Assembly (NCBI GenBank): GCA_009839485.1
Contig: VXPQ01000001.1
Coordinates: 34,711 to 98,710, forward strand
Reading direction: 5' to 3'
DNA: 64,000 bases
Origin: Bacteroidetes bacterium SB0662_bin_6
GTDB taxonomy: Bacteria; Bacteroidota; Rhodothermia; Rhodothermales; VXPQ01
Translations under genes and position numbers: made by a program
Notes under the pieces: generated by a model
What the model saw: only the letters and a program-made list of their open reading frames with translations
What the model was told of the DNA's origin: nothing
The model's database searches: none
Shown: positions 1 to 64,000 of the stretch, piece by piece
Position numbering within the stretch: position 1 is the stretch's first letter
Layout of the letters: the number at the start of each line of letters is the position of its first letter

Positions 1-641
1 CCTCCTGGCTCGGACCCGTTTCCGACCGTCCGTTCAGCGCGGACGAGTATCATCGCTGGCGCAAGTATTACCCGTACTGTGCAGGCATCCTCGGTGATCT
101 GCTCGCCCACCGTATCCACCCGCTGATGATTGCAACAGGGGCCCCTGAATTTCCGGTGCGGGTTGCCTCGCTCGGCACACGCAAGGTCACACCCGACCGC
201 GACGTACCCGATAACACACAGGTACTGGCCGAATTCGCCAGCGGCCTGACCCTCCTGGTTATCGGAAGCACCGTCAACGAGCAAGGACTCGGGCAGGTGA
301 TCCGGGGCCACGAAGGTACGCTGTACTTCTCCGGCAACTCCATCGAACTGCGTCCGGAACGGCCTTTTGCCGATCTGGTTGACCAGCAGATGGAAGAGAA
401 TGTCGAGCCTGGCGTAAGCGTACCCGCACACGTGGAGAACTGGCTGACCTCGATCCGCGAGAACACGCAACCCAACGGAAACATCGACCTGTCGATCAAG
501 GCGCAAACGATTATTTGCATGGCCGAGATGTCGGACCGCCTGGGTGAAATGCTCTACTTCGACGAGGAAACGCGCAAAATGACCACAGGCGGCGGACGCG
601 AGATCGAGCCGATCACGTACGGCACGCTCGAACTGTCGTAG
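1..641 (+). CDS. Gfo/Idh/MocA-family oxidoreductase, C-terminal part (5' end upstream of window)
   Basis: Frame 3 is open from nt 3 (..FSADEYHRWRKYYPYCAGILGDLLAHRIHPLMIATG..) and runs into the listed 126..641 ORF. C-terminal domain pattern matches the family. Confidence 0.7.
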   Translation, partial: SWLGPVSDRPFSADEYHRWRKYYPYCAGILGDLLAHRIHPLMIATGAPEFPVRVASLGTRKVTPDRDVPDNTQVLAEFASGLTLLVIGSTVNEQGLGQVIRGHEGTLYFSGNSIELRPERPFADLVDQQMEENVEPGVSVPAHVENWLTSIRENTQPNGNIDLSIKAQTIICMAEMSDRLGEMLYFDEETRKMTTGGGREIEPITYGTLELS

Positions 642-663
642 CAGTCAAACGGCGGAGGCGGGG

Positions 664-1659
664 ATGGGTACCGTTCGATTGGCGCGCATGGCGATGGCCT
701 GTCGCTTTGAACTTGTCCTCCAGGGCGAGGACGAGTTGCGGCTACGGGCTGCCGGCGAGGAAGCGCTCCGGGAAATCGAACGACTGGAAACACGTCTTTC
801 CAGATTCCTTCCCGTCTCCGACGTATCCCGCATCAATACGCACGCTTCCGAGGAAGCCGTGCCGGTCGAGCGGTGGTTGTTCGATTTATTGAAGCAATCC
901 CTGGATCTGCACCGTTGCACGGACGGGGCTTTCGATCTGACGATCGGCCCACTCATGAAGGTGTGGGGGTTTTACGGCGACGGAGGGCGTGTACCGGACG
1001 CAGACGAGTTGGCCCAGGCCCGCCTGCGTACAGGCATGCACCTCGTTGAACTGGACGAGGCGCATTGTACGGTGCGTTTTGCCCACAAAGGGGTTGCTTT
1101 GGATTTCGGGGCCATCGGCAAGGGATACGCCGTGGACGAAGCCATACGCATATTGAGAGAGGCCGGCGTGGAGCGGGCTTTCCTGCACGGCGGCACCAGC
1201 ACGATGTACGGAATCGGACAGCCGCTCGACGCCGACTCCTGGAACGTGGCCGTTGTGGACCCCCGGGCACCGGACGAACCCGTCGCCGTCGTAGCGATTC
1301 GGGACGAGGCCTTGTCGGTTTCGGCTGTTTCGGGTAAATCCTTCGAGGTTGAGGGAACCTGTTACGGCCATGTGCTGGACCCCCGCCTTGGAAAACCCGT
1401 TCGCGGAGCGCTGCTGGCGGCGACCGTTACTTCATCGGCCACTACCGCCGATGCCGTTTCGACCGCCCTGCTCGTACATGCCCGCCCCCTGCCCGAATAC
1501 CGGTCCCTGGTCATTCAACCGGACGATGAAGGCCCTCTTCCCCATCGCATTCTGCACCACGGGATCCCCCTGTGCGATACATCGAAAAAGACTCCCGCTC
1601 CACCCCCTGCACCCGTGTTGAACGGCCATGCTACAACGTGGCAACAACACCCAGCCTGA
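664..1659 (+). CDS. apbE: FAD:protein FMN transferase (ApbE family), no recognisable signal peptide
   Basis: ATG at 664 preceded by GGAGGCGGGG. Family motifs present: MGT..., DLTIGPLMKVWGF, LDFGAIGKGYAVDEA. Confidence 0.85.
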   Translation: MGTVRLARMAMACRFELVLQGEDELRLRAAGEEALREIERLETRLSRFLPVSDVSRINTHASEEAVPVERWLFDLLKQSLDLHRCTDGAFDLTIGPLMKVWGFYGDGGRVPDADELAQARLRTGMHLVELDEAHCTVRFAHKGVALDFGAIGKGYAVDEAIRILREAGVERAFLHGGTSTMYGIGQPLDADSWNVAVVDPRAPDEPVAVVAIRDEALSVSAVSGKSFEVEGTCYGHVLDPRLGKPVRGALLAATVTSSATTADAVSTALLVHARPLPEYRSLVIQPDDEGPLPHRILHHGIPLCDTSKKTPAPPPAPVLNGHATTWQQHPA

Positions 1660-1669
1660 ACACCGCACT

Positions 1670-2941
1670 ATGAAAGATCATACCTACGGCGGCCTCTTGA
1701 GTCGTCGAAATTTTCTGAAACGGAGCTCCCTGATCCCTCTTTCAGGCCTGCTTGCACAGGCCCCCGCCATCGGTGCAGATGCGCGCCGGGCAACCTTCCA
1801 GGAACAGGTACAGGCCGCCATAATCGGTTTCGGCCCGCAGGGGCGGGACATAGCCGCCACGCTGACACGCATCCCCGAGGTGGATCTTGCTGCGGTAGTG
1901 GACACCTACAACGTCATGCTGCGGAGAGCGCAACGCTCGGCGCCGGGAGCGGCCACATTCGAAGACTACCGCGAGGTACTGGATAATCCGGACATTTCCA
2001 CGGTCTTTATCGCCACGCCCACGCACCTGCACAAACAAATTGCGCTCGATGCCTTGTCTGCCGGCAAGCATGTATACGTAGAAGCGCCGATGGCCTCGAA
2101 CATCGACGATGCGCGGGTCATGGCGCAAGCCGCCCGTGACAATCCCAACCTGATTTTTCAGGTAGGACTGCATGCCCGGTCGCATCCGAATTATCGTTCC
2201 GTCTTCCAGTTCATCCGTAGCGGGGCCCTTGGAAAGGCCACAATGACCCGTTCCCAGTGGCATACAAAAGAAAGCTGGCGGAGGGCCTCGCCTAACCGGG
2301 AACGCGAGATCGCACTAAACTGGCGGCTTGACGCAGGGGTCTCTACCGGACTCATCGGCGAGGTAGGCACGCATCAGCTCGATCCTGCCCTGTGGTTTCT
2401 GAGCAAACGTCCGGCAGCGGTTACCGGTCTGGGGCAGATCATGTTATGGAATGACGGGCGCCAGGTACCCGATACGATCCAGGCCGTCTTCGAACTGGAG
2501 GACGGCGGCGTACCTATGTTGTACGACGCTACCCTTACGAGCTCGTTCGACGCCGCCTACGACACCTACTCGGGACGCGACAGCACCATCATGTTCCGCG
2601 ACCACCGGGCCTGGATGTTCAAGGAAGTCGATGCCCCGTTGCTCGGATGGGAAGTGTACGCCAGAAAAGACAAGTTCTATAAGGAAACCGGTATTGCGCT
2701 GGTGGCGAATGCTACCCAACTGGATGCCCAGGATATCTCACCGACCGAAGATGATCCCAATCTCGAGACGCCCCTTTGGTACGCAATACGTGACTTCATC
2801 GACAACCATGCCTTTGGACCATATCCGCCGGCAGCGTCTTACGAGGTTGGTTTCCAAATGGCCGTCATCACTATAAAGGCCAACGAGGCCATCCTTCAGG
2901 GAACGCGCATCGAATATGACGATGCCTTGTTCGAAATCTAA
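1670..2941 (+). CDS. Gfo/Idh/MocA-family oxidoreductase with Tat signal
   Basis: ATG at 1670 lies just after the apbE stop (1657-1659). N-terminus MKDHTYGGLLSRRNFLKRSS is a twin-arginine motif. Rossmann segment AAIIGFGPQGRD and ...YVEAPMA follow. Confidence 0.85.
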   Translation: MKDHTYGGLLSRRNFLKRSSLIPLSGLLAQAPAIGADARRATFQEQVQAAIIGFGPQGRDIAATLTRIPEVDLAAVVDTYNVMLRRAQRSAPGAATFEDYREVLDNPDISTVFIATPTHLHKQIALDALSAGKHVYVEAPMASNIDDARVMAQAARDNPNLIFQVGLHARSHPNYRSVFQFIRSGALGKATMTRSQWHTKESWRRASPNREREIALNWRLDAGVSTGLIGEVGTHQLDPALWFLSKRPAAVTGLGQIMLWNDGRQVPDTIQAVFELEDGGVPMLYDATLTSSFDAAYDTYSGRDSTIMFRDHRAWMFKEVDAPLLGWEVYARKDKFYKETGIALVANATQLDAQDISPTEDDPNLETPLWYAIRDFIDNHAFGPYPPAASYEVGFQMAVITIKANEAILQGTRIEYDDALFEI

Positions 2942-2972
2942 ACCGGGTGCATCCCATCACACCGAACCTGTT

Positions 2973-4112
2973 ATGGCTCCTATACATTCTCGCCGTACGC
3001 GGCGTACCTTTTTGCAGAAAACCGGCGCCTTGCTGGGCGGACTTGCGTTGTCCGGCACCCCGGCCGCTACGCTTGCAAGCACCCAAAGTGTGCAAAGGCG
3101 CACCCCCCTGCCTCCGGGTATGAATCCCCTCGGCGTAGCACTCGTGGGTCTCGGCAACTACGCTACGAACCAGTTGGCTCCCGCTCTCCAGGAAACGGAG
3201 CGCTGCCGCCTCACAGGCATTGTCACGGGTACGCCCGCCAAGGCCGACAAGTGGATGGCCGAATACAATATCCCGGGGGAAAACGTCTACAATTACGAGA
3301 CCTTCGACCGGATTGCGGACAATCCGGATATCGACATCGTGTATGTGGTGTTGCCAAACAGCATGCATGCGGAATATGCGATCCGGGCTGCCGAAGCAGG
3401 CAAGCAGGTCATTACGGAGAAGCCTATGGCAACCTCCGTACGCGATTGCGAGCGCATGATCGAGGCGTGCGACAAGGCCGGCGTAAAACTTTCGGTGGGA
3501 TACCGCCTCCACTTCGAACCGCATCACCAGGAAATCATGCGCCTGGCGCAGGAACAGGTCTTCGGACCGGTCACTGTCGTCGAGGCCAGTTTCAGTTTTA
3601 CCTCGCGCAACACCGAGGCCTGGCGATTCAGCAAGGAAATGGCGGGAGGAGGCGCCTTGCTGGACGTGGGCGTCTACGCCATCCAGGGCGCCCGGTACAC
3701 GATCGGCGAAGAGCCGGTCCGCGTCCGGGCATCAGGCTACAACACGCGCCCGGACATCTTTACGGAGATTTACGAGACCATTCTGTGGGAAATGGAATTC
3801 CCCGGCGGCGCGGTGTCCAGCCACAGCACCTCCTATTCGGCCAACGTGAATCGCCTGTATATGATGGCCCCGCGGGGCTGGGCGAGAATCGAGCCGGCCT
3901 TCATGTATAACAGCGTATCCGGAGAGACGAACGAAGGCCCGATGGGGTATCCGCACGTAACGCAGCAAGCACTGCAAATAGACGACTTCGCCCGGTGCAT
4001 CACGGAAGACGAAACGAGCAGGGTTTCGGGCGAAGAAGGGCTGAAGGACATGAAAGTGATCGAGGCGATCTATCGTTCGATCGACCGCAACGGGAGGTGG
4101 GTGGATGTGTAA
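2973..4112 (+). CDS. Gfo/Idh/MocA-family oxidoreductase with Tat signal (glucose-fructose oxidoreductase-like)
   Basis: Internal ATG at 2973 gives MAPIHSRRTRRTFLQKTGALLGG (Tat motif). VALVGLGNYATNQ and VITEKPMA are family motifs. Confidence 0.85.
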   Translation: MAPIHSRRTRRTFLQKTGALLGGLALSGTPAATLASTQSVQRRTPLPPGMNPLGVALVGLGNYATNQLAPALQETERCRLTGIVTGTPAKADKWMAEYNIPGENVYNYETFDRIADNPDIDIVYVVLPNSMHAEYAIRAAEAGKQVITEKPMATSVRDCERMIEACDKAGVKLSVGYRLHFEPHHQEIMRLAQEQVFGPVTVVEASFSFTSRNTEAWRFSKEMAGGGALLDVGVYAIQGARYTIGEEPVRVRASGYNTRPDIFTEIYETILWEMEFPGGAVSSHSTSYSANVNRLYMMAPRGWARIEPAFMYNSVSGETNEGPMGYPHVTQQALQIDDFARCITEDETSRVSGEEGLKDMKVIEAIYRSIDRNGRWVDV

Positions 4113-4995
4113 GGAGCGGAGGAAGAAATCGGGCATGGTATTCCTTGTGCTGCTGTGCGGCCTTACGCTTACAGCGAATGCACAGCACGGAACGGTGTAC
4201 GACAACCTTTCGATAACGAGCGAAATTCTCGACTCCGAAAAGAAATATGCGGTCTACCTGCCGCCGGATTACTTTTCATCCGAGCGTAGTTATCCCGTGC
4301 TTTACCTTTTACACGGAGGAGGAGACGACCAAACGGGTTGGATACAATTCGGCGAAGTGCATCATATTGCCGATAAAGCGATCCGGGAAGGCAAGGCAAC
4401 CCCAATGGTAATTATCATGCCGGATGCCAGCACAGGCCAGCGAGGATATTTCAATGACATTACCAATACGTGGCGGTATGAGGACTTTTTCTTTGAAGAA
4501 TTGATGCCGCACGTGGAAGAAGAATTCAGAATTAAAAGCGAAAAGCGCTACAGGGCCGTAGCCGGTCTCTCGATGGGCGGCGGCGGCTCCTTCATGTATG
4601 CCCTTCATCGACCGGATCTTTTTTCGTCGGCTGCGCCGCTGAGCGCTTCCACAGGCGCCCGGTCGGTTCAGCAATACAAGGCGCAGATGGAGCGCAGGGG
4701 TGTCGATATTACGGGAATCTCCGACTCGCAAATTGAAGAATACATCAGCCGGCACAACGCCATTTCCCTGATCGAAAGCCTGCCCGAGGACGACCTCAAA
4801 TCCGTACGCTGGTTCATCGATTGCGGGGACGACGACTTTCTCTACGAAGGCAATTCGCTGGTCCACATCGCCCTAAGAAAACGGGAGATTCCTCATGAAT
4901 TTCGTATTCGCGATGGCGGCCATACCTGGACGTACTGGCGCGAAAGCTTACCTGTGGTTCTGGAGTTTGTCTCGCAAAGGTTTCACCAGTTTTGA
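4105..4995 (+). CDS. secreted esterase (esterase D / putative-esterase family alpha/beta hydrolase)
   Basis: GGAGG lies 9 nt before the ATG. Signal peptide MCKERRKKSGMVFLVLLCGLTLTANA. YPVLYLLHGGGDD and nucleophile elbow GLSMGGGG are present. Overlaps the upstream stop by 8 nt. Confidence 0.75.
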   Translation: MCKERRKKSGMVFLVLLCGLTLTANAQHGTVYDNLSITSEILDSEKKYAVYLPPDYFSSERSYPVLYLLHGGGDDQTGWIQFGEVHHIADKAIREGKATPMVIIMPDASTGQRGYFNDITNTWRYEDFFFEELMPHVEEEFRIKSEKRYRAVAGLSMGGGGSFMYALHRPDLFSSAAPLSASTGARSVQQYKAQMERRGVDITGISDSQIEEYISRHNAISLIESLPEDDLKSVRWFIDCGDDDFLYEGNSLVHIALRKREIPHEFRIRDGGHTWTYWRESLPVVLEFVSQRFHQF

Positions 4996-5038
4996 ACGAA
5001 AAAGAATCGTTGCACGCACAACCATTTCGTTACACGCT

Positions 5039-5349
5039 ATGGCAACAGAGGGACCATGGAAACCTGACAGCCGCTTCACTTTCGCGCTGGCCAGCACGGG
5101 CGCCGATCAGGACGGCGATGGCGTTTATGACCTACATGGACGCCCCACACCCGTCGAGTCGGGTGGCTGGTATCATGTGACGGGTACGTACGATGGGTCC
5201 GTCATGAGTTCTTTACCCCCGCAGCAGATTTGATGAGGCGCATGCCAGTCTACACGGTCCTGGACAATCATGAGGGCACGTTGCAATTCAACGCTATCGA
5301 CCTGGACGGGCGTCTGTTTGATCGGTTCGAGATCCGCAAAACAGAATAG
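5039..5349 (+). pseudogene. possible decayed gene remnant (LamG-like piece, then a frame-shifted metallophosphatase-like C-terminus)
   Basis: Frame 2 reads ..FTFALASTGADQDGDGVYDL..GGWYHVTGTYDG.. and stops at 5233. Frame 1 then reads ..MPVYTVLDNHEGTLQFNAIDLDGRLFDRFEIRKTE* (stop 5347-5349). No single intact ORF spans both. Confidence 0.25.
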
Positions 5350-5364
5350 AAATCGCCTCAAACC

Positions 5365-6357
5365 ATGAACAAGTCGGAGACCTTCGATCGGAGACGGTTT
5401 TTACAACTGGCGGGCAGCGGCCTTGTAACGGGCCTGGCCGGCCATGCGACAGGAGCGCCTTTTTTCAATCCCTGGCGTGACGGAGCCAACCCGCTGCTGC
5501 GGTTTGGCATGATTGCCGACGTGCATCATGGGCTCATGCCGAAGGCCGAAGAGCGGCTGGAAGCTTTTCTGGAAGAGGCAAACCAGCGCAACCTGGACTT
5601 TGTCGTTCAACTGGGCGATTTCTGTCACCCACGCCCCGACGCGCATGCCTTCGTCAAGCTCTGGGAGCAAGCCAACGCGCCGCGCTACCATGTGCTTGGC
5701 AACCATGATATGGACCTGGGCACCAAACGGCAGATCATGGACCTCTGGCAGATGGAACACAACGCCTATTCCTTTGATGCAGGCGCCTATCATTTCGTAG
5801 TGCTCGACTGCAATTTTTTGCACGTCGACGGTGCGTATGTGGACTACGAGCACGGCAATTTCTACGTGGACAATACACTCCGCACCTTCATTCACCCGGA
5901 GCAGCTTGACTGGCTCGAAGACGAACTGGCTTCAACCGATCGGCAGACCATCGTACTTACACATCAGGCGTTGGATGAGATCTGGAATGGAGGACTGGCC
6001 AAGAATCGCGGGGCGGTTCGCCGGATCTTCGCCGAAGCGAACAAACAGGCCGGTTTCCAAAAGGTGATTGCGTGTTTCTCCGGTCATCATCATCTGGACG
6101 CGCACAGCACGATCGACGGCATCCATTATGTGCAGGTTAATAGTGCCTCGTACTACTGGGTCGGCGAAGGGTATGGTCATATGGCTGAATACCGGGACCC
6201 GTTGTTCGCCTTTGTCACGGTGGGCGCAAAAGGCATTGTCATCGAAGGGCGGCGTAGCGTTTTTGTAGCTCCAACCCCGGTCGATATCGAGTTTCCCGAA
6301 GCGCATCGGCTTTCCGCCAGCCTCTCCGACCGGACGCTGGTCTTCGCGCAACCGTGA
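5365..6357 (+). CDS. metallophosphoesterase with Tat signal
   Basis: MNKSETFDRRRFLQLAGSG is a Tat motif. Metallophosphatase motifs present: GMIADVHHG, QLGDFCH, LGNHD, FSGHHH. Confidence 0.8.
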   Translation: MNKSETFDRRRFLQLAGSGLVTGLAGHATGAPFFNPWRDGANPLLRFGMIADVHHGLMPKAEERLEAFLEEANQRNLDFVVQLGDFCHPRPDAHAFVKLWEQANAPRYHVLGNHDMDLGTKRQIMDLWQMEHNAYSFDAGAYHFVVLDCNFLHVDGAYVDYEHGNFYVDNTLRTFIHPEQLDWLEDELASTDRQTIVLTHQALDEIWNGGLAKNRGAVRRIFAEANKQAGFQKVIACFSGHHHLDAHSTIDGIHYVQVNSASYYWVGEGYGHMAEYRDPLFAFVTVGAKGIVIEGRRSVFVAPTPVDIEFPEAHRLSASLSDRTLVFAQP

Positions 6358-6360
6358 ATC

Positions 6361-7299
6361 TCACGGATCCACCGAAACATACGCATCGATCAGCGCCTGC
6401 TCCCCTTCCTTGCCGGGCCCGGCATTCCCGTGCTCCATCCCGAGGATGTCCGTATACCCCCGTTCGTGGATATATTTGAACACGTTGCGGTAGTTGATTT
6501 CGCCCGTCGTCGGCTCCTTCCGGCCCGGATTGTCGCCGATCTGGAAATAGCCGATCTCATCCCATGATTTTTCGATGTTCGGGATCAGGTTCCCCTCACT
6601 GATCTGCTGATGGTAGATATCGAAGAGGATCTTGCAGGCAGGACTGTCTACATGCTTGCAAATCATGTATGCCTGGGGCGCCCGACTTAGAAACATGCCG
6701 GGGTGGTTTGACCACCAGTTCAGGGGTTCCAGGACCATAACCAAACCATGCGGCTCCAGAATCTCCGCCGCGCGCTTCAGCGATTCCACCACATGCACGG
6801 TCTGGTATTCCATTTCCTGGCGCTGGTCAACCCGACCGGGCACCACCGTCATCCATGTAGCGTTGACGCGCTTCGCCACTTCCACGGCGCCACGGATGTC
6901 ATCCAGAAATTCCTCTCGTCTGGCCTGATCGCCACCCGCCAGATTGGCTTGCTGCCAATCGATCCTGTGTGCAACGAACACGCCCATCCGCATATTGAGC
7001 CGGGTCATTTCCTGCGCAATAGCCTCCTGCATCTCGGGGGTGCGGCCCGACATGCCGTTGTCTTCCATCGACCGGAACCCCATCTCCGCCATAAAACGAA
7101 GCTGATCGAGCAGATCGTCCCCTGCATGATGCCTGAACATGCCGAAATGCGGGGCATAGTCGAGCGTGAATTCGGGGCGGGTTCCAGAAAAACCGGAATG
7201 TGTGGACACCCCTGATAAACCGGCTGCGAGGCCCGCATGGGCGAAAGGAAGCGCCGCCGAGGCAGCTGCAAAGGAACGCAGAAAACGACGTCGTTGCAT
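6361..7299 (-). CDS. sugar phosphate isomerase/epimerase (xylose-isomerase-like TIM barrel; hydroxypyruvate-isomerase-like) with Tat signal
   Basis: MQRRRFLRSFAAASAALPFAHA is a Tat motif. Family pattern ...MVLEPLN...DIYHQQISEGN... is present. ATG verified at 7297-7299. Confidence 0.8.
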   Translation of the reverse strand: MQRRRFLRSFAAASAALPFAHAGLAAGLSGVSTHSGFSGTRPEFTLDYAPHFGMFRHHAGDDLLDQLRFMAEMGFRSMEDNGMSGRTPEMQEAIAQEMTRLNMRMGVFVAHRIDWQQANLAGGDQARREEFLDDIRGAVEVAKRVNATWMTVVPGRVDQRQEMEYQTVHVVESLKRAAEILEPHGLVMVLEPLNWWSNHPGMFLSRAPQAYMICKHVDSPACKILFDIYHQQISEGNLIPNIEKSWDEIGYFQIGDNPGRKEPTTGEINYRNVFKYIHERGYTDILGMEHGNAGPGKEGEQALIDAYVSVDP

Positions 7300-7378
7300 G
7301 GTTGTATGGATTTCGGTTCAAAAAACGTTCAAGTGGTCCGGAAGCCATCCGGCCTTCTCCTATCCCCCGCCGGCCTCG

Positions 7379-8002
7379 TCACAATGTCTCCCAAGACGCT
7401 TCCGACAAGCCCAACCGTTCGATCTCGGATTTCGGGGCGCCCGTCCATTCGGCCACAAACACGTTCCCCATATAGCCCAGATCGGCCATCCCCGCTTCCG
7501 TCGTCCAGAATCCCGAAGCCGTCAGATCGCGGAAGAAGTTGAAAAAGTTTACGCCATCCTGAAGCGCCGGGTCGGCATCCTCGGGCCAGGCGATCGCATC
7601 GACCAGCTCAACGCGCTGTGGATCGGAACACGCCGCAAACGATGCCCCGAACCGTTCCCGGGACCAGGCATTCAGCCAGGCTAATCCCTGGCGCATGGGG
7701 TCCTGCATATCCGGCATATCCGTCACAATAAAGTCCATGAATTCCGGCACCCCCACATCTGTCGCACTGCCCGAATGGTCGTCCGCCGGAATAATCATGT
7801 CCGCAAGAATACGCACCGTCCCGTACTCCTCGTCCGTAAAAAACTGCAGGGAAAAATCCCCGCGCGCACGGGCCTCTTCGGCCTCTCGAGCAGCACGTTC
7901 GACATCGGAAGCGGTCCACCGGCATCCGGCTGCCGTCAGTACGCCAGGTGCGGTGGCAGACAAGGCCAGGGCCAGCAATTTAAGCGATTCGCGGCGATCC
8001 AT
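7379..8002 (-). CDS. gluconate 2-dehydrogenase subunit 3-family protein (Tat-signal small subunit)
   Basis: MDRRESLKLLALALSATAPG Tat-like signal. About 200 aa, immediately downstream of a GMC flavoprotein gene, which is the usual pairing. Confidence 0.7.
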   Translation of the reverse strand: MDRRESLKLLALALSATAPGVLTAAGCRWTASDVERAAREAEEARARGDFSLQFFTDEEYGTVRILADMIIPADDHSGSATDVGVPEFMDFIVTDMPDMQDPMRQGLAWLNAWSRERFGASFAACSDPQRVELVDAIAWPEDADPALQDGVNFFNFFRDLTASGFWTTEAGMADLGYMGNVFVAEWTGAPKSEIERLGLSEASWETL

Positions 8003-8040
8003 AGGGCAACTTCTATCGGGTCAATAACAATGTTTCCGAG

Positions 8041-9759
8041 CTATAAGGCGCCTGCGTTGCGGAGTCCGACAATATGATCCGCCGTGCGCCATGCCAACGC
8101 CAGAATGGTCCATGTCGTGTTTTTGTGCGCCTGGGACACGAACGGTGCTCCATCCGTTACAAAGACGTTCCTTGCATCGTGCGCCTGGCACCATGCATTG
8201 AGCGGGGCCTTTGCCGGATCGTCTCCCATACGCACCGTGCCCACTTCATGGATGATCTGCCCCGGAGCCAGAATGCCGTACCCCTCTTCTCTGGACGGCA
8301 TGGGCGTCAGCACTTCACCCCCCATCGCTTCCACAAGGCTGCGGCTCGCCTCCTGGGCATGTTTAATCTGCAGATACTCTTCGTCGCTCCAGCGCACATG
8401 GAAACGAAGCACGGGGATGCCGTACTTGTCCACCACATCAGGGTCGATTTCGCAATAGTTTTCGTACCGCGCGATCATCTCGCCCCGGGCAGAGAAACCC
8501 ACTACGGACCCGTACAAATCCCGGTAATCCTGCTTGAGTTGCATTCCATAGCCGCCCCCGCCCCGGGGACGATCTTCGAACAGGTTATTGACTGTGTGAA
8601 TGCCGCCCATGAAGCCATAGCCGGGCTGCTGGCGTCCTCCCCATATCTCGAGATGGTATCCGCGGGCAAAATCGCGCTGCTGGTCATACCCGAACCAGGG
8701 AATGTAGATGTGCGCCCCGCCGACGCCGTCTTCATTGTACGGCATACGCCCCACAAGCTGAGGAAAGATGCCTGCCACGCTGGCGCCCGTGGAATCCATG
8801 AGATACCGCCCTACGGCGCCGCTTGAATTGGCGAGGCCGGCCGGGTGCCGGGGCGATGTCGAATTCAGAAGCAACCGGGCCGTTTCGCATGCGCTGGCCG
8901 CCAGCACCACGGTGCGCGCACGGACGGTGTATTCCTGCATGTCGTTCCGGTTAACGTACGACACGCCGGTGGCCAGCCCCTCCTGATCCGTGGTGATCTC
9001 CCGCGCCATGGCATGGTCCACAATGGTCAACCGCCCTGTACCCAGAGCCGGAGACAACAACACCGTCGGCGAGGAAAAATTCGAACCCGTGGCGCAGCCG
9101 CGGCCGCATTGCGCACAGAAGTGACAAGCAGGTCGGCCATTGTGCGTTTTTGTCAGGATAGAAAGGCGGTTCGCCAGAACAGGGATACCCATCTTCGCCG
9201 CCCCCTGCATCACGAGCAGTTCGTGCAAACGCGGCGCCGGAGGCGGCAAAAAGTCGCCGTCGGGCTCGTTGTAAAAACCGTCCCGGTTGCCGAAAATCCC
9301 GACGAGCCGATCCACTTTGTCGTACCACGGCGCAATGTCTTCATACCCTATGGGCCAGTCGTCTCCAAGGCCATCGAGACTGTATCCGCGAAAATCATCC
9401 GGACCGAACCGCAATGAAATGCGCCCCCAGTGGTTCGTACGACCGCCCAACATGCGCGCCCGGAACCAATCCCATTCCGTGCCGGGTGCGTGAGTGTACG
9501 GCTCGCCTTCGATTTCCCAGCCGCCGATGCACCCGTCGAATTCCCCGAACGGCTTCTCTTTCGAACGGGCTCCGCGCCTCGGCGAAGCATAGTTCCAGGT
9601 AAACATGTCGCCGTCCGTGGCCGCGCTCCACATCGGGCCGGCCTCCAGCATCACCACATTAGCGCCCGCCTCGGCGAGCACGTACGCCGCCATGCCCCCT
9701 CCGGCGCCTGAACCGACCACAGCAACATCGTAGATATCGGGGTTAAGGATATGTTTCAT
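8041..9759 (-). CDS. GMC-family FAD oxidoreductase (no own signal peptide)
   Basis: Internal ATG at 9759 gives MKHILNPDIYDVAVVGSGAGGGMAAYVLAEAG (FAD GxGxxG). C-terminal ..HEVGTVRMG.. and ..NVFVTDGAPF.. are GMC motifs. Confidence 0.85.
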   Translation of the reverse strand: MKHILNPDIYDVAVVGSGAGGGMAAYVLAEAGANVVMLEAGPMWSAATDGDMFTWNYASPRRGARSKEKPFGEFDGCIGGWEIEGEPYTHAPGTEWDWFRARMLGGRTNHWGRISLRFGPDDFRGYSLDGLGDDWPIGYEDIAPWYDKVDRLVGIFGNRDGFYNEPDGDFLPPPAPRLHELLVMQGAAKMGIPVLANRLSILTKTHNGRPACHFCAQCGRGCATGSNFSSPTVLLSPALGTGRLTIVDHAMAREITTDQEGLATGVSYVNRNDMQEYTVRARTVVLAASACETARLLLNSTSPRHPAGLANSSGAVGRYLMDSTGASVAGIFPQLVGRMPYNEDGVGGAHIYIPWFGYDQQRDFARGYHLEIWGGRQQPGYGFMGGIHTVNNLFEDRPRGGGGYGMQLKQDYRDLYGSVVGFSARGEMIARYENYCEIDPDVVDKYGIPVLRFHVRWSDEEYLQIKHAQEASRSLVEAMGGEVLTPMPSREEGYGILAPGQIIHEVGTVRMGDDPAKAPLNAWCQAHDARNVFVTDGAPFVSQAHKNTTWTILALAWRTADHIVGLRNAGAL

Positions 9760-9824
9760 ACGAATCGTAAACAGACCCAACGCAAAAACAGATCGGGCGG
9801 CGACCATACCGCCCGTCCAATTAA

Positions 9825-10070
9825 GGAATTTCTGATTAAATCCGCAAAGTTCAGAGGCTGCTTAAGCAATGATTGAGTCCTGGAGCGCGCAACAAGACCA
9901 TCCAACGCCGAACCGCAAAATCGCAACCGGGAAAAGGGACCTTGGGACGCGCATTCGAACAAAACATAGGGCCCGGGATATCCTGCAAACTCGCGGCCAA
10001 CCGCACGTTTATGTTTTGAGAGAATGCGCGTCCCAAGGTTCTCGCCCATGCGGATTTAATCAGAGGTTCC
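9825..10070 (+). repeat. MITE-like structured intergenic element, full copy A (22-nt terminal inverted repeats plus long internal hairpin)
   Basis: GGAATTTCTGATTAAATCCGCA (9825-9846) matches the reverse complement of TGCGGATTTAATCAGAGGTTCC (10049-10070) at 20/22. Internal 18-bp perfect stem 9939-9956 / 10022-10039 and 8-bp stem 9961-9968 / 10010-10017. Positions 9915-10071 recur at 49328-49484. Confidence 0.65.
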
Positions 10071-10081
10071 TCGGCGTATAG

Positions 10082-11161
10082 TTAACGGCGTTGGCCGCCG
10101 GGATACAACACGTTTCCGGTCTTTCCCCGGGCAAATCCCTCAATCCCCTGAAATATCTCGCTAATGCAGGGCACAGGGGGATTGTGACACTCCGGTGTGT
10201 CCGTGGCGAACAGCCCGGTGCATCTGGGCTGAAAATTATAGCCGGCCTCAAGACTCGTTTCCGTTGCAGGGGTCCATTCCCTGCCTATCCCCTCTCCGGC
10301 CCCGAAAAAACCGTAACCGTTCTTCACGTTAGAAAACGTACCCGGCACCGCAAGCAGATTCGCATCGAACACCCCGCCGGGCGGCGACCAGGACGAATCC
10401 GCAAGCAGGCCCGAGAATTCCATCTTCCGGAGCCATACGTAGGGGGCGCTTTCTTCGGGATCGGTAATCAGGCAATTGATTTGATAGGCCGCCCGAACGA
10501 TCTCAAAATCCCGCTCCATATCTATCGTGAAACGCCACCCCCCCGGGATGCGCTCGACTCGATCATCGTACGAAACAATCACCGGCAATTGCACAGCCGG
10601 GGCCACCGGCGTACCCTGCGGCCAGGCCTGGGGCGGCGGAACATTGATCGCATGGTACGTCACACGCAACCCGATGAGGTTCGGCACGTCGCCGTCGATA
10701 AAGACAGGAATGAGGACACTCGACTCGCCGGTTTCGAGGGTGAAATTTGCGGCGGGCGGCACGGTCACTTCAGCACTGGCCGTTTCCCCATCCGAGCGTA
10801 CCACCTCGAGCAGATAGCGCACCTCATGCTCCGGGCGGAACGGAGCCATGAAGAAATGTCCGGTGATCAGGCTGTCGAAATGCACGCGCTGATACGTCCA
10901 TTCGAGGCGCTCGCCCGTCGTGCGATTCGTGGAGAATACACGCGCATCGATCTTCCTATCCCGGTCGGGAATCAGTTGATCCGTAACTTCAAAGACCCGT
11001 ACATACTGGGTGTCGGCGGCGACATCCAGAAAGCCCCAGACCGTGAAGGGGATTTCGGTCCCGATAATCGCATCCACACTCTCCTCGCAACCGGTAGTCG
11101 CCAGCAGCAAGCCCGGCAACACTACCATGGCGAAAAGCCGGATAAACACCCTGTTTCGCAT
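10082..11161 (-). CDS. DUF4249-family lipoprotein (partner of the upstream TonB receptor)
   Basis: The track start at 11170 is TTG; the first ATG at 11161 gives MRNRVFIRLFAMVVLPGLLLATTGC (lipobox). C-terminal ..FSNVKNGYGFFGAG.. is characteristic of DUF4249. Confidence 0.7.
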   Translation of the reverse strand: MRNRVFIRLFAMVVLPGLLLATTGCEESVDAIIGTEIPFTVWGFLDVAADTQYVRVFEVTDQLIPDRDRKIDARVFSTNRTTGERLEWTYQRVHFDSLITGHFFMAPFRPEHEVRYLLEVVRSDGETASAEVTVPPAANFTLETGESSVLIPVFIDGDVPNLIGLRVTYHAINVPPPQAWPQGTPVAPAVQLPVIVSYDDRVERIPGGWRFTIDMERDFEIVRAAYQINCLITDPEESAPYVWLRKMEFSGLLADSSWSPPGGVFDANLLAVPGTFSNVKNGYGFFGAGEGIGREWTPATETSLEAGYNFQPRCTGLFATDTPECHNPPVPCISEIFQGIEGFARGKTGNVLYPGGQRR

Positions 11162-11179
11162 ATCATTCAAGGAAATATC

Positions 11180-13468
11180 CTAAAACGCGACCTTCAGGCC
11201 AACGATAGGCACAACAGGCAATTGATCGGTACGCTGGGCAGTAAGCAAATCCAGAGAAAAAAGATTCGCCCGGTCATAGGCGTTCATTACCCCGGCCTGC
11301 ACGGTCATTTCCACTCCCAGGGGCATATCGAACACCCGTTCCACGGTAACGTCCAGCCTGTGATAGGTCGGGAGCACCGCCCGATAGGGAATGCTCTCGT
11401 AGATAACACGGGGAAATCCCCGCACATTTCTGACGGCAACAGGACCGTCCATCAGCACGAATCCATCGAAACCCTCGACCGGCGTGAACGGCAATCCGGA
11501 CCCGAATTGCCACCGGGCGCTTATATCGAAACCGTACACGACCACCTTGCCCAGCACATTGATCTGGTGGCGCCGGTCGTGGGGCGGACGGAATCGCCCG
11601 GGATTCCTTACCGCCGGACTTTCCGGATCGATCTCGTACCGGGTGGAAGACAACCCGTAGTTCACAAACCCGTAAAAACGGGGCCGCCGCACTTCCATGC
11701 GCAGATCAAATCCGAATGCATCGCCATGGGCCTCCTGCAACCGTGTGGTGAAGCCGGGAAACGCAGTCCACTCCCCAATGAAGATGTTGTCCATGTTCTT
11801 GTAGAACCCCTCGATGGAGCATTCCAGCCAGGGGAACGGTTCCACCCGGTATCCAAGCAACGCATGCATGGAGCGCATGGCTTCGCTGGAGGGTGTTTGC
11901 ACCCAGGCGGTGAAAATATTGGTCGCGTCGCGGCGATCGCTCAGACCCACGGTCACCTGCCGGTAGATGCCCGCCGCCGCACTCCACTCATGGATACCGC
12001 GCTGCAGGCGCAGCCGTAACCGGGGTTCGAAATAATCGCCTGTGCTCCCCATCGTCTGGACGGTAAGCCCGGGCCGCACGTACAGCCCGCCGCCCGTGTA
12101 TATCTCGGGCTGGATATATGCGCCCACATTCGTAGGAGCGCCCCGGCCTACCGTGAGATTCTGAAACAGGCCGCCCAGCACGGTTTCCGTAAGCGGCGTA
12201 CGCAGGAAAAAGCCCCATTTGACTTCCGAGCTCCGGGCATAATTCGTCATATTGACGGCGAGGTTGAACTGCTCAAGGTCGGAGATCCGTGTCGGTTCCC
12301 CCCGGGGGCCGAAGGAACTTTCAAGACGTGAAACGGACACAAGCACCTCGCTCAGAATGGGAAGAATCCGAGGCGCTACAAGGTAGCGTACGCCGAGCGC
12401 CGTGTTACTCCAACTGACCTCATCGTCCCGCCGGAATACATCGTCCGTGGGGGTAAGCGTGCCGCGATCGAACGTCTTCAATCCCGTCACGGCAAGCTGC
12501 CGGTTCGGCCCCAGGCGCACATGTATTTTTCCGAATGCGTCATTGAACACATAGGGAAGCGCTGTGGACATGTACCTGGAGGCCAACTGGTCCAGCATCG
12601 AAAAACGGCCGGCGGCCAGAAAAGATATATAACCGGGAAGGATGGGGCCCTCGAGATGTCCTGCACTCGTGAACGGCGACAACGCCGCAGAAGCATTGAA
12701 TCCACGCTTGTTTCCGTTCCGAGAATGCACATCGATGACCGAGGATATTCTCCCCGAAAATTCACTTCCGAATCCGCCTGCGTACACATCGGCCCGGCTG
12801 ACGATTTCGGAAGAAAAGGCCGAATAAAAGCCCAGCACGTGAAAGGGCTGGTAAATCTCGATCCCGTCAAGCAGGGTCAGGTTTTGCGTAGGCTCACCGC
12901 CCCGGATGAACACTTGTCCACCCCGGTCTCCCATCAGCACTACGCTGGGAATCGTGGAAAGGTAGGAAACCAGATCGCCCGAAACGTCCGGCGAGGGAAT
13001 GAGATCGATATCCTCGGGGCGGATGGTTTGCTGTCCGGCGGTCACGCGCGCTGCGCCATCTTCACGCTCCGCCTCCACGGAAATGCCCTCCATCTCCACC
13101 GCATCTTCCCGGAGCACGATATTGACCAGTAAGCGATCGTCGGCCTGGATATCCAGCGTATCCACATACGTAACGAACCCGATAAAGGAAGCGCGGAGTA
13201 TGTATTGCCCGGGCGAGATGCGGCCTATGAGAAAAAATCCGTCCCCGTTGGAAACCGTTCCTGTCAACCCGCCGGTCATGTTATCGATCGACACATTGAC
13301 GCCCTGAAGCGATTCTCCACCCGGATCCGCCGTAACGAAACCGCGCACAGAAGCGGATTGCGCCCTAGCTTCAAGCAACAGCCCCGGAGCCGCCGCCATG
13401 ATGACATGCACCACAGCCACCAGTATCCACCGGCGAATATACCTGCTGTTCATGCCGCGTAACGTCAT
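11180..13468 (-). CDS. TonB-dependent receptor (~760 aa, CarboxypepD_reg-like N-domain)
   Basis: ATG at 13468 (or 13453) follows the upstream stop at 13480. VRGFVTAD..GVNVSI..TGTVSNGDGFFLI is the Cna/CarboxypepD_reg pattern. Plug segment ..QVFIRGGEPTQNL.. present. Ends ..VGLKVAF. Confidence 0.85.
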   Translation of the reverse strand: MTLRGMNSRYIRRWILVAVVHVIMAAAPGLLLEARAQSASVRGFVTADPGGESLQGVNVSIDNMTGGLTGTVSNGDGFFLIGRISPGQYILRASFIGFVTYVDTLDIQADDRLLVNIVLREDAVEMEGISVEAEREDGAARVTAGQQTIRPEDIDLIPSPDVSGDLVSYLSTIPSVVLMGDRGGQVFIRGGEPTQNLTLLDGIEIYQPFHVLGFYSAFSSEIVSRADVYAGGFGSEFSGRISSVIDVHSRNGNKRGFNASAALSPFTSAGHLEGPILPGYISFLAAGRFSMLDQLASRYMSTALPYVFNDAFGKIHVRLGPNRQLAVTGLKTFDRGTLTPTDDVFRRDDEVSWSNTALGVRYLVAPRILPILSEVLVSVSRLESSFGPRGEPTRISDLEQFNLAVNMTNYARSSEVKWGFFLRTPLTETVLGGLFQNLTVGRGAPTNVGAYIQPEIYTGGGLYVRPGLTVQTMGSTGDYFEPRLRLRLQRGIHEWSAAAGIYRQVTVGLSDRRDATNIFTAWVQTPSSEAMRSMHALLGYRVEPFPWLECSIEGFYKNMDNIFIGEWTAFPGFTTRLQEAHGDAFGFDLRMEVRRPRFYGFVNYGLSSTRYEIDPESPAVRNPGRFRPPHDRRHQINVLGKVVVYGFDISARWQFGSGLPFTPVEGFDGFVLMDGPVAVRNVRGFPRVIYESIPYRAVLPTYHRLDVTVERVFDMPLGVEMTVQAGVMNAYDRANLFSLDLLTAQRTDQLPVVPIVGLKVAF

Positions 13469-13479
13469 GATCGAAGGCT

Positions 13480-14769
13480 CTAAGGTTGGGAAGATCGTCC
13501 GGAGGACGAGAGGCTGGCCAACGAACTGCGCGCCATGCGATTGTCCGGTTCGATACGCAAGGCGGCTTCCCATGCCCGGCGCGCATTCTCCGGATCCCCG
13601 GACAACGCATACAAACTTCCCAGATTGATTAAAGCATGGGCATTCGTGGTATCCGCCTGCACCATCGTCTGAAACGATCGGATCGCGGAAAGGGTATCCC
13701 CCTGCAACAAATGCAGCACGGCCACATTGTTCCGAAAATCGAGATTACCGGGAGCCAGATACAGCGCCACGCTGTAGGCCTGCATGGCTTGGTCGTACCG
13801 GCGGGCTTTCCTCAGGGACGCCCCCAGTCTGGCATGCGCATACGGGTCCTCGGCATACGTTTGGGAGGCCGTCGTCAGGTTCGTAATTTCCGCCTGGAGC
13901 GCACGGAGTTCCTCGGCATATCGTTGAACCTCCTCTGCCTCTTCCGCATAACCAAGGCGCATCAGAACCTGGGCCATGTTGTAATGCGCGCCCTGATGCC
14001 AGGGCCATTCCCGGGCAACGGCTTCCAACGGAGCCAGCGCCTCCTCCCACCGCCCGAGTTTGACGAGAAAGGAAGCTGCATGGTACCGATATTCGTGGTT
14101 ATCGGGCGCATGACGGAGCGCACGCCGGGCGCTGCGGAGCGCCCCCTCGAAGTCTCCAAAGTCGTCCAGTAACAGGGCCACCCCGAAATGGGCCTGGGCA
14201 AAGGTGCTGTCGAGAGCAAGCGCCTGTCCGAAAGCATAGCGGGCGCTGTCCGCCTTGCCCAACTCGATATATGCGCGGGCAATGCCCAGCCAGGGACGCG
14301 GATCAGGGGCGATCTCCAGCTCGCGACGGTAGTATCCCACAGATTTCCCATACTCTTGCCGGAGCCAGGCCGTATTGCCCAGATTATTCCATACGCCAGG
14401 ATAGGCAGGGCGAATCGAAAGCGCTACCCGATACGCCGAATCCGCCTGGTCGGGTCTATGCAATCCGGCATAAATGCGGCCGCGCAAAAACGAAATGTCC
14501 GCAAGTTCCGGGGCCAAAGCGGCCACGCTGTCCGTAAAGGCAAAAGCCTGTGCAAAATCGTTCCGTTCCAGCGCTTCGCTGCTCAACCGGATAAAATGCG
14601 CGGCGGCGGGGGACATCGGCTGGGCGTCATTCGCCCCCTGCCCGTTCAGGGTTTCCTCCGGGCGCGGTTCGTTCGCGCATCCTCCTGCCCATAGCAGACA
14701 GCATACCACAGCAAGGCACGATGCAATCCACCGGCTGCGCGACGCACTCAAGGATACGATGCCTCGCAT
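13480..14769 (-). CDS. TPR-repeat lipoprotein
   Basis: The track start at 14793 is TTG; ATG at 14769 gives MRGIVSLSASRSRWIASCLAVVCCLLWAGGC. Repeated A/Y/L 34-residue TPR periodicity throughout. Confidence 0.8.
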   Translation of the reverse strand: MRGIVSLSASRSRWIASCLAVVCCLLWAGGCANEPRPEETLNGQGANDAQPMSPAAAHFIRLSSEALERNDFAQAFAFTDSVAALAPELADISFLRGRIYAGLHRPDQADSAYRVALSIRPAYPGVWNNLGNTAWLRQEYGKSVGYYRRELEIAPDPRPWLGIARAYIELGKADSARYAFGQALALDSTFAQAHFGVALLLDDFGDFEGALRSARRALRHAPDNHEYRYHAASFLVKLGRWEEALAPLEAVAREWPWHQGAHYNMAQVLMRLGYAEEAEEVQRYAEELRALQAEITNLTTASQTYAEDPYAHARLGASLRKARRYDQAMQAYSVALYLAPGNLDFRNNVAVLHLLQGDTLSAIRSFQTMVQADTTNAHALINLGSLYALSGDPENARRAWEAALRIEPDNRMARSSLASLSSSGRSSQP

Positions 14770-14905
14770 AATGTTATCTGTTCGCGGCGTCAAGTGCGGA
14801 TGATTCCCAGGAGATGAATGACCGTAGGGGGCGAAGCTGCATCGTTTCCGGATTTCCGGCGAGGTTCGGGGGTTAGACCCTCCGAACCCATTCGTGATTC
14901 CACAA

Positions 14906-15985
14906 TCAGGGGGGTTCTTCCATCGTCACTTCTTCCGCACGCTTCCGGGCAGCAGCGGCCCGGGAGGCGACCCGGGCCACCGCAAGCGCTTGTTGCTGTT
15001 CGGCGTGACGCCCGGCAAGAGCAAGCCAATTGGCGAGTGCACGCCACTTGGCCGGATCGTCGGGAGAATATGCGGCAGCGGCGCGGGCCAACCCGATCTG
15101 GCTATCCAGTTCCTGCAAAGCTTCCGTGGCGTCCACATGCCGCTGGCCTTCTTCCACATCACCAAGCGCAATCAGCGCACGGCCATAGTTGTACCGGAAA
15201 GCGGACTCATAGGGTTTCGCATACGCCGCACGTTCCAGCAAGGGAAGCGCATCCTCCGCATCGCCGGTTTTGAGCAATAACGCGCCGAGCCGGTATGCAA
15301 AGTCGGCATTTCCCCCATCATAATCCCATGCCCTGCGCGCATGGGGAAGCGCCTCTTCTGTCCGCCCCTCTTCATCGTACAACTCAGCCAGCCAGGCGTG
15401 GACCTGCGCATTGGTCGAATCATGCATAAGCGCCTCATCATATGCCCATGCCGCACTGTCGGGCAGGTGCAGCAATTCGTAGGTGCGGCCCGTCTGCGCC
15501 CATGCCTGGGACAACATGGCGGCATCCGTTCGCCGGTAAAACGCCCGGATATGCTCCGGCGAGGACAGGATAGCTTCCCGCTGAAGCCGGTACCGGCGGA
15601 TTGCCTCACTGTACTGACCCTCTTCAAACGCGACATGCCCGCGCCGAAACCAGCCGTCGCGCAGGTACGGATCCAGGGATACCGCTTGCGCAAAGGCTTC
15701 GTCGGCTAAAGCAAGCTGGTATGTATGCATCAGAAGGCTCCCCAGAAGCATGTGCGCCTCCGGCAGGTCGGGCGCCCGACTCAGCAGACTGTCCGCCAGT
15801 GCAAGAGTTTCCGTATACCGCCCTGCCTCTTCTTCTTCTCGCGCCTTCACAAGCAGACTTCGAACTTCTTCATCGGCCGCCTGCAGGCGTTCCGCTGGCG
15901 TCTGCGCCGGTTTCCCGCACCCTGCGAGCACCAGCAATGCAAACAAGCACCCTGTTACAGATATGATCGGGGAAGATTCGGGCAT
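14906..15985 (-). CDS. TPR-repeat lipoprotein
   Basis: MPESSPIISVTGCLFALLVLAGCGKP contains a lipobox. TPR periodicity is present. ATG verified. Confidence 0.8.
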   Translation of the reverse strand: MPESSPIISVTGCLFALLVLAGCGKPAQTPAERLQAADEEVRSLLVKAREEEEAGRYTETLALADSLLSRAPDLPEAHMLLGSLLMHTYQLALADEAFAQAVSLDPYLRDGWFRRGHVAFEEGQYSEAIRRYRLQREAILSSPEHIRAFYRRTDAAMLSQAWAQTGRTYELLHLPDSAAWAYDEALMHDSTNAQVHAWLAELYDEEGRTEEALPHARRAWDYDGGNADFAYRLGALLLKTGDAEDALPLLERAAYAKPYESAFRYNYGRALIALGDVEEGQRHVDATEALQELDSQIGLARAAAAYSPDDPAKWRALANWLALAGRHAEQQQALAVARVASRAAAARKRAEEVTMEEPP

Positions 15986-16151
15986 AACGAATGGACTCGC
16001 GGGAACGATCCTCTGTGGGATATCCCTGCAGACAGGGATCCTGTCAAAATAAGGGCATTACATCGAACACCTTGCTGTTGTGTATGTATGAGCGCAATCT
16101 CTCACACTCTGCGTTTGCTGGAAGCGTCTCTGGAGTATACATACCGGGGTG

Positions 16152-17894
16152 TTACGGACGAGGTTGGTTTCCCAAAACAATGGTTTCTACGGCATCCGAC
16201 CCTTCCACGATATGTACCTCGCTGCCAGCGGGCAAGTTCACATACCGCGCGGTCTCTCCGCCGGGCCAGCGCACCACAAGCGTATCCACTTGCGCAGCCT
16301 CTCCTAACCCGAACGTCAGCGCCTTGTCCGAAGAAGCAAGGTAACTCGAACCTGTCCGCACACGCCGCTGCATCCGTCGATCGCCTGCCACAGCCGTCAC
16401 ATGGGCGCCAAGGGCATCCCTGTTCCCGTGTACACCCTGCAAGCGCACGCGCAAAAAAGCGCCTCCCTGCGCCTCGTTACGCAAGAGGTGGACCGGCCCG
16501 GCATTCTCCGTAATCAGGACATCCTCATCGCCGTCCCGGTCATAATCGGCGATGGCCGCCGCACGGGCAATGATCGGTTCGGAGATCGGGTACTCGTATT
16601 CGGAAAAATGCCCATCCCCGGCATTCAGAAAAAGCTGCGGCTCCTGCCGATAAGACAATCCTTCCGCAGTGCCTTCCACATCCGGCGAAATATGCCCGTT
16701 CGCCAGAAAAATATCCATATCCCCATCCAGATCGGCATCGAAGAGGCACAGCCCGAAAGTAAGCGTGGGAAGCGACGGCAGCCCCACCTGAGACTGGGCT
16801 GCCCGGTCCAAAAAAAGACCCGGAGATATCTGACGGTATAAACCCGCCGGTTCGTTTGCAAAATGCCCGATAACGACCGACGGAGCACCCGTGTGATCCA
16901 GTATCCCGGCATCCACGCCCATGCCCGCGCGCGCCTGTCCCTCCTCGTCATACGCAATGCCGCTCGCCACTCCCTGCTCGACGAATGCGCCCGTCCCGTC
17001 GTTCATGTACAGCAAATCGCGCTGCGTATCGTTCGCCACCACCAGATCCGACCAGCCATCCTCATTGAAATCCCATTCGGTCACGCCCAATGTCTTGCCG
17101 GGAGCAGGCAGAAATCCGGCTTCGGCGGTACGATCGCTGAATTTGCCTCCCTCATTACGGTAAAAACGACCTGGAGTGCCTTCGTAAAGCTTTGGCGTGC
17201 AATAGGTTTTGTCTTCCCCGTTAATAGTGCACCACATGTCTTTTTCCGGGGACCACTCGACGTAATTCCCCACGTACAAATCGACATATCCGTCCCGATC
17301 GGCATCGAAAAAAATGGCCGCTGTACTCCACGCGGCATCGTCCGAAAGACCTGCAGCCTGTCCTGTCTCCGTAAACACGACACGCCCCCCGGGGGCCGCC
17401 TCCCGGTCGTTTCGAAGCAGCAGATTCCGCCCAACCGCGGTGAGGAAAATATCCGGATCGCCGTCGTTGTCGTAGTCGGCAATGGCGAGACCCATGCCGT
17501 AGGCTCGCAAACCGGCAAGGCCCGTTTCTTCCGTGACTTCCGTAAAATGCCCTCCTTCGTTCCGATACAGGCGGAGTGCAGGCAGCCCGGCATCGCCGCG
17601 ATCCGGCCATACGCCACCTGCAACCAGTACAATATCCTGCCAGCCGTCCCCGTCGTAATCCAGAAAACCTGCCCCGCCGCCCATTGTCTCGGGAAACCAC
17701 ATTTCGCCGAATGCGCCGGTAACATGCTGAAATGCCCCCAGCCCCGCTTCCTGCGTAACACGGGTAAACCGAAGCGCATCCGATGGAGACCCGGAAATAT
17801 CCGTTTGCCCATCAGGGGCCTCATTGTCCGTCCCGCACCCGCCCGTGGCGAGCATGCACGCGGCGAACAGCATCATACGGGAGCAAACGGTCAC
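16152..17894 (-). CDS. CRTAC1-family lipoprotein (FG-GAP/VCBS repeats plus ASPIC/UnbV C-domain)
   Basis: GTG start overlaps the upstream TGA (GTGA, 17891-17894). Lipobox LATGGC. Repeated DYDGDGWxD / DYDNDGDxD loops. C-terminal ..NRDALGAHVT..RVRTGSSYLASSD..FGLG..VRWPGG. Confidence 0.85.
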   Translation of the reverse strand: MTVCSRMMLFAACMLATGGCGTDNEAPDGQTDISGSPSDALRFTRVTQEAGLGAFQHVTGAFGEMWFPETMGGGAGFLDYDGDGWQDIVLVAGGVWPDRGDAGLPALRLYRNEGGHFTEVTEETGLAGLRAYGMGLAIADYDNDGDPDIFLTAVGRNLLLRNDREAAPGGRVVFTETGQAAGLSDDAAWSTAAIFFDADRDGYVDLYVGNYVEWSPEKDMWCTINGEDKTYCTPKLYEGTPGRFYRNEGGKFSDRTAEAGFLPAPGKTLGVTEWDFNEDGWSDLVVANDTQRDLLYMNDGTGAFVEQGVASGIAYDEEGQARAGMGVDAGILDHTGAPSVVIGHFANEPAGLYRQISPGLFLDRAAQSQVGLPSLPTLTFGLCLFDADLDGDMDIFLANGHISPDVEGTAEGLSYRQEPQLFLNAGDGHFSEYEYPISEPIIARAAAIADYDRDGDEDVLITENAGPVHLLRNEAQGGAFLRVRLQGVHGNRDALGAHVTAVAGDRRMQRRVRTGSSYLASSDKALTFGLGEAAQVDTLVVRWPGGETARYVNLPAGSEVHIVEGSDAVETIVLGNQPRP

Positions 17895-19135
17895 GGCGTA
17901 CGGTGCGGAGAAGGAAGTTGCGCCAGATAGTAGATGGCTTCCTCGTGGTCGGGGGCGTGTCGGAGCACCGTTTCCCAGGCTGTACGGGCTTCTTCGTAGT
18001 TCCCTGACAGTGCGTGGAGCGTACCCAGATTCAGCCAGACATCGGGTTGGGTGGGGGCGAGTTGCAACAGCGCTTCGTACCGCTCAAGCGCCATGGTGGT
18101 ATCCCCGGTCGCAAGATACAGATTGGCAACGTTATTGTGCAGTTCCAGCCAGCCCGGACGCAGGGAAATCGCTACCGTAAGCGCCTCGATAGCTTCTTCC
18201 ATACGACCCGATCGGTGCAATGACTCGCCGTATTGCACCCAGAGCAGGGGTTCCATACTATGGGTCTTGATCCGTTCCACCCACAACTCGACGTCCCGCT
18301 GGAGGGCAAGCAGCGTATCGGCGCGGGCAAGGTACTGCGCGCCCCGTTCCGTTTGCCCGAGGCCGTTCAGCGCCTGTCCGAGGTTATAATGCGCCGGATA
18401 GTGCCATGGAATCCCATCGGCCACGCGTGTCAGGATTTCTGCAGCAGCTTCGAGCTCTCCGTTGCGCAAATGCTGTACCCCATACACATAGGCATAGTTC
18501 AGATTGTCCGGATCCAGTGCAATGCCCTGTTCGGAGTACGAAAGGGCTTCTGTGAAGTCCCCTGCGTCTTCATAGAGTTGCCCAAGCCACATGTACGCCG
18601 TTGGATTGGAGGAATCCGCTGCAATGGCCCGCTCGTACGCCCAGCGGGCGCTGTCAGGCTTACCCGTGTCCGCATAGGCCCGCCCGAGCTGCGTCAGGTA
18701 ATCCGTCGTTTCCGCTACGCCGCGCTCCTTGCGGTAGAGCGCAAGGGCCTCTGCCGGTTCTCCGTACATATAGGCGCTATTTCCCCTATTGAACCACACG
18801 CCCGGATACTCCGGGTCCAGTTCGAGCGTCTTTTCATAGGCTTCGGTAGCCAGATCGAGCTGCCGGAGCGCCGTGAATATCCGGCCGCGCATGAATGGGA
18901 TATCGGCAAGGTCGGGTGCATAGCCGGCTGCACTGTCCGCCAGCACAAGCGCCGCGCTGTAATACCCTGTCTCGAATGCCTGCTGGGCGTCGAGCAGGAA
19001 TCCCACGGCTTTCGGGTCAGTGTCCCGGCGCACCAGTTCCGTCCGGGACGGGGCATCCGCCTCGGGGCCGCACCCTCCTGCCGTAAAGACAATGCAGAAT
19101 CCCAGGATTCCTGTCCATGTACTTGCGTTACGCAT
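17891..19135 (-). CDS. TPR-repeat lipoprotein
   Basis: MRNASTWTGILGFCIVFTAGGC contains a lipobox. TPR periodicity is present. ATG verified. Confidence 0.8.
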   Translation of the reverse strand: MRNASTWTGILGFCIVFTAGGCGPEADAPSRTELVRRDTDPKAVGFLLDAQQAFETGYYSAALVLADSAAGYAPDLADIPFMRGRIFTALRQLDLATEAYEKTLELDPEYPGVWFNRGNSAYMYGEPAEALALYRKERGVAETTDYLTQLGRAYADTGKPDSARWAYERAIAADSSNPTAYMWLGQLYEDAGDFTEALSYSEQGIALDPDNLNYAYVYGVQHLRNGELEAAAEILTRVADGIPWHYPAHYNLGQALNGLGQTERGAQYLARADTLLALQRDVELWVERIKTHSMEPLLWVQYGESLHRSGRMEEAIEALTVAISLRPGWLELHNNVANLYLATGDTTMALERYEALLQLAPTQPDVWLNLGTLHALSGNYEEARTAWETVLRHAPDHEEAIYYLAQLPSPHRTP

Positions 19136-19211
19136 GAGACTCCTTCGGAAAAATCAACCTGCCGCCCACCGGTCGTTGCATATCCAAACGCAGACGCTAC
19201 GGAGACGGTTG

Positions 19212-20954
19212 CTACGGGACCACAGGCAATGCAGTCCGGGACACGATGCCCTCGCCCTCAAGCAAATATACCTCATGACCGGCCTCCAGTCCGGTATAAC
19301 GCGCCATCCGACCATCCGGCCAACGCACTGTGAGCGTATCCACCTGATTCGCCGGCCCCAGGCCGAACGTCAGGGTCTTTTCCGATTGTGAGAGGTACCC
19401 GGAACCTGTCCGCACCCGGCGCATCTGCCGCACACCGCCCGCCGTGATCGTCACCTCGGCGCCCAGCGCGTCGCGGCTGCTCGTCCCATGCTCCGGACGC
19501 CCTTCGAGGCGTACGCGCAGCACATGGCCCCCACCGGACGAATCGTTGCGCAACAGGCGAACCGGGCCATTGTTCTCGGTCACCAGCAGGTCCACATCCC
19601 CATCCCGGTCATAGTCGGCCTTTGCCACAGCCCGGGCCACCATGGCTTCCCTGAATACGCCGCCAATGGAATCGGCCATATCCACCCACGTTCCGCCCCC
19701 CTCGTTTACAAACAGGTGCGGCGGCTGCCTGTATGCCGACCCATCGATCGGATCGAGGTACACATGCCCGTTCGCGACGTACAGATCAAGGTCGCCATCC
19801 AGTTCGGCGTCAAGGAGCAGCACCCCGAAAGCCAGCGTGGTCAGACTGGGCCTTCCGATACGGGACGCCGCTGCACGATCCGTAAACCACCCGCTCGCCG
19901 TACGCCGGTATACCCCGATCATTTCACTGGAAAAATTACCCACGAAAACCGATGGCATGCCTGTCGTATCCACGATCCCGATGTCCACACCCATCCCGGC
20001 GCGGGCTTCCCCGTGTTCCCCATACGCAATACCACTGGAAACCCCTTGCTCGGTGAAAGCGCCGCGACCGTCGTTGATATACAACAGGTCCGGCTCCCCG
20101 TCGTTCACCACCACCAGATCAGACCAGCCGTCCTCGTTAAAATCCCATTCGGCAACGGCCAGCGACTTGCCGGGATTAATCGACAAACCGCTTTCGTTCG
20201 TACGCTCGGTGAACGTACCGTCTCCGTTGTTACGGTAAAAATGACTCTGCGCGCCCGGGTACATGGCGGGACGACAATAATCCGGTCGTCCGTCCGCCCG
20301 AAAACATTCCATGTCACTGGAAACCGACCACAAGGCATACCCGGGCACATAGAGGTCGAGATGCCCGTCCCGGTCGGCGTCAAAAAAGAGCGGCGAACTG
20401 CGCCATCCGGCGGGACCCGCCACGCCTGCGGTACGCCCTGTCTCCGTAAAAAAACGCGCGCCCGACGGACCGGAATCATTGCGGAAAAGCAGATTCTCTC
20501 CGAAGGTCGCAAGAAAAATATCCTGATCGCCGTCGTTGTCGTAGTCGGCAGCGGTTACCCCGGTTCCCCAGGCGCGGGCATCGTCCAGCCCCGTTTCGAG
20601 AGTAACGTCCGTAAACGTCCCGTCCTGATTGTTTCGAAAAAGGCGCAGGGCGCGCACATCCGCCGGTCCCGTCGGCGACAAACTGCCCCCGCCCACCAAT
20701 ACGATGTCTTCCCAGCCGTCCCCGTCGTAATCCACAAAACCGCCCCCGGCGCCCATCTGTTCGGGAAACCAGAAACGGTCTTCGCTTCCATTCTCGTGCC
20801 GGAAATCGCCCAGACCGGCCTCCGGCGCTACGTTATGAAATGCAATGGGCTGAAGCTCCTCGGGCGGATTTCCCTGCTCATTGCCCCCGCACCCGCCCGC
20901 AAAGGTCACGGCAACGGCGACAAGCGCTCCAACAGCAGCATTGTGCAAATGCAT
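19212..20954 (-). CDS. CRTAC1-family lipoprotein (FG-GAP/VCBS plus ASPIC/UnbV)
   Basis: Internal ATG at 20954 gives MHLHNAAVGALVAVAVTFAGGC. Same repeat and C-domain pattern as 16152-17894. Confidence 0.85.
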   Translation of the reverse strand: MHLHNAAVGALVAVAVTFAGGCGGNEQGNPPEELQPIAFHNVAPEAGLGDFRHENGSEDRFWFPEQMGAGGGFVDYDGDGWEDIVLVGGGSLSPTGPADVRALRLFRNNQDGTFTDVTLETGLDDARAWGTGVTAADYDNDGDQDIFLATFGENLLFRNDSGPSGARFFTETGRTAGVAGPAGWRSSPLFFDADRDGHLDLYVPGYALWSVSSDMECFRADGRPDYCRPAMYPGAQSHFYRNNGDGTFTERTNESGLSINPGKSLAVAEWDFNEDGWSDLVVVNDGEPDLLYINDGRGAFTEQGVSSGIAYGEHGEARAGMGVDIGIVDTTGMPSVFVGNFSSEMIGVYRRTASGWFTDRAAASRIGRPSLTTLAFGVLLLDAELDGDLDLYVANGHVYLDPIDGSAYRQPPHLFVNEGGGTWVDMADSIGGVFREAMVARAVAKADYDRDGDVDLLVTENNGPVRLLRNDSSGGGHVLRVRLEGRPEHGTSSRDALGAEVTITAGGVRQMRRVRTGSGYLSQSEKTLTFGLGPANQVDTLTVRWPDGRMARYTGLEAGHEVYLLEGEGIVSRTALPVVP

Positions 20955-21014
20955 TCTTCGGGAAACGCTCAGCCACCAGCCAACAGCAACGCAAATGCAC
21001 AAGATGCAATGCGC

Positions 21015-22052
21015 TTAGAAGGACAGACTAACTCCCATGCGATGGACGGCGCCAAAAATCCCGAACTCCGTGAAGGCATAGTCTGCAGCGAAACCTATAG
21101 CCGATGTATCGTACTTCAGACCGCCCCCAAAGCTGACGCCCTGCTCATCCGTCGGATACGTATATCCCGCGCGCAGAGATACGATGTTCATAAACGTGTA
21201 CTCTCCGCCCGCCTTGACTTGCTCCGAAAAGTCACGCGGACGCTCCGCTTCCAGCGAAACCCGCAAGGCATGCACATTCGGATCCATGGAGGTCAGATCG
21301 AGCATGTTCATGGAGACGCCCACGTTAAAGGTGAGCGGAAGCTCGAAGTTTTCCTGCACGTAGCGCAACTCCCGCGCGAAGTTCCGAACGCTCATGGCAA
21401 GATTCAGGCTGCGGAAACCGGTCCTGTACATCAAGCCGAAGTCGAATGCCACCGTAGACGTGGAATTGGCTTCGGTCGTGCCGTCCGACGATACAACCGC
21501 ATCGGACAGGTCCTGCAAGACGTACTTGGCGTTGCCGCCGACGCTGAACCGGTCCGTTACGCCGACCCCATACCCGAGGCCGATCGCCATGGCGGAAGGC
21601 TCGGGGTTGCTCAGGCCCAGGTCACCGTATTCCAGGTATCCCCTCTCGTTGGTCGCCGCGATGGTGCCGATGATACCCCCCCCGTAATCGGCAAACAGGA
21701 GCGAAGCCCCGAACACCCCGTAATTCGTACGAATGGCGGCACTCGCGCTGTTGTAGGTCACATCCGCAATCCAGTTCGTAATCCCGAAGCCCGCACTGAA
21801 CCGGTTTTCCATCCAGCCCATTGCCGCCGGGTTATAGAACATGGCTGCCGACGAATTGAATTCGTTGGCGGTCATGGCGTCGCTCTGCGCCGCCGCGCGC
21901 GGATGAACAGATATCTCGAGGAACTTGAAGTTCGTCTGCGCAAGCTTGTCCGTGCCGACATCTTCCGTCGTGATCTGTGCGAACGTTCCGGACGCGGTAA
22001 ACACGGCAAGCGCCGCAATGGCGATCAGGGTTGTGTAGCGGTGATAAGTCAT
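21015..22052 (-). CDS. PorV/PorQ-family outer-membrane beta-barrel
   Basis: ATG at 22052 preceded by AAGGA. Signal peptide MTYHRYTTLIAIAALAVFTASGTFA. N-terminal signature ..KFLEISVHPRAAAQSDAM..AAMFYNPAAM.. present. Alternating barrel pattern, ends ..GVSLSF. Confidence 0.7.
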   Translation of the reverse strand: MTYHRYTTLIAIAALAVFTASGTFAQITTEDVGTDKLAQTNFKFLEISVHPRAAAQSDAMTANEFNSSAAMFYNPAAMGWMENRFSAGFGITNWIADVTYNSASAAIRTNYGVFGASLLFADYGGGIIGTIAATNERGYLEYGDLGLSNPEPSAMAIGLGYGVGVTDRFSVGGNAKYVLQDLSDAVVSSDGTTEANSTSTVAFDFGLMYRTGFRSLNLAMSVRNFARELRYVQENFELPLTFNVGVSMNMLDLTSMDPNVHALRVSLEAERPRDFSEQVKAGGEYTFMNIVSLRAGYTYPTDEQGVSFGGGLKYDTSAIGFAADYAFTEFGIFGAVHRMGVSLSF

Positions 22053-22136
22053 TGCATCCTTTTTGGTTAAGGCTCCTGAGAGCACCCCCGGCAACCGCCG
22101 CAAAGGGCAGCGGCCGGGGAGCGCTTCGTGGCGTGT

Positions 22137-24383
22137 CTACCGAATGACGATAAATTTCTGGATTGTCTGCTCGTCCGAGGCCAGATCGGTAACCACGGCA
22201 ATGTAAATGCCGCTTGCCACCACCTGCCGCGAAGAAGTCGTCAGATCCCAGAACTCGTCGCCGCTTCCGTCAAGGTGATCGATCGTCCGAATCAACTCGC
22301 CCAACTCGGAAAATATCTGGATGCGCGCTTCGCCCGGAAGCTCGTAAAAAGCCATCCGATCCTGCACATCGAGACGCACAGCGGGGTCGGCGTCGATATG
22401 ATAAGGATTCGGCACGATGCGCACCTCGCTCAGCGACTGTCCGGGTGGACGCTTCAGCGTCGCCGGGTTGTAGGTTTGCGCATAATAGCGGCTGGTCCTC
22501 GAGCCGTCGCTTCCTATCCCTGTCAGGTAATAGTAGTACGAACCGCCACGGACCACCTCGGTGTCCCGGTAGCTCGTTGCATTGCCCGGCAGTTCCGCAG
22601 CGAGCGAATAGTCGCGCGCCATGTCCGGAACGCCCACTCCGCCGGGGCCCTCCTCAAGCACCGAAACAATCCCGGAATAGTGCTTCTGCGCCCGCCACAC
22701 CTGCCACGCAGCCGGGGTCGACGAAGCAGTCCAGTCCAGAACGATTTCATCCGTACCGGACGTCACGATAAACGACGTGGGCGGCGCCGGCGGATGCGGC
22801 GCATTCAGGCCTCCATTGTACGTGTTCATGGCTCGCTGGAACGTATCGAACAACGAATCGCGCGCCGTCATAAACCACTCGTTCTTTGTCATCGCCTCGC
22901 CGCTGTCGATCATGCCGTTGCCGTTCGCGTCGAACTCGATGACAAGATTGTTATCGCCGTCCCGGGGCGGGTTTCCATGCATATCCCCGGAGAGCTTGTA
23001 CGTCCGACCGATATGCCAGGCCGCCTCGTCGCTAAGCCCTGCGGCTGCTTCCGCCACGACGATCTTCACCTCCTCGCCATGGGCAATGTCGTACGGTCCG
23101 TACGCAAACGCAAAGCCCCAGCCTCCTGCGCCTGCACCGTGCTCGGGATCGCCCGTCTGATTCGCGAAATCGGGGTTGGTGTCGTACGGAGAATCAGCCG
23201 TCAGGCCCATCACAAAACCCGCCTGGGTCGGCCAGGAACGCCCCGTACAGTCGGCGTCCCCGGGCCGGGCAATGCCACCTGTCGGAGCCGAGGTGGAACC
23301 GCATGTGAACCAGTCGTATTGTTCCAGCATGAGGTCCCGTTTGTTGTGCGTGGGCTCACTGGTTAACCTGCCGTAATCGGAATTGAGATGCGTCATCATG
23401 GAAGGTTGCGCCCGATCGTCGGGACGGCTTTCTCCCGGAGCATGAGCCTCCGTATCCGCATGGATCGTCACCACGCCCGTGAAATTGGCGCTGCCGAGCC
23501 GCCCAAGGGTATCCGCCGCAAAACCCCATTGATGGTCGCTCCAGAACGGATTTCCGAGCGTATTCACGAGGTACCCGGTCGCCTGGATATTCCCGAGCCA
23601 CGCGAACGAAGCGCGCATGTCCACGCCGTAATCGTTCAGCCCGTCGCCAATGGCGTCGTTCATGGTGTACCGTCCCCAGCCCACGCCGCCTGAACTATTC
23701 CCCCATGCACCCGCGAACCCGGCGCCCGTAGGACGTTCGAGGAACGCAATGTACACGCCTTCCAGATCGTTCTCTACTTCGATCTCGGGGTCTCCGTCCT
23801 GATTCCCCGTATTGACGAAGGTGTACTCGATAATATGGTAGTTATCGTGATCCGCATGGCTCCACTGCATGGCGCGCCGGTGCGTGGTTAACCCGATGGA
23901 GGAATTGATTTCCGAAACCACCATACGGTCCGGACCCATGCTCGGATCGATCACGTCCGGAACCACCGGCTGAAGGAAGGTGTCCGCTCCGTCTACCTGC
24001 ACCATTCCCCCTTCGTATTTGGAATACAGCACATGCGATATGCTGAACATCTCGCCGATTCCAGGGGCACGGGGGCCCGTGTGCGAAACGCGGACATCAT
24101 ACTGGTTCCCGGTTTCTCCATGGGTCACGTTTTTTGCGCCAACCCAGAACCCTTTCCAGCGGCTGTACCCTGAAGAGGGGCGGATGGCCGGATAGTTCCA
24201 GACCACATCGCTCCGCTCGGGGTTTGCACCGCCGGACAGGTACCAACTCTGGAAATCGCCTACGCTAAGCCATTTCGGAATCCACTGAGCCTTTGCGTCC
24301 TCTACCGGCGCAACGAACATCAGGGCCAGCGCCAGCCCGGCTGCGATAAGTCCCGACGTACGGGTGTAATGAACGGTTCGCAT
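22137..24383 (-). CDS. secreted 748-aa protein: unknown N-domain, EF-hand-like loop, FN3-like domain, T9SS type-A C-terminal sorting domain
   Basis: SPase-I type signal ..VEDAKA/QW, no lipobox. DANGNGMIDSGE loop. PPAPPTSFIV..WQVWR..YYYYL is FN3-like. C-terminus ..ARIQIFSELGELIRTIDH..WDLTTSSRQVVASGIYIAVVTD..KFIVIR. Confidence 0.7.
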   Translation of the reverse strand: MRTVHYTRTSGLIAAGLALALMFVAPVEDAKAQWIPKWLSVGDFQSWYLSGGANPERSDVVWNYPAIRPSSGYSRWKGFWVGAKNVTHGETGNQYDVRVSHTGPRAPGIGEMFSISHVLYSKYEGGMVQVDGADTFLQPVVPDVIDPSMGPDRMVVSEINSSIGLTTHRRAMQWSHADHDNYHIIEYTFVNTGNQDGDPEIEVENDLEGVYIAFLERPTGAGFAGAWGNSSGGVGWGRYTMNDAIGDGLNDYGVDMRASFAWLGNIQATGYLVNTLGNPFWSDHQWGFAADTLGRLGSANFTGVVTIHADTEAHAPGESRPDDRAQPSMMTHLNSDYGRLTSEPTHNKRDLMLEQYDWFTCGSTSAPTGGIARPGDADCTGRSWPTQAGFVMGLTADSPYDTNPDFANQTGDPEHGAGAGGWGFAFAYGPYDIAHGEEVKIVVAEAAAGLSDEAAWHIGRTYKLSGDMHGNPPRDGDNNLVIEFDANGNGMIDSGEAMTKNEWFMTARDSLFDTFQRAMNTYNGGLNAPHPPAPPTSFIVTSGTDEIVLDWTASSTPAAWQVWRAQKHYSGIVSVLEEGPGGVGVPDMARDYSLAAELPGNATSYRDTEVVRGGSYYYYLTGIGSDGSRTSRYYAQTYNPATLKRPPGQSLSEVRIVPNPYHIDADPAVRLDVQDRMAFYELPGEARIQIFSELGELIRTIDHLDGSGDEFWDLTTSSRQVVASGIYIAVVTDLASDEQTIQKFIVIR

Positions 24384-24436
24384 GGTGTATCTCGGATTCA
24401 GAATGTCAAAAGGGAGTCGTCAGCAACGTAATCGGT

Positions 24437-27400
24437 TCAGAAGGACAGCCGCAGCCCGAAGAAGACGTTGCGCGGATTCAGGAACTGCTGCCACATCCGG
24501 TTCGGCATGTTGATGTATGCCTTGTCGTCCAGCACCTGATCCACCTCGGACTGGTTTGCAGCCGTAAAGGAACTTCCGTTCCACTTGTAGTACTGCCGGT
24601 CGTCAAGCACATAGTAGAGCGGCCTGTCTTCGCCGGTCTCGGGCAACGGCCCCTGAATGATCGGCACAAACGCTATGCCCGGCCCGCGGAAGTCACCCGG
24701 CTGATCGTCGCCGTACAAACCGCCGTCGGGGGAATCGGGAAGCGTACTCTGCGGCAAGTGGAGCGACGACATGTAATTGGTCAGGTCCTGCTGACCCGCC
24801 CCGAACAGATTGCCCCCTGCATAATACAGATGGCGAATGTTCAGCACGTTCGTAAGGTCCACGAAGAACTGCGCGGACCCGATGTTCGTGTTGAAGCTCT
24901 TGCTGAGGCGCATGTCGAGCGTGTAGTAATCCTTCCAGCGCACATTCCCCTGAAGCTCGCGATCGCCGCTTCCCGCTGCGCCGGACAGATTCTGGCCATC
25001 CCACGTAAGGGTAAGGCCCTGCCTCCATTCGCCGAGGAAGTTCACGCGCCAGTCGCCGAGCGGATAAGCGCCTCCGATCTGGGGGCCCATGTTCCTCGGA
25101 AGGAGAACCTCGATATTGAACCGGGCGAAGGGCTCCGGAACCGGCTTGCTCGTATAATGCTCCGTCGTGGTTCGGACAAAGTTGTCCTGTTCCGTCCGGT
25201 TTTCGTCGAACCGGCTGAACCCGAAGTTACCCGTCTTGCGCACAAGGTACGTGTAGTTGACGAACCCGCGCACCCACTGGCCCCGGTTTCTTGAAATCGT
25301 GACTTCGAAACCGCGCACATCCCCGTAGTTCCATGGCAGAGACGTTCTGTAGCTGACAAGGTCATCAAGGCTGATATACTGCACACCCCTCGGCTGCCTG
25401 CTCAGATCGCGATAATACCCGGACAAGCGGAGCAGGTACTGATCGAACAGATTCTGGTCGAAGCCCAGTTCGTACGCCACCGTCCTCGGCATCGGGTGAT
25501 CGGGGTTGCCGATGTTCACGAGCGCACCAGCGGACCCTTCCTCGATGTTGAAGAGATTGATCGGGTTCAGAGCATTCCGGAAATGACCGTAGTTGAAGTA
25601 CAACTTACTGTCCTCGGTCACGGGGAAAGAAATACCCAGGCGGGGGCTCAAGGCTATCTGACGCTTTGTGGGCTCCTGTTCAAGCAGTTCGTCGATACGG
25701 GCTCGCCCGATCGCCGCGGAGAAGGTGCGCTCGTACGTTTCGTACGTATACCAATCGCCGCCCGCATGGAAATAATCCAGCCGTACGCCTACATTGGCGA
25801 CCATGCCCCGGAATTCAAGTTTGGACTGGGCATAGGCCGCGGCCTGTTGCGGCTTGCGGTTCCAGAGCCGCTTGGGATTCGTGTGGTGCGGATGTTCCGG
25901 ATCGTCCTCGCCGAAATCCGTATCGTAGTCCGAGTAGATATACTCAACGCCCGCCTTGGCAAGCATGAAACGATTCCGCTGGCTGGTAATGTCGAACCGG
26001 CCCGTGAAACGGTTTACCGCCGAGCTGTCGTACCCGCTGCCCCAGTGGCCCGAGGTACGTTTGCCAAGACCCAGTTTGTCGAAATCGTCGCTGATGCTGA
26101 ACCCATAGGGTTCCTCGTCGAGCATGATGGCGCCGCCGAGATAGGAAATGCTCGGCGTTTCGTCGCGGTCACGCACCGTTCTCGTAAAGTAATCCGTCGT
26201 GGAATTCTGGAGCTGCACCTCGTAGAAGGTCGACGCATTCAGCGTATGCGTGAACTGCGCGCCGATCATGGTGCGGTCCACATCCATGAGATTGTACAGC
26301 ATGGGCGCAAAGTAGGCGCCCATGTCATGGCCCAGGCCGAACATCGTCTGATGGCCGCCCTGCCACGGATAATACAACGCGTCCCCGGTCGTCAGATTGG
26401 GTTGTCCCTGTTCGTTGCGGTTGAGACCGAGCTGCTGGGACAGCATACCCTGCACGATCAGTTTCATGCCGGGCGCCACATTCGAAATGATCTTCGCTTG
26501 TCCCACGCGCTCCGTAAAGGCATCCCGTTCGTAGCCTCCCATCGCGTACCCCGTCTGGACCTGGCGGAACGACGCCGTAAACCGCATATCGCCGATAAGC
26601 TGGTGAAGCCCCGGTAACGGGCCGCCAATCGTAGCGTCAAATTCGTAGTCGGGTTTCTGGACCGACACATCCTTGCGCAGGTAATGGTCAAAATAGACCC
26701 GCTGGAGTTCCTGCGCAGTAAACGTTCTCCCCAGGGCCATGACTTCGGGACGGTTATTGTAATCCGCGGCAATCTTGTTCCATCCCCCCTCGAAAGAATC
26801 GTACTCGCGCTGCATCCAGGAAGGCCAGTTCTGCGTGCCTTCGAACGCCACGACCGGATCCGTCAGCGGGCGGAGATGGAAGCTGTTATTGGAACTGACC
26901 ATCTCGACTTCGTTCCCGTCCACGTCCACGCCCGGGAAGTTCTTCTGCGCGGTGGGACTGTATCGTACAATCGCATCCACAAAGTACTCGTTCTGGTCGG
27001 GCTCCTTCGTGATAACATTGACCAGACCGGAACGCACATTCCCGTACTCCGCATTGAAACCGCCCGTCTGCACCTGCACTTCCTGAACGGAAGTGTAACT
27101 CACGCCCGTATACGGCGTGTTGTCGCGCCCGCTGGACATCGACAGGCCGTCCACCATGAACTGAACCTGGTCGCCGCCGAAGCCGCGCACGGTAAGACCG
27201 CGCTCGAAGCCGGCCTGCAATCCGATGACCCTTTCTATGTCGGTAATCGGGAGGTTCTCGATTTCTTCGGCCGTAATGTTCGCCACACTGGCCGACACGT
27301 CGCGTTGCACGACGGGCCGCACATCCGTAACGACCACCTCTTCAAGGCCTACTGCTTCCTCCTGCAGAACAAAGTCGAGCTCGGTCGTCAGGCCGATATT

Positions 27401-27667
27401 GACCCGAACGGCTTCGTACACCTCGGGAGCGTAACCGATGAACGAGGCCCGAAGATCATACGAGCCGGGACGCACGTTCACGATAAAGTAGTACCCTTCC
27501 GCATCGGTGATGGCGCCCTGTGTGGTGCCCATAATGGCCACGTTTACGCCGGGTAACGATTCACCGGTAGAGGCCTCCGTAACCTGGCCGGCTATTTTAC
27601 CCGTTTGAGCCCAGGCAGAGGCCGGAAGAAAGAGAGCAAGCGCAAACAGTAACTTTGCGAATCTCAT
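24437..27667 (-). CDS. large (1076-aa, SusC-sized) TonB-dependent receptor
   Basis: ATG at 27667 preceded by GGAGGA. MRFAKLLFALALFLPASAWA signal. KIAGQVTE..GVNVAI..TDAEGYYFI is CarboxypepD_reg-like. Plug segment ..VQVQTGGFNAEYGNVRSGLVNVITK.. present. Ends ..FFGLRLSF. Confidence 0.85.
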   Translation of the reverse strand: MRFAKLLFALALFLPASAWAQTGKIAGQVTEASTGESLPGVNVAIMGTTQGAITDAEGYYFIVNVRPGSYDLRASFIGYAPEVYEAVRVNIGLTTELDFVLQEEAVGLEEVVVTDVRPVVQRDVSASVANITAEEIENLPITDIERVIGLQAGFERGLTVRGFGGDQVQFMVDGLSMSSGRDNTPYTGVSYTSVQEVQVQTGGFNAEYGNVRSGLVNVITKEPDQNEYFVDAIVRYSPTAQKNFPGVDVDGNEVEMVSSNNSFHLRPLTDPVVAFEGTQNWPSWMQREYDSFEGGWNKIAADYNNRPEVMALGRTFTAQELQRVYFDHYLRKDVSVQKPDYEFDATIGGPLPGLHQLIGDMRFTASFRQVQTGYAMGGYERDAFTERVGQAKIISNVAPGMKLIVQGMLSQQLGLNRNEQGQPNLTTGDALYYPWQGGHQTMFGLGHDMGAYFAPMLYNLMDVDRTMIGAQFTHTLNASTFYEVQLQNSTTDYFTRTVRDRDETPSISYLGGAIMLDEEPYGFSISDDFDKLGLGKRTSGHWGSGYDSSAVNRFTGRFDITSQRNRFMLAKAGVEYIYSDYDTDFGEDDPEHPHHTNPKRLWNRKPQQAAAYAQSKLEFRGMVANVGVRLDYFHAGGDWYTYETYERTFSAAIGRARIDELLEQEPTKRQIALSPRLGISFPVTEDSKLYFNYGHFRNALNPINLFNIEEGSAGALVNIGNPDHPMPRTVAYELGFDQNLFDQYLLRLSGYYRDLSRQPRGVQYISLDDLVSYRTSLPWNYGDVRGFEVTISRNRGQWVRGFVNYTYLVRKTGNFGFSRFDENRTEQDNFVRTTTEHYTSKPVPEPFARFNIEVLLPRNMGPQIGGAYPLGDWRVNFLGEWRQGLTLTWDGQNLSGAAGSGDRELQGNVRWKDYYTLDMRLSKSFNTNIGSAQFFVDLTNVLNIRHLYYAGGNLFGAGQQDLTNYMSSLHLPQSTLPDSPDGGLYGDDQPGDFRGPGIAFVPIIQGPLPETGEDRPLYYVLDDRQYYKWNGSSFTAANQSEVDQVLDDKAYINMPNRMWQQFLNPRNVFFGLRLSF

Positions 27668-27900
27668 GTGCGTGATCCTCCAGATAGGGTTTAGGTGAGA
27701 ATGCTTAACGTAGAGGGTTGATACAAGCAGCACGGGCGTATGACCTAGCACATCGGGCGCATGCATACTATCCCGCTTAGTAAATGGTAAGCCTCTGTAA
27801 AACAAAAAACAAATGAATTTGATTTTTTTTGCTCCTGTAGTCAGGCCGATCCACACCTTTATCCTGATTTGATTGCCCTGGTGCGTGGATACGCCAGGCC
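27668..27900 (-). promoter_or_regulatory. 233-nt A/T-rich leader/promoter region ahead of the module-1 large TonB receptor
   Basis: Largest intergenic gap inside the 34-kb array. The minus strand reads ..AGCAAAAAAAATCAAATTCATTTGTTTTTTGTTTT.. No confident -35/-10 assignment could be made. Confidence 0.3.
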
Positions 27901-28860
27901 TCAGTTTTCTTCCGGCGAACGGAAACCCGCCTCCTCGATCGCTTCTACCGGCGGAAGCCACTGCCTGGAAAGACGATATCCCGCTCCGACAAACCCGAAC
28001 CCGTTGCGGACATTCCGCATCACGTTCGGCTGCACCAGCACTTCCGCATCGAATATCCCTCCGGGTGGATCCCAGGCTTCGTTGGCTGCAATAAACCGCA
28101 ACGTCACGTTCAGCAGGATGATGCCTACGCGCAGGTCGATACCTACATCGACCTGTTGCGCCAGATTTGCAGTGACTTCCAGGTAATCCCTGCGCAAATC
28201 CACCGGAATGATCCAGCCTCCATCGGTTTTTTCGTGCCTCAGGAGATAAGGAATGACGATACGGTCTGATTCGATATCCGTCTCGTTGGCAACCTTGTAC
28301 GCTACGGCATAATCAACCTCCACTTGCACGAGGCCGGGCACATCTCCCCGGATAAATACCGGCTGGACCACGGAAACAAGACGAATAACCGGATCCTGGG
28401 GAATGATTTCCGCCTCGGACGGCACCGTCACCTCGACCGTGGACTCCGCGCCGTCCGAACGAATCGCCGCAATCTCGTAGGTATGCCCGAAACGGGCCTG
28501 GAACGGGGCATGGTATACATGCGCATACTGGTCTGCAAAATCGACGATAACGGAATCTTGCCAGACGTGTTGCTCACCGGTCGTGTGGTTTATCGACACA
28601 ACCCGTGCATCCAACGACTCCGGCGTAGCGGGGACAAGGCGCTCCTCTACCGGAAAAACCCGCACCCATTGCGAATCAAGTTGCGGCGACAACACGCCAT
28701 AGATCGAATACGGCACATCCGTCCCCGTAACCGCTACCACATCTTCCTCGCAGGCGCTGAGGCCAAGGAGTATCGTCATAGCAAGCGTAACGGGCACAGC
28801 GGATCGTGCAACACGCCGGATGATCCGGAAACGGAACGGTATGCGGAGCGCCGCGCTCAT
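27901..28860 (-). CDS. DUF4249-family lipoprotein
   Basis: Internal ATG at 28860 overlaps the upstream receptor stop (ATGA, 28857-28860). ..AMTILLGLSAC contains a lipobox. C-terminal ..MRNVRNGFGFVGAG.. Paralog of 10082-11161. Confidence 0.7.
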   Translation of the reverse strand: MSAALRIPFRFRIIRRVARSAVPVTLAMTILLGLSACEEDVVAVTGTDVPYSIYGVLSPQLDSQWVRVFPVEERLVPATPESLDARVVSINHTTGEQHVWQDSVIVDFADQYAHVYHAPFQARFGHTYEIAAIRSDGAESTVEVTVPSEAEIIPQDPVIRLVSVVQPVFIRGDVPGLVQVEVDYAVAYKVANETDIESDRIVIPYLLRHEKTDGGWIIPVDLRRDYLEVTANLAQQVDVGIDLRVGIILLNVTLRFIAANEAWDPPGGIFDAEVLVQPNVMRNVRNGFGFVGAGYRLSRQWLPPVEAIEEAGFRSPEEN

Positions 28861-31217
28861 TCGAAGGACACCTTGATTCCCAGAGAAGGCACGAAAGGAA
28901 GCTGGTCGACCCGGTTGAGCGTGAAAATGTCGAGGTAGAAGATGTTGCGTCGACCGTAGGTATTGATGGCGCTTGCAAGCAGCGCAACCTCCGTTGGCCC
29001 GACAGAAAAAGCCCGCTCCACCGACAGGTCCAGCCGGTGATACTTCGGCAGTAACGCATTGAAAGGGCGTTCGTAAATAACCCGGCGCGTGGCCGGCGCG
29101 TCCACAGCCTTTTCCACATCGTCCACGAGAAGAAAACCGTCGAACCCGATAGCCTGGCTGAACGGAAGACCCGAGCCGAAATCCCACCGCGCGCTCACAT
29201 CGAATCCCAGCACTTCCGTGGTTGCCACAATATTAAGCTGGTGACGGCGGTCATGCGCCGGGCGAAATTTCAACGTCTCTTCGCCGTACCAGAGTGGAAT
29301 GGAAGCGTCTTCCGCCTCGTACCGGGTCGAGGAAAGACCATAGTTTATATACCCGTAGTATCTCTGCCCCCGCACCTCCAGACGCACATCGACGCCCATC
29401 GAACGGCCCGTAGCCGGTTGCAATTTCGAGATGAGCCGGGGATAACTCGTCCATTCGGGAATAAAAAGATTCGACAGGTTTCGGTAATACCCTTCCACGG
29501 ACAACTCCAGCCTGCGCAAGGGCCGGGCCCGGTACCCCAGCAGGGCATGCGAAGCCCGCTGCGGCCGCCCCTGCAGGACATTCAGCAAATTGGGGTTGTT
29601 CTTGGGGACATTCGCCCAGACCGTAAACACGCTGGCGGCGTCCCGGCGGTCGTTGATGCCCAGAATCTCCTGATGATAGATGCCCCAGGCAGCGCTTATC
29701 TCATGAATCCCGCGCTGCCATACCGCACGCAGCCGGGGTTCGATATACGGATCGAATCGGACCTTGTAAAACTGGAGACGAATTCCCGGTCGAATACTGA
29801 ACCCTCCCCCGGGCGCCACATCGAGTTCGAGGTAACTGCCCCACTGGGGTACGCTGGCATATCGGAGTTCGATATTCTGATAGAGGCCCCCGATGGCGCT
29901 GTTCAACTTCGTGGCGCGCAATTCGCTGCCTGCCCGGGCATCGATACCGTCGCCGAAATACGTCATATCCACCGAGACATGCGTGTTTTCGATACTTGAC
30001 CAGCGTATGGGCTCTTCGCGGGGCCCGAGCTCCGTTTCGAGCCGTGAATACGAGACATGGAGATCGGCCATGATCGAAAAGACGCGAGGCAGCATCAGCA
30101 GGCGCATTCCGACCGCATCATTGCGCCAGCCTATTTCTTCCTGCACGCCCCCCGTGTCCCCCGTCAAAAACCCGCGATCCCAGGTCTTGAGACCCGTCAC
30201 CGAGGCTCGCATATTGCTCTTCACCACACCATGCAGCTTGACGAAGGCATCGCCGAAGGTGAAGGGCAGTTCATCGTCGAGGTAACGTCCTACGCCCTGT
30301 TCGATGTTCGACCGGCGAAGCGAAGCGGCAATGGAAATGCGATTCGGCCACAAGGGACCTTCGATGCGCGCCGAACTGAGAAACGGCGACGCAGCGGCGG
30401 AAGCGGCGTAGCGGCGCATGTTTCCTGTCCGCGACGAGATGTCGATCACCGAAGAAATCCACCCCCCGAACTCGCTTCCGTACCCGCCGGCATAAATATC
30501 GACCCGGTTGATATTGTCGGACGGGAAGGCGGAATAGAATCCCATGATGTGAAACGGCTGATACAGCAAAATGCCGTCCAGCTGGATGAGATTCTGGGAA
30601 GGCTCTCCACCGCGGATGAAAAGCTGCCCGCCCCGATCGCCCGTCATCACAATGCCGGGCTGCGTAGACAGATAGGTCGCAAGGTCGCCGGTCACGTCCG
30701 GCCCCGGCACGTATTCGATATCCGCCGCCCGGATCGTCTGCTGACCGGCTGTCACGCGGGCGCCTCCGCCCTGGCGCTCCGACTCCACCAGCACCTCGTC
30801 CATCTCCTCGTCACCCGGTTCGAGCGCAATATTGTACGTGCGCACCGCCCCCGCCTGGAGCCGTAATGAATCGGTGTGCGGACGGTATCCGACAAAGCGC
30901 GCCTCAATCCGGTAGCGTCCGGGGATCAGCCCGGAAATCACATACGACCCATCCTCATTCGTGGCCGCCCCGCGGACGACCTGCCCGTCCTGCTCCAGCA
31001 CCACATTGACCAGTTCGAGCGGTTGTCCATCCGTAATGTCGGTAACGAATCCGCTGACAGAAGCCTGCTGCGCCTGCGCATCGTACTGAACAGAAAAAAA
31101 ACCGGATCCGCACAATACGCCCGCGCAAAGTATAAGCGCACGCTGCCGGAAAGGCCGAATACACCCATTCATGCGCCGAAAATACGCGAAAGCGTTGCGC
31201 AACCGTTTCTTCCCCAT
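28857..31217 (-). CDS. TonB-dependent receptor (~785 aa, CarboxypepD_reg-like N-domain)
   Basis: ATG at 31217 preceded by GGAG (alternative ATG at 31172). VSGFVTDITDGQPLELVNVVL..NEDGSYVISGL pattern. Plug segment ..QLFIRGGEPSQNL.. present. Ends ..LGIKVSFE. Paralog of 11180-13468. Confidence 0.85.
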   Translation of the reverse strand: MGKKRLRNAFAYFRRMNGCIRPFRQRALILCAGVLCGSGFFSVQYDAQAQQASVSGFVTDITDGQPLELVNVVLEQDGQVVRGAATNEDGSYVISGLIPGRYRIEARFVGYRPHTDSLRLQAGAVRTYNIALEPGDEEMDEVLVESERQGGGARVTAGQQTIRAADIEYVPGPDVTGDLATYLSTQPGIVMTGDRGGQLFIRGGEPSQNLIQLDGILLYQPFHIMGFYSAFPSDNINRVDIYAGGYGSEFGGWISSVIDISSRTGNMRRYAASAAASPFLSSARIEGPLWPNRISIAASLRRSNIEQGVGRYLDDELPFTFGDAFVKLHGVVKSNMRASVTGLKTWDRGFLTGDTGGVQEEIGWRNDAVGMRLLMLPRVFSIMADLHVSYSRLETELGPREEPIRWSSIENTHVSVDMTYFGDGIDARAGSELRATKLNSAIGGLYQNIELRYASVPQWGSYLELDVAPGGGFSIRPGIRLQFYKVRFDPYIEPRLRAVWQRGIHEISAAWGIYHQEILGINDRRDAASVFTVWANVPKNNPNLLNVLQGRPQRASHALLGYRARPLRRLELSVEGYYRNLSNLFIPEWTSYPRLISKLQPATGRSMGVDVRLEVRGQRYYGYINYGLSSTRYEAEDASIPLWYGEETLKFRPAHDRRHQLNIVATTEVLGFDVSARWDFGSGLPFSQAIGFDGFLLVDDVEKAVDAPATRRVIYERPFNALLPKYHRLDLSVERAFSVGPTEVALLASAINTYGRRNIFYLDIFTLNRVDQLPFVPSLGIKVSFE

Positions 31218-31281
31218 GTCAACTCCGGATTCCACGGCCATCCTTGTTTATCGCACAGCCGGGAAGCCGTACATGCCCTGT

Positions 31282-32604
31282 TTAACGCGCCCCGTTCGGG
31301 GCAGCCGTCGAAGCAGCATCCATGACCTCCCGAATGGCCTCGACCACAAAATCCGGCGCCTCCCGGTGAAACCACGTTCCACTGCGCCGGGTCTGCACAT
31401 GCCGGCGCCATGTGAGCCCGTCCAGCAGCTCTTCCCGTAATTCGGCCCTGGCCCGGACCCCGGCCTCCGTTTCGCCCACCCAGCGTGGAGTTTCGGGAGT
31501 TTGCAGGGATGTGAGCACAGCCACGGGAATATCCGGCAGCACCCCGGCGCCTGGAAACGCGCCTGTTTCCATCATATCCCTGTATATCCCGAATTCGCCG
31601 CGTTCCGCATCCGAAGCGAGACCGTATAACATATTCCTTCCGGCAAGATATCGATCCATGGACTCCTTATCCATGGCGCCAAGTCTTTGCCCTTCCCCTT
31701 CATGCACCGGTTCCACCAGCACCAACCCTGCTACGGCATCCGGATAGCGCACCGTAAATGTCCGGGCGAAAACGGCTCCGAGTCCATGCGCCACGAGGAT
31801 GTACGGCGGCTCAACCTCCAGATTCTGCAAGAGGGTATGGAGTTCTTCCGCAATTCCGGGGAGTGTCGTTTCGGACTGACGGGACGACGGCAAGCCATCC
31901 GAATATCCCAGACCCGAACGCGAATACGAGATGGCCCGGGCAAACGCCTGCACATCATGGTGTACATAATCCCATACGCGCAGGTCTTCGCCCAGATCGG
32001 ACACGAAAACAACGGGAATGCCTTCGCCTGCATCCAGTGCATACAGATTGTACCCCCCCGCATCCACTTTCCGCCCGAGAGGACCCTCAAGCATATCCAG
32101 CTCGCGGTATTTCACCCGCCGCTCGAGCCGATCCAGGCGCTGTTGCACCCGCTCCCAGGAAAAGCGATCCACAGATGTAACGCCGCCGGGCGGAGCGAGC
32201 GTCACCGGCCCCATGCTTGCCTCCTCATCGGAACAAACCCCCACAAACACTCCGTCCGGCTCCCGCTCGAGCTCGCAATGTATGCGCATGGAAGGCCACC
32301 AGGCAAAGGACAGCATCCCCTCCAGCAAACGCACTCCCTCCACACGGAATTGATCCTGCGTAAGGTGTTCGACATGCAGGCGCGCCTCCGTCGACTCGCC
32401 GGCCTCGGGAAAAACGATCGTCACGCCGAAAGGCGTACCGCCGGGATTCTGCATGAATCCGGTCCATCTGCCTGCCTCTATGATATCGTCGGCCGGCACG
32501 GAAGTTTGGGCCTGAGCATGCCGAAGATCACACGAAAGAAGGAATACAGCGGCGCAAAACGCCATCGCGACAAAACGCATGGGTACGTAAAACGGTTGGT
32601 TCAT
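31282..32604 (-). CDS. secreted two-domain protein with C-terminal alpha/beta-hydrolase fold lacking the canonical nucleophile
   Basis: The track start is TTG; ATGs at 32604 and 32580 are candidates. Signal ..FVAMAFCAAVFLLSC... The fold aligns with alpha/beta hydrolases, but the elbow reads AHGLGA and the HG site reads SDLG. Confidence 0.6.
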   Translation of the reverse strand: MNQPFYVPMRFVAMAFCAAVFLLSCDLRHAQAQTSVPADDIIEAGRWTGFMQNPGGTPFGVTIVFPEAGESTEARLHVEHLTQDQFRVEGVRLLEGMLSFAWWPSMRIHCELEREPDGVFVGVCSDEEASMGPVTLAPPGGVTSVDRFSWERVQQRLDRLERRVKYRELDMLEGPLGRKVDAGGYNLYALDAGEGIPVVFVSDLGEDLRVWDYVHHDVQAFARAISYSRSGLGYSDGLPSSRQSETTLPGIAEELHTLLQNLEVEPPYILVAHGLGAVFARTFTVRYPDAVAGLVLVEPVHEGEGQRLGAMDKESMDRYLAGRNMLYGLASDAERGEFGIYRDMMETGAFPGAGVLPDIPVAVLTSLQTPETPRWVGETEAGVRARAELREELLDGLTWRRHVQTRRSGTWFHREAPDFVVEAIREVMDAASTAAPNGAR

Positions 32605-32626
32605 TGCAGAAAAAGCAAAAAATGCA

Positions 32627-33862
32627 TTATCCTTCGCTCGCCATACGGGCAAGCGTATTCAGATTGTTCCGGGCGGTTCGATTGTCCGGATCGAGCCGAA
32701 TCGTCATTTCCCAGGCCTGACGCGCCTCGTCATACCGCTCGGCGTTTCCGTACGCCACGCCCAGATTCAACCAGGCGTCCGTCAACGACGGATCGCGATC
32801 GACGATCATCCGGTATTGCGCGATCGCCCCGTCGGTATCGCCGCTCTCCAGCATCAGCGACGCCAGATTCACGTGCATCCGAAGATCGTTCGGAATGATG
32901 GCGATAGCCCGCTTGTAGGCATCCAGCGCCCGGTCGTACATCCCCGCCTTGCGGTGCACCTCGCTCAGATGCAGCCAATTCTGCACATCGCTGGGATCCC
33001 GATTCACTGCCTCGTGCGCCTCGTTGATATCCTGCTGGATTTGCTGAGCCTCTTCGGCCAGCGCAAGATGAATCTCCGCCTCATCCTCCTCGCCAAGGCG
33101 CATCAGCGCCTGCCCGAGATTGTACTGCGCACCATGATGCCACTGACGTTCCTCGACCACCATGCGGAGTTGCGCCACGGCCTCCTCCACCTCACCCATG
33201 CGGAGTAATTGTGTCCCGATGACATAGCGGTAGTCCACGCTCTCGGGCCTGATTTTGGCAGCGCGTTTCGACAAGGCGATGGCCGTCTCGAAATCCCCCA
33301 TCTCCTCATGGAGCTGCCCGAGCCACATATACGCCGTCGTATTCGTACTGTCAATCATGATAGACTGCTCGTACGACCACTGCGCACTGTCGGCCATACC
33401 GAGTTTCGCATAGGTGCGCCCCATTTCGAGATACAAATGCGTATTCGGCATGACCGCCTCCTCGCGCCGGAAAGCGTCAATCGCATCCCGGAGTTGCCCC
33501 CTGCGAAAATAATTGATGCCGATATTCATGTGCGCCCCCCGGTACTGCTCGTCTGCGGCAAGGGCGGTGGCGTACGCTGCATTGGCAATCTCGAGCTGGT
33601 TCAGATCCGTGTAGATTCTGCCGCGCAGGAAGTAGGTATCCGCCAATTCCGGCACATACTTCTCTACGCTGTCGGTGAGCGCCAGCGCATGCAGATAATT
33701 CCCCTGACGCCACGCAGCCTCGGCCTGAAGCATAAACCGTTGTACGTTCAGATCCAGCGATTCGCGGAGCTCTTCTGTCCGGGTAAGCGACTCCTCCGCG
33801 TCCTGCTGCGCGCATCCTGCAAGCAGGCAGGCGACCGCCACCATGCAAAACCGTCGTATCAT
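32627..33862 (-). CDS. TPR-repeat lipoprotein
   Basis: The track start at 33880 is GTG; ATG at 33862 gives MIRRFCMVAVACLLAGC. TPR periodicity is present. Confidence 0.8.
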   Translation of the reverse strand: MIRRFCMVAVACLLAGCAQQDAEESLTRTEELRESLDLNVQRFMLQAEAAWRQGNYLHALALTDSVEKYVPELADTYFLRGRIYTDLNQLEIANAAYATALAADEQYRGAHMNIGINYFRRGQLRDAIDAFRREEAVMPNTHLYLEMGRTYAKLGMADSAQWSYEQSIMIDSTNTTAYMWLGQLHEEMGDFETAIALSKRAAKIRPESVDYRYVIGTQLLRMGEVEEAVAQLRMVVEERQWHHGAQYNLGQALMRLGEEDEAEIHLALAEEAQQIQQDINEAHEAVNRDPSDVQNWLHLSEVHRKAGMYDRALDAYKRAIAIIPNDLRMHVNLASLMLESGDTDGAIAQYRMIVDRDPSLTDAWLNLGVAYGNAERYDEARQAWEMTIRLDPDNRTARNNLNTLARMASEG

Positions 33863-33898
33863 ATCATTTTTCCTGTTCACGAAGAACCTTGTGCACGA

Positions 33899-35689
33899 TT
33901 ACCGGAGTTCTCCGGAGTGCCCTGCGGCAGGTTCCGCCGGGCGCAACGCAGCGGATCCTTCGACAAGAATCACTTCCTGTCCGGCCTCCACCTCCGCAAA
34001 GCGCTCAACAAGGCCGCTCGGCCAATGCACTATTAGACTATCTATTTGCCGACGTGCTCCCAACCCGAATACCGCAGGCAATGCGGACTGCGACAAAAAA
34101 CTCGAACCCGATCGGACACGGCGCTCCATGCGCAAATCGCCGACCACCGCCTCGATCCGGGCGCCGAGCGCACTGCGGTTACTGGCGCGCCCTTCCAGCC
34201 GGACATGCAGCCAACCTGATTCGTTGAGATCGTTGCGCCAGAGATGCGCCGGCCCCGCGTTTTCCAGCAGCAATACGTCGAGATCCCCGTCCCGGTCGTA
34301 ATCGGCATAGGCAGCGCCGCGGGCCACCATCGGCTGCGCAAGCACACCGGTCGTTGCAGGCGCCTCATCGAATATCCCGTCGCCCCGATTCAAAAACAGC
34401 TGCGCCGGCTCCGCAAACGTCGCCCCTTCGAGAATCTCGGCAATATGCTCCAGCACATGCCCATTGGCGAGAAAGAGGTCGAGGTCTCCATCCAGATCCG
34501 CATCGAAAAGAAACAGGCCGAATGTGAGGGTCCCCATCGTCGGAAATCCGACACGGGAGATGGTGGCCCGATCCGTGAAATAACCGCCCGAAGCATGCCG
34601 GAAAACGCTCACGGTTTCCTGGGTGAAATTGCCTACGAAGATGGTCGTTTGCCCGGTGCTGTCCACCACGCCCGCATCCACCCCCATACCGGCCCGCGAT
34701 TGTCCATGCTGGTCGTAGGCGACGCCGCTGCGCACCGCGGACTCGACAAACGTGCCGTCCCCGCGATTCACGAACAACAGGTTCCGCTCCGTGTCGTTGG
34801 CCACATACAGGTCGGAATGTCCATCTCCGGTTACGTCCAGCTCGGTCACCCCGAGCGTCTTGTCCAGCACGGGATCGATAGCCCCCGAAAAACCGGCTTC
34901 CTGCGTCGCATCGACGAAGGAACCATCGCCCGTGTTGCGATAGAACGTGCTGGCGACGCCCGCATAATTCTGGGGTGTGCAATAGGCTTTCTCTCCCCCA
35001 TGAAAACAGGGAATATCCGTCTCGGGCGTCCAGGATACATAATTGCCCACGAATAAATCGACCCAGCCGTCCCCATCGGCATCGAAGAATGCGGCGGATG
35101 TGCTCCAGTACGCCTCGTCCGCAAGCCCCGCCTCTTCGCCGACCTCCTCAAACCGTCCGCCGTCATTGCGAAAGAGCAGGTTCTCGTGCAGGGTGGTCAG
35201 AAAAAAATCCGTATCCCCATCGTTGTCGTAGTCGGCGGCGGCCACGCCGAACCCGTATGCTTCCATGCCGCTGAGGCCCGCTGCGACGGAGACATCCTCA
35301 AACGTGCCGTCGCCCAGATTGCGATAAAGCCGCAGCGCTTCGACCGGCTCGTCGGAAACACGGGCCCAACGCCCGCCGCCCACCAGCAGAATGTCCTGCC
35401 AGCCATCGCCGTCGTAATCGAGAAACGCCCCGCCGGGTCCCACTATTTCGGGCATCCATTTCTGGCCAAGGCCTCCATTCTCGTGCCGATATGCACCGAG
35501 GCCGGCTTCCTCGGTAACCCTCGTAAAAGCAAGTGCCGCGGACAAAGACCCGGAAGAGACATCCTCTCCCCCCATACACCCGGCGGCAAGTCCCGCGCAG
35601 CACACAGCTATCGCGATGCCGGCGCAACGCATGGCCCAATGCACTCCACGACGCGTCCTGCCCATCGGGCGCCCGGATATACTCATCAT
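33899..35689 (-). CDS. CRTAC1-family lipoprotein (FG-GAP/VCBS plus ASPIC/UnbV)
   Basis: ATG overlaps the upstream TGA (ATGA, 35686-35689). ..AVCCAGLAAGC contains a lipobox. Family repeats and C-domain present (..NRSALGARIE..RVRSGSSFLSQS..). Confidence 0.85.
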   Translation of the reverse strand: MMSISGRPMGRTRRGVHWAMRCAGIAIAVCCAGLAAGCMGGEDVSSGSLSAALAFTRVTEEAGLGAYRHENGGLGQKWMPEIVGPGGAFLDYDGDGWQDILLVGGGRWARVSDEPVEALRLYRNLGDGTFEDVSVAAGLSGMEAYGFGVAAADYDNDGDTDFFLTTLHENLLFRNDGGRFEEVGEEAGLADEAYWSTSAAFFDADGDGWVDLFVGNYVSWTPETDIPCFHGGEKAYCTPQNYAGVASTFYRNTGDGSFVDATQEAGFSGAIDPVLDKTLGVTELDVTGDGHSDLYVANDTERNLLFVNRGDGTFVESAVRSGVAYDQHGQSRAGMGVDAGVVDSTGQTTIFVGNFTQETVSVFRHASGGYFTDRATISRVGFPTMGTLTFGLFLFDADLDGDLDLFLANGHVLEHIAEILEGATFAEPAQLFLNRGDGIFDEAPATTGVLAQPMVARGAAYADYDRDGDLDVLLLENAGPAHLWRNDLNESGWLHVRLEGRASNRSALGARIEAVVGDLRMERRVRSGSSFLSQSALPAVFGLGARRQIDSLIVHWPSGLVERFAEVEAGQEVILVEGSAALRPAEPAAGHSGELR

Positions 35690-37392
35690 GGACGGGACCC
35701 GATAGGTGTCAGATCGCCCGTCCCTTCGACAAGAAACACATCCCGACCCCCTTCCACGCCGGAAAACCGCTCGACAAGGCCACTGGGCCAGTACACGGTC
35801 AACGTATCGACTTCCTCATGACTGCCGAGTCCGAACGCAGCCACCGGCTCCGATTGCGAAAGATAACTGGATCCCGTCCGAATGCGCCGTTCCATGGTCA
35901 GTTCGCCCAGTTTGGCCGTAATGCGGGTACCAAGACCGTCGCGATTGCTGGTACGCCCCTCGACATGCACACGCAGATAGCGCCCGGTGGCCGTATCATT
36001 GCGCCAAAGATGCACCGCCCCTCCATTCTCGGTCACGAGAATGTCCTGATCCCCGTCCCGGTCGTAATCCGCATAGGCCGCCCCGCGGCCAACGAGCAGA
36101 TCCGTCCATACCCCTTCTCCCGGAATAAATTCATCGAACACGCTATTCCCCCGATTCAGGAAAAGCTGTGCGGGCTGCCGGTAGCGGATACGGTCGTTCT
36201 CGCCGGTTCTGTCGGGATGCACATGCCCGTTGGCCACAAACAGGTCCAGGTCCGTATCCATGTCCGCATCCATAAGAAACAACCCGAACGTAAGGGACAG
36301 CATGCTCGGGAATCCGACGCGGGACAGGCCCGCCCGCCCGATGAACGATTCCCCCTCCTCATGGCGGTACACCCCGATCATCTCACCCGAAAAATTGCCG
36401 ACGTACAGTGAATAACGGCCCGTGCTGTCCGTAATCCCTGCGTCAATGCCCATGCCGGCGCGAGCTTCTCCGTGTTCGCTGAACGCAAACCCGCTCGGTA
36501 CGCCGATATCGGTGAACGTGCCGTCCGCATTATTCCGAAACAGCAAATCGCCCTCTCCGTCGTTCGCCACGGCGAGATCGGGCCAGCCGTCGAAATTAAA
36601 ATCCAGTTCGGCCACGCCCAGCGATTTGCCAAGCGTCGGCATGAAACCGGCGGCTTCCGTGCGATCCGCAAACACGCCGTTCCCGTCGTTCACATAATAC
36701 CGGCTCTGCACTCCGGTATACACCGCAGGGTGGCAATACAATTTGACCGTTCCCTGCGACGGACAAAAGATGTCCGTTTCGGGGATCCATGCCACATAGT
36801 TCGCCACATACAGATCAACGTCCCCGTCCCGGTCCGCATCGAAGAAGATAGCGGAACTGCTCCAGATGTCGTTCCCCTCCAGGCCCGCCTCGCGGGTGGC
36901 TTCGACGAATCGCCCTCCCTCGTTTCGAAAGAAAAAATTGTCCTCGAGACAGGTAATATAGAGGTCTGCGTCCCCGTCGTTGTCGTAGTCGGCAGCCACC
37001 ATCCCGATCGTATACCCGTCCACGCCGGTGAGCCCCGCGGCTTCCGTTACCTCCGTGAAAGAGCCGTCCCCGTTATTCCGGTACAGAAACAGCGCCTGGG
37101 CCGGTATTTCAGGATCCCAATTCCCTCCGCCAAGGAGCAGAATGTCGCTCCAGCCATCGCCGTCGTAATCGAAGAATCCCCCCCCGGACCCCATTTGCTC
37201 GGGGTACCACTTGTCTCCGGCGGCGCCATTGACGTGCCTGAAGGCGCCAAGCCCGGCTTCCGCAGCCACATTCGTAAAAACAGGAAGCCGGACCCCCTCC
37301 TCATCTGCCGACTGCGGCGTGGAGAGCGAACATGCACTCAACCAACCCGCAGCGAAACAGACAAGGACAGCGCCCGGCCAGCCCGTCAACAA
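35686..37392 (-). CDS. CRTAC1-family (lipo)protein; start uncertain
   Basis: Family repeats and the ASPIC/UnbV C-domain are present. The only in-frame ATG (37473) overlaps the upstream gene by 65 nt. TTG codons at 37392/37389 start just after the upstream stop (37409) and give LLTGWPGAVLVCFAAGWLSAC. Confidence 0.75.
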   Translation of the reverse strand: MLTGWPGAVLVCFAAGWLSACSLSTPQSADEEGVRLPVFTNVAAEAGLGAFRHVNGAAGDKWYPEQMGSGGGFFDYDGDGWSDILLLGGGNWDPEIPAQALFLYRNNGDGSFTEVTEAAGLTGVDGYTIGMVAADYDNDGDADLYITCLEDNFFFRNEGGRFVEATREAGLEGNDIWSSSAIFFDADRDGDVDLYVANYVAWIPETDIFCPSQGTVKLYCHPAVYTGVQSRYYVNDGNGVFADRTEAAGFMPTLGKSLGVAELDFNFDGWPDLAVANDGEGDLLFRNNADGTFTDIGVPSGFAFSEHGEARAGMGIDAGITDSTGRYSLYVGNFSGEMIGVYRHEEGESFIGRAGLSRVGFPSMLSLTFGLFLMDADMDTDLDLFVANGHVHPDRTGENDRIRYRQPAQLFLNRGNSVFDEFIPGEGVWTDLLVGRGAAYADYDRDGDQDILVTENGGAVHLWRNDTATGRYLRVHVEGRTSNRDGLGTRITAKLGELTMERRIRTGSSYLSQSEPVAAFGLGSHEEVDTLTVYWPSGLVERFSGVEGGRDVFLVEGTGDLTPIGSRP

Positions 37393-37408
37393 AAAACCGG
37401 AGATCGGA

Positions 37409-38494
37409 TCAGAAGGAGATATTGACGGCGAAGCGCTGGATTGCGTCGAAAACACCAAAGTCCGTGTAGGCATAATCCACACCGAATCCAATGCCCGAAG
37501 CACTGTATTGCAAACCTGCTCCGAAGCTGAATCCTTCTTCCGAGTCTTCGCCCACAAAAGCGCGCCCCAACCCGCCGCGCAGGGACAGGATGTTCATGAG
37601 CGTGTACTCGCCGCCGACCTTGACATGCTCCGCAAAGTCACGCGGACGCTGCGCATCCACGGAAACCATGAAGGAATGCATGTTCGGATCCATGCTGGTG
37701 AGATCCATCACGTCCATCGAAATACCGATCTGGAACGTCAGGGGAAGTTCGAAACGCTCCCGCTCGTACACCAGCTCCCGCGAGAAATTCCGGGTGCTCA
37801 TAGCGATCGTGAGGCTCTCGAAGCCCGTGTCGTACAGCACGCCGAAATCGACCGCGATGGTATTCAGCGCATAATCCTCGAAGGTGGCGGATGTACCGTC
37901 GTCAAGAGACGTAGCGCCGTCGTCCGAACGCGCCTTGGCGTGCGAGCCCAGGTCCTGCTTGGCGTACTTGACATGCGCGCCTACGGAAAAGCGATCCGTA
38001 AACGACCGGGCATACCCTACGCCTACTGCAAGCGCGGTCGGGTTATAGACCCCCGTATCGATGTAGCCGTCTTCGTTTTCCGCGCGAACCGTGCCCAGAA
38101 AATCCCCGTAATCCACGTTCACAAGGGAAAGGCCGACCACTCCGTAGTTTCCTCCGCCCGGGCGGTACGCCACGCTCGCGGCATTGTACTGGATGTCCAC
38201 GAGGTAGTTCATGATGCCGAATCCCGCACTGAAATTACTCCCCATGCGAGCCATGGAAGCGGGATTGTAAAACATCGCCGACGACGAACCTGTCGTGGAC
38301 GACGTCACGGCGCCGCCCATGGCGGTCGCCCTCGCATCCACGGACGCAGAGAGAAACTTGAAGCCGGTCTGACCGCGCTTGGTCGTTTCCACCTCCTCGT
38401 CCGGGCTGGGGATAAACGTCTGCGAAAACGCCGACGGGGCCGTCAGTAACCCGATGGCTACGAGGAAGCACGTAGTAACAATACTCCTTTTCAT
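37409..38494 (-). CDS. PorV/PorQ-family outer-membrane beta-barrel
   Basis: ATG at 38494 (the track start at 38500 is TTG). MKRSIVTTCFLVAIGLLTAPSAFS signal. ..FKFLSASVDARATAMGGAV..SAMFYNPASM.. signature. Ends ..AVNISF. Paralog of 21015-22052. Confidence 0.7.
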   Translation of the reverse strand: MKRSIVTTCFLVAIGLLTAPSAFSQTFIPSPDEEVETTKRGQTGFKFLSASVDARATAMGGAVTSSTTGSSSAMFYNPASMARMGSNFSAGFGIMNYLVDIQYNAASVAYRPGGGNYGVVGLSLVNVDYGDFLGTVRAENEDGYIDTGVYNPTALAVGVGYARSFTDRFSVGAHVKYAKQDLGSHAKARSDDGATSLDDGTSATFEDYALNTIAVDFGVLYDTGFESLTIAMSTRNFSRELVYERERFELPLTFQIGISMDVMDLTSMDPNMHSFMVSVDAQRPRDFAEHVKVGGEYTLMNILSLRGGLGRAFVGEDSEEGFSFGAGLQYSASGIGFGVDYAYTDFGVFDAIQRFAVNISF

Positions 38495-38581
38495 AATCAA
38501 GCCTGATTGAATGTCGATAAAGGGTCTCGTGTGTAGAGGCCTCGGGGGTGAGCCGACAAACGGCCCACCCCCTTTGCCGGG

Positions 38582-40921
38582 TTACCGAATGACCGTGAAT
38601 TTCCGGAATACCTGATCGTTCGTTGCATTGTCGGTAATCACGGCAATGTAAATACCGCTCACGAGCAACTGCCGGGCACTTGTGGTGAGGTTCCACTTCT
38701 CGTCCCCACTGCCGTCGGTGTGTTCGATCGTCTCGATGAGTTCGCCGATCTCCGAGTAAACCCTGATCGTGCAATCTCCCGGAATGTTGAAGAAAGCGAT
38801 TTCGTCCTCCTTCGTGAAACGAATGGACTGGTCGGAACCGAGATTCACCGGGTTCGGCACTACGCGAACATCCTCGATCGTCCCGGTAGCCCCGAACGGC
38901 GGTCGCTTCAGGTTGGCCGGCTGGTAGGTCTGCGTCAGGTACCGGCTGCTGCGCAGCGGCACGCCTCCGCCGGGAACCCCCGTAAGCCCATTCGGATCGT
39001 TGGGAAGGTTTTCGCCAACCGCAACGAGATAGTAGTAGTAATCCGTACCGCGGACGGCGGTCTGATCGTTAAACGATGTCGCCGAGGCAGCCAGCATGCC
39101 GCTTTCGCAATCGGGACGAGCGCCAGCCAGACAAGTGTATGGCATTTCGTCTTCCACCCGGCGAAGCCTTCCCTCCTGCGCATTCTGGTCCATACTGCTC
39201 AACGCTCCCATCAGATCGCCTGCTTCACGTACGTAGTCGTACGCCGGGCTCCACCAGACATTCCGCTCCGTACGGTACACTTCCCAACCGGTGCGCGTCG
39301 GACCGCCCGACAGCGGCTCCCAGGAAAGTTCGATCTGACCGGGCTTGCCTGCTACCGCAAACGTACTCGGCGGAAGCGGCGGCTGTGCAACGGGGTAGGT
39401 CGTGAAATTGTTCGACGCCTCGTAGACCGCCCTGGCATTCACGAAGTTCTTGAAAAGCGAATCCCTTGCCGTCAGTACCCACTGGTTCTTTGTCTGGGCC
39501 TCGAGCCCCAGATCGTACACGTCATGGAAACTGTACGCTACATCGTCCTTGATGACCCCGTCGCCGTTGGCGTCGTAGCGAATGATCGCATCCCTGTTCC
39601 GACCCGTGAGTTTATACTCCCGGCCGATAGCGAGTGCGGCGTCGAAGTCGAGACCGCCCACGGAACGTGCGAACACGATACGCACCTCATCGCCAAAAGC
39701 CATTTCGTAGGGGCCGTACGCCACCGTTGCGGCGTGGCCTCCCTGGCGGCCCTGGCTCGGATTGTTCGACGGATCCCAGAAATTGCCGTCAGGCTCGATA
39801 CGATCCGCCCACATCGGGCACATACGCGTGCGGGATACATCCGAAGAGCATCCTTCGGGCGCCGGCGTGTGGTCCTCGCGCGTGAGGATGCCGTCTTCGT
39901 AATACTCGAGGTGCGGAGCTCCCGCCGCCGTCAGTTTCTCGTCCTGATCCATGAAGCCGATCGTATGCGGCTGCACATTGCGATCGAAGGAGGCGTCGCT
40001 TATGGAATTCGGAGCGTACAAAGGCATCTCCCCATCGAAATAGGCCCCGGCCAGACGACCCACCGTATCTCCTGTCGCCTGAGACCAGTGCGCTTCGAGA
40101 ATCGGCGCCCCGAGGTTGTCCCAGTTGCCCGCGGAATAATCCGGCTCGTAGCCCTTCCACAGATAATACGCCGTGATGTCGAGCGGATAATCGGCATGGC
40201 CGTCGCCTACGGCGTCCACCATGCTGTACTTGCCCCACACCTGGCCGCCATCACCGATCCATGCGGCCGTATCCGTACCACGCCAGCGATGAATCCAGTA
40301 GAAATAGGTTTCCTCGAGATTCTGGCCATCCAGCTCGATTTCGGGGTCGTCGTCAGTATTCCCCGTATTCGTGAAGAGATACTCGACAATGTGGTATTCG
40401 TCGTGAAACGCATTGCTCCAGGCGTATGCGCGCTTGCGGACGGTGATGCCGATGTTCATGTTCCATACGGATTCCTGAACCCGGTCGGCCGGCAGGTTCG
40501 GATCGACCTCGCTCACAACCGCCACCCGGTCGAACGAAGCCACGCCGTCTACCGTGACCTCCGTGTCCTCCCATTTGGCAATCAACTTGTCTTCCACCGG
40601 AAAGGCGAAATCCACGCCGGGGTCGCGGGGACCGATGCGCGACGTGTAGTACGGATACGCCTGTCCGTTGGGATCCGTCCAGTTCTTGGCGCCGATCCAG
40701 AAGGCTCCGGAGCGCTCGTGCGTCGCATTCCGGTGAATGGCCGGATAGGCCATCAGGTTCGACGTTTCGTTCTTGACGCCCACCTGGGGGTACCCGTCCT
40801 GGTAGTCTCCGATGTCGATCCACGAAACGGTGAACTGGGCAGCGGCCGTACCGGCGCCCAGTACCCCCAACGTGAACGCAAGAACAGCGCCCGTGAAAAG
40901 TTTGTAACTGGCTTTCATCAT
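38582..40921 (-). CDS. secreted 779-aa protein, paralog of 22137-24383, with T9SS type-A C-terminal sorting domain
   Basis: ATG at 40921 gives MMKASYKLFTGAVLAFTLGVLGAGTAAA/QF. Blocks shared with the paralog: YPAI, FWIGAKN, HDEYHIVEY.FTNTGN.DDDPEIE, AYGPYEMAFGDEV, TARDSLF. Ends ..CTIRVYSEIGELIETIEH..WNLTTSARQLLVSGIYIAVITD..KFTVIR. Confidence 0.7.
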   Translation of the reverse strand: MMKASYKLFTGAVLAFTLGVLGAGTAAAQFTVSWIDIGDYQDGYPQVGVKNETSNLMAYPAIHRNATHERSGAFWIGAKNWTDPNGQAYPYYTSRIGPRDPGVDFAFPVEDKLIAKWEDTEVTVDGVASFDRVAVVSEVDPNLPADRVQESVWNMNIGITVRKRAYAWSNAFHDEYHIVEYLFTNTGNTDDDPEIELDGQNLEETYFYWIHRWRGTDTAAWIGDGGQVWGKYSMVDAVGDGHADYPLDITAYYLWKGYEPDYSAGNWDNLGAPILEAHWSQATGDTVGRLAGAYFDGEMPLYAPNSISDASFDRNVQPHTIGFMDQDEKLTAAGAPHLEYYEDGILTREDHTPAPEGCSSDVSRTRMCPMWADRIEPDGNFWDPSNNPSQGRQGGHAATVAYGPYEMAFGDEVRIVFARSVGGLDFDAALAIGREYKLTGRNRDAIIRYDANGDGVIKDDVAYSFHDVYDLGLEAQTKNQWVLTARDSLFKNFVNARAVYEASNNFTTYPVAQPPLPPSTFAVAGKPGQIELSWEPLSGGPTRTGWEVYRTERNVWWSPAYDYVREAGDLMGALSSMDQNAQEGRLRRVEDEMPYTCLAGARPDCESGMLAASATSFNDQTAVRGTDYYYYLVAVGENLPNDPNGLTGVPGGGVPLRSSRYLTQTYQPANLKRPPFGATGTIEDVRVVPNPVNLGSDQSIRFTKEDEIAFFNIPGDCTIRVYSEIGELIETIEHTDGSGDEKWNLTTSARQLLVSGIYIAVITDNATNDQVFRKFTVIR

Positions 40922-41029
40922 GATCTCGTTCGAATGTACAGAATAACTGCCGGTGATTTCATCCCCGGATGGACACGTCGAAGGGGCGACGGACACAATG
41001 CCGCCGCCCCCCGGACGCATCAATTTGCT

Positions 41030-44000
41030 CTAAAAGCTTACTCGCAGACCGAGCGTGACCCGGCGCGGATTCAGGAAGGTATTGAACCGGTGGTTCGGCA
41101 TATCGATGTATGCCTTGTCGTCCAGCACCTGATCCAGCTTACTACCGGAAACCTCTTGCCAGGCGCTGCCCGTCCACTCATGATACGTACCCGTATCGGC
41201 GGCATACACCCAGCCCTTCTCGAAGCCCGCATCGGGAGCCTCCGGCAGCGTGGCCTTGGCTTCGATCGGCTGCCAGGCGACATCCCAGTCGCGGAATACG
41301 CCCGGGCGGTCGTTCCCCGGAACCCATTCGTACGGCTTGGAACTGCCTTCCGGCAACTGGTCGAACATATCCTCCGGCAAATGGAGCGACCGCATGTAAT
41401 CCCCGGCATCGTCTCCCTGACGTTCGAGGAACGCGCCGCCCCAGTTCAAATGCCGCAGATTGAACACATTGTCGATGTCCGCAAACAACTGCAACTGCGT
41501 GGGGCCGGCGGCAAAGTGCTTCGTAAACCGCAGGTCGAAATTCCAGTAATCCCGGTACCGGAGATTGTTGCGCACTTCCGGAATGCTTGCGGCAAAATCG
41601 CCCGCCCAGGTCAGCGCAACGCCCTGACGCCATTCGCCGAGGAGGCTGATCCGGAAATTGCCCAGGGGGGTCTTCCCGCCGACCTCTGGGCCGAAGCCCT
41701 GCGGCGTAAGCACCAGCAGATTCGCGCGGGCGAACGGCTCGGCCACCGGCGCAGACTGCCTGTAGTCCGTGGCGGTGCGCAGCCAGTTCACCATCTGGAA
41801 CGAGTTCTCGAAGAAATTCGAGTACCCGAAGTTGCCCGACTTACGCTGCTGGTAGGTGAAGTTCGCAAAACCCTGGACCCACCTGCCGCGGTTCTTGGAG
41901 ATGCTGAACTCCGCTCCCCGCGTATCCGAGTAATGCCACGGCATCTTCGTAGAGTAATTCACCACGCCGCCAAGGCTCTGGAAATTGACGTTCCGGGTTT
42001 CTTCCTTGTTATCCCGATAGTACCCGGAAACCCGCAGCAGGAAGAGATCCAGCACGTTCTGGTCGAAGCCCAGTTCGTACGCCACCGTCTTGGGCAGGGG
42101 GTGGTTCGGATTCGCGATCTGATCGATGCCGCCCGCCTTGGACTGCTGAATGCCCAGTACGTCGTAGGCGTCCATCATCTGGCGGAAGTGACCGTAGTTG
42201 AAGTACAACTTGCTGTTGGTCGTGATCGGGAAGGAAATGCCTACGCGGGGGCTGACGCCAATCTGGGACCCGACGGATTCTCTTGGAAGATCCTCATCCA
42301 GTCTGTCCCTGTCGAAGCGCAGGATGCCATCGTAGAATCCGTACTGCCACCATTCCGTATTCGGGTCGAAGTAATCGAGGCGCACGCCGAGATTCGCGAT
42401 CATGCCCTGGAATTCGAGCTTACCCTGGACATAGGCGGCGCCCTGTACCGGCGAGCCGTCCCACGGCCAGCGCGCGCCCGACTGCGGGCCTGCCAGCGCA
42501 ATGTTTATGCTCGCGTAGTTCATGTCGTAGTCGCTGTAGATCAGCTCGGCGCCCGTCTGGAAAAGAAAGAAACGATTGAGCTGGCTCGTAAGATCGAAGC
42601 GACCGGTGTACACCGTCACGGACGAGGTATCGCGCGTCTTCACCCAGTGGCCGCCCGTCGATTCGTCCGTCAGGATATTACCGCCGATCCCGGCAAAGCC
42701 AAAGGGCTCCTCACCGGAGCAATACGGCGTAGACGCACCGTCGCCGGTGACATCGGATCCGCCGCCGAAGCACACGAGACCCGCGTGCCCTTCGAAGCCC
42801 GGATTGGGGCGACCGAAGTTGTCCGTCCAGGGAACACGAACGAGTTCATACGGCTGGCAGGACTCGCCATTGGGACCCGTGCCGTCTGCCGAACATACGA
42901 ACGATCCGTCCCGCAGCGTCGGAAGACGGGTCTGGTAATTCGACTCCATGCGCTGCAAGCCCACCTCGTAAAAGGTGTTCTGATTCAGCGTATGCGTGAA
43001 CTGCAAGCCCAGCATGTCGTGATCGACATCGCCGATGGGCCATTGCCCGTCCGTGAACAACTCGTCCCCGCGAATGTCGATCTCCCAGATCTGCTTGCCT
43101 ACGTCACGCCCCTCACTCTGCCACCATGGATACGCCGGGATCTGGCCCGTCCACAACTGCGTGCCCCGGGCGTTTTCATGCCAAAGCTGGCCGCGCTGCC
43201 GCGTGCCGAGCGCATGGGCCGTCAGTTTCATGCCGGGGCCCACGTTGGAAATCAGCTTCACCTGATAGGTATTGTCCGTGTATGCTTCCCGGTCCTGCGG
43301 ATACAGATACGCCGTTTGAGATCCGCGATAAGAAGCAAGGAAGCGCAGACCGCCGAGATGCTGGCTGATACCCGGAATCGGACCGCCGATCGTGATATCG
43401 GCATCGTAATCCGGCATTGTGATCTCGTTGCTCTTGCGCCACATGTAGTGCCAGTATTCGATCATGTCCGCTTCGGTCACGTCGAACCCTTCATCGTGCA
43501 AACGGCTAATAATGCCCGCCCAACCCGGGAACGGCTTGTACTGCCGTGCTTCGTAGGCATCCCATACGCCGCCCGAACCGTTCAGCCGAACCGAGGGATC
43601 CAGCACCGGACGCGCAAACCATGTGTTGCATTCGATGACGGAAGAAGGATAGGAACAACTCGAGGGCAACTGGTGATAGGGATCGAAGGTCTTGTCCTGA
43701 GCCGGCGCAAAACGAAGGAGCGCATCCACCGTGTATTCCGTGCGGGAAGGCTCTTTCGTAGCCACATTCACGATGCCCGAGCGCACGTTTCCGTATTCCG
43801 CGCTGAACCCGCCCGTTTGCACCTGCACTTCTTCAAGCGACGTGTAACTGACGCTGGTCATGGGATCGTTGTGGCGGCCCGTGCGCATCTGCAAGCCGTC
43901 CACAATAAAGGCGACCTCGTTGAGCCCGCCGCCGCGCACTCTCATGCCCGGCTCGATGCCCGCCTGCAGATCCAGCACTTCCGAGACGCCCGCTACAGGC

Positions 44001-44416
44001 AGATCCTGGAAATCCTGGGCGCTCAGGTTCGCCACGTTCGCCGAAACGTCCGCCTGCACAATAGGCTGCTCGGCCACGACGACCACTTCGTCAAGTCCTA
44101 CCGTTTCTTCCTGAATCTGGAAATTAACGGTGGAGGTAAGGTCGGTACTTACCTGAATTCCCTCCTGTACCGACGCCGTGTATCCGATGAACGATGCGCG
44201 CAGGTCGTACGTACCGGGACGCACATTCAGAATGTGGTAGAACCCTTCCGCATCGGTTACGGCGCCTTGCGTCGTCCCCTCGATCACGACATTCACCCCG
44301 GGAAGCGATTCTCCGGTGGCCGTATCGGTTACCTGACCAGCGATCTTGCCTTGCTGCGCCCAGGCAGTGGCCGGGATAAGCAGAGCAAGCGTAAACAGTA
44401 ACTTTGCCAGTCTCAT
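41030..44416 (-). CDS. large (1128-aa, SusC-sized) TonB-dependent receptor
   Basis: ATG at 44416 gives MRLAKLLFTLALLIPATAWA. 62 of the first 79 residues are identical to the 24437-27667 product by hand count. Plug present; ends ..TLGLRVSF. Confidence 0.85.
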   Translation of the reverse strand: MRLAKLLFTLALLIPATAWAQQGKIAGQVTDTATGESLPGVNVVIEGTTQGAVTDAEGFYHILNVRPGTYDLRASFIGYTASVQEGIQVSTDLTSTVNFQIQEETVGLDEVVVVAEQPIVQADVSANVANLSAQDFQDLPVAGVSEVLDLQAGIEPGMRVRGGGLNEVAFIVDGLQMRTGRHNDPMTSVSYTSLEEVQVQTGGFSAEYGNVRSGIVNVATKEPSRTEYTVDALLRFAPAQDKTFDPYHQLPSSCSYPSSVIECNTWFARPVLDPSVRLNGSGGVWDAYEARQYKPFPGWAGIISRLHDEGFDVTEADMIEYWHYMWRKSNEITMPDYDADITIGGPIPGISQHLGGLRFLASYRGSQTAYLYPQDREAYTDNTYQVKLISNVGPGMKLTAHALGTRQRGQLWHENARGTQLWTGQIPAYPWWQSEGRDVGKQIWEIDIRGDELFTDGQWPIGDVDHDMLGLQFTHTLNQNTFYEVGLQRMESNYQTRLPTLRDGSFVCSADGTGPNGESCQPYELVRVPWTDNFGRPNPGFEGHAGLVCFGGGSDVTGDGASTPYCSGEEPFGFAGIGGNILTDESTGGHWVKTRDTSSVTVYTGRFDLTSQLNRFFLFQTGAELIYSDYDMNYASINIALAGPQSGARWPWDGSPVQGAAYVQGKLEFQGMIANLGVRLDYFDPNTEWWQYGFYDGILRFDRDRLDEDLPRESVGSQIGVSPRVGISFPITTNSKLYFNYGHFRQMMDAYDVLGIQQSKAGGIDQIANPNHPLPKTVAYELGFDQNVLDLFLLRVSGYYRDNKEETRNVNFQSLGGVVNYSTKMPWHYSDTRGAEFSISKNRGRWVQGFANFTYQQRKSGNFGYSNFFENSFQMVNWLRTATDYRQSAPVAEPFARANLLVLTPQGFGPEVGGKTPLGNFRISLLGEWRQGVALTWAGDFAASIPEVRNNLRYRDYWNFDLRFTKHFAAGPTQLQLFADIDNVFNLRHLNWGGAFLERQGDDAGDYMRSLHLPEDMFDQLPEGSSKPYEWVPGNDRPGVFRDWDVAWQPIEAKATLPEAPDAGFEKGWVYAADTGTYHEWTGSAWQEVSGSKLDQVLDDKAYIDMPNHRFNTFLNPRRVTLGLRVSF

Positions 44417-44503
44417 TTGCATGACCTTCTGGATTGATGTGAATGACTTCAAAAGGGCGCCTGCCGGGCATATTGCGCGGACAGAACGCCTAAAATCCGA
44501 CAT

Positions 44504-44532
44504 AGGTTACGACATCGTGAATAATAAAGCAA
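44504..44532 (-). promoter_or_regulatory. candidate sigma70-like promoter for the module-2 large TonB receptor
   Basis: The minus strand reads TTGCTT, a 17-nt spacer, then TAACCT, about 90 nt upstream of the ATG at 44416 and next to an A/T-rich tract. Promoter consensus in this lineage is uncertain. Confidence 0.25.
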
Positions 44533-44586
44533 CTCCGAAAATTTTTTCTCTTATCGCTTCCCGGCATGTCCCGGCAGGACGGTCCG

Positions 44587-45621
44587 TCAATCCACGGGGA
44601 TGAAGAGCGTCTTGACACCCCGACGGCGCTCGAACCCTTCGAAGGCCTGCTTCCACTCCGTCACCTCACGGATATCGGTGATGAGCGGTTTCGTACGCAC
44701 CTGCCCGGTTTGCAGCAACTGCAACGCGCGCAGCCAGGCGGCGGGTACGCTCGCGTTACTGCCGGTCACGACAAGCTCCTTGTAGCATACCTGGTCAAGG
44801 TCCCACGCGACCGGTTTACCGAAAAGGCCGATCTGCACATACCGCCCCCCTCGGCGAACAAGGTCCAGCAACCCCGCCGCGGCAGGTCCCGCACCCGAGC
44901 ATTCGTACACCACATCGGCCCCCATTCGTTCAGGCGTAATGCCGGCAACGAGTTCCGAAGGATTATCGCGCTGCACGTTGACGATGTGGTCGGCCCCGAA
45001 CGAACGGGCCATATCCAGACGGTGCCCATCGCTGTCCGTGCCGAGCATAACCACCGTCGCGCCGGCCGCCTTGATCACCTGCAATGTAAGCAGACCGATG
45101 GCTCCGGGGCCCGCCACGACCGCTACATCGCCGGGGGACACGGTCGGGGTGCTCGAAACGCCGTGGACCACGCATGCAAGCGGCTCCGTCAGGGCGCCCG
45201 CACGGAAATCCACATTGTCCGGCAGGACATGGATGTTGGAAGCCGGCACGATCACGTACCGGGTGAACCCTCCGTTGACCGCGGAGCCGATCGAAAGACG
45301 ATCCAGGCACAGGTTGGCGCGCCCGGTGCGGCAATAGCGGCATGCATCGCACGTGGAAAAATAGGTCTCGGTCGTCACGCGAAGACCCGGCGCAAGATGA
45401 TCCACATCGTCTCCGGCGTCCACAATTTCCCCTGCCACTTCGTGTCCGAGCACGACGGGAGGCCGCGATGGAAATTCGGCCTTATATATATGCAGGTCCG
45501 TGCCGCAGATGCCGGCAGCCTGCACACGAATCTTGACCTGTCCGGGAGCCGGGTCGGGTTCGGGGATATCGCGAAGTTCGATATGCCCCACGCCCGGGGC
45601 CACTTTCATTACGGCTTTCAT
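44587..45621 (-). CDS. zinc-dependent alcohol/polyol dehydrogenase (MDR family, sorbitol/threonine-DH-like)
   Basis: ..[23 protein letters not shown].. is the catalytic Zn motif. C..C..C..C structural Zn site ([15 protein letters not shown]). GPGAIGLL Rossmann segment. Confidence 0.85.
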
Positions 45622-45870
45622 GGCAACCGTTTCGTTCGACGTCCGTTAACGGGGCCTCGCCCCAAGCGTACTTGCCTTCCCTTTACATACCGCCTGAAAA
45701 CCGGGTTCCGTCCTGCCCGACCATGACGCCTTTCTGCAACGCATGGTGACAGGAACCGGAAGCCATTCGCCGGATTTACCCTTTGTGGCGCCGGTTGTAC
45801 CTTGCGGGCCTGCCGATGTGCGCATGCCTTCCGCATCACGCATCTTCACAAAATATTCTCACTCTACGTC

Positions 45871-47346
45871 ATGCCTCCCACCCCACTCTATCATTATATC
45901 GAAGGCGATTGGCGCCTCCGCCGGGAAAGCTCCCTGCTGGACGTGATCAATCCGGCCACCGCCGAGCCGTTGGCGCGGGTTCCGTTCTCCTCGAAGGAAG
46001 AGGTGGACCATGCCGTGCAGGCGGCGCACAAGGCATTCCCTGCATGGCGGGCTACGCCAATCACGGAACGCATACAACACCTTTTCCGACTCAAGCAACT
46101 GCTGGAAGAACACGTCGAAGACCTTGCCCGGACCATCACGAACGAATGCGGCAAGACTTTCCGGGAAAGCCTGGGCGAGCTCCGGCGCGGCATCGAAAAC
46201 GTGGAGGTGGCTATCGGAACGCCCATACTCATGCAGGGCGTGAACAACGAGGACATTGCGCGCGGCATCGACGAGCACATGATCCGGCAACCGCTGGGCG
46301 TGACCACCGCCATTACCCCGTTTAATTTTCCGGGCATGATCCCCTTGTGGTTTCTGCCCTACGCCGTCGCTACCGGCAATTGCTTCATCCTGAAGCCGAG
46401 CGAACGCGTCCCTATGACCAGCGCCCGGCTATTCGACCTGATCGACCAATGCGGCTTTCCGTCGGGTGTGCTGCAACTCGTGCACGGTAGCAAAGACACG
46501 GTGGATGCGCTCCTCGATCATCCGCTGGTGCGCGCCGTGAGTTTCGTAGGATCCACGCCGGTGGCGCGATATATCTACGGCAGGGCGGCCGCTTCGGGTA
46601 AACGCGCGCAATGCCAGGGAGGCGCCAAGAACCCGGTGGTGATCATGCCGGATGCGGACATGGACATGACGACGCAGATCATGGCCGACTCCGCGTTCGG
46701 GTGCGCCGGACAGCGATGCCTCGCCGCTTCCGTAGCCGTAACGGTAGGAAGCGCAGGCAAGGAATTTACCGAACGAATCGCGGAGGCCGCCGCAGCCCGC
46801 CGGGTGGGCTACGGTCTGGACGAGGACGTACAAATGGGGCCCGTGATTTCCGAGCAAAGCAGGCAGCGCATCGAAGAACTCATCGAAACGGGTGCGAAAG
46901 AGGGCGCCCGGGTCGTAGTGGACGGGCGGGGCAGGCAAGTCGGAGGCTACGAAGACGGGTATTTTCTTTTCCCCTCCGTGCTTTCGGATATTCCCCCGGC
47001 AAGCACGCTGTCCCGGATCGAGGTGTTCGGCCCGGTACTGAGCCTTTCCCATGTCGAGACCCTCGACGAGGCTATCCGGTTCGTAAACAACCGTCCCTAC
47101 GGAAACATGGCCTGCATCTTCACAAGCAGCGGGGCGCATGCGCGCCAATTCCGCTACGAAGCGGACGCCGGCAACATCGGCGTCAACATCGGCGTGGCCG
47201 CCCCGATGGCCTTCTTCCCGTTCAGCGGCTGGAACGAAAGTTTCTTCGGGGACTTGCATGCGCAGTCCCGGCACGGCGTGGAGTTCTACACGCAAACGAA
47301 AGTGGTGGTGGAACGCTGGCCGAGCGAATGGACCCGCACCTTCTGA
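45871..47346 (+). CDS. iolA: CoA-acylating methylmalonate/malonate-semialdehyde dehydrogenase
   Basis: Internal ATG at 45871 ([14 protein letters not shown]..). ..[34 protein letters not shown].., ..GGAKN.., ..AGQRCLA.. are ALDH/MmsA motifs. Confidence 0.85.
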
Positions 47347-47361
47347 TTTTTCCGGCCAAAT

Positions 47362-48321
47362 ATGTCCGAACGAACGTTTGACGTCATCAGCCTGGGGCGG
47401 CTGGCGATCGACCTGTACGCCGACGAGATCGGCGTGGAACTGTCCCGCGTACGGCATTTCAGTGTCTATGCCGGGGGATGCCCGACCAACTTTGCCACCG
47501 GCGCGGCCCGGCTGGGCCTGCGTGTGGCGATGGCCTCCCGGATCGGCACGGATGGCTTGAGCGACGGCCTGATCGACTTTCTGACGAAAGAAGGCGTCGA
47601 TACCCGGTATGTCGTCCGCGATCCGGAGCACTTGACCGGGCTGGCTTTTCTGAGCATCCTCCCCCCCGACACGTTCCCGCTCGTGTACTACCGCCCCGAT
47701 CCGGCCGATATGCACATGACGGCAGAGGATATTGCTCCGATCGCTTTCGACGATGCGAACGCGCTGTTCGTGGCGGGGACCCGGTTCAGCGGCGAGCCCG
47801 CCCGAAGCGCCACGCTGCACGCTATGGAGCTCGCCCGCGCGGCAGGCGCCGAAATCATCCTCGATATAGACCGGCGGCCCACGCTCTGGGCGGACCTTGA
47901 CGCCTTCGGCAAACATCTTCGCAACGCCCTCCCTCTCGTGGACATCGCCATCGGAACCGAGGACGAAATCACCGCCGCGGCCGACCGGCCCAGTGTCGAG
48001 GAGGCCGTACCCGTACTGCTCGATCTGGTGCAGCGCGCCGTCGCCGTCAAGCGGGGGGAAAGGGGCTCGGAGGTGTATACCAAAGACGGAGGCGTGCATC
48101 GCGCGGCCCCGTTTTCCGTGGAGATACTCAATGTGCTTGGCGCCGGGGACGCCTGGGCCGCCGGATTCGTCTACGCCTTTTTGCAGGGATGGACATGGGA
48201 GAAATGCGCCCGGTTCGGCAACGCTACCGGAGCCATCATCGTGACGCGCCATGCCTGCGCGAACGACATGCCCACGCAGGACGAAGCAGTTTCCTTTATC
48301 GAGGAGCAAGGGGGATTCTGA
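47362..48321 (+). CDS. iolC: 5-dehydro-2-deoxygluconokinase-like PfkB sugar kinase
   Basis: FDVISLGRLAIDLYA.., ..AGGCPTNFATGAARLGL.., ..LDIDRRPTLW.., ..VLGAGDAWAAGFVYAFL.. parallel IolC along the full length. Confidence 0.75.
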   Translation: MSERTFDVISLGRLAIDLYADEIGVELSRVRHFSVYAGGCPTNFATGAARLGLRVAMASRIGTDGLSDGLIDFLTKEGVDTRYVVRDPEHLTGLAFLSILPPDTFPLVYYRPDPADMHMTAEDIAPIAFDDANALFVAGTRFSGEPARSATLHAMELARAAGAEIILDIDRRPTLWADLDAFGKHLRNALPLVDIAIGTEDEITAAADRPSVEEAVPVLLDLVQRAVAVKRGERGSEVYTKDGGVHRAAPFSVEILNVLGAGDAWAAGFVYAFLQGWTWEKCARFGNATGAIIVTRHACANDMPTQDEAVSFIEEQGGF

Positions 48322-49316
48322 TGGGGACTGCATTCATTCGGGCAGACGAGGAAACCCGCAAGGACGAAAATCCCAAGGACCGGCCCGCGGCGCGCCTTGC
48401 GATCGAGCGGCATTTGAGCCGGTGTGCGGGAGCAGAAGGGGTGTTTACCATACTCGCCATCGATCACCGGGCCAATCTTGCAGAGGATATGGCCACCGCA
48501 CGGGGCCGCCCTGTAAGCAGACAGGACCTCCTGACATTCAAGCGGGCGGCGATCCAAGGACTTGCCGGTTCGTACAGCGCCGTGCTGGCCGATCCGGATT
48601 ATGGCTTCCTTGCTCTCGAAAATATGCCCGCGGATATGCCCGGCAACCCCGAAAGCGAATTCGGCCTCCTTGCCCCCCTGGAAATCACCGACTACAGCGC
48701 GCATCCAAGCCGCCGGGAAACGAAATTCATCGAAAACTGGGGGGTAGAGGAAATCGTCCGTTCCGGCGGCAATGGGGCCAAACTGCTGTTGTTTTTTCAC
48801 CCGGAATCCGCGCGAGCCCGCGCGCAAACGGAACTGGTCGACCGGATCGGGGCACAGTGCCGCGCCTGCAGCCTGCCGTTCTTTCTGGAACCGGTGGCCT
48901 GCTCGCTCAAACCCGACCAGACCCTTTCCAATGAGGAACGCACACAGGTCACGGTGGAAACCGCACGGCATTTTTCGCAACGCAGCGTGGATGTGCTGAA
49001 AGTGCCCTTCCCCCTGAATCCCGATGTGTCCCCGGATACCTGGAAACCGGCGCTCCGGGACCTCGACGAAGCCTGCACGGTCCCGTGGACGCTATTGAGC
49101 GGGGGCGTATCGTTCGAATTGTTCGCCAAACAGGCGGAGGCAGCGTGCCGGGCCGGGGCCAGCGGAGTCATTGCGGGGCGGGCCGTCTGGGGCGAGGGGG
49201 TGTCATTGGAAGGCGAGGCCCTGGATACTTTCATGAAGACCACTGCCCGCAAGCGTATGGAAACCCTTGCTGCGCTGTGCAACCGGTACGGGACCCCCTG
49301 GCATGCCCGGTCGTAA
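48321..49316 (+). CDS. LacD-family class I aldolase (tagatose-bisphosphate aldolase-like; probable 5-dehydro-2-deoxyphosphogluconate aldolase role)
   Basis: ATG overlaps the iolC stop (TGATG, 48319-48323). ILAIDHRANL, VLADPDYGF, LPFFLEPV, VDVLKVPFPLN, LLSGGVSFELF, GVIAGRAVWG align block by block with LacD. Confidence 0.75.
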   Translation: MGTAFIRADEETRKDENPKDRPAARLAIERHLSRCAGAEGVFTILAIDHRANLAEDMATARGRPVSRQDLLTFKRAAIQGLAGSYSAVLADPDYGFLALENMPADMPGNPESEFGLLAPLEITDYSAHPSRRETKFIENWGVEEIVRSGGNGAKLLLFFHPESARARAQTELVDRIGAQCRACSLPFFLEPVACSLKPDQTLSNEERTQVTVETARHFSQRSVDVLKVPFPLNPDVSPDTWKPALRDLDEACTVPWTLLSGGVSFELFAKQAEAACRAGASGVIAGRAVWGEGVSLEGEALDTFMKTTARKRMETLAALCNRYGTPWHARS

Positions 49317-49327
49317 CGCCCCGGTCT

Positions 49328-49484
49328 GCAAAATCGCAACCGAGAACAGGGACCTTGGGACGCGCATTCGAACAAAACATAGGGCCCGGGATATCCTGCA
49401 AACCCGCGGCCAACCGCACGTTTATGTTTTGAGAGAAGACGCGTCCCAAGGTCCTCGTCCATGCGGATTTAATCAGAGGTTCCT
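49328..49484 (+). repeat. copy B of the structured element (right-hand 157 nt only)
   Basis: 150/157 identical to 9915-10071 with no indels (hand alignment). Carries the right terminal repeat TGCGGATTTAATCAGAGGTTCC but lacks the left ~90 nt of copy A. Confidence 0.65.
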
Positions 49485-49515
49485 ATATCAATAACCTATA
49501 TCAATCGGTAACAGG

Positions 49516-50883
49516 ATGGCGACGCAAAATACCTTCACCATCATCCGGCGCGGCGCCGAGCGCCTGCTGCACATTGCCGGAGACGCACCGAACGGATTCC
49601 AGGGCGAACGAGCCGCAAACGGACTGCACGGTCCCCTCAATGCGCACAATGCCCGGGCCCTTCGGGAGACGCTCCCATGGACGGCGCCGGAACTCACAGG
49701 TCTGCGCAAATCGTTCGGGTTCGGAGACCGGCTGGGTATCGCCACACCCGGACACCTCGACGCGCTCGAAGCCGTGCAGGAAAGCGGCTTCTTTCCGGTT
49801 CTCCCGCAGCAATCCATGCGTGAAATGGCGCGGGCCCGGCGCAGCCCCCAACAGGTCATGGACGATGTTACCTGGGCCGTGCTCGAAACCGGATACCGGG
49901 GCGGATTCGGCTGCGACGCCGACCATGTCAAGACCGAGGCGGAAATCGACCGGTGCATCGACGCGGGCTTCATCGGCTTCACGCTCGACCCGGGGCAATA
50001 CGTGTACCCCGCCGCCGATACGGAGAACAGCGCTGCGCTACAGCAGCATCTGGCCGAACTGCCCTGGGATATCCTGCAAAGCAATCCGAAGGACCATCGC
50101 AATCTTTACGTAATCGGGCAGGCGGCGGATACATTCTCTGAAGAAGCCTACCTGCGGGCCGCGGTCAAGTACGGCGCGGCGCTGGCGCAAACGGCCCGGC
50201 TCCATGCACACCTGCGCAGCCGCTTCGGCGCAATCCCCTTCGATCTCGAGGTCTCGGTCGACGAAACGGACACGCCCACCACTCCGGAGCAACACCGCTT
50301 CATTACGCTGGAACTGCACCGGCTCGGTATCGACTTCATCGGCCTTGCCCCCCGATTCGTCGGAGATTTTTACAAGGGCGTGGATTATGTGGGCGATGTG
50401 GACGCGTTCGACAAGGACTACGCCACCCATGCCGCCATTGCGGAATCACTCGGCCCCTACAAACTGAGCGTGCATTCCGGCAGCGACAAACTGGCCATCT
50501 ACCCGTATATCCAGCGGCGCACGCCGGAATACGTCCATGTCAAAACCTCCGGCACCAGTTGGCTGGAGGCCTTGCGCGTCATCGCAAAGTGCGCGCCGGG
50601 CCTCTTCCGCCGCATTCTGGACCTGGCCGTGGACGGGTATGCTACGAACCGCCAGAGCTACCATCTGGACGGGCGCATCGAACGGATCCCGGACGTGGAC
50701 GATGGCGCCCTGCCGACCCTGCTCGACGATCATCACGCCCGACAGGTAGTTCATGTGGCGTTCGGCGCGGTCCTCGAAACATACTACGACGAGGTGTATG
50801 CGGTACTTACCGAGCACACCGATGCACACCGGGAAGGCGTCCGGCGGCATTTCGAGAAGCATCTGGCGCCGTTCCGGGCATAA
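49516..50883 (+). CDS. UxaE-like (tagaturonate/fructuronate epimerase family) TIM-barrel protein
   Basis: Size (455 aa) and blocks ..SFGFGDRLGIATPGH.., ..GFGCDADHVK.., ..KLSVHSGSDK.. match my recollection of the UxaE family. Needs an HMM check. Confidence 0.5.
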   Translation: MATQNTFTIIRRGAERLLHIAGDAPNGFQGERAANGLHGPLNAHNARALRETLPWTAPELTGLRKSFGFGDRLGIATPGHLDALEAVQESGFFPVLPQQSMREMARARRSPQQVMDDVTWAVLETGYRGGFGCDADHVKTEAEIDRCIDAGFIGFTLDPGQYVYPAADTENSAALQQHLAELPWDILQSNPKDHRNLYVIGQAADTFSEEAYLRAAVKYGAALAQTARLHAHLRSRFGAIPFDLEVSVDETDTPTTPEQHRFITLELHRLGIDFIGLAPRFVGDFYKGVDYVGDVDAFDKDYATHAAIAESLGPYKLSVHSGSDKLAIYPYIQRRTPEYVHVKTSGTSWLEALRVIAKCAPGLFRRILDLAVDGYATNRQSYHLDGRIERIPDVDDGALPTLLDDHHARQVVHVAFGAVLETYYDEVYAVLTEHTDAHREGVRRHFEKHLAPFRA

Positions 50884-50895
50884 TGGCAGCGTACC

Positions 50896-51555
50896 CTATG
50901 TAAGCAGCACGGTGAGGCTGCGGGGGCCGTGCGCCCCGATTACCAGGGCTTGTTCGATGTCGGCGGTCTTGGACGGGCCCGCGACAAACACGCCATAGCC
51001 CTCCCGGGCCACATCGAGGCGATCATAGGCTGCGTGCATGTCCGGCACAATGGCGTTTTTGTCCAGCACAAGCATCAGGTGCTGCGTCAGAAACGGGGCC
51101 GCCCGCGACCCCATCGCGGATTCGCCCAGCCATACGGCCCCGTTCTCCGCCACGCCGAATTCGCCGGGGCACACCAGCACGTCGAGCCGGGCCATGGTGT
51201 GCGTATCGGTGTGGGCGTCGATCCGGTCGAAGGACCACGCCGGAGCCGTCGCCGCGATGAAAGCGGCCTCCGGGAAGCGCTCCCGCACCGCCGCCTCCAC
51301 GCCGCCCGTCTCCACGATCTGTACGGCTGCGGCAGCGGCCTCCACCGAGACCATGAACCGGGAAACCTGATCGCCTGTATCGGGATCCCGCACGCCGGTG
51401 ATGGCCGGAAGGGGCACGGACGGCAGTCCGGCGCGGCGCACCGCATCAAGAATGGCTTGGCGGGCCGGGGATCCATGTTCGGCCCTGTCTAAAGCGTTAT
51501 GTCGGCGCTTTCGGCTCATCTTTTTGCGGCGCCTTCGGGACAATGGATCATACAT
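50896..51555 (-). CDS. lutC: lactate utilisation protein C (LUD domain)
   Basis: Follows lutB. ..ARQAILDAVRRA.., ..VLVCPGEFGVAENGAVWL.., ..HLMLV.. are present. Start is ATG at 51555 or 51519. Confidence 0.7.
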   Translation of the reverse strand: MYDPLSRRRRKKMSRKRRHNALDRAEHGSPARQAILDAVRRAGLPSVPLPAITGVRDPDTGDQVSRFMVSVEAAAAAVQIVETGGVEAAVRERFPEAAFIAATAPAWSFDRIDAHTDTHTMARLDVLVCPGEFGVAENGAVWLGESAMGSRAAPFLTQHLMLVLDKNAIVPDMHAAYDRLDVAREGYGVFVAGPSKTADIEQALVIGAHGPRSLTVLLT

Positions 51556-51586
51556 CCGCCCAAGGCGCAATCGTGTTCCTTTCGTT

Positions 51587-52984
51587 TCATTCCTTCCCCC
51601 GCTCCGCGGCATACCATTCGCCAAACGACCGGCCGGGACGTTCCGGAAGCTCCCGCGCCCGTCCCCAGGCATTCCAGCGCGTGTAGACCAGGCGGCGCGG
51701 CGCATACCGCAGAAAACTCCGGGCCAACCGGCCCGCCAGCCGGTACCGGCCCGGCCGCCGGGTAATCCATCCGGCCATTTTCATCCCCAGGCGTTTGCCC
51801 CGGGAAATATGCCCCTCGCGCACCGCCACCTGACGCCACCGGTAGAGCTGGGCATGGATATCGATCTTGACCGGGCATACGTCGCTGCACGAACCGCACA
51901 GCGACGAGGCGAACGGGAGCGCAGCGTACTGCTTCATATCCCTGCCGGGCGCCAGAATCGCCCCGATCGGACCGGATGGCGTGGCTCCGTAGCTATGACC
52001 CCCGCTGCGCCGGTACACCGGGCAGGTGTTCAGGCACGCCCCGCACCGTATGCACTTGAGCGAAGCACGAAAATCCTCCCGCGCCAAATGGCGCGTGCGC
52101 CCGTTGTCCACGAGCACAATATGGAGTTCGCCACCCGGCGCCGGACGGTGAAAATGCGACGTGTAGATGGAAAGAGGCTGCCCGGTGGCGCTGCGGGACA
52201 AGAGGCGCAGAAAAACGCTCAGGTGCTCCGGTTGCGGAATAAGTTTCTCGATGCCCATGCAGGCAATGTGTACCGGCGCCAGATGCACCCCCAGGTCCGC
52301 ATTCCCCTCGTTGGTCACCACCACCAGCCCGCCGGTGGCGGCCACCGCGAAATTGACGCCTGTGATCGCGGCGTCGGCGCTCAGGAAACGGGCGCGCAGA
52401 TCCTGGCGCATGGCTCCGGCCAGAAACTGCGGATCGGACGATCCTGCGGGCGTGCCCAGCTTCTCGTGAAACAGTACGGAAATCTCCTCTCTCCGGATAT
52501 GTATCGCCGGCGCCACAAGATGACTGGGAGGCTCCTCCCTGAGCTGCACGATGCGTTCACCCAGATCCGTATCCACGACTTCGAGACCGCGCGCTTCGAG
52601 ATACGGGTTCAGGTGGCATTCCTCCGTCAGCATGGACTTGCTCTTGACCACGCGGCGGACCCCCCGCGCTTCCAGCAAATCGTACACGATGCGGTTGTGC
52701 GCCTCCGCGTCCGAGGCCCAGTGGACCTGCACGCCGTTCGCCGTGGCGCAGGCTTCGAACTCAACCAGATATTCGTCCAGTTTCGACAGCGTGTGTTCCT
52801 TGATCTGCGAGGCAAGCTCACGCAGCCGTTCCCACCCTTCCACATTCTCCGAAACCGCATCACGCTTTTCACGGATGCGCCAGAGCACGGAATCGTGCCA
52901 GGTTACCTGCTCGCTATCGGCATTGAAGCGCGCCGCCCGGTCGGAATGATCGACGGGACCGGCATGCTGTGCAGCGTCATGCAT
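51587..52984 (-). CDS. lutB: lactate utilisation protein B (4Fe-4S LUD-domain protein)
   Basis: ATG at 52984 (the track start is GTG). CIRCGACLNTCPVY and CGSCSDVCPVKI are ferredoxin motifs. Confidence 0.85.
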   Translation of the reverse strand: MHDAAQHAGPVDHSDRAARFNADSEQVTWHDSVLWRIREKRDAVSENVEGWERLRELASQIKEHTLSKLDEYLVEFEACATANGVQVHWASDAEAHNRIVYDLLEARGVRRVVKSKSMLTEECHLNPYLEARGLEVVDTDLGERIVQLREEPPSHLVAPAIHIRREEISVLFHEKLGTPAGSSDPQFLAGAMRQDLRARFLSADAAITGVNFAVAATGGLVVVTNEGNADLGVHLAPVHIACMGIEKLIPQPEHLSVFLRLLSRSATGQPLSIYTSHFHRPAPGGELHIVLVDNGRTRHLAREDFRASLKCIRCGACLNTCPVYRRSGGHSYGATPSGPIGAILAPGRDMKQYAALPFASSLCGSCSDVCPVKIDIHAQLYRWRQVAVREGHISRGKRLGMKMAGWITRRPGRYRLAGRLARSFLRYAPRRLVYTRWNAWGRARELPERPGRSFGEWYAAERGKE

Positions 52985-53705
52985 GATGCGCCTCCGCACT
53001 TCCGTTCAGAATCTCGGCCACATGCAGCACCCGCAACGGCATGTCCCGCCGGCGGATGAGCCCATCGAGATGCATCAGACAGGACATATCGGCGCCTGTG
53101 ATGACCTCTACGCCATGCCGCAAGTGGTCGTCGAGGCGATCGGCGCCCATCCGGACCGAAACCGCTTCTTCCTGCACCGCAAAGATCCCTCCGAATCCGC
53201 AACACTCGTCCGGGCGGCTCAGACCCACCAGGTCCAGCCCGTCTATCATGCCCAGAAGATGCGCCACATGATCGAACGGCGGCTCGCGGCGCTCTGACGA
53301 ACTTGCCAGGCGCAGCCCCCGGAGCCCATGGCAGGAGGCATGCAGACCCACCCGACCGGAAAAGGACGCATGCAGGCGGTCCACCTGCAACACTTCCACA
53401 AGAAACTGGCACAATTCGTAATACCGGACGGTGTCCGTCTGCTCGACATGCTCCCTCAGGTGCAACACGCAACTCCCCGAAGGCCCTACCACGTAATCGA
53501 ATTCCCGGAAGCAGGCGGCAGTATGCCGGTGCGTCGCCTCGGCGTCCTCTGCGCACCCGGAATTCGCCATCGGCTGGCCGCAGCACGTCTGCTCGCGGGG
53601 GTACGCCACGTCACACCCGAGACGCTCCAGCAATTCGAGCGTCGCGACCGCCACCCGCGGGTAGAACTGGTCGATATAACAGGGCACGAACAGGCCGACC
53701 TTCAT
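52977..53705 (-). CDS. lutA: lactate utilisation protein A ((Fe-S)-binding CCG-domain oxidoreductase)
   Basis: MKVGLFVPCYIDQFYPRVAVATLELLERLGCDV..TCCGQP.. and a second ..CCGFGG.. motif. ATGA overlap with rhaEW stop (53702-53705). Confidence 0.85.
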   Translation of the reverse strand: MKVGLFVPCYIDQFYPRVAVATLELLERLGCDVAYPREQTCCGQPMANSGCAEDAEATHRHTAACFREFDYVVGPSGSCVLHLREHVEQTDTVRYYELCQFLVEVLQVDRLHASFSGRVGLHASCHGLRGLRLASSSERREPPFDHVAHLLGMIDGLDLVGLSRPDECCGFGGIFAVQEEAVSVRMGADRLDDHLRHGVEVITGADMSCLMHLDGLIRRRDMPLRVLHVAEILNGSAEAHHA

Positions 53706-55861
53706 CGCAGGAACGCCTCCGGCAACCCGCCGTCCACTTGAAGAATCTGCCCGGTGGTTTTACCCAGACGGCGGCTCGCCAGCAGAAAAACGGCCTCGGC
53801 CTGATCTTCGACGAAAATGGTCTGGCGAGTAAGCGTACGCTCTGCATAGAAATCCGCCAGCCGGCGACGCAGCGTGTCCGTATCCTCCCCTTCCTCGCAG
53901 GGCAATCCGTACCGGGCCAGCGAATCCATGACGCGATCCCTCGGAAACATGGCGCTCCCGCCGAGGACCGTCGCAGGCGCCACGGCGTTGACGCGAATCT
54001 TCGGCGCCAGGCGCATGGCCAGTTCGCGCACGAGATGGTTTGCGGCGGCCTTGCTCGTGTCGTAGGCAAGGCTTCCCGACTTGACGACCACGGCATTGGC
54101 GCTCGTCGTCAGCACGAGGCTCCCCGGCAGGTCCTGCGCCGACCAAATCCGGGCCGCCTCGTCCGCCACGATCCAGGAGCCGGTCACATTCACGCCGAAC
54201 GCACGGGCCCAGGCCGTATCGGGGATATCGCCCCCGGCATCCGGGGTCGGATACAGCCCGGCCGTGACCACCACATGGTCTATCCCCCCGCAGGCCAGCA
54301 CCACTTGCTGCAACACGCTGCGCACCGACGCCCGGTCCGTGATGTCAGCGCCAAAAGCAAGCACATGGTCCGCATCCGTACCGCGCATTCCCTGCGCCGT
54401 GGCGCGGGCCGCGCTTTCGTCCAGATCGACCGCCGCCACTACCGCCCCCTCGTCCGCAAGACGCTGCGCCACCGCGACCCCTATCCCGCTGCCTGCCCCC
54501 ACAACGACCGCCACCTCGCGCGCCAGCTCTTTCTCGGGAGGCATGCGCTGCAGCTTCGCCTCCTCCAGCGCCCAGTATTCGATATCGAAGGCTTCCTGCC
54601 GGGGCAGCGCCGTATACGCGCCAATCGCTTCCGCACCGCGCATAACATGTATGGCGGCAGCGTAAAACTCCGCGGCAAGACCACTCTCCCGCCTGCTCTT
54701 GCCCCATCCGATCATGCCAACGCCCGGAAGAAGCAGCACCGACGGCAAGGCGCTGCGCATCGCCGGGGAATCCGGGTGACGGCACGCCTCATAATAGGCC
54801 GCGTAGTCGTCCGCGTAGCCGGACAGCGCCTCGTCGAGATGCTCCCTGAGCGCATCGGGACTCCCGTCCGCGGGATGCCGATCCACGTACAACGGCTTGA
54901 TTTTCGTGCGCAGAAAGTGATCGGGGCACGACGTGCCGAGTTCGGCGAGCCGGGACGCCTCGCGGGAATTCACAAATTCAAGCACCTCTTTCGACGTATC
55001 GACCGTAGCGATCACCTTCCGGTCCCGGCTCAGCCGCCCGCGCAGCCAGGGAAGCAGGTCCGCCAGCACGGCGCTGCGCTCCGCCTCGGAAAGCGCCTCG
55101 TACTTTTCGCCTCCGAACGGGGTTTTCCCGGCGGTACGCTCGGCCACGAATTGCTCCGCCCGGTCCATCAGGCGGAGCGTGAGCAAGTAACACTCCCTGT
55201 CGTCGTCGGCCCAGTTGATAAGGCCGTGCCCGCCCAGCATCACCCCCTTCGCCTCCGGGTATTCCTCGCAGACGCGCTGCATGTCGAGGCCCAACTCGAA
55301 TCCAGGCCGTTTCCAGTCCACCCATATCACCTCGCCGCCGTACGCCTCGCGCGTCAACTCGGCGCCGTTGTCCGCCGTGGCGATGGCGATGGCGGCCACC
55401 GGGTGCATGTGATCCACATGCCGATACGGTACGAACCCGTGCAGAGGCGTGTCGATGCTGGGCGCCCGCCGGTTCAGATTGAACACGGCATGCGAATACA
55501 TCGCAGGCATCGCATCCTCCGCCTGTGTCTTCAGGCCCCGGTCCGGAAACCGCGCATAGGTCTCCTGCAGGGCAAGCAGTTTATGCTGGTACAGGGAAGC
55601 AAAGTTTTCCCTGCCCGCGCTACCCAGATCACCGCCGGACCCTTTGACCCATAACACCTCCACCTCCTCGCCCGTAACCGGGTCCCGCTCCATGATCTTC
55701 GACGACGTGTTGCCGCCCCCGGTATTCGTGAAGCGCCGGTCGCTGCCCAGCAGATTCGAGCGATACACGAGGCGGCCCAGTCCGTCCAGCCCGGCGGCCA
55801 CGGCCTCGTCCCACTGGTCCTCTACATGCAGGAAATTCGGGGATTCGGAAGGGTTGTTCAT
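53702..55861 (-). CDS. rhaEW: bifunctional rhamnulose-1-phosphate aldolase / short-chain (lactaldehyde) dehydrogenase
   Basis: The track start at 55876 is TTG; ATG is at 55861. N-terminal class II aldolase/adducin domain (..FTNTGGGNTSSK..HMHP..) fused to a C-terminal SDR (..VVGAGSGIG..). Confidence 0.85.
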   Translation of the reverse strand: MNNPSESPNFLHVEDQWDEAVAAGLDGLGRLVYRSNLLGSDRRFTNTGGGNTSSKIMERDPVTGEEVEVLWVKGSGGDLGSAGRENFASLYQHKLLALQETYARFPDRGLKTQAEDAMPAMYSHAVFNLNRRAPSIDTPLHGFVPYRHVDHMHPVAAIAIATADNGAELTREAYGGEVIWVDWKRPGFELGLDMQRVCEEYPEAKGVMLGGHGLINWADDDRECYLLTLRLMDRAEQFVAERTAGKTPFGGEKYEALSEAERSAVLADLLPWLRGRLSRDRKVIATVDTSKEVLEFVNSREASRLAELGTSCPDHFLRTKIKPLYVDRHPADGSPDALREHLDEALSGYADDYAAYYEACRHPDSPAMRSALPSVLLLPGVGMIGWGKSRRESGLAAEFYAAAIHVMRGAEAIGAYTALPRQEAFDIEYWALEEAKLQRMPPEKELAREVAVVVGAGSGIGVAVAQRLADEGAVVAAVDLDESAARATAQGMRGTDADHVLAFGADITDRASVRSVLQQVVLACGGIDHVVVTAGLYPTPDAGGDIPDTAWARAFGVNVTGSWIVADEAARIWSAQDLPGSLVLTTSANAVVVKSGSLAYDTSKAAANHLVRELAMRLAPKIRVNAVAPATVLGGSAMFPRDRVMDSLARYGLPCEEGEDTDTLRRRLADFYAERTLTRQTIFVEDQAEAVFLLASRRLGKTTGQILQVDGGLPEAFLR

Positions 55862-55914
55862 AACGGCTATGTGCAAAAATGGAGTAAAAAAGGCGCAATT
55901 TGCGATATCACCTC

Positions 55915-57333
55915 CTACAAAACCTGACCGCTGGGCCGATACGCGCGCACATTACAGGAGCGGGCGGACACCTCGCGCAGGGAAACCCCCTGAGGCAGGG
56001 CGCCCAGCGTTCTGAGCTGGATCAGCGCATTGCCAAGCGCCGTCGCTTCGACGGGGCCGGCCGCCACAGGCCGGTTGCACGCCTGCGCCGTCAATACGCA
56101 CAGCAGGCTGTTCTGCGACCCCCCGCCCATGAGGTGCAGCACATCGATACGCTCTCCCGTCACCCGTTCCAGATCGATGAGCGCCCGGCGGTAGCTATCC
56201 GCAATGCTCTCCACGATCAGGCGGCATAACGCGCCGCGCGAGGCCGGAAGCGGCGATCCGTTTTCACGCAGCGTGTCCAGCAGGCGTTCTTCCATGCCGT
56301 CGCGGTGCAGAAAACGCGGATCCTCCAGGTCCACCACGACACCCATAGAGGGCGCTGCGCGAGCCTCCTCTTCCAGCGCATCCCACGCCACGCCCCCCCA
56401 CTCGCGCGCGCATTCCTGCAACACCCACAGACCGGTCAGGTTCTTGAGCAGGCGGATGGAACCGTCCAGCCCCGCCTCGTTTGTGAACCCGGCGGCGAGC
56501 GCCTCGGCCGTCACCACAGGCGTAGCGCGTTCCACCCCGAAAAGCGACCAGGTCCCGCAACTGATATAGGCCCATGCCGCATCCGGATCGACCGCCGGGG
56601 CAGCCGCTACAGCCAGCGCGGTGTCGTGACTGCATGTGGCAATGACCGCGATGTCCGGATGACCATGCACCGACCCGAGGATCGTGCCCGACGGAACGAT
56701 TTCGGGCCACCGAACGGGATCGAGACCGACTGTCCGCATGAGCGGGGCCGCCCACTCCCTCGTATGCACATCCATCATCTGCGTGGTGCTGGCCAGCGAC
56801 ACTTCGACAGCCCGCCTGCCTCCAAGCCGGTGGTTGAAATAATCGGCCATCATGAGGCAATGCGCCGCTTGCAGACCTTCTTCGGAATCGGCCACCCACT
56901 GGTACAGCGTGTTGAACGGCCAGGAGTAGATGCCGGTGCATTCGTAAATATCCTCCGGCGGCACCGTTTCAAATACCGTCTCCATCACTCCGTCGAGGCG
57001 ATGATCCCGGTAGCAATACGGTAAACCAACCGGAGATCCGTCTGCATCGAGCAACACATAATCGACGCCCCATGAGTCCACGGAAACCGAGCGAACCCCG
57101 GGCGCCTCGGCCAGCGCAGCCTGCAGCCCGATCCGTATCTCCTCCTCCATGGCGTGGATATCCCACCGGATATGCCCGTCTCCCTCCACGATGGGCGTCC
57201 CGAAACGGTGCACTTCCTGCATCTCCACACGCTCCCCGTCGAACCGGCCCAACACGACGCGCCCACTCGCAGCGCCAAGGTCCACGGCAAGCATATGTTG
57301 TGCCCGTTCCCGCATAGGGCCGCCGGTGTGCAT
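55915..57333 (-). CDS. rhaB: rhamnulokinase (FGGY family)
   Basis: ..MLAVDLGAASGRVVLG.. N-terminal FGGY motif. ..HLMGGGSQNSLL.. present. ATG candidates at 57333, 57315 and 57294, all downstream of the rhaI stop (57344). Confidence 0.8.
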   Translation of the reverse strand: MHTGGPMRERAQHMLAVDLGAASGRVVLGRFDGERVEMQEVHRFGTPIVEGDGHIRWDIHAMEEEIRIGLQAALAEAPGVRSVSVDSWGVDYVLLDADGSPVGLPYCYRDHRLDGVMETVFETVPPEDIYECTGIYSWPFNTLYQWVADSEEGLQAAHCLMMADYFNHRLGGRRAVEVSLASTTQMMDVHTREWAAPLMRTVGLDPVRWPEIVPSGTILGSVHGHPDIAVIATCSHDTALAVAAAPAVDPDAAWAYISCGTWSLFGVERATPVVTAEALAAGFTNEAGLDGSIRLLKNLTGLWVLQECAREWGGVAWDALEEEARAAPSMGVVVDLEDPRFLHRDGMEERLLDTLRENGSPLPASRGALCRLIVESIADSYRRALIDLERVTGERIDVLHLMGGGSQNSLLCVLTAQACNRPVAAGPVEATALGNALIQLRTLGALPQGVSLREVSARSCNVRAYRPSGQVL

Positions 57334-57343
57334 CCGGTTACGA

Positions 57344-58627
57344 TCAGAGGCTTTGCGGCGGAACGTACGCGGCGCCGGTGCGCGCCTCGGAAACCTGCTC
57401 ACGGTACCGTGAGGCCCGGAACGCGCCCACAGGGTCGATGGCGCCCCCAAGACGTTTGCGAGCGGCCGCCGCCAATGCACTCACATCCGTCTCGTAGGCT
57501 TCCCGGAGCGTCTCCTCGGCCATCAGCACATCGTTCGTTTCCTGGTAATGCGCCAGCGCATCGCGCCGCACGATAAGCGCGCGGGCCCAGGATTTCTGCA
57601 GCCGGTCCACCGTTTGCAGAAGCGCTTCGACCGGATCCTTCACGTTATGGCTCTGGTCGATCATGTACGAAGGGCTCGCGGGCAGCGCGCCGTCCGCAAG
57701 GGCATCCGCCAATTCGTTGAATATAAGAAATAACTGGTAGGGTTTGATGGAGCCGGATGTGAGATCATCGTCTCCGTACTTCGCATCGTTGAAATGAAAA
57801 CCGCCCAGTCTGCCCGCCGTGATGAGGCGCGCCACCACCTGCTCGACATTCACATTCGGGAGATGGTGCCCCAGATCGACCAGACACGACGCCCGCTCCC
57901 CCGTCTCCCGCGCCAGCATAAGCGACGATCCCCAGTCGGACACCACCGTGGCGTAGAACGCCGGTTCGAACGGCTTGTGTTCGATGAACAGGTTCCAGTC
58001 CGAAGGCATCGCCTCGTACACGTCCGCCAGACAATCCCGTACCCGCTCGTAGGCCTTGCGCAAATGCGTCTGTCCCGGATAATTGGCCCCGTCGCCCAGC
58101 CAGATCGTCAGCGCGTTCGAACCCAGCGCGGCGCCCACTTCGACCACATGCAGATTGTGCGCCACCGCTTGTTTGCGCACCGAGGGATCCGTGTGCTGGA
58201 ACGATCCGAACTTGTAGCTAACCGTCTGACCGGCCTGATCCTGAAAGGTGTTCGAGTTTACGGCATCGAATGCAAGCCCAAGCGCCGCGGCCTGCTCCCG
58301 CAGGGCCTGCGGATCGTCGGGTTCGTCCCAGGGAATGTGGAGCGATATCCGCGAGGCCGAGCCGGTGAGCCGGCGCACCACGGACACATCCTGCATTTTC
58401 TCGAATACGTCGCGCGGCTCGCCCCCGCCCGGAAAACGCCCGAACCGCGTGCCGCCGGTCCCCAGGGCCCACGAGGGCACCGCCACCTCAAAAGCAGCCA
58501 CCTGCTCCACGACCGCATCAGGGTCCAGGCCGCGGCGGCGCAGTTGTTCGTCGAGATGCGCATAGTCGCTGCGCCAGGCTTCGTCGCATTCCCGGTTCGA
58601 AGCGTCGATCTGATCCGGTGTCATCAT
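57344..58627 (-). CDS. rhaI: L-rhamnose isomerase, Pseudomonas stutzeri (RhaI) type
   Basis: ..FEVAVPSWALGTGGTRFGRFPGGGEPRDVFEK..ISLHIPWD..DLGHHLPNVN..GGFHFNDAKYGDDDL..MIDQSHNV.. is collinear with the P. stutzeri enzyme. Confidence 0.85.
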   Translation of the reverse strand: MMTPDQIDASNRECDEAWRSDYAHLDEQLRRRGLDPDAVVEQVAAFEVAVPSWALGTGGTRFGRFPGGGEPRDVFEKMQDVSVVRRLTGSASRISLHIPWDEPDDPQALREQAAALGLAFDAVNSNTFQDQAGQTVSYKFGSFQHTDPSVRKQAVAHNLHVVEVGAALGSNALTIWLGDGANYPGQTHLRKAYERVRDCLADVYEAMPSDWNLFIEHKPFEPAFYATVVSDWGSSLMLARETGERASCLVDLGHHLPNVNVEQVVARLITAGRLGGFHFNDAKYGDDDLTSGSIKPYQLFLIFNELADALADGALPASPSYMIDQSHNVKDPVEALLQTVDRLQKSWARALIVRRDALAHYQETNDVLMAEETLREAYETDVSALAAAARKRLGGAIDPVGAFRASRYREQVSEARTGAAYVPPQSL

Positions 58628-58726
58628 GGCGTCAGGACAATAGGAATGAAACAGGAAGGTAAACTATGGGGGAGGTAAAATGCGGACCTTGCCGGCATGG
58701 CGCAGCGCGTATGCTGCCGGCTCCTG

Positions 58727-58903
58727 TCAGGAAGCATCGGCGCGGCCCATCCAGAACGAGGCGGTCGAAAACCAGAGCACGGCGCCCACAAGCATAAGCA
58801 CCGCATGCGTGCGCCAGGAAAGCACGCCCGCAAGCACCAGCACAGCCGGAACGACCGTCAGGGCAAGGCCGCTGTACGACAGTATTTTCAGCACGGTGGT
58901 CAT
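58727..58903 (-). CDS. 58-aa predicted two-helix membrane protein (below the ORF-track cutoff)
   Basis: Hand translation: MTTVLKILSYSGLALTVVPAVLVLAGVLSWRTHAVLMLVGAVLWFSTASFWMGRADAS*. G/C-rich third positions. Sits between the permease and rhaI on the same strand. Confidence 0.4.
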   Translation of the reverse strand: MTTVLKILSYSGLALTVVPAVLVLAGVLSWRTHAVLMLVGAVLWFSTASFWMGRADAS

Positions 58904-58969
58904 TGGCGTATGATTGCGTACAGGGCGACGAATCGCTGTATGATGAAACGATGATGCAAGGCGGAAACG

Positions 58970-60385
58970 TTACGATTGCGCGGCAGGAGACGCCCGACCC
59001 GATCGTTGCCGGATCACGCTAAGCCCGATAAACAAACCCGTTGCGATGAACCAGCCGGGCAGGCCCAGAAAAAATATATCCCATCCCCAGATCACATGCA
59101 TCAACCGGCAGGCGGCCAGCGTCCCTATCCATGTCAACGCAGCGGGCCAGTCGAAAGCGATCTGTTTCCAGCCGGCGTATCCGGAGCGCAGACCCATCTT
59201 CGGCAGAATCCAGAAATCGGCGAAAATCACCGCCCCCATCGGCATCAGAATGAGCCCGTAGAGCGCCACAAAGTCAAGCAGGCGCATCATCAGCGCGGGA
59301 AACAGGGCCGCCACGGTCGTAACCCCTCCCACCGCGAGGGTCACCTTCCAGCGCTTCCAGTTCGGAGTGATGGTCTGCATGGCCAGCCCGGCGCGGTAAA
59401 TCGTCGGGTTCGCCGTAGTCCACCCGGCCACCACCACGGCGATCAACCCCGCGATTCCCGCTCCGAGCCACGCAATCGGGCCGGGCGCCACTTCGCCCCC
59501 CTGCTGAATAGCCAGCGCCACCAGCACGCCCGACGCCACCCAGGCCATGTAATGTCCGAGATACATCCCGAAGGCGCTGGCGAAACCGTACTGCCATTTT
59601 CTGGCGTACCGCAGAATGGTCAGGTCCGCCATGCCTATATGCATGGCCATGTTCGCAAACCAGGCAAAAAACGTTACATGCCAGAAGGTGAACCGGACGC
59701 GGCCTTCCACCGGCACGCCCGTCCATATCTTCTCGTTCGCCACGGTCCGCAGATCCTCGAACGACCGCACCCCCAACTCCGGCAGTACGGCCAGCCCCGC
59801 AGCCAGAAACACGAGCAGCAACCACGGCGAAGCGATCTTGGAAAAGCGTGCAATCCTGTCGAACCCGAGCACGGCGAGCACGGTCACCACGCTTCCGACC
59901 GCCAGCACCGTCACCACCCATGCGGCGCTGTTGGGATACAGGTCGCTCAGGCCCGGCATGGGCATATCGAACGGAATGCCCACCGCCGTGGCCGCCACGG
60001 AAATCATCGCCCCCGCCAGAAAACAGAACATCAGGGCGTTGACGATATTGTAGGCGAAAAGCAGATTGGGACCGGTGATCTTCCGCAGGTGCCAGTACAG
60101 ATTCAGCCGGGTCCTTGTGCCGATGGGCGCGCACAGAAAAGCCCACGACAATACAGCCAGCAAATTTCCCACCAGCAGGCCCAGCAGCAGATCGCCCGTC
60201 GCTACGCCATGTGCCACGAAAAGCGGCCCGATCACGAATTCGGTGCCCGCCACATGCTCGCCGGCATACAACCCGATAAACCCGCCCGGCCCCCTCAGGC
60301 GGTCTTCGGAGACCGGCTCCCGATCGAATTCGTTGATCGCGTCGAGGCGGGCGGCAAGAGTGCTTCCGGGGGAAGAATCCGTCAT
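58970..60385 (-). CDS. NCS1-family (purine-cytosine permease-like) transporter
   Basis: Internal ATG at 60385. ..FDREPVSEDRLRG.., ..LLVGNLLAVLSWAFL.., ..ILRYARK.., ..MGAVIFADFWILPK.. parallel CodB blocks. About 12 hydrophobic segments. Confidence 0.7.
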   Translation of the reverse strand: MTDSSPGSTLAARLDAINEFDREPVSEDRLRGPGGFIGLYAGEHVAGTEFVIGPLFVAHGVATGDLLLGLLVGNLLAVLSWAFLCAPIGTRTRLNLYWHLRKITGPNLLFAYNIVNALMFCFLAGAMISVAATAVGIPFDMPMPGLSDLYPNSAAWVVTVLAVGSVVTVLAVLGFDRIARFSKIASPWLLLVFLAAGLAVLPELGVRSFEDLRTVANEKIWTGVPVEGRVRFTFWHVTFFAWFANMAMHIGMADLTILRYARKWQYGFASAFGMYLGHYMAWVASGVLVALAIQQGGEVAPGPIAWLGAGIAGLIAVVVAGWTTANPTIYRAGLAMQTITPNWKRWKVTLAVGGVTTVAALFPALMMRLLDFVALYGLILMPMGAVIFADFWILPKMGLRSGYAGWKQIAFDWPAALTWIGTLAACRLMHVIWGWDIFFLGLPGWFIATGLFIGLSVIRQRSGRASPAAQS

Positions 60386-60713
60386 GGAACAGGCCTGGAT
60401 ATGGCGCGGGCGAATCACGGAAAAAGGGTATTCCAATCAACACATTGCAGAAACCCCGCAAACAACCTCTTCCGAAAACACGGCATGCCCAAAATACGAT
60501 ACCGAACCACGAATTCCGCAACGGCATTCCTCACATAGTTTTTACTTGACATTCCTGCCCTGTGCACAGCATTTTAGCAGGATAGGCCTGTCGGTTCGGT
60601 TCAATAATTAACAACGCATCGATCCACCGGCGAAATTGATTCCCTGACGAGCGGCAGGGTTCAAGCCTCATCAAACCGCTCTTTTCTTACGATTTTCAGC
60701 ACCTGTACACACC

Positions 60714-61547
60714 ATGACCAACACGAATGCCGACCCGATCTACACCATGGGACGCAGCGAGGGAGAAACCGAGCGCCTCATTTCCCAGTCGCTGCTCTAC
60801 GAGGGCATCACCCTTCGCTTTTTCAGGGAAGCCGGCATCGCTCCGGGTATGAAGGTGCTGGACGTCGGCAGCGGCGCCGGAGACGTGTCGCTCGCCGTTG
60901 CCGGAATCGTCGGCCCGGAAGGCCGCGTGATCGGCGTGGACATGAACCCGGATATCGTAGAAACCGCCCGGGCGCGCGCCGAAGCCGCCGGACACGAACA
61001 CGTCGAATTCGTGGCGGGCGACGCCCGTACGCTGGACATCGGAAACGATTTCGACGCCGTGGTGGGCCGGCTCGTGCTCATGTACATGGCCGATCCCACG
61101 GAAGCCGTGAGAGGATTCGTGCAGCGCCTTCGCCCCGGCGGCATTGTCGCGTTTCAGGAGGCGGACTTAGCCCGATACCGCACCTTCGAACACCCGGAAA
61201 CGCCTCTGCTGAACCAGATCAAGGACTGGGTCATTGCGGTGTTCGAGCAATCCGGGGCCTCTGTAGACATGGGCTTCGGCCTGTACCGCGCCTTCGTGGA
61301 CGCCGGCCTGCCCGCCCCGATGATGCACTACGAAGCACTCCTGGGCGGCGCGGATACGTGGACCGGCTACCCGTACGCCGTGCAGGCATTCGCAAGTTTC
61401 CTGCCGCTCTTCGAACAATTCGGCATTACGACCGCGGAAGAAGTGGGTCTGGACACGCTGGAAGAACGCCTTAAGCAGGAGGTGAAGACCTCAAAACGCC
61501 CCCTCCTCCTGCCGCCGCATGTGACGGCGTACGCACGGGTGGGGTGA
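60714..61547 (+). CDS. class I SAM-dependent methyltransferase
   Basis: ..MKVLDVGSGAGDVSLAVA.. is motif I. ..VIGVDMNPD.. and ..FDAVVGRLVLMYM.. are present. Confidence 0.75.
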   Translation: MTNTNADPIYTMGRSEGETERLISQSLLYEGITLRFFREAGIAPGMKVLDVGSGAGDVSLAVAGIVGPEGRVIGVDMNPDIVETARARAEAAGHEHVEFVAGDARTLDIGNDFDAVVGRLVLMYMADPTEAVRGFVQRLRPGGIVAFQEADLARYRTFEHPETPLLNQIKDWVIAVFEQSGASVDMGFGLYRAFVDAGLPAPMMHYEALLGGADTWTGYPYAVQAFASFLPLFEQFGITTAEEVGLDTLEERLKQEVKTSKRPLLLPPHVTAYARVG

Positions 61548-61566
61548 TACGGATGGTGCGACCAGT

Positions 61567-61592
61567 CCAAACATAATCCCGGCAGCACGAAA
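61567..61592 (+). repeat. 26-bp direct repeat, copy 1
   Basis: CCAAACATAATCCCGGCAGCACGAAA. 25/26 identical to 62287-62312. Confidence 0.7.
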
Positions 61593-61610
61593 AACGTACG
61601 GGCATCTATC

Positions 61611-61949
61611 TCATGCCGTAGAATATTGCATCCCGGGATTGGGCGCCTTCATCTGCATAAATGGAACAGCCTCGCCCAAAAGGCGGGCCGCACAAACAGG
61701 ATCAATGGCTACAAACGATTCTTCATTCTGGTCTACTCCCACATCGTAGTACATCTGCTCGCCCTTCAAATACAGCTTGATTACAAACTGCTCCGACCTG
61801 GCTAAAATCCTGGCCCGGTCAGGCCCGCCATCCGACTCTCTCGCAACCATCTCCCAGGCGAATTTGTCTCTGAACATACGCGCCTTTTCACCCGTTAACC
61901 GCACAAAATCGGGCGGAATGTTAATTATCATTTTCTCTTTGTCTTTCAT
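61611..61949 (-). CDS. hypothetical 112-aa protein (A+T-rich islet)
   Basis: ATG verified. 11 nt downstream of the 61961-62173 ORF on the same strand. No family recognised. Confidence 0.45.
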   Translation of the reverse strand: MKDKEKMIINIPPDFVRLTGEKARMFRDKFAWEMVARESDGGPDRARILARSEQFVIKLYLKGEQMYYDVGVDQNEESFVAIDPVCAARLLGEAVPFMQMKAPNPGMQYSTA

Positions 61950-61960
61950 GACAACACGGG

Positions 61961-62173
61961 TTAAGACACAAAGAACGAAAGGATCGCTGCCGCAACAGCC
62001 CCAAGTGCGGAAACCCAGGCAATTGCGAGACGCGTGGCTATCCCTCTCCAGAACACTTTCTCTACTTCGGATATTTTAGATGTTATTTCCTTGTCAATAT
62101 ACTCCTGAAAAGAAAGATTAACCCCCACATCGGTTGGTTTTTCCCTGGTCAACCTGCTCGTTTCAATTTGCAT
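61961..62173 (-). CDS. hypothetical 70-aa protein with C-terminal transmembrane helix
   Basis: ATG verified. The C-terminus ..IATRLAIAWVSALGAVAAAILSFFVS is hydrophobic. No family recognised. Confidence 0.4.
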   Translation of the reverse strand: MQIETSRLTREKPTDVGVNLSFQEYIDKEITSKISEVEKVFWRGIATRLAIAWVSALGAVAAAILSFFVS

Positions 62174-62286
62174 CGCTCCTGCGCCGCCTCCAGCGACTCA
62201 AATTCCGGGTACCTGCGTACGATCGCCGGGAATCAGTGCGGGCGCAACCGGAAAACCGGTCGTCGCTCCATAGACTCTCCGCTGGC

Positions 62287-62312
62287 CCAAACATAATCCC
62301 GGCAACACGAAA
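62287..62312 (+). repeat. 26-bp direct repeat, copy 2
   Basis: CCAAACATAATCCCGGCAACACGAAA. Lies in the divergent gap between the small-ORF pair and the recombinase gene. Confidence 0.7.
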
Positions 62313-62387
62313 CCTGGTTTGTACGAACGCTTTCCTGCAACAGGAAAGAAGTGTCCGCATCACAAAAAAACAAACCCGGAAATAGCT

Positions 62388-63320
62388 ATGACCACCCAAG
62401 CCCCGCAAGCGACCCATATCCATGCCGATACCAATCTGATCAGCCGATTTCTTTCGAAATACGAACGCCCCAATACGGTTCGTATTTACCGTTATCACCT
62501 GAGCAGATTCTTCGGAGTGGAGTCAGTGACCATGAAAGAAGCGGCAGCGATCACCACCGAGTACGTTAACAGGCAAATCGAAAAAGCCGAAAACGTGCTC
62601 GCGCCGGCTACCGTCGAAGGGTTCGTAACCTCCATAATAATCTTCTTCGACTGGCTTTGCGCCATCGACGTCATTCGCAAAAATCCTGCGAACAAGCACC
62701 TTATCCGAAGGTGGAAGAAAGGGGGCAGAGCACAGCGAAAAATATTCGCCTTGTCGAAAGAAGAATCTCAGCGCCTGCTGGACGCAACACTGGTTAGCCC
62801 CTTCCACGACCGCTGCAATACGGCCAAGCGCAATCACGCGATTGTACTAACGCTTCTCAACTGTCTGCTCCGGCGCTCCGAAATGGGCGCCATGAACGTG
62901 GAGCACATCCGAAGTCTGGATGGGCATTGGGTCATAGACCTGCCGGAAACGAAGGGCGGCGCCGATCAATTCGTGAAGGTCCCTGCGCATGTGATCAAGG
63001 AAATACAGGAAATGCAGACATTTTACGGGATCGAATCCGGGCCGCTCTGGAGATCGATGGAAGGCCGAACGAAAGGCAAACGGCTGTGTACGCGGCAGAT
63101 ATGCAACATTATCAAGAAAGCGGCAAAGCGAGCCGGCCTGCCTCCCGAAATATCCACGCATACGCTCAGGCATACGGGATGCACGCTTGCCCTGGAAGCG
63201 GGCGCAACCCTCCATCAGGTGCAGATCCATGCGCGGCACAAAAACATCAACACCACCTTGCGCTACATTCACCAGCGCGACAAACTCAACAACTCCGCGG
63301 CCGACTTTATAGGGATATAA
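62388..63320 (+). CDS. tyrosine recombinase / phage-type integrase
   Basis: Internal ATG at 62388. ..LLRRSEM.. (Arg I), ..HTLRHTGCTLALEAG.. (H-x-x-R), ..HKNINTTLRYIH.. (His/Tyr) are the catalytic motifs. Confidence 0.85.
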   Translation: MTTQAPQATHIHADTNLISRFLSKYERPNTVRIYRYHLSRFFGVESVTMKEAAAITTEYVNRQIEKAENVLAPATVEGFVTSIIIFFDWLCAIDVIRKNPANKHLIRRWKKGGRAQRKIFALSKEESQRLLDATLVSPFHDRCNTAKRNHAIVLTLLNCLLRRSEMGAMNVEHIRSLDGHWVIDLPETKGGADQFVKVPAHVIKEIQEMQTFYGIESGPLWRSMEGRTKGKRLCTRQICNIIKKAAKRAGLPPEISTHTLRHTGCTLALEAGATLHQVQIHARHKNINTTLRYIHQRDKLNNSAADFIGI

Positions 63321-63345
63321 TCCCTGTTCTGCGGTATTGCATGAG

Positions 63346-63387
63346 AAAGAAGCCCCGCCCCGGTTATCCGGAGCGGGGCTTTCTTTT
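63346..63387 (+). terminator. intrinsic terminator after the recombinase gene
   Basis: AGCCCCGC (63351-58) pairs with GCGGGGCT (63373-80). An inner CCGG/CCGG stem closes a TTAT loop. Followed by TTCTTTT. Confidence 0.6.
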
Positions 63388-63537
63388 GAAGAGGGCTTCG
63401 GCACGGCATCATTTCCATCAAGTGCCCTTATGGGAACACACTGAGCGCGTACACCTGCCTGGACACACCCACCCATAACAAAATGACCATTCTCTGTGAG
63501 AGTGGCGCGTCATTTTAACCAACATTGAGCATAAGCC

Positions 63538-64000
63538 ATGACGTTCTTGCTTCAGAAATTCAATGCGATCAACCGCACTCGCACAGAGACGCGGGCCCGA
63601 AGCGGCTTGCGGTCTCCCGCAAGCGGCATCGCTTTCACCGGCCGCCTTGTGGTGGTTTGCCTGTTGCTTGCGGGCTTCCTGGGTGTGGGCTCCGCAGTGG
63701 CGCAGACAGCGCAGCAACAGCCCATAATTCTTCGCGTAGGGGGCGGAAGCGCTACGCTTAGCCTTACAAGTGAAGGCGCCTCCTCCGCCACCGGAGTCCA
63801 TCATTACGTGCTTAACGATGGAGACGGTGTCACCCCCTCGAGTCACACCAATTTCGTCGCGGGTACGCATGCCCATGTGGTAGTTAATAGCGACAACCTG
63901 ACCGTTACTCCACTTTCGGCGGGCAAAGTCAAACTGGCTTTGGCTCCGAATCCTGATCAGGACCTTACCACCGGAGCAGACGGTACTAATAACGGTACGC
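63538..64000 (+). CDS. secreted hypothetical protein, N-terminal part (runs off the window)
   Basis: Frame 1 is open from ATG 63538 to the window end: MTFLLQKFNAINRTRTETRARSGLRSPASGIAFTGRLVVVCLLLAGFLGVGSAVAQ/TAQQQPIILRVGGGSATL... The hydrophobic signal-like segment makes it preferable to the listed 63525 and 63418 ORFs. Confidence 0.4.
   Translation, partial: MTFLLQKFNAINRTRTETRARSGLRSPASGIAFTGRLVVVCLLLAGFLGVGSAVAQTAQQQPIILRVGGGSATLSLTSEGASSATGVHHYVLNDGDGVTPSSHTNFVAGTHAHVVVNSDNLTVTPLSAGKVKLALAPNPDQDLTTGADGTNNGT

What the first reader, a model, noticed from the sequence alone, without database searches (positions are those of the whole stretch)
10082..44416. 34-kb, 19-gene co-directional array built from two diverged tandem copies of one supermodule, with no SusD, CAZyme or regulator recognised
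Seen, on the minus strand in 5' to 3' order. Copy 2 (44416 to 27901): large TBDR, T9SS-CTD protein, PorV/Q-like barrel, CRTAC1, CRTAC1, TPR, alpha/beta-fold protein, small TBDR, DUF4249. Copy 1 (27667 to 10082): large TBDR, T9SS-CTD protein, PorV/Q-like barrel, CRTAC1, TPR, CRTAC1, TPR, TPR, small TBDR, DUF4249. Every position has a paralog in the other copy, except the alpha/beta-fold protein versus extra TPR proteins. The only sizeable internal gap (233 nt, 27668-27900) separates the two copies. Four junctions are 4-nt start/stop overlaps. The architecture is PUL-like in scale, but I recognise no SusD-like lipoprotein, glycoside hydrolase, sigma/anti-sigma pair or other regulator. To my knowledge none of the non-receptor families (CRTAC1/ASPIC-UnbV, DUF4249, the CTD protein) has an established bacterial function.
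Basis: partly seen in the sequence, partly recalled or inferred. Interest (0 to 1): 0.8.

Follow-up and report, generated by a model that had tools for sequence, protein, structure and literature searches.

The report
Tandem SusD-less outer-membrane uptake loci
Two old, diverged copies of a cell-surface nutrient-uptake gene set sit side by side in an uncultured Rhodothermales genome, and its three-gene core (large TonB-dependent transporter, secreted surface protein, PorV-like barrel) recurs in hundreds of species and I found no paper describing it.

Summary
There are 19 co-directional minus-strand genes (10082-44416) forming two paralogous modules, 28-55% identical at protein level. Pfam and NCBIfam find no SusC, SusD, CAZyme or regulator family in them.

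The interpretation needs three corrections.

1. This is not a genome-specific duplication. The two-copy order is kept in about 10 related species. X1 and X2 fall on opposite sides of the family tree, so the split is ancient.

2. The conserved unit is a triad: a large non-SusC TonB-dependent transporter (B), a 750-780 aa protein X carrying a type IX secretion (T9SS) C-terminal domain, and a PorV/PorQ-family barrel (V). In 79 loci from species-representative genomes, 68 of 71 X genes have B directly upstream and 72 of 75 have V directly downstream. The taxa include Rhodothermales, Balneolales, Ignavibacteriales, Kryptoniota and Fidelibacterota. The genes after the triad vary: CRTAC1-like plus TPR lipoprotein pairs here, GHL10-type genes elsewhere.

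3. DUF4249 already has a proposed role as a lid lipoprotein for non-SusC transporters.

Best reading: two PUL-like, SusD-independent surface uptake machines. X is probably held on the surface by its neighbouring PorV-like barrel, as PorZ is by PorQ, and works with the large transporter. The substrate is unknown; a glycan is most likely. All evidence is computational.

The parts
44504..44547 (-). Promoter-like element upstream of module 2 (A-run, TTGCTT, 17 nt, TAACCT)
   Evidence: It has the same architecture as the element upstream of module 1. The composite motif occurs on this strand in 6-46 kb at only three places: these two sites and one inside the GMC coding region. The motif was derived after seeing the two sites, so this is suggestive only.
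41030..44416 (-). Large TonB-dependent transporter B2 (about 1128 aa), not SusC family
   Evidence: CarbopepD_reg_2 + Plug. 44% identical to B1. Start at MRLAKLL with an AWA/QQ signal-peptidase site.
38582..40921 (-). X2: secreted surface protein with a novel N-domain, FN3 and a T9SS-type C-terminal domain
   Evidence: No Pfam hit. Weak PorZ C-terminus and Por_Secre_tail hits. 36% identical to X1. Orthologs at 77-88% identity.
37409..38494 (-). V2: PorV/PorQ-family outer-membrane barrel
   Evidence: NF033709, 183.6 bits against a cutoff of 90. Below the PorV and PorQ equivalog cutoffs. Pfam PorV 27.8 bits.
35686..37473 (-). CRTAC1-like beta-propeller lipoprotein (start uncertain)
   Evidence: FG-GAP_3 + UnbV_ASPIC. 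Lipobox LSAC.
33899..35689 (-). CRTAC1-like beta-propeller lipoprotein
   Evidence: FG-GAP_3 146 bits + UnbV_ASPIC. Lipobox LAAGC. 4-nt overlap with the gene upstream.
32627..33880 (-). TPR lipoprotein
   Evidence: TPR families. Lipobox LAGC followed by acidic residues.
31282..32604 (-). Alpha/beta-fold protein lacking the nucleophile serine
   Evidence: Abhydrolase_1 32 bits. The nucleophile-elbow motif reads [AG]-H-[GA]-[LE]-G in the window protein and all 16 homologs. Recurs in X2-type modules.
28857..31241 (-). Small TonB-dependent transporter s2
   Evidence: CarboxypepD_reg + Plug + TonB_dep_Rec_b-barrel. 47% identical to s1.
27901..28860 (-). DUF4249-like lipoprotein D2 (putative transporter lid)
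   Evidence: 35% identical to D1, E 3e-53. Lipobox LSAC followed by EED. 4-nt overlap with s2.
27784..27830 (-). Promoter-like element in the 233-nt spacer (A-run, TTGTTT, 17 nt, TACCAT)
   Evidence: The A-run, TTG and TAnnAT are kept in 12 related species. GGAGGA lies 8 nt before the ATG.
24437..27667 (-). Large TonB-dependent transporter B1 (1076 aa), not SusC family
   Evidence: CarbopepD_reg_2, Plug, OMP_b-brl_3. TIGR04056 SusC/RagA scores only 72.5 bits against a cutoff of 368.
22137..24383 (-). X1: secreted surface protein with a novel N-domain, FN3 and a T9SS-type C-terminal domain
   Evidence: No Pfam hit. AlphaFold model pLDDT 83, pTM 0.82. The FN3 and C-terminal domain match PorZ 5m11 among others. 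The N-domain gives weak beta-sandwich matches to N-domains of GH94/GH65/GH63/PL21 enzymes.
21015..22052 (-). V1: PorV/PorQ-family outer-membrane barrel
   Evidence: NF033709, 176.4 bits against a cutoff of 90.
19212..20954 (-). CRTAC1-like beta-propeller lipoprotein
   Evidence: FG-GAP_3 130 bits + UnbV_ASPIC 77 bits. Matches human CRTAC1 9etn. Lipobox FAGGC.
17891..19135 (-). TPR lipoprotein
   Evidence: TPR families. Lipobox TAGGC.
16152..17894 (-). CRTAC1-like beta-propeller lipoprotein
   Evidence: Lipobox ATGGC. 4-nt overlap. Absent, together with the next TPR gene, from relatives L001, L010 and L016.
14906..15985 (-). TPR lipoprotein
   Evidence: Lipobox LAGC.
13480..14769 (-). TPR lipoprotein
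   Evidence: Lipobox WAGGC.
11180..13468 (-). Small TonB-dependent transporter s1
   Evidence: CarbopepD_reg_2 + Plug.
10082..11161 (-). DUF4249 lipoprotein D1 (putative transporter lid)
   Evidence: PF14054, 29.4 bits against 28.5. Lipobox ATTGC followed by EES.

Best explanation
The array is two adjacent, anciently diverged copies of a SusD-independent, PUL-like outer-membrane nutrient-capture system found in Rhodothermales and related FCB-group phyla.

Each copy starts at its own promoter-like element and encodes only exported envelope proteins:

1. A conserved triad.
- B is a very large non-SusC TonB-dependent transporter, with about 850-900 residues after the plug. That is SusC-sized.
- X is a T9SS-exported surface protein with a novel beta-sandwich N-domain, an FN3 domain and a type A-like C-terminal domain.
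- V is a dedicated PorV/PorQ-family barrel.
- I infer that V receives X and keeps it on the cell surface through its uncleaved C-terminal domain, as PorQ keeps PorZ. X would then act as the substrate-capture or lid partner of B.

2. One to three pairs of a CRTAC1-like, integrin-type Ca-binding beta-propeller lipoprotein with a TPR lipoprotein. I infer these are accessory surface binding or scaffold subunits.

3. A second, ordinary-sized TonB-dependent transporter with a DUF4249 lid lipoprotein, probably for a smaller product.

The substrate is unknown. A glycan or glycoside is the most likely class.

Shown: gene content, paralogy, conservation of the triad and of the tandem order, and family memberships.
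Inferred: export routes, the X-V anchoring, the X-B partnership, the surface location of the lipoproteins and the substrate class.
For: - Family assignments and paralogy.
- All 19 products have a signal peptide or a lipobox, read by eye.
- Triad conservation: 68/71 X genes have B directly upstream and 72/75 have V directly downstream, in 79 loci from species-representative genomes spanning several phyla.
- The triad behaves as one unit. In L016/L017 exactly B1-X1-V1 drops to 64-79% nucleotide identity, while the genes on both sides stay at 86-93%.
- X C-terminus: it hits the PorZ C-terminus (E 3e-6) and weakly Por_Secre_tail. Homologs carry PF18962. The model shows FN3 plus a beta-sandwich tail that matches PorZ 5m11.
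- Precedent for a C-terminal-domain protein kept by a cognate PorV-like barrel encoded nearby: review PMC10202324.
- DUF4249 as a lid that is cofit with its transporter.
- Link to glycans. Other triad loci carry GHL10 (224 bits), NAGPA, GH16 or GH78 genes. Long X homologs are fused to BNR propellers or pectin-lyase-like beta-helices. The X N-domain weakly resembles the beta-sandwich N-domains of GH94/GH65/GH63/PL21 enzymes. The window's flanks encode L-rhamnose catabolism, sugar kinases and aldolases, and TAT-exported GFO/GMC oxidoreductases.
- Two transcription units: a promoter-like element lies only before each large TBDR, and the one before B1 is conserved in 12 species.
Against: - There is no experimental datum for any member.
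- The window shows no CAZyme inside the array and no T9SS core genes.
- X1's own C-terminal-domain score is below the Por_Secre_tail threshold.
- Structural matches for the X N-domain are weak (TM 0.25-0.28, from a model with pLDDT 66).
- Sugar-catabolic flanks are not conserved next to distant CRTAC1-type loci, so the glycan inference rests on scattered contexts.
- Price et al. note that transporters with alternative lids have small, non-glycan substrates so far.
- The acidic-residue rule for surface lipoproteins comes from Bacteroidota, and only about half of the lipoproteins here meet it.
- No complex prediction could be run for B-X-V.
Confidence: 0.55

Rival explanations
1. A recent, genome-specific tandem duplication of one 9-10-gene operon, with redundant copies drifting apart.
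For: Every position has a paralog in the other copy, in the same order.
Against: Both copies have their own orthologs at 73-97% identity, in the same tandem order, in about 10 other species. X1 and X2 are only 36% identical and fall on opposite sides of the midpoint root of 157 family members. X1 groups with Fidelibacterota/Marinimicrobia sequences. One close relative (L001) lacks copy 2 through deletions but keeps the alpha/beta-fold gene.
Confidence: 0.03
2. An uptake system for a non-glycan substrate: peptides or proteins (as with RagAB), a metal chelate, or another small molecule. The Ca-binding propellers would serve as binding proteins.
For: There is no CAZyme in the array. Known substrates of transporters with alternative lids are small: cobamides, siderophores, possibly lysine. 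X2-type modules elsewhere are preceded by Na+/solute symporters of unknown specificity.
Against: There is no reductase, ABC importer, peptidase or siderophore-related gene in or next to the array. Other triad loci carry GH16, GHL10, NAGPA or GH78. X fusions are to carbohydrate-type folds. B has a SusC-sized barrel.
Confidence: 0.2
3. A surface-architecture, adhesion or envelope-assembly system and not an uptake system. X and the integrin-like CRTAC1 propellers would act as adhesins. Alternatively, the propeller plus TPR lipoprotein pairs would be module-specific assembly factors, analogous to BamB/BamD.
For: FG-GAP propellers are integrin-like. X has FN3 and a T9SS tail, as many adhesins do. 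A beta-propeller lipoprotein paired with a TPR lipoprotein recalls BamB plus BamD (my own knowledge). Bacteroidota BAM uses a FadL/PorV-like barrel with surface lipoproteins (PMC12578637).
Against: Each module contains two TonB-dependent transporters, and X is almost always directly next to one. V scores far below the BamG model (17 bits against 250). The number of CRTAC1-TPR pairs varies from 0 to 3 between close relatives, which fits accessory binders better than essential assembly factors.
Confidence: 0.12

Closest known systems
SusC/SusD polysaccharide utilization loci (PULs) of Bacteroidota
   Same: A co-directional locus of exported proteins only, built around a large TonB-dependent transporter with an N-terminal carboxypeptidase-regulatory-like domain, plus surface lipoproteins. 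It is comparable in scale. Related loci carry glycoside-hydrolase-type genes.
   Different: The transporters are not SusC family (72.5 bits against 368). There is no SusD family protein, no CAZyme in the array, and no HTCS or sigma/anti-sigma regulator. The partner next to the transporter is a T9SS-type protein plus a PorV-like barrel, not a lipoprotein.
Non-SusC TonB-dependent transporters with alternative lid lipoproteins (BT2172/BT2173 DUF4249 pair; Price, Deutschbauer and Arkin, bioRxiv 2023)
   Same: The small TBDR and DUF4249 lipoprotein are adjacent and co-directional, in both copies. DUF4249 has a lipobox followed by three acidic residues.
   Different: Here the pair is embedded at the end of a larger module. 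No fitness data or complex model exist for these proteins. The substrate is unknown in both cases.
T9SS cargo kept on the surface by a cognate PorV-like barrel (PorZ-PorQ, PorU-PorV; type B cargo with PorP/SprF encoded nearby)
   Same: A C-terminal-domain protein is encoded directly next to a PorV/PorQ-family barrel. The X tail resembles the PorZ tail in both sequence and fold.
   Different: X and V are not orthologs of PorZ/PorQ or PorU/PorV, since they score below the equivalog cutoffs. The pair is coupled to a TonB-dependent transporter, which I have not seen described for the known pairs. Retention of the C-terminal domain is untested.
CRTAC1 / ASPIC-UnbV family (human CRTAC1, PDB 9etn)
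   Same: FG-GAP_3 repeats with DxDxDG Ca-binding loops plus a C-terminal UnbV_ASPIC domain. A profile of the window and related proteins matches 9etn at E 1e-20.
   Different: The bacterial proteins are lipoproteins without the EGF-like tail. They are encoded in alternating pairs with TPR lipoproteins inside transporter loci. No bacterial function is known.

Membership tests
SusC/SusD PUL | SusC/RagA-family TonB-dependent transporter (TIGR04056) | tested here: not met
   B1 scores 72.5 bits and s1 42.7 bits against a cutoff of 368.25. Only the N-terminal domain and the start of the plug match.
SusC/SusD PUL | Adjacent SusD/RagB-family lipoprotein | tested here: not met
   no SusD_RagB or SusD-like Pfam family in any of the 19 proteins. 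The TPR lipoproteins hit only generic TPR families. Remote homology was not tested by profile-profile comparison.
SusC/SusD PUL | Linked CAZymes and a dedicated regulator | tested here: not met
   no GH/PL/CE/CBM family and no regulator in the array or in the flanking ORFs tested. dbCAN itself was not available.
TBDT + DUF4249 lid pair | DUF4249 (PF14054) lipoprotein encoded next to, and on the same strand as, a non-SusC TBDT | tested here: met
   D1 scores 29.4 bits against 28.5. D2 is assigned by 35% identity to D1. Both have a lipobox and lie directly after s1 or s2.
TBDT + DUF4249 lid pair | [quoted passage not shown] | not testable with these tools
   No multimer prediction or genetics was available.
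T9SS cargo with cognate PorV-like barrel | C-terminal T9SS sorting domain on the cargo | tested here: inconclusive
   X2 scores 16 bits on TIGR04183 (cutoff 23). X1 and X2 hit the PorZ C-terminus at 25.8 and 22.4 bits. Family members pass PF18962. The model shows a C-terminal beta-sandwich matching PorZ 5m11.
T9SS cargo with cognate PorV-like barrel | Adjacent PorV/PorQ/PorP-family outer-membrane barrel | tested here: met
   NF033709 at 176.4 and 183.6 bits (cutoff 90). Adjacent in 72 of 75 loci.
T9SS cargo with cognate PorV-like barrel | T9SS core machinery present in the genome; the C-terminal domain is retained and bound by the barrel | not testable with these tools
   The window holds no T9SS core gene. 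Other C-terminal-domain proteins occur in related Rhodothermales loci.
PorV or PorQ proper (equivalogs) | Score above the NF033710 (PorV) or NF033711 (PorQ) cutoff | tested here: not met
   PorV 60 and 54 bits (cutoff 250). PorQ 59 and 92 bits (cutoff 220).
CRTAC1 / ASPIC-UnbV | FG-GAP-type propeller repeats plus a C-terminal UnbV_ASPIC domain | tested here: met
   all four proteins score 108-146 bits on FG-GAP_3 and 59-77 bits on UnbV_ASPIC. PDB 9etn matches at E 8e-16 (single sequence) and 1e-20 (profile).
Serine alpha/beta hydrolase | G-x-S-x-G nucleophile elbow | tested here: not met
   the motif reads [AG]-H-[GA]-[LE]-G in the window protein and 16 homologs. The C-terminal His motif is kept.

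The most novel reading that the evidence does not exclude
The B-X-V triad is a distinct, undescribed class of TonB-dependent uptake machine. Its substrate-capture or lid subunit is not a lipoprotein but a T9SS-exported protein, held non-covalently by its own PorV/PorQ-like barrel. This would couple type IX secretion to nutrient import across at least five FCB-group lineages. The CRTAC1-like propeller plus TPR lipoprotein pairs would be a new kind of surface binding or processing subunit, giving CRTAC1/ASPIC proteins their first bacterial role.
Probability: 0.35. Interest if true: 0.8.

Novelty: new variant of a known kind. Interest (0 to 1): 0.62.

Why it matters
SusC/SusD pairs are the accepted signature for finding nutrient-uptake loci in Bacteroidota and their relatives. 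Rhodothermales, Balneolales, Ignavibacteriales, Kryptoniota and Fidelibacterota are abundant in saline, marine and sediment habitats, and they would be under-annotated by that rule.

A conserved triad of transporter, T9SS cargo and PorV-like barrel would help in four ways:
- It gives a second searchable signature for such loci.
- It gives the many unexplained PorV/PorQ paralogs a job.
- It links type IX secretion to import.
- It provides a genomic handle on the function of two large unknown families: the X family (at least 1,843 clusters at E<=1e-30, a count inflated by long FN3-repeat proteins that match only the FN3 part; no Pfam model) and bacterial CRTAC1.

Tried and rejected
- The generic sigma-70 promoter and terminator scan over 26.5-46 kb gave no more sites than shuffled sequence, so I did not use it.
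- Rfam at gathering thresholds and a tRNA scan of the whole window found nothing.
- The Foldseek search with full-length X was dominated by FN3 and C-terminal-domain matches. I therefore remodelled the N-domain alone. That model is less confident (pLDDT 66) and gave only weak matches.
- Sequence and profile searches of X against the PDB found nothing, even at E<=10.
- I asked whether the CRTAC1-like proteins are beta-propeller polysaccharide lyases, as the rhamnose genes nearby suggested. The profile matched only CRTAC1 and integrin alpha chains. The idea is unsupported but not excluded.
- I asked whether the window's sugar-catabolic flanks travel with CRTAC1-type modules in distant genomes. 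They do not, within 10-kb flanks.
- Ten literature searches found no description of the triad or of a bacterial CRTAC1 function.

Full report
**1. The observation**

ORF listing shows 19 long minus-strand ORFs filling 10082-44503.

Pfam and NCBIfam give these families:
- Two large transporters (B1 24437-27667, B2 41030-44416) and two small ones (s1, s2). All carry a CarboxypepD_reg-like domain plus a Plug.
- Four proteins with FG-GAP_3 + UnbV_ASPIC (CRTAC1-like).
- Four TPR proteins.
- Two PorV/PorQ-family barrels (NF033709, 176 and 184 bits against a cutoff of 90; below the PorV and PorQ equivalog cutoffs).
- DUF4249 (29.4 bits against 28.5) and a paralog without its own Pfam hit.
- One alpha/beta-fold protein.
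- Two proteins, X1 (748 aa) and X2 (about 780 aa), with no Pfam family.

All-against-all blastp confirms position-by-position paralogy: B 44%, X 36%, V 52%, CRTAC1 50-55%, TPR 28-38%, s 47%, DUF4249 35%.

No SusC family membership was found (72.5 bits against 368). No SusD, GH/PL/CE/CBM or regulator family was found in the array. No regulator family was hit in any flanking ORF tested.

- There are three, not four, candidate 4-nt overlaps.
- Internal gaps of 166, about 112-136 and about 108 nt exist besides the 233-nt one.
- The co-directional run also includes a Zn-dependent alcohol dehydrogenase upstream, and a GMC oxidoreductase, its small subunit and a TIM-barrel gene downstream.

**2. All products are envelope proteins**

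I read the N-termini by eye; no SignalP was run.
- B, X, V and s have signal-peptidase-I-type sites (for example AWA/QT, AKA/QW, TFA/QI).
- All CRTAC1-like, TPR and DUF4249 proteins have a lipobox cysteine. This cysteine is nearly invariant in the CRTAC1 alignment.
- DUF4249 has three acidic residues right after the cysteine, and about half of the other lipoproteins have two. In Bacteroidota that pattern marks surface lipoproteins (PMC12578637). Whether the rule holds in Rhodothermales is unknown.

**3. Origin and conservation**

The best match to X1 (97%) is a Rhodothermales MAG.

The tandem order recurs widely. The order T-H-s-D-B-X-V-C-T-(C-T)-T-s-(D) is present in nine species-representative genomes (L010-L017, L026). 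Here T is TPR, H the alpha/beta-fold protein, C CRTAC1-like and D DUF4249. The full two-copy array is present on one contig of a more distant relative, at 73-77% protein identity (L007/L008).

One 87%-identical relative (L001) has only module 1. Blastn shows that it lacks window 32659-44584, 27831-31268 and 14657-17804, yet it keeps the alpha/beta-fold gene. So it has suffered deletions, and the CRTAC1-TPR pair at 14657-17804 is an indel polymorphism.

X2 has its own orthologs (77-88%) and a large family of its own. X1 is no closer to X2 than to Marinimicrobia or Fidelibacterota proteins. In a neighbour-joining tree of 157 members, X1 and X2 sit on opposite sides of the midpoint root. The split is therefore ancient, and the tandem arrangement is ancestral to a clade, not specific to this genome.

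**4. The conserved core is a triad**

A scan of one genome per species found 442 stretches encoding an X relative. I mapped the window's proteins onto the 79 best loci:
- 68 of 71 X genes have a B-type transporter directly upstream.
- 72 of 75 have a PorV-like gene directly downstream.

Taxa named in the records include Rhodothermales, Rubricoccaceae, Salinivenus, Balneolales, Ignavibacteriales, Kryptoniota and Fidelibacterota/Neomarinimicrobiota.

What follows the triad varies:
- 29 loci carry CRTAC1-like and TPR genes, usually alternating. Some also carry the alpha/beta-fold gene (X2-type modules: L048, L070, L074, L081, L086) or s-D (Salinivenus L031, L034).
- 35 loci have no CRTAC1-like gene within reach. 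The 31 with exactly one triad and at least 6 kb of downstream sequence typically carry a TIG-domain protein, a T9SS C-terminal-domain protein and GHL10 (224 bits), and sometimes NAGPA.

In L016 and L017, nucleotide identity to the window falls to 64-79% across exactly B1-X1-V1. It is 86-93% on both sides. The triad is therefore inherited, or evolves, as one cassette.

A profile search of 1.84 billion cluster representatives gives 1,843 hits at E<=1e-30. Part of that count comes from the FN3 domain.

**5. What X is**

The full-length AlphaFold model (pLDDT 83, pTM 0.82) shows three parts:
- a mostly-beta N-domain of about 520 residues,
- an FN3 domain,
- a C-terminal beta-sandwich.

Foldseek matches for the tail include PorZ (5m11). 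In sequence, the tail hits the PorZ C-terminus and, sub-threshold, Por_Secre_tail. Many family members pass PF18962.

The N-domain has no PDB sequence match. Modelled alone (pLDDT 66, pTM 0.78), it gives only weak structural matches (TM 0.25-0.28) to the N-terminal beta-sandwich domains of GH94, GH65, GH63, GH116 and PL21 enzymes.

Longer homologs fuse the X region to BNR/sortilin propellers or to right-handed beta-helices, always with a T9SS tail.

**6. The other parts**

- CRTAC1-like proteins match human CRTAC1 (9etn, E 1e-20 with a profile) and integrin alpha propellers. No bacterial function is reported in the searchable literature.
- DUF4249 (BT2173) is predicted to cover the outer face of its transporter BT2172 and is cofit with it (bioRxiv 10.1101/2023.03.17.533168).
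- In the same preprint, non-SusC transporters have about 570 residues after the plug. Here s1 and s2 have about 525-535 and B1 and B2 about 865-915 (Pfam coordinates). B is therefore SusC-sized.
- The alpha/beta-fold protein lacks the nucleophile serine in all 17 sequences compared.

**7. Transcription units**

The 233-nt spacer holds an A-run, TTGTTT, 17 nt and TACCAT (27784-27830). A GGAGGA lies 8 nt before the ATG. The A-run, TTG and TAnnAT are kept in 12 species.

An element of the same build lies before B2 (44504-44547). Apart from one hit inside the GMC coding region, none lies before any other gene of the block. The motif was derived after the fact, so this is suggestive only. It fits two units, each starting at the large transporter.

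**8. Substrate**

The array itself gives no clue. The context points to sugars:
- The window's flanks encode L-rhamnose isomerase, rhamnulokinase and rhamnulose-1-phosphate aldolase/dehydrogenase (the last at 1028 bits against 634), plus LutABC.
- They also encode UxaE, PfkB, DeoC-type aldolase and aldehyde dehydrogenase.
- They encode two TAT-signal GFO/IDH/MocA oxidoreductases, a GMC oxidoreductase with a TAT-signal small subunit, and TIM-barrel isomerase-like proteins.
- Distant CRTAC1-type loci sit next to GH78 (L002), to GH16 plus an Ig-rich T9SS protein (L048), to sugar-acid genes (L005), or to Na+/solute symporters (L070 and others).

These contexts are not uniform. A glycan or glycoside is the most likely class, but it is not established.

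**9. Mechanism proposed**

X is exported by Sec and then by the T9SS. It is taken by its cognate barrel V and stays bound through its C-terminal domain. This follows the PorZ-PorQ precedent and the idea that cognate PorV-like barrels protect the C-terminal domain from cleavage (PMC10202324). X presents its beta-sandwich domain at the mouth of B.

CRTAC1-TPR lipoprotein pairs add or hold substrate. B imports larger fragments. s, with its DUF4249 lid, imports a smaller product.

The steps from 'X is taken by V' onward are inference.

**10. Comparison and novelty**

The system works like a PUL but fails the SusC, SusD and CAZyme membership tests. It combines two known ideas: alternative lids for TonB-dependent transporters, and T9SS cargo held by a cognate PorV-like barrel. 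I found no description of that combination.

I rate it a new variant of a known kind. The evidence is purely computational, hence the moderate confidence.

Noticed in passing
window 21200-27200, compared with L016 (OX638293.1) and L017 (OZ244993.1): Only the B1-X1-V1 segment is strongly diverged (64-79% nucleotide identity), while the genes on both sides are 86-93% identical. This looks like replacement by a diverged allele or fast evolution of a surface-exposed cassette.
   Followed up: partly
window 14657-17804, 27831-31268 and 32659-44584, compared with L001: An 87%-identical relative lacks these three segments: one CRTAC1-TPR pair, s2-D2, and B2 through TPR2. It keeps the alpha/beta-fold gene between them. 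L010 and L016 also lack the CRTAC1-TPR pair.
   Followed up: yes
window 31282-32604: The alpha/beta-fold protein and 16 homologs have Gly or Ala where the nucleophile serine should be, yet keep the C-terminal His motif. It also has an extra N-terminal domain of about 190 residues. It is probably not a serine hydrolase.
   Followed up: partly
window 50896-58627: An L-rhamnose catabolic set on the minus strand: isomerase, rhamnulokinase and bifunctional rhamnulose-1-phosphate aldolase/dehydrogenase, next to LutABC-type lactate utilisation genes. UxaE, DeoC-type aldolase, PfkB and aldehyde dehydrogenase lie at 45802-50883.
   Followed up: partly
window 1628-4112 and 6361-9807: Two GFO/IDH/MocA oxidoreductases and the small subunit of a GMC oxidoreductase carry twin-arginine signals (SRRNFLK, RRTFLQ, DRRESLK). 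With the TIM-barrel isomerase-like gene, they resemble periplasmic oxidative sugar or glycoside pathways. They score far below the BT_2158 glycoside 3-dehydrogenase cutoff.
   Followed up: partly
window 60000-64000: GC content falls from about 0.63 to 0.54-0.58, and a phage-integrase-family gene lies at 62319-63320. This may be the edge of a mobile element.
   Followed up: no
window 58970-60538: Three overlapping long ORFs on both strands, none with a Pfam match. The real gene here is unidentified.
   Followed up: no
L008 3443-6322: In the 73-77% relative, an extra 959-aa TonB-dependent receptor gene sits between the two modules.
   Followed up: no
L047 (Ignavibacteriales), L055 (Kryptoniota), L022: Tandem B-X-V triads also occur in other lineages, so side-by-side triads are a recurring layout.
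   Followed up: no
L020 16856-19726: A 956-aa protein combining multihaem cytochrome c554/MtrC-like regions with TPR repeats follows a CRTAC1-type module.
   Followed up: no
L070 2979-4271: A TnpB-family RNA-guided endonuclease gene lies between the two Na+/solute symporter genes upstream of an X2-type module.
   Followed up: no
L045 and L075: Short contigs carrying X-V are binned as a Halobacteriales archaeon and a Planctomycetes MAG. These are probably binning errors and not real occurrences.
   Followed up: no

What the first reader, a model, noticed from the sequence alone, without database searches (positions are those of the whole stretch)
37409..44416. Triad 2: independent paralogous copy of the receptor, CTD protein and PorV/Q-like unit
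Seen: the same three-gene order and similar spacing as triad 1. The receptors are 62/79 identical over the first 79 residues by hand count, then diverge. The CTD proteins share collinear blocks (YPAI, FW.GAKN, HD.YHI.EY.F.NTGN.D.DPEIE, AYGPY..A.G.EV.IV, TARDSLF, YYYYL, VPNP, SGIYIAV.TD, KF.VIR). This copy also has an extra ~50-residue insert with a Cys pair (..PYTCLAGARPDCESG..) before the YYYYL strand. Retention of all three genes in both copies, with divergence concentrated in the putative ligand-facing N-domains, is the pattern expected for a functional unit that has sub-specialised for different ligands.
Basis: partly seen in the sequence, partly recalled or inferred. Interest (0 to 1): 0.75.

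Follow-up and report, generated by a model that had tools for sequence, protein, structure and literature searches.

The report
TonB receptor, secreted protein, PorV-like anchor

Summary
On the minus strand, 37409-44416 encodes a 1128-aa SusC-like TonB-dependent receptor (T2), a 779-aa secreted protein with no Pfam family (X2) and a PorV/PorQ-family barrel (V2). These are paralogous to T1-X1-V1 at 21015-27667, at 44%, 36% and 52% identity. All six genes are intact. Compared with their orthologues they give dN/dS of 0.07-0.16. Each copy has its own orthologues, so the duplication is ancient.

The triad is the core of a longer duplicated unit of 9-10 genes. The rest of the unit encodes FG-GAP/ASPIC and TPR lipoproteins and a second TBDR with a DUF4249-like lipoprotein.

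Across public genomes and metagenomes the order T-X-V is nearly obligate: 55 of 63 loci seeded from X, and 55 of 56 seeded from V. X has a beta-supersandwich N-domain, an fn3 domain and a divergent type IX secretion (T9SS) C-terminal domain (CTD). X relatives with a canonical type A CTD lack both T and V.

Best reading (inferred): V is the cognate anchor or shuttle for X's CTD and places a ligand-binding surface protein next to the receptor. The substrate is unknown. I found no published description.

The parts
41030..44416 (-). T2: 1128-aa TonB-dependent receptor. It has a signal peptide, a CarboxypepD_reg-like N-terminal extension, a TonB-box-like LDEVVVV motif, a plug and a large barrel. 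The conserved C-terminal signature is VDQVLxDKAYIDMPN.
   Evidence: Pfam CarbopepD_reg_2 82.8 bits and Plug 33.2 bits. The N-terminus matches the SusC homologue 8aa4 at E 1e-12. 44% identical to T1. omega 0.07-0.15. The signature peptide is conserved in 41 loci.
38582..40921 (-). X2: 779-aa secreted protein of a family with no Pfam model. It has a signal peptide, a ~480-aa beta-supersandwich N-domain, a long helix, an fn3 domain with an 87-aa loop carrying a Cys pair, and a ~95-aa divergent T9SS-type CTD (VVPNP...SGIYIAV...KFTVIR).
   Evidence: No Pfam hit. AF2 models have pLDDT 80.7/pTM 0.81 (full length) and 85.3/0.89 (N-domain). There are 267 homologues, all named hypothetical or 'T9SS type A sorting domain-containing'. 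omega 0.10-0.13.
37409..38494 (-). V2: 361-aa PorV/PorQ-family outer-membrane beta-barrel. It is neither canonical PorV nor canonical PorQ.
   Evidence: NF033709 183.6 bits (cut-off 90). PorQ equivalog 92 bits against a cut-off of 220. PorV equivalog 54 bits against 250. The family profile hits F. johnsoniae PorV 6h3i_F at E 1.3e-12. omega 0.12-0.15.
35686..37473 (-). Fa: FG-GAP/ASPIC-UnbV (CRTAC1-like) beta-propeller lipoprotein. An accessory gene of unit 2.
   Evidence: Pfam FG-GAP_3 and UnbV_ASPIC. Lipobox LSAC. FG-GAP/ASPIC genes lie downstream of 50 of 59 triads.
33899..35689 (-). Fb: a second FG-GAP/ASPIC-UnbV lipoprotein.
32627..33862 (-). Pa: TPR lipoprotein.
31282..32604 (-). H: alpha/beta-hydrolase-fold protein with a signal peptide.
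   Evidence: It is conserved after the triad in orthologous loci L004-L015.
28857..31172 (-). t2: a smaller (~770 aa) TonB-dependent receptor with a CarboxypepD_reg N-terminal domain.
   Evidence: 49% identical to t1 at 11180-13573.
27901..28860 (-). D2: DUF4249-like lipoprotein that partners t2.
   Evidence: 40% identical to D1 (10082-11170), which hits DUF4249. Lipobox LSAC.
24437..27667 (-). T1: the paralogous receptor of triad 1.
22137..24383 (-). X1: the paralogous secreted protein, from a divergent subfamily. It is 33-40% identical to all X2-type members.
21015..22052 (-). V1: the paralogous PorV/PorQ-family barrel.
10082..21002 (-). Accessory genes of unit 1: FG-GAP/ASPIC (19212-21002), TPR (17891-19135), FG-GAP/ASPIC (16152-17894), TPR (14906-15985), TPR (13480-14793), small TBDR t1 (11180-13573) and DUF4249 lipoprotein D1 (10082-11170).

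Best explanation
Triad 2 is one of two ancient tandem copies of a conserved outer-membrane module.

Shown:
- T is a SusC-like TonB-dependent transporter with an N-terminal extension, a TonB box, a plug and a large barrel.
- X is a Sec-exported protein made of a beta-supersandwich N-domain, an fn3 domain and a C-terminal beta-sandwich that carries the T9SS CTD motifs.
- V is a PorV/PorQ-family barrel.
- The order T-X-V is almost invariant across Rhodothermales, Marinimicrobia/Fidelibacterota and unclassified metagenome contigs.
- All genes are under purifying selection.
- X relatives with a canonical type A CTD have neither T nor V beside them.

Inferred:
- X crosses the outer membrane through the T9SS.
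- Its specialised CTD is not handed to the general PorV/sortase route. It is captured and kept by the cognate barrel V, as PorQ keeps PorZ and as PorP/SprF-like barrels keep type B CTD cargo.
- V thereby tethers X on the cell surface beside T.
- X's N-domain and variable fn3 loop bind a macromolecular substrate, probably a glycan, and pass it to T for TonB-energised import.
- The downstream FG-GAP/ASPIC, TPR and DUF4249 lipoproteins and the second TBDR act as accessory surface or periplasmic components.
- The two units in the window serve two different substrates.
For: - Domain assignments.
- Module conservation seeded from X in genomes: TBDR upstream in 59/68 loci, PorV/Q-like gene downstream in 66/75, full triad in 55/63.
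- Module conservation seeded independently from V in metagenomes: X immediately upstream in 55/56, with X identity down to 30%.
- Purifying selection on all six genes.
- X structure: confident AF2 models. The N-domain matches the N-terminal supersandwich of GH94 phosphorylases, dextran dextrinase and GH116, and the YidC P1 domain. The C-terminal part matches PorZ 5m11.
- CTD motifs PNP, GIY and K-x-x-x-x-R are visible in the sequence.
- CTD class tracks the partner genes. Of 119 V-linked CTDs, 62 hit CHU_C and 18 hit Por_Secre_tail, all weakly. Stand-alone X relatives hit Por_Secre_tail in 8/9 cases. P0167, P0168, P0170 and P0107 also carry Por_Secre_tail (on record, weak for P0168 and faint for P0170) and have no T or V beside them. 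Fisher p is about 1e-7, not corrected for relatedness.
- Multi-domain relatives carry Por_Secre_tail above threshold in 7 of 8 scanned, together with FG-GAP_2, BNR/sortilin, LRR or beta-helix/pectinesterase-like modules.
- Precedents for cargo held by a dedicated barrel: PorQ-PorZ (PMC5562754) and type B CTD with PorP/SprF-like proteins (PMC9143113, PMC12618676).
- T9SS-positive status of cultured Rhodothermaceae (PMC5053529).
- Accessory proteins carry lipoprotein signals followed by acidic stretches.
Against: - No physical interaction, localisation or transport was tested.
- The window copies' CTDs fall below the TIGR04183 and Pfam thresholds.
- The fold match of the N-domain is partial (TM about 0.3) and is to a generic carbohydrate-associated supersandwich, so binding versus catalysis is undecided.
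- A census of recurrent neighbours found no glycoside hydrolase or lyase family, so a glycan substrate is only a guess. That guess rests on fold, fused modules in relatives and sugar-catabolic genes flanking the window on the other strand.
- Some X genes with the X-type CTD occur as X-X tandems without T or V nearby (L002, L064).
- T9SS core genes of this organism lie outside the window and were not seen.
Confidence: 0.5

Rival explanations
1. The architecture is the same, but X is a surface enzyme (a depolymerase of a new fold family) and not only a binding protein. It would cut a polymer at the cell surface, and T would import the products.
For: - X has many invariant acidic, His and Arg residues, including HD at 172-173, the NTGNxDxDPEIE block, DxVGDGH and DANGDG.
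- N-domain omega is very low, 0.055-0.14.
- Its structural neighbours are parts of carbohydrate-active enzymes.
- One relative is fused to a beta-helix/pectinesterase-like module.
Against: - The matched part of the GH94/GH116 enzymes is their non-catalytic N-terminal sandwich, and X has no (alpha/alpha)6 catalytic domain.
- X has no hit to any Pfam or NCBIfam catalytic family.
- The acidic motifs look equally like Ca2+ sites of extracellular proteins.
Confidence: 0.2
2. T-X-V is not a nutrient-uptake device. It would instead be an export or surface-assembly device, for example T acting like the Myxococcus Oar-type TonB-dependent exporter, or X being a structural cell-surface or adhesion protein whose placement needs T and V.
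For: - T carries the CarboxypepD_reg N-domain found in Oar-like receptors. The Oar precedent is from my own knowledge and was not checked here.
- No degradative enzymes recur next to the module.
- FG-GAP, TPR and LRR partners are typical of adhesion or assembly proteins.
Against: - T has the SusC-type arrangement of N-terminal extension, TonB box and plug, and matches a SusC homologue.
- SSF inner-membrane symporters sit directly upstream of T in 23 loci.
- X has T9SS-type signals of its own, so it does not need another exporter.
Confidence: 0.12
3. V acts as a FadL-type channel for a hydrophobic or amphipathic substrate and not as a T9SS shuttle or anchor. X and T would be co-receptors for that substrate.
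For: PorV belongs to the FadL superfamily. The V profile also weakly hits FadL-family proteins 3dwo, TbuX and CymD (E 0.014-0.18).
Against: - The match to the PorV/PorQ family model is far stronger (183 bits), as is the match to PorV 6h3i (E 1e-12).
- The correlation between X's CTD class and the presence of V is not explained by a channel role.
Confidence: 0.06
4. Triad 2 is a decaying duplicate, or the gene order is a chance juxtaposition.
For: None found. A close relative (L083) lacks unit 2 at this locus, which shows only that the unit is dispensable in some genomes.
Against: - The ORFs are intact, with omega 0.07-0.15 against four orthologues at 68-95% identity.
- The same order recurs in more than 100 loci.
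Confidence: 0.01

Closest known systems
PorZ-PorQ (and PorU-PorV) pairs of the Porphyromonas gingivalis T9SS attachment complex
   Same: - A T9SS-exported protein is held at the surface by a PorV/PorQ-family barrel.
- Among NCBIfam models, X's CTD matches the C-terminal domain of PorZ best (E 4e-5 and 3e-6). PorZ 5m11 is the second-ranked fold match.
- Among the equivalog models, V2 scores highest on PorQ.
   Different: - X has no PorZ beta-propellers, and V fails the PorQ and PorV equivalog cut-offs.
- The pair is encoded together with a TonB-dependent receptor and occurs in several paralogous copies per genome. It is therefore a cargo-specific module and not a core part of the secretion machine.
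Type B CTD cargo with genetically linked PorP/SprF-like shuttle or anchor barrels (SprB-SprF, PG1035-PorP; Flavobacterium johnsoniae, P. gingivalis)
   Same: - The gene for a dedicated outer-membrane barrel lies immediately downstream of its cargo gene.
- The cargo has a non-type-A CTD. 62 of 119 V-linked X CTDs give weak CHU_C hits.
- Cargo relatives with a type A CTD lack the dedicated barrel.
   Different: - The barrel belongs to the PorV/PorQ family. There is no PorP/SprF model hit.
- The CTD does not reach the CHU_C threshold.
- A TonB-dependent receptor is an obligatory third member.
SusC/SusD-type polysaccharide utilisation loci and utilisomes of Bacteroidota
   Same: - A large TonB-dependent transporter with the same arrangement of N-terminal extension, TonB box and plug is encoded with a surface protein placed next to it and with accessory surface lipoproteins.
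- Paralogous loci occur in tandem, presumably for different substrates.
   Different: - There is no SusD gene.
- T fails the SusC/RagA model (70-72 bits against a cut-off of 368).
- The partner is not a lipoprotein. It is a T9SS-type cargo with its own barrel.
- No CAZyme genes were recognised in the unit.
Rhodothermus marinus xylan locus Rmar_1070-1072 (TBDR, hypothetical protein with a Por CTD, hypothetical protein), described in PMC6987092
   Same: The gene order is the same in a cultured member of the same order. It sits next to the cell-attached, CTD-bearing xylanase Xyn10A.
   Different: Homology of Rmar_1071 and Rmar_1072 to X and V could not be tested here. No R. marinus protein appeared among the 120 best hits of an X search seeded from a Rhodothermaceae member. 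This is a lead and not a match.

Membership tests
PorV/PorQ family (NCBIfam NF033709) | Score above the family model's curated cut-off | tested here: met
   V2 183.6 bits and V1 176.4 bits against a cut-off of 90.
PorV/PorQ family (NCBIfam NF033709) | FadL-superfamily outer-membrane barrel related to structurally solved PorV | tested here: met
   The profile of 24 V homologues hits F. johnsoniae PorV 6h3i_F at E 1.3e-12, and FadL-family proteins more weakly. The structure of V itself was not modelled.
Canonical PorV (NF033710) or PorQ (NF033711) equivalogs | Score above the equivalog cut-off | tested here: not met
   PorV model: 54 and 60 bits against 250. PorQ model: 92 and 59 bits against 220. 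V is a separate subfamily.
PorP/SprF family | Match to the PorP/SprF family model | tested here: not met
   No PorP/SprF model appears among the NCBIfam or Pfam hits of V1 or V2 at E<=0.01.
T9SS type A CTD (TIGR04183 / PF18962 Por_Secre_tail) | Score above the model cut-off | tested here: not met
   X2 scores 16 bits against a cut-off of 23 on TIGR04183. X1 has no hit. Neither has a Pfam hit. Of 119 V-linked CTDs, 18 give weak hits, best E 3e-4.
T9SS type A CTD (TIGR04183 / PF18962 Por_Secre_tail) | C-terminal ~80-100-aa beta-sandwich with the conserved motifs (PNP near its start, GxY, basic residues at the extreme C-terminus) | tested here: met
   - VVPNP, SGIYIAV and KFTVIR/KFIVIR are present in both copies.
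- The AF2 model shows a beta-sandwich at residues 685-776.
- There are weak matches to the PorZ CTD.
- Most multi-domain relatives pass PF18962 at the same position.
- The motif definition is from my own knowledge of the CTD literature.
T9SS cargo | Secretion depends on the T9SS | not testable with these tools
   This needs genetics or proteomics. T9SS core genes of this organism are outside the window. Cultured Rhodothermaceae are listed as CTD-positive in PMC5053529.
Type B CTD (PF13585 CHU_C) | Score above the model cut-off | tested here: not met
   No hit for the window copies. 62 of 119 V-linked CTDs give only sub-threshold hits, best E 5.6e-5.
TonB-dependent receptor | Plug domain | tested here: met
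   PF07715 scores 33.2 bits (T2) and 42.0 bits (T1) against a cut-off of 23.9.
TonB-dependent receptor | TonB box ahead of the plug | tested here: inconclusive
   LDEVVVV (T2) and LEEVVVT (T1) lie between the N-terminal extension and the plug. They resemble the SusC-type TonB box as I recall it. There is no model-based test.
TonB-dependent receptor | 22-strand barrel domain | tested here: inconclusive
   T1 hits OMP_b-brl_3 at 30.7 bits (cut-off 27). T2 has no barrel-model hit. Both end in an aromatic residue (SF). The structure was not modelled.
SusC/RagA family (TIGR04056) and canonical PUL | Score above the SusC/RagA cut-off | tested here: not met
   70.3 and 72.4 bits against a cut-off of 368, with only the N-terminal ~140 residues matched.
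SusC/RagA family (TIGR04056) and canonical PUL | Adjacent SusD-family gene | tested here: not met
   No SusD-like Pfam hit occurs in any of the genes between 10082 and 44503.

The most novel reading that the evidence does not exclude
T-X-V defines a previously unrecognised class of TonB-dependent uptake complex in Rhodothermota, Marinimicrobia/Fidelibacterota and related lineages. [quoted passage not shown] It is then fixed next to the transporter by its own PorV/PorQ-family barrel through a third, module-specific class of CTD.
Probability: 0.35. Interest if true: 0.8.

Novelty: new variant of a known kind. Interest (0 to 1): 0.62.

Why it matters
Two well-studied systems of the Bacteroidota superphylum have so far been treated separately: TonB-dependent nutrient capture (SusCD utilisomes) and type IX secretion with cargo-specific shuttle or anchor barrels. 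This module appears to join them genetically.

If the inferred mechanism holds, four things follow:
- It gives a function to a large protein family with no Pfam model: at least 511 clusters at 50% identity with E<=1e-30.
- It defines a new PorV/PorQ subfamily with a dedicated cargo.
- It adds a CTD class whose presence predicts the partner barrel.
- It explains how abundant marine and saline Rhodothermales and Marinimicrobia equip non-SusD receptors with surface binding proteins.

It also gives annotators a simple rule. A TBDR, followed by an X-family protein, followed by a PorV/Q-like gene, is one unit.

Tried and rejected
- **Gene conversion at the receptors' 5' ends.** I tested this as an explanation of the 63/79 identity. 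Third-position identity among identical residues there is 0.47-0.58, the same as in the rest of the gene, so the conservation is at protein level.
- **Shared upstream regulatory motif of T1 and T2.** The alignment shows nothing convincing upstream of the start codons.
- **Promoter and terminator scan of 27000-45800.** Counts were no higher than in shuffled sequence.
- **dN/dS between the paralogues.** At 36-52% identity the synonymous sites are saturated, so I used orthologue comparisons instead.
- **Sequence search of the PDB with the X profile.** Only fn3 domains and the PorZ CTD were hit, and nothing for the N-domain. A single-sequence PDB search with V found nothing, but a profile worked.
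- **Full-length fold search.** It was dominated by fn3 tandems, so the N-domain was modelled separately.
- **Substrate inference from neighbours.** A census over 164 loci found SSF symporters, TIG-domain lipoproteins, CTD proteins and a multihaem/TPR protein, but no GH or PL families.
- **Literature searches for the cassette.** None found a description.
- **Link to the R. marinus xylan locus.** It could not be tested.
- **The 1893-aa antisense ORF at 38720-44401.** It is a shadow ORF. T2 and X2 share a frame and together contain one TTA, no CTA and no TCA codons.
Full report
**1. What is at the coordinates**

All relevant genes are on the minus strand.
- The finding's span, 37409-44416, holds three ORFs: 41030-44503, 38582-41023 and 37409-38500.
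- The probable starts are 44416 (MRLAKLL..., T2, 1128 aa), 40921 (MMKASYKL..., X2, 779 aa) and 38494 (MKRSIV..., V2, 361 aa).
- A second triad lies at 24437-27667 (T1), 22137-24383 (X1) and 21015-22052 (V1).
- G+C is about 0.60 throughout.

**2. Check of the observation**
- BLASTP between the copies gives 44% identity over the full length for the receptors, 36% for the middle proteins and 52% for the third proteins. E-values run from 0 to 1e-115.
- The first 79 receptor residues are 63/79 identical.
- The 'extra insert' is real but needs re-description. It sits in a hypervariable loop of an fn3 domain. The loop is 43 residues in the shortest family members, 61 in X1 and 87 in X2. The Cys pair PYTC...C is conserved in X2 orthologues.

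**3. What the proteins are**
- **T.** T has a CarboxypepD_reg-like N-terminal extension and a Plug domain, with LDEVVVV/LEEVVVT between them. Its N-terminus matches a solved SusC homologue, 8aa4. It fails the SusC/RagA model badly, at 70 bits against a cut-off of 368.
- **V.** V passes the PorV/PorQ family model (183.6 and 176.4 bits against 90). It fails the PorV and PorQ equivalogs. A profile of 24 homologues hits F. johnsoniae PorV 6h3i_F at E 1.3e-12.
- **X, sequence level.** X has no Pfam family. Its homologues are named 'hypothetical protein' or 'T9SS type A sorting domain-containing protein'.
- **X, structure.** AlphaFold2 models are confident: pLDDT 80.7 and pTM 0.81 for the full length, 85.3 and 0.89 for the N-domain. 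The model has a ~480-residue beta-rich N-domain, a long helix, an fn3 domain and a C-terminal beta-sandwich.
- **X N-domain.** Its best structural neighbours are the non-catalytic N-terminal supersandwich of GH94 phosphorylases, dextran dextrinase and GH116, and the YidC P1 domain. E-values are 1e-6 to 1e-4, but TM is only about 0.3. This is a carbohydrate-associated but generic fold.
- **X C-terminal domain.** It carries PNP, GIY and a basic C-terminus. It matches the PorZ CTD weakly. It is below the thresholds of the type A and type B CTD models.

**4. The unit is larger than a triad**
- Downstream of each triad come FG-GAP/ASPIC-UnbV (CRTAC1-like) proteins and TPR proteins. After them come a smaller TBDR and a DUF4249-like protein. 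Unit 2 also has an alpha/beta hydrolase.
- Corresponding proteins of the two units are 31-57% identical.
- All the FG-GAP, TPR and DUF4249-like proteins have lipoboxes followed by acidic stretches.
- The window therefore holds two tandem copies of an ancient unit of 9-10 genes and about 16 kb.
- In one close relative (L083, X1 87% identical) only unit 1 lies between the same flanking genes. The units are thus gained or lost as blocks. L084 and LXNI01000026.1 (L102/L118) carry both.

**5. Both copies are functional**

Nei-Gojobori dN/dS against orthologues at 68-95% identity is 0.07-0.16 for all six genes.

| X domain | omega in X2 | omega in X1 |
|---|---|---|
| N-domain | 0.055-0.10 | 0.066-0.14 |
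| fn3 | 0.14-0.26 | 0.13-0.26 |
| CTD | 0.063-0.15 | 0.045-0.060 |

(All values.)

- X1 is only 33-40% identical to every X2-type sequence and has its own orthologue series. The duplication is therefore old.
- The receptor N-terminal conservation is protein-level constraint and not gene conversion.

**6. The triad is a conserved module**
- A scan of one genome per species, seeded with the X alignment, returned 79 distinct loci. Most are from Rhodothermales and a few from Marinimicrobia/Neomarinimicrobiota. Counting these together with L001 and L002 (81 loci), a T homologue lies directly upstream in 59/68 loci with room. A V homologue lies directly downstream in 66/75. The full triad is present in 55/63. 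FG-GAP/ASPIC genes follow 50/59 triads.
- An independent scan of metagenome contigs, seeded with the V alignment, found X directly upstream of V in 55/56 cases with room. The one exception is a truncated HSP. T was upstream of X wherever sequence was available, at X identities down to 30%.
- An exhaustive profile search found 511 clusters (at 50% identity) with E<=1e-30.

**7. CTD class tracks the partner genes**
- Of 119 distinct CTDs from V-linked X genes, 62 give weak CHU_C (type B-like) hits, 18 give weak Por_Secre_tail hits and 16 hit FlgD_ig. None is strong.
- X relatives without T and V are mostly type A-like. Eight of nine tested give Por_Secre_tail hits, and two of those are above threshold.
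- Four further relatives with Por_Secre_tail on record (P0167, P0168, P0170, P0107) have neither a TBDR nor a PorV-like neighbour.
- Eight multi-domain relatives were scanned, fused to FG-GAP_2, BNR/sortilin, LRR or beta-helix modules. All carry Por_Secre_tail, seven of them above threshold.
- A raw Fisher test gives p about 1e-7. The sequences are related, so this is only indicative.
- The exception is a group of X-X tandems that keep the X-type CTD without an adjacent V (L002, L064).

**8. Mechanism**

The pattern matches two known T9SS principles:
- PorQ anchors PorZ, and PorV anchors PorU (PMC5562754).
- Type B CTD cargo is secreted and held by a genetically linked PorP/SprF-like barrel (PMC9143113, PMC12618676).

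I therefore infer the following:
- V is the cognate shuttle or anchor for X's specialised CTD.
- The constant presence of T means the X-V pair works at, or with, the receptor. X most likely acts as a surface ligand-binding (or ligand-processing) partner, and T performs TonB-driven import.
- Cultured Rhodothermaceae are T9SS-positive (PMC5053529).

The substrate is unknown.
- The window's flanks encode rhamnose, uronate and lactate catabolism, but on the other strand, and these flanks are not conserved in distant loci.
- Recurrent neighbours are SSF symporters, TIG-domain lipoproteins and other CTD proteins, not CAZymes.

**9. Comparison with what is known, and novelty**
- The module works like a SusCD-type utilisation system joined to a T9SS cargo-anchor pair.
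- It is not a member of the SusC/RagA family, of canonical PULs, of the PorV, PorQ or PorP equivalogs, or of the standard type A or B CTD families. Each of those threshold tests failed.
- Full-text searches found no description of the cassette.
- A possible cultured example is the R. marinus xylan locus, Rmar_1070-1072 (PMC6987092). Homology could not be checked.

**10. Verdict**
The unit is functional and retained. The claimed pattern of divergence is not accurate, and ligand specialisation was not tested.
- The biology is a new variant of known kinds, of moderate to high interest.

Noticed in passing
window 10082-13573 and 27901-31172 (-): Each unit ends with a second, smaller TonB-dependent receptor (~770-800 aa) followed by a DUF4249-like lipoprotein (t1/D1 and t2/D2). 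The pairs are 49% and 40% identical between the two units. This is a second kind of receptor-lipoprotein pair inside the same unit.
   Followed up: partly
L083 (ERZ26167216 contig, 2.9 Mb), whole locus: A close relative has only unit 1 between the same flanking genes: ADH and alpha/beta hydrolase on one side, GMC oxidoreductase on the other. Unit 2 is therefore present or absent as a block among related genomes.
   Followed up: partly
L164:8458-11848 (Rhodocaloribacter litoris CP076718.1): In this cultured species the X gene of a T-X-V module is split by a DDE transposase into fragments of 184 and 615 aa. This is a natural knockout that could be used experimentally.
   Followed up: no
window 41055-41103 versus 24462-24510 (-), approximate coordinates: At the 3' ends of T2 and T1 a ~49-nt stretch is almost identical, though the genes are about 55% identical at DNA level elsewhere. 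Third-position identity there is 0.91. The stretch encodes the family signature VDQVLDDKAYI(D/N)MPN. Orthologues use varied codons for it, so a short gene-conversion tract is possible.
   Followed up: partly
window 38720-44401 (+): A 1893-aa ORF lies antisense to X2 and T2. It is explained as a shadow ORF. The two genes share a reading frame and contain one TTA, no CTA and no TCA codons, and its product is rich in Arg, Val and Ala.
   Followed up: yes
window 45802-58627 and 1-9807: The flanks encode sugar catabolism.
- Between 45802 and 58627: aldehyde dehydrogenase, PfkB kinase, DeoC/LacD aldolase, UxaE tagaturonate epimerase, LutABC-like lactate utilisation, an aldolase_II+SDR fusion typical of rhamnose catabolism, an FGGY kinase and an isomerase-like TIM barrel.
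- Between 1 and 9807: GMC oxidoreductase, gluconate 2-dehydrogenase subunit 3 and Gfo/Idh/MocA oxidoreductases.
   Followed up: partly
window 60000-64000: G+C falls from about 0.63 to 0.54-0.58, and a phage-integrase-family gene lies at 62319-63320 (+). This may be the edge of an integrated element. No tRNA gene occurs anywhere in the window.
   Followed up: no
L002:7794-12205 and L064:7070-11403: Tandem X-X gene pairs have no TBDR and no PorV-like gene. They sit next to a divergently oriented FG-GAP/ASPIC protein that carries a Por_Secre_tail. These copies keep the X-type CTD and are the main exception to the CTD-partner rule.
   Followed up: partly
L109, L115, L116, L120, L121, L127, L149, L158 (e.g. 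L149:8411-11125): In eight metagenome loci a ~900-aa protein lies 0.3-1.7 kb downstream of V in the seven loci that hold the complete triad (L158 is cut off at V). It has cytochrome c554-like haem motifs, N-terminal membrane helices and C-terminal TPRs. A redox protein in this context is unexplained.
   Followed up: no
Rhodothermus marinus Rmar_1070-1072 (PMC6987092): The published xylan utilisation locus lists a TBDR, a hypothetical protein with a Por CTD and a hypothetical protein, in that order, next to the cell-attached xylanase Xyn10A. It may be the same module.
   Followed up: partly
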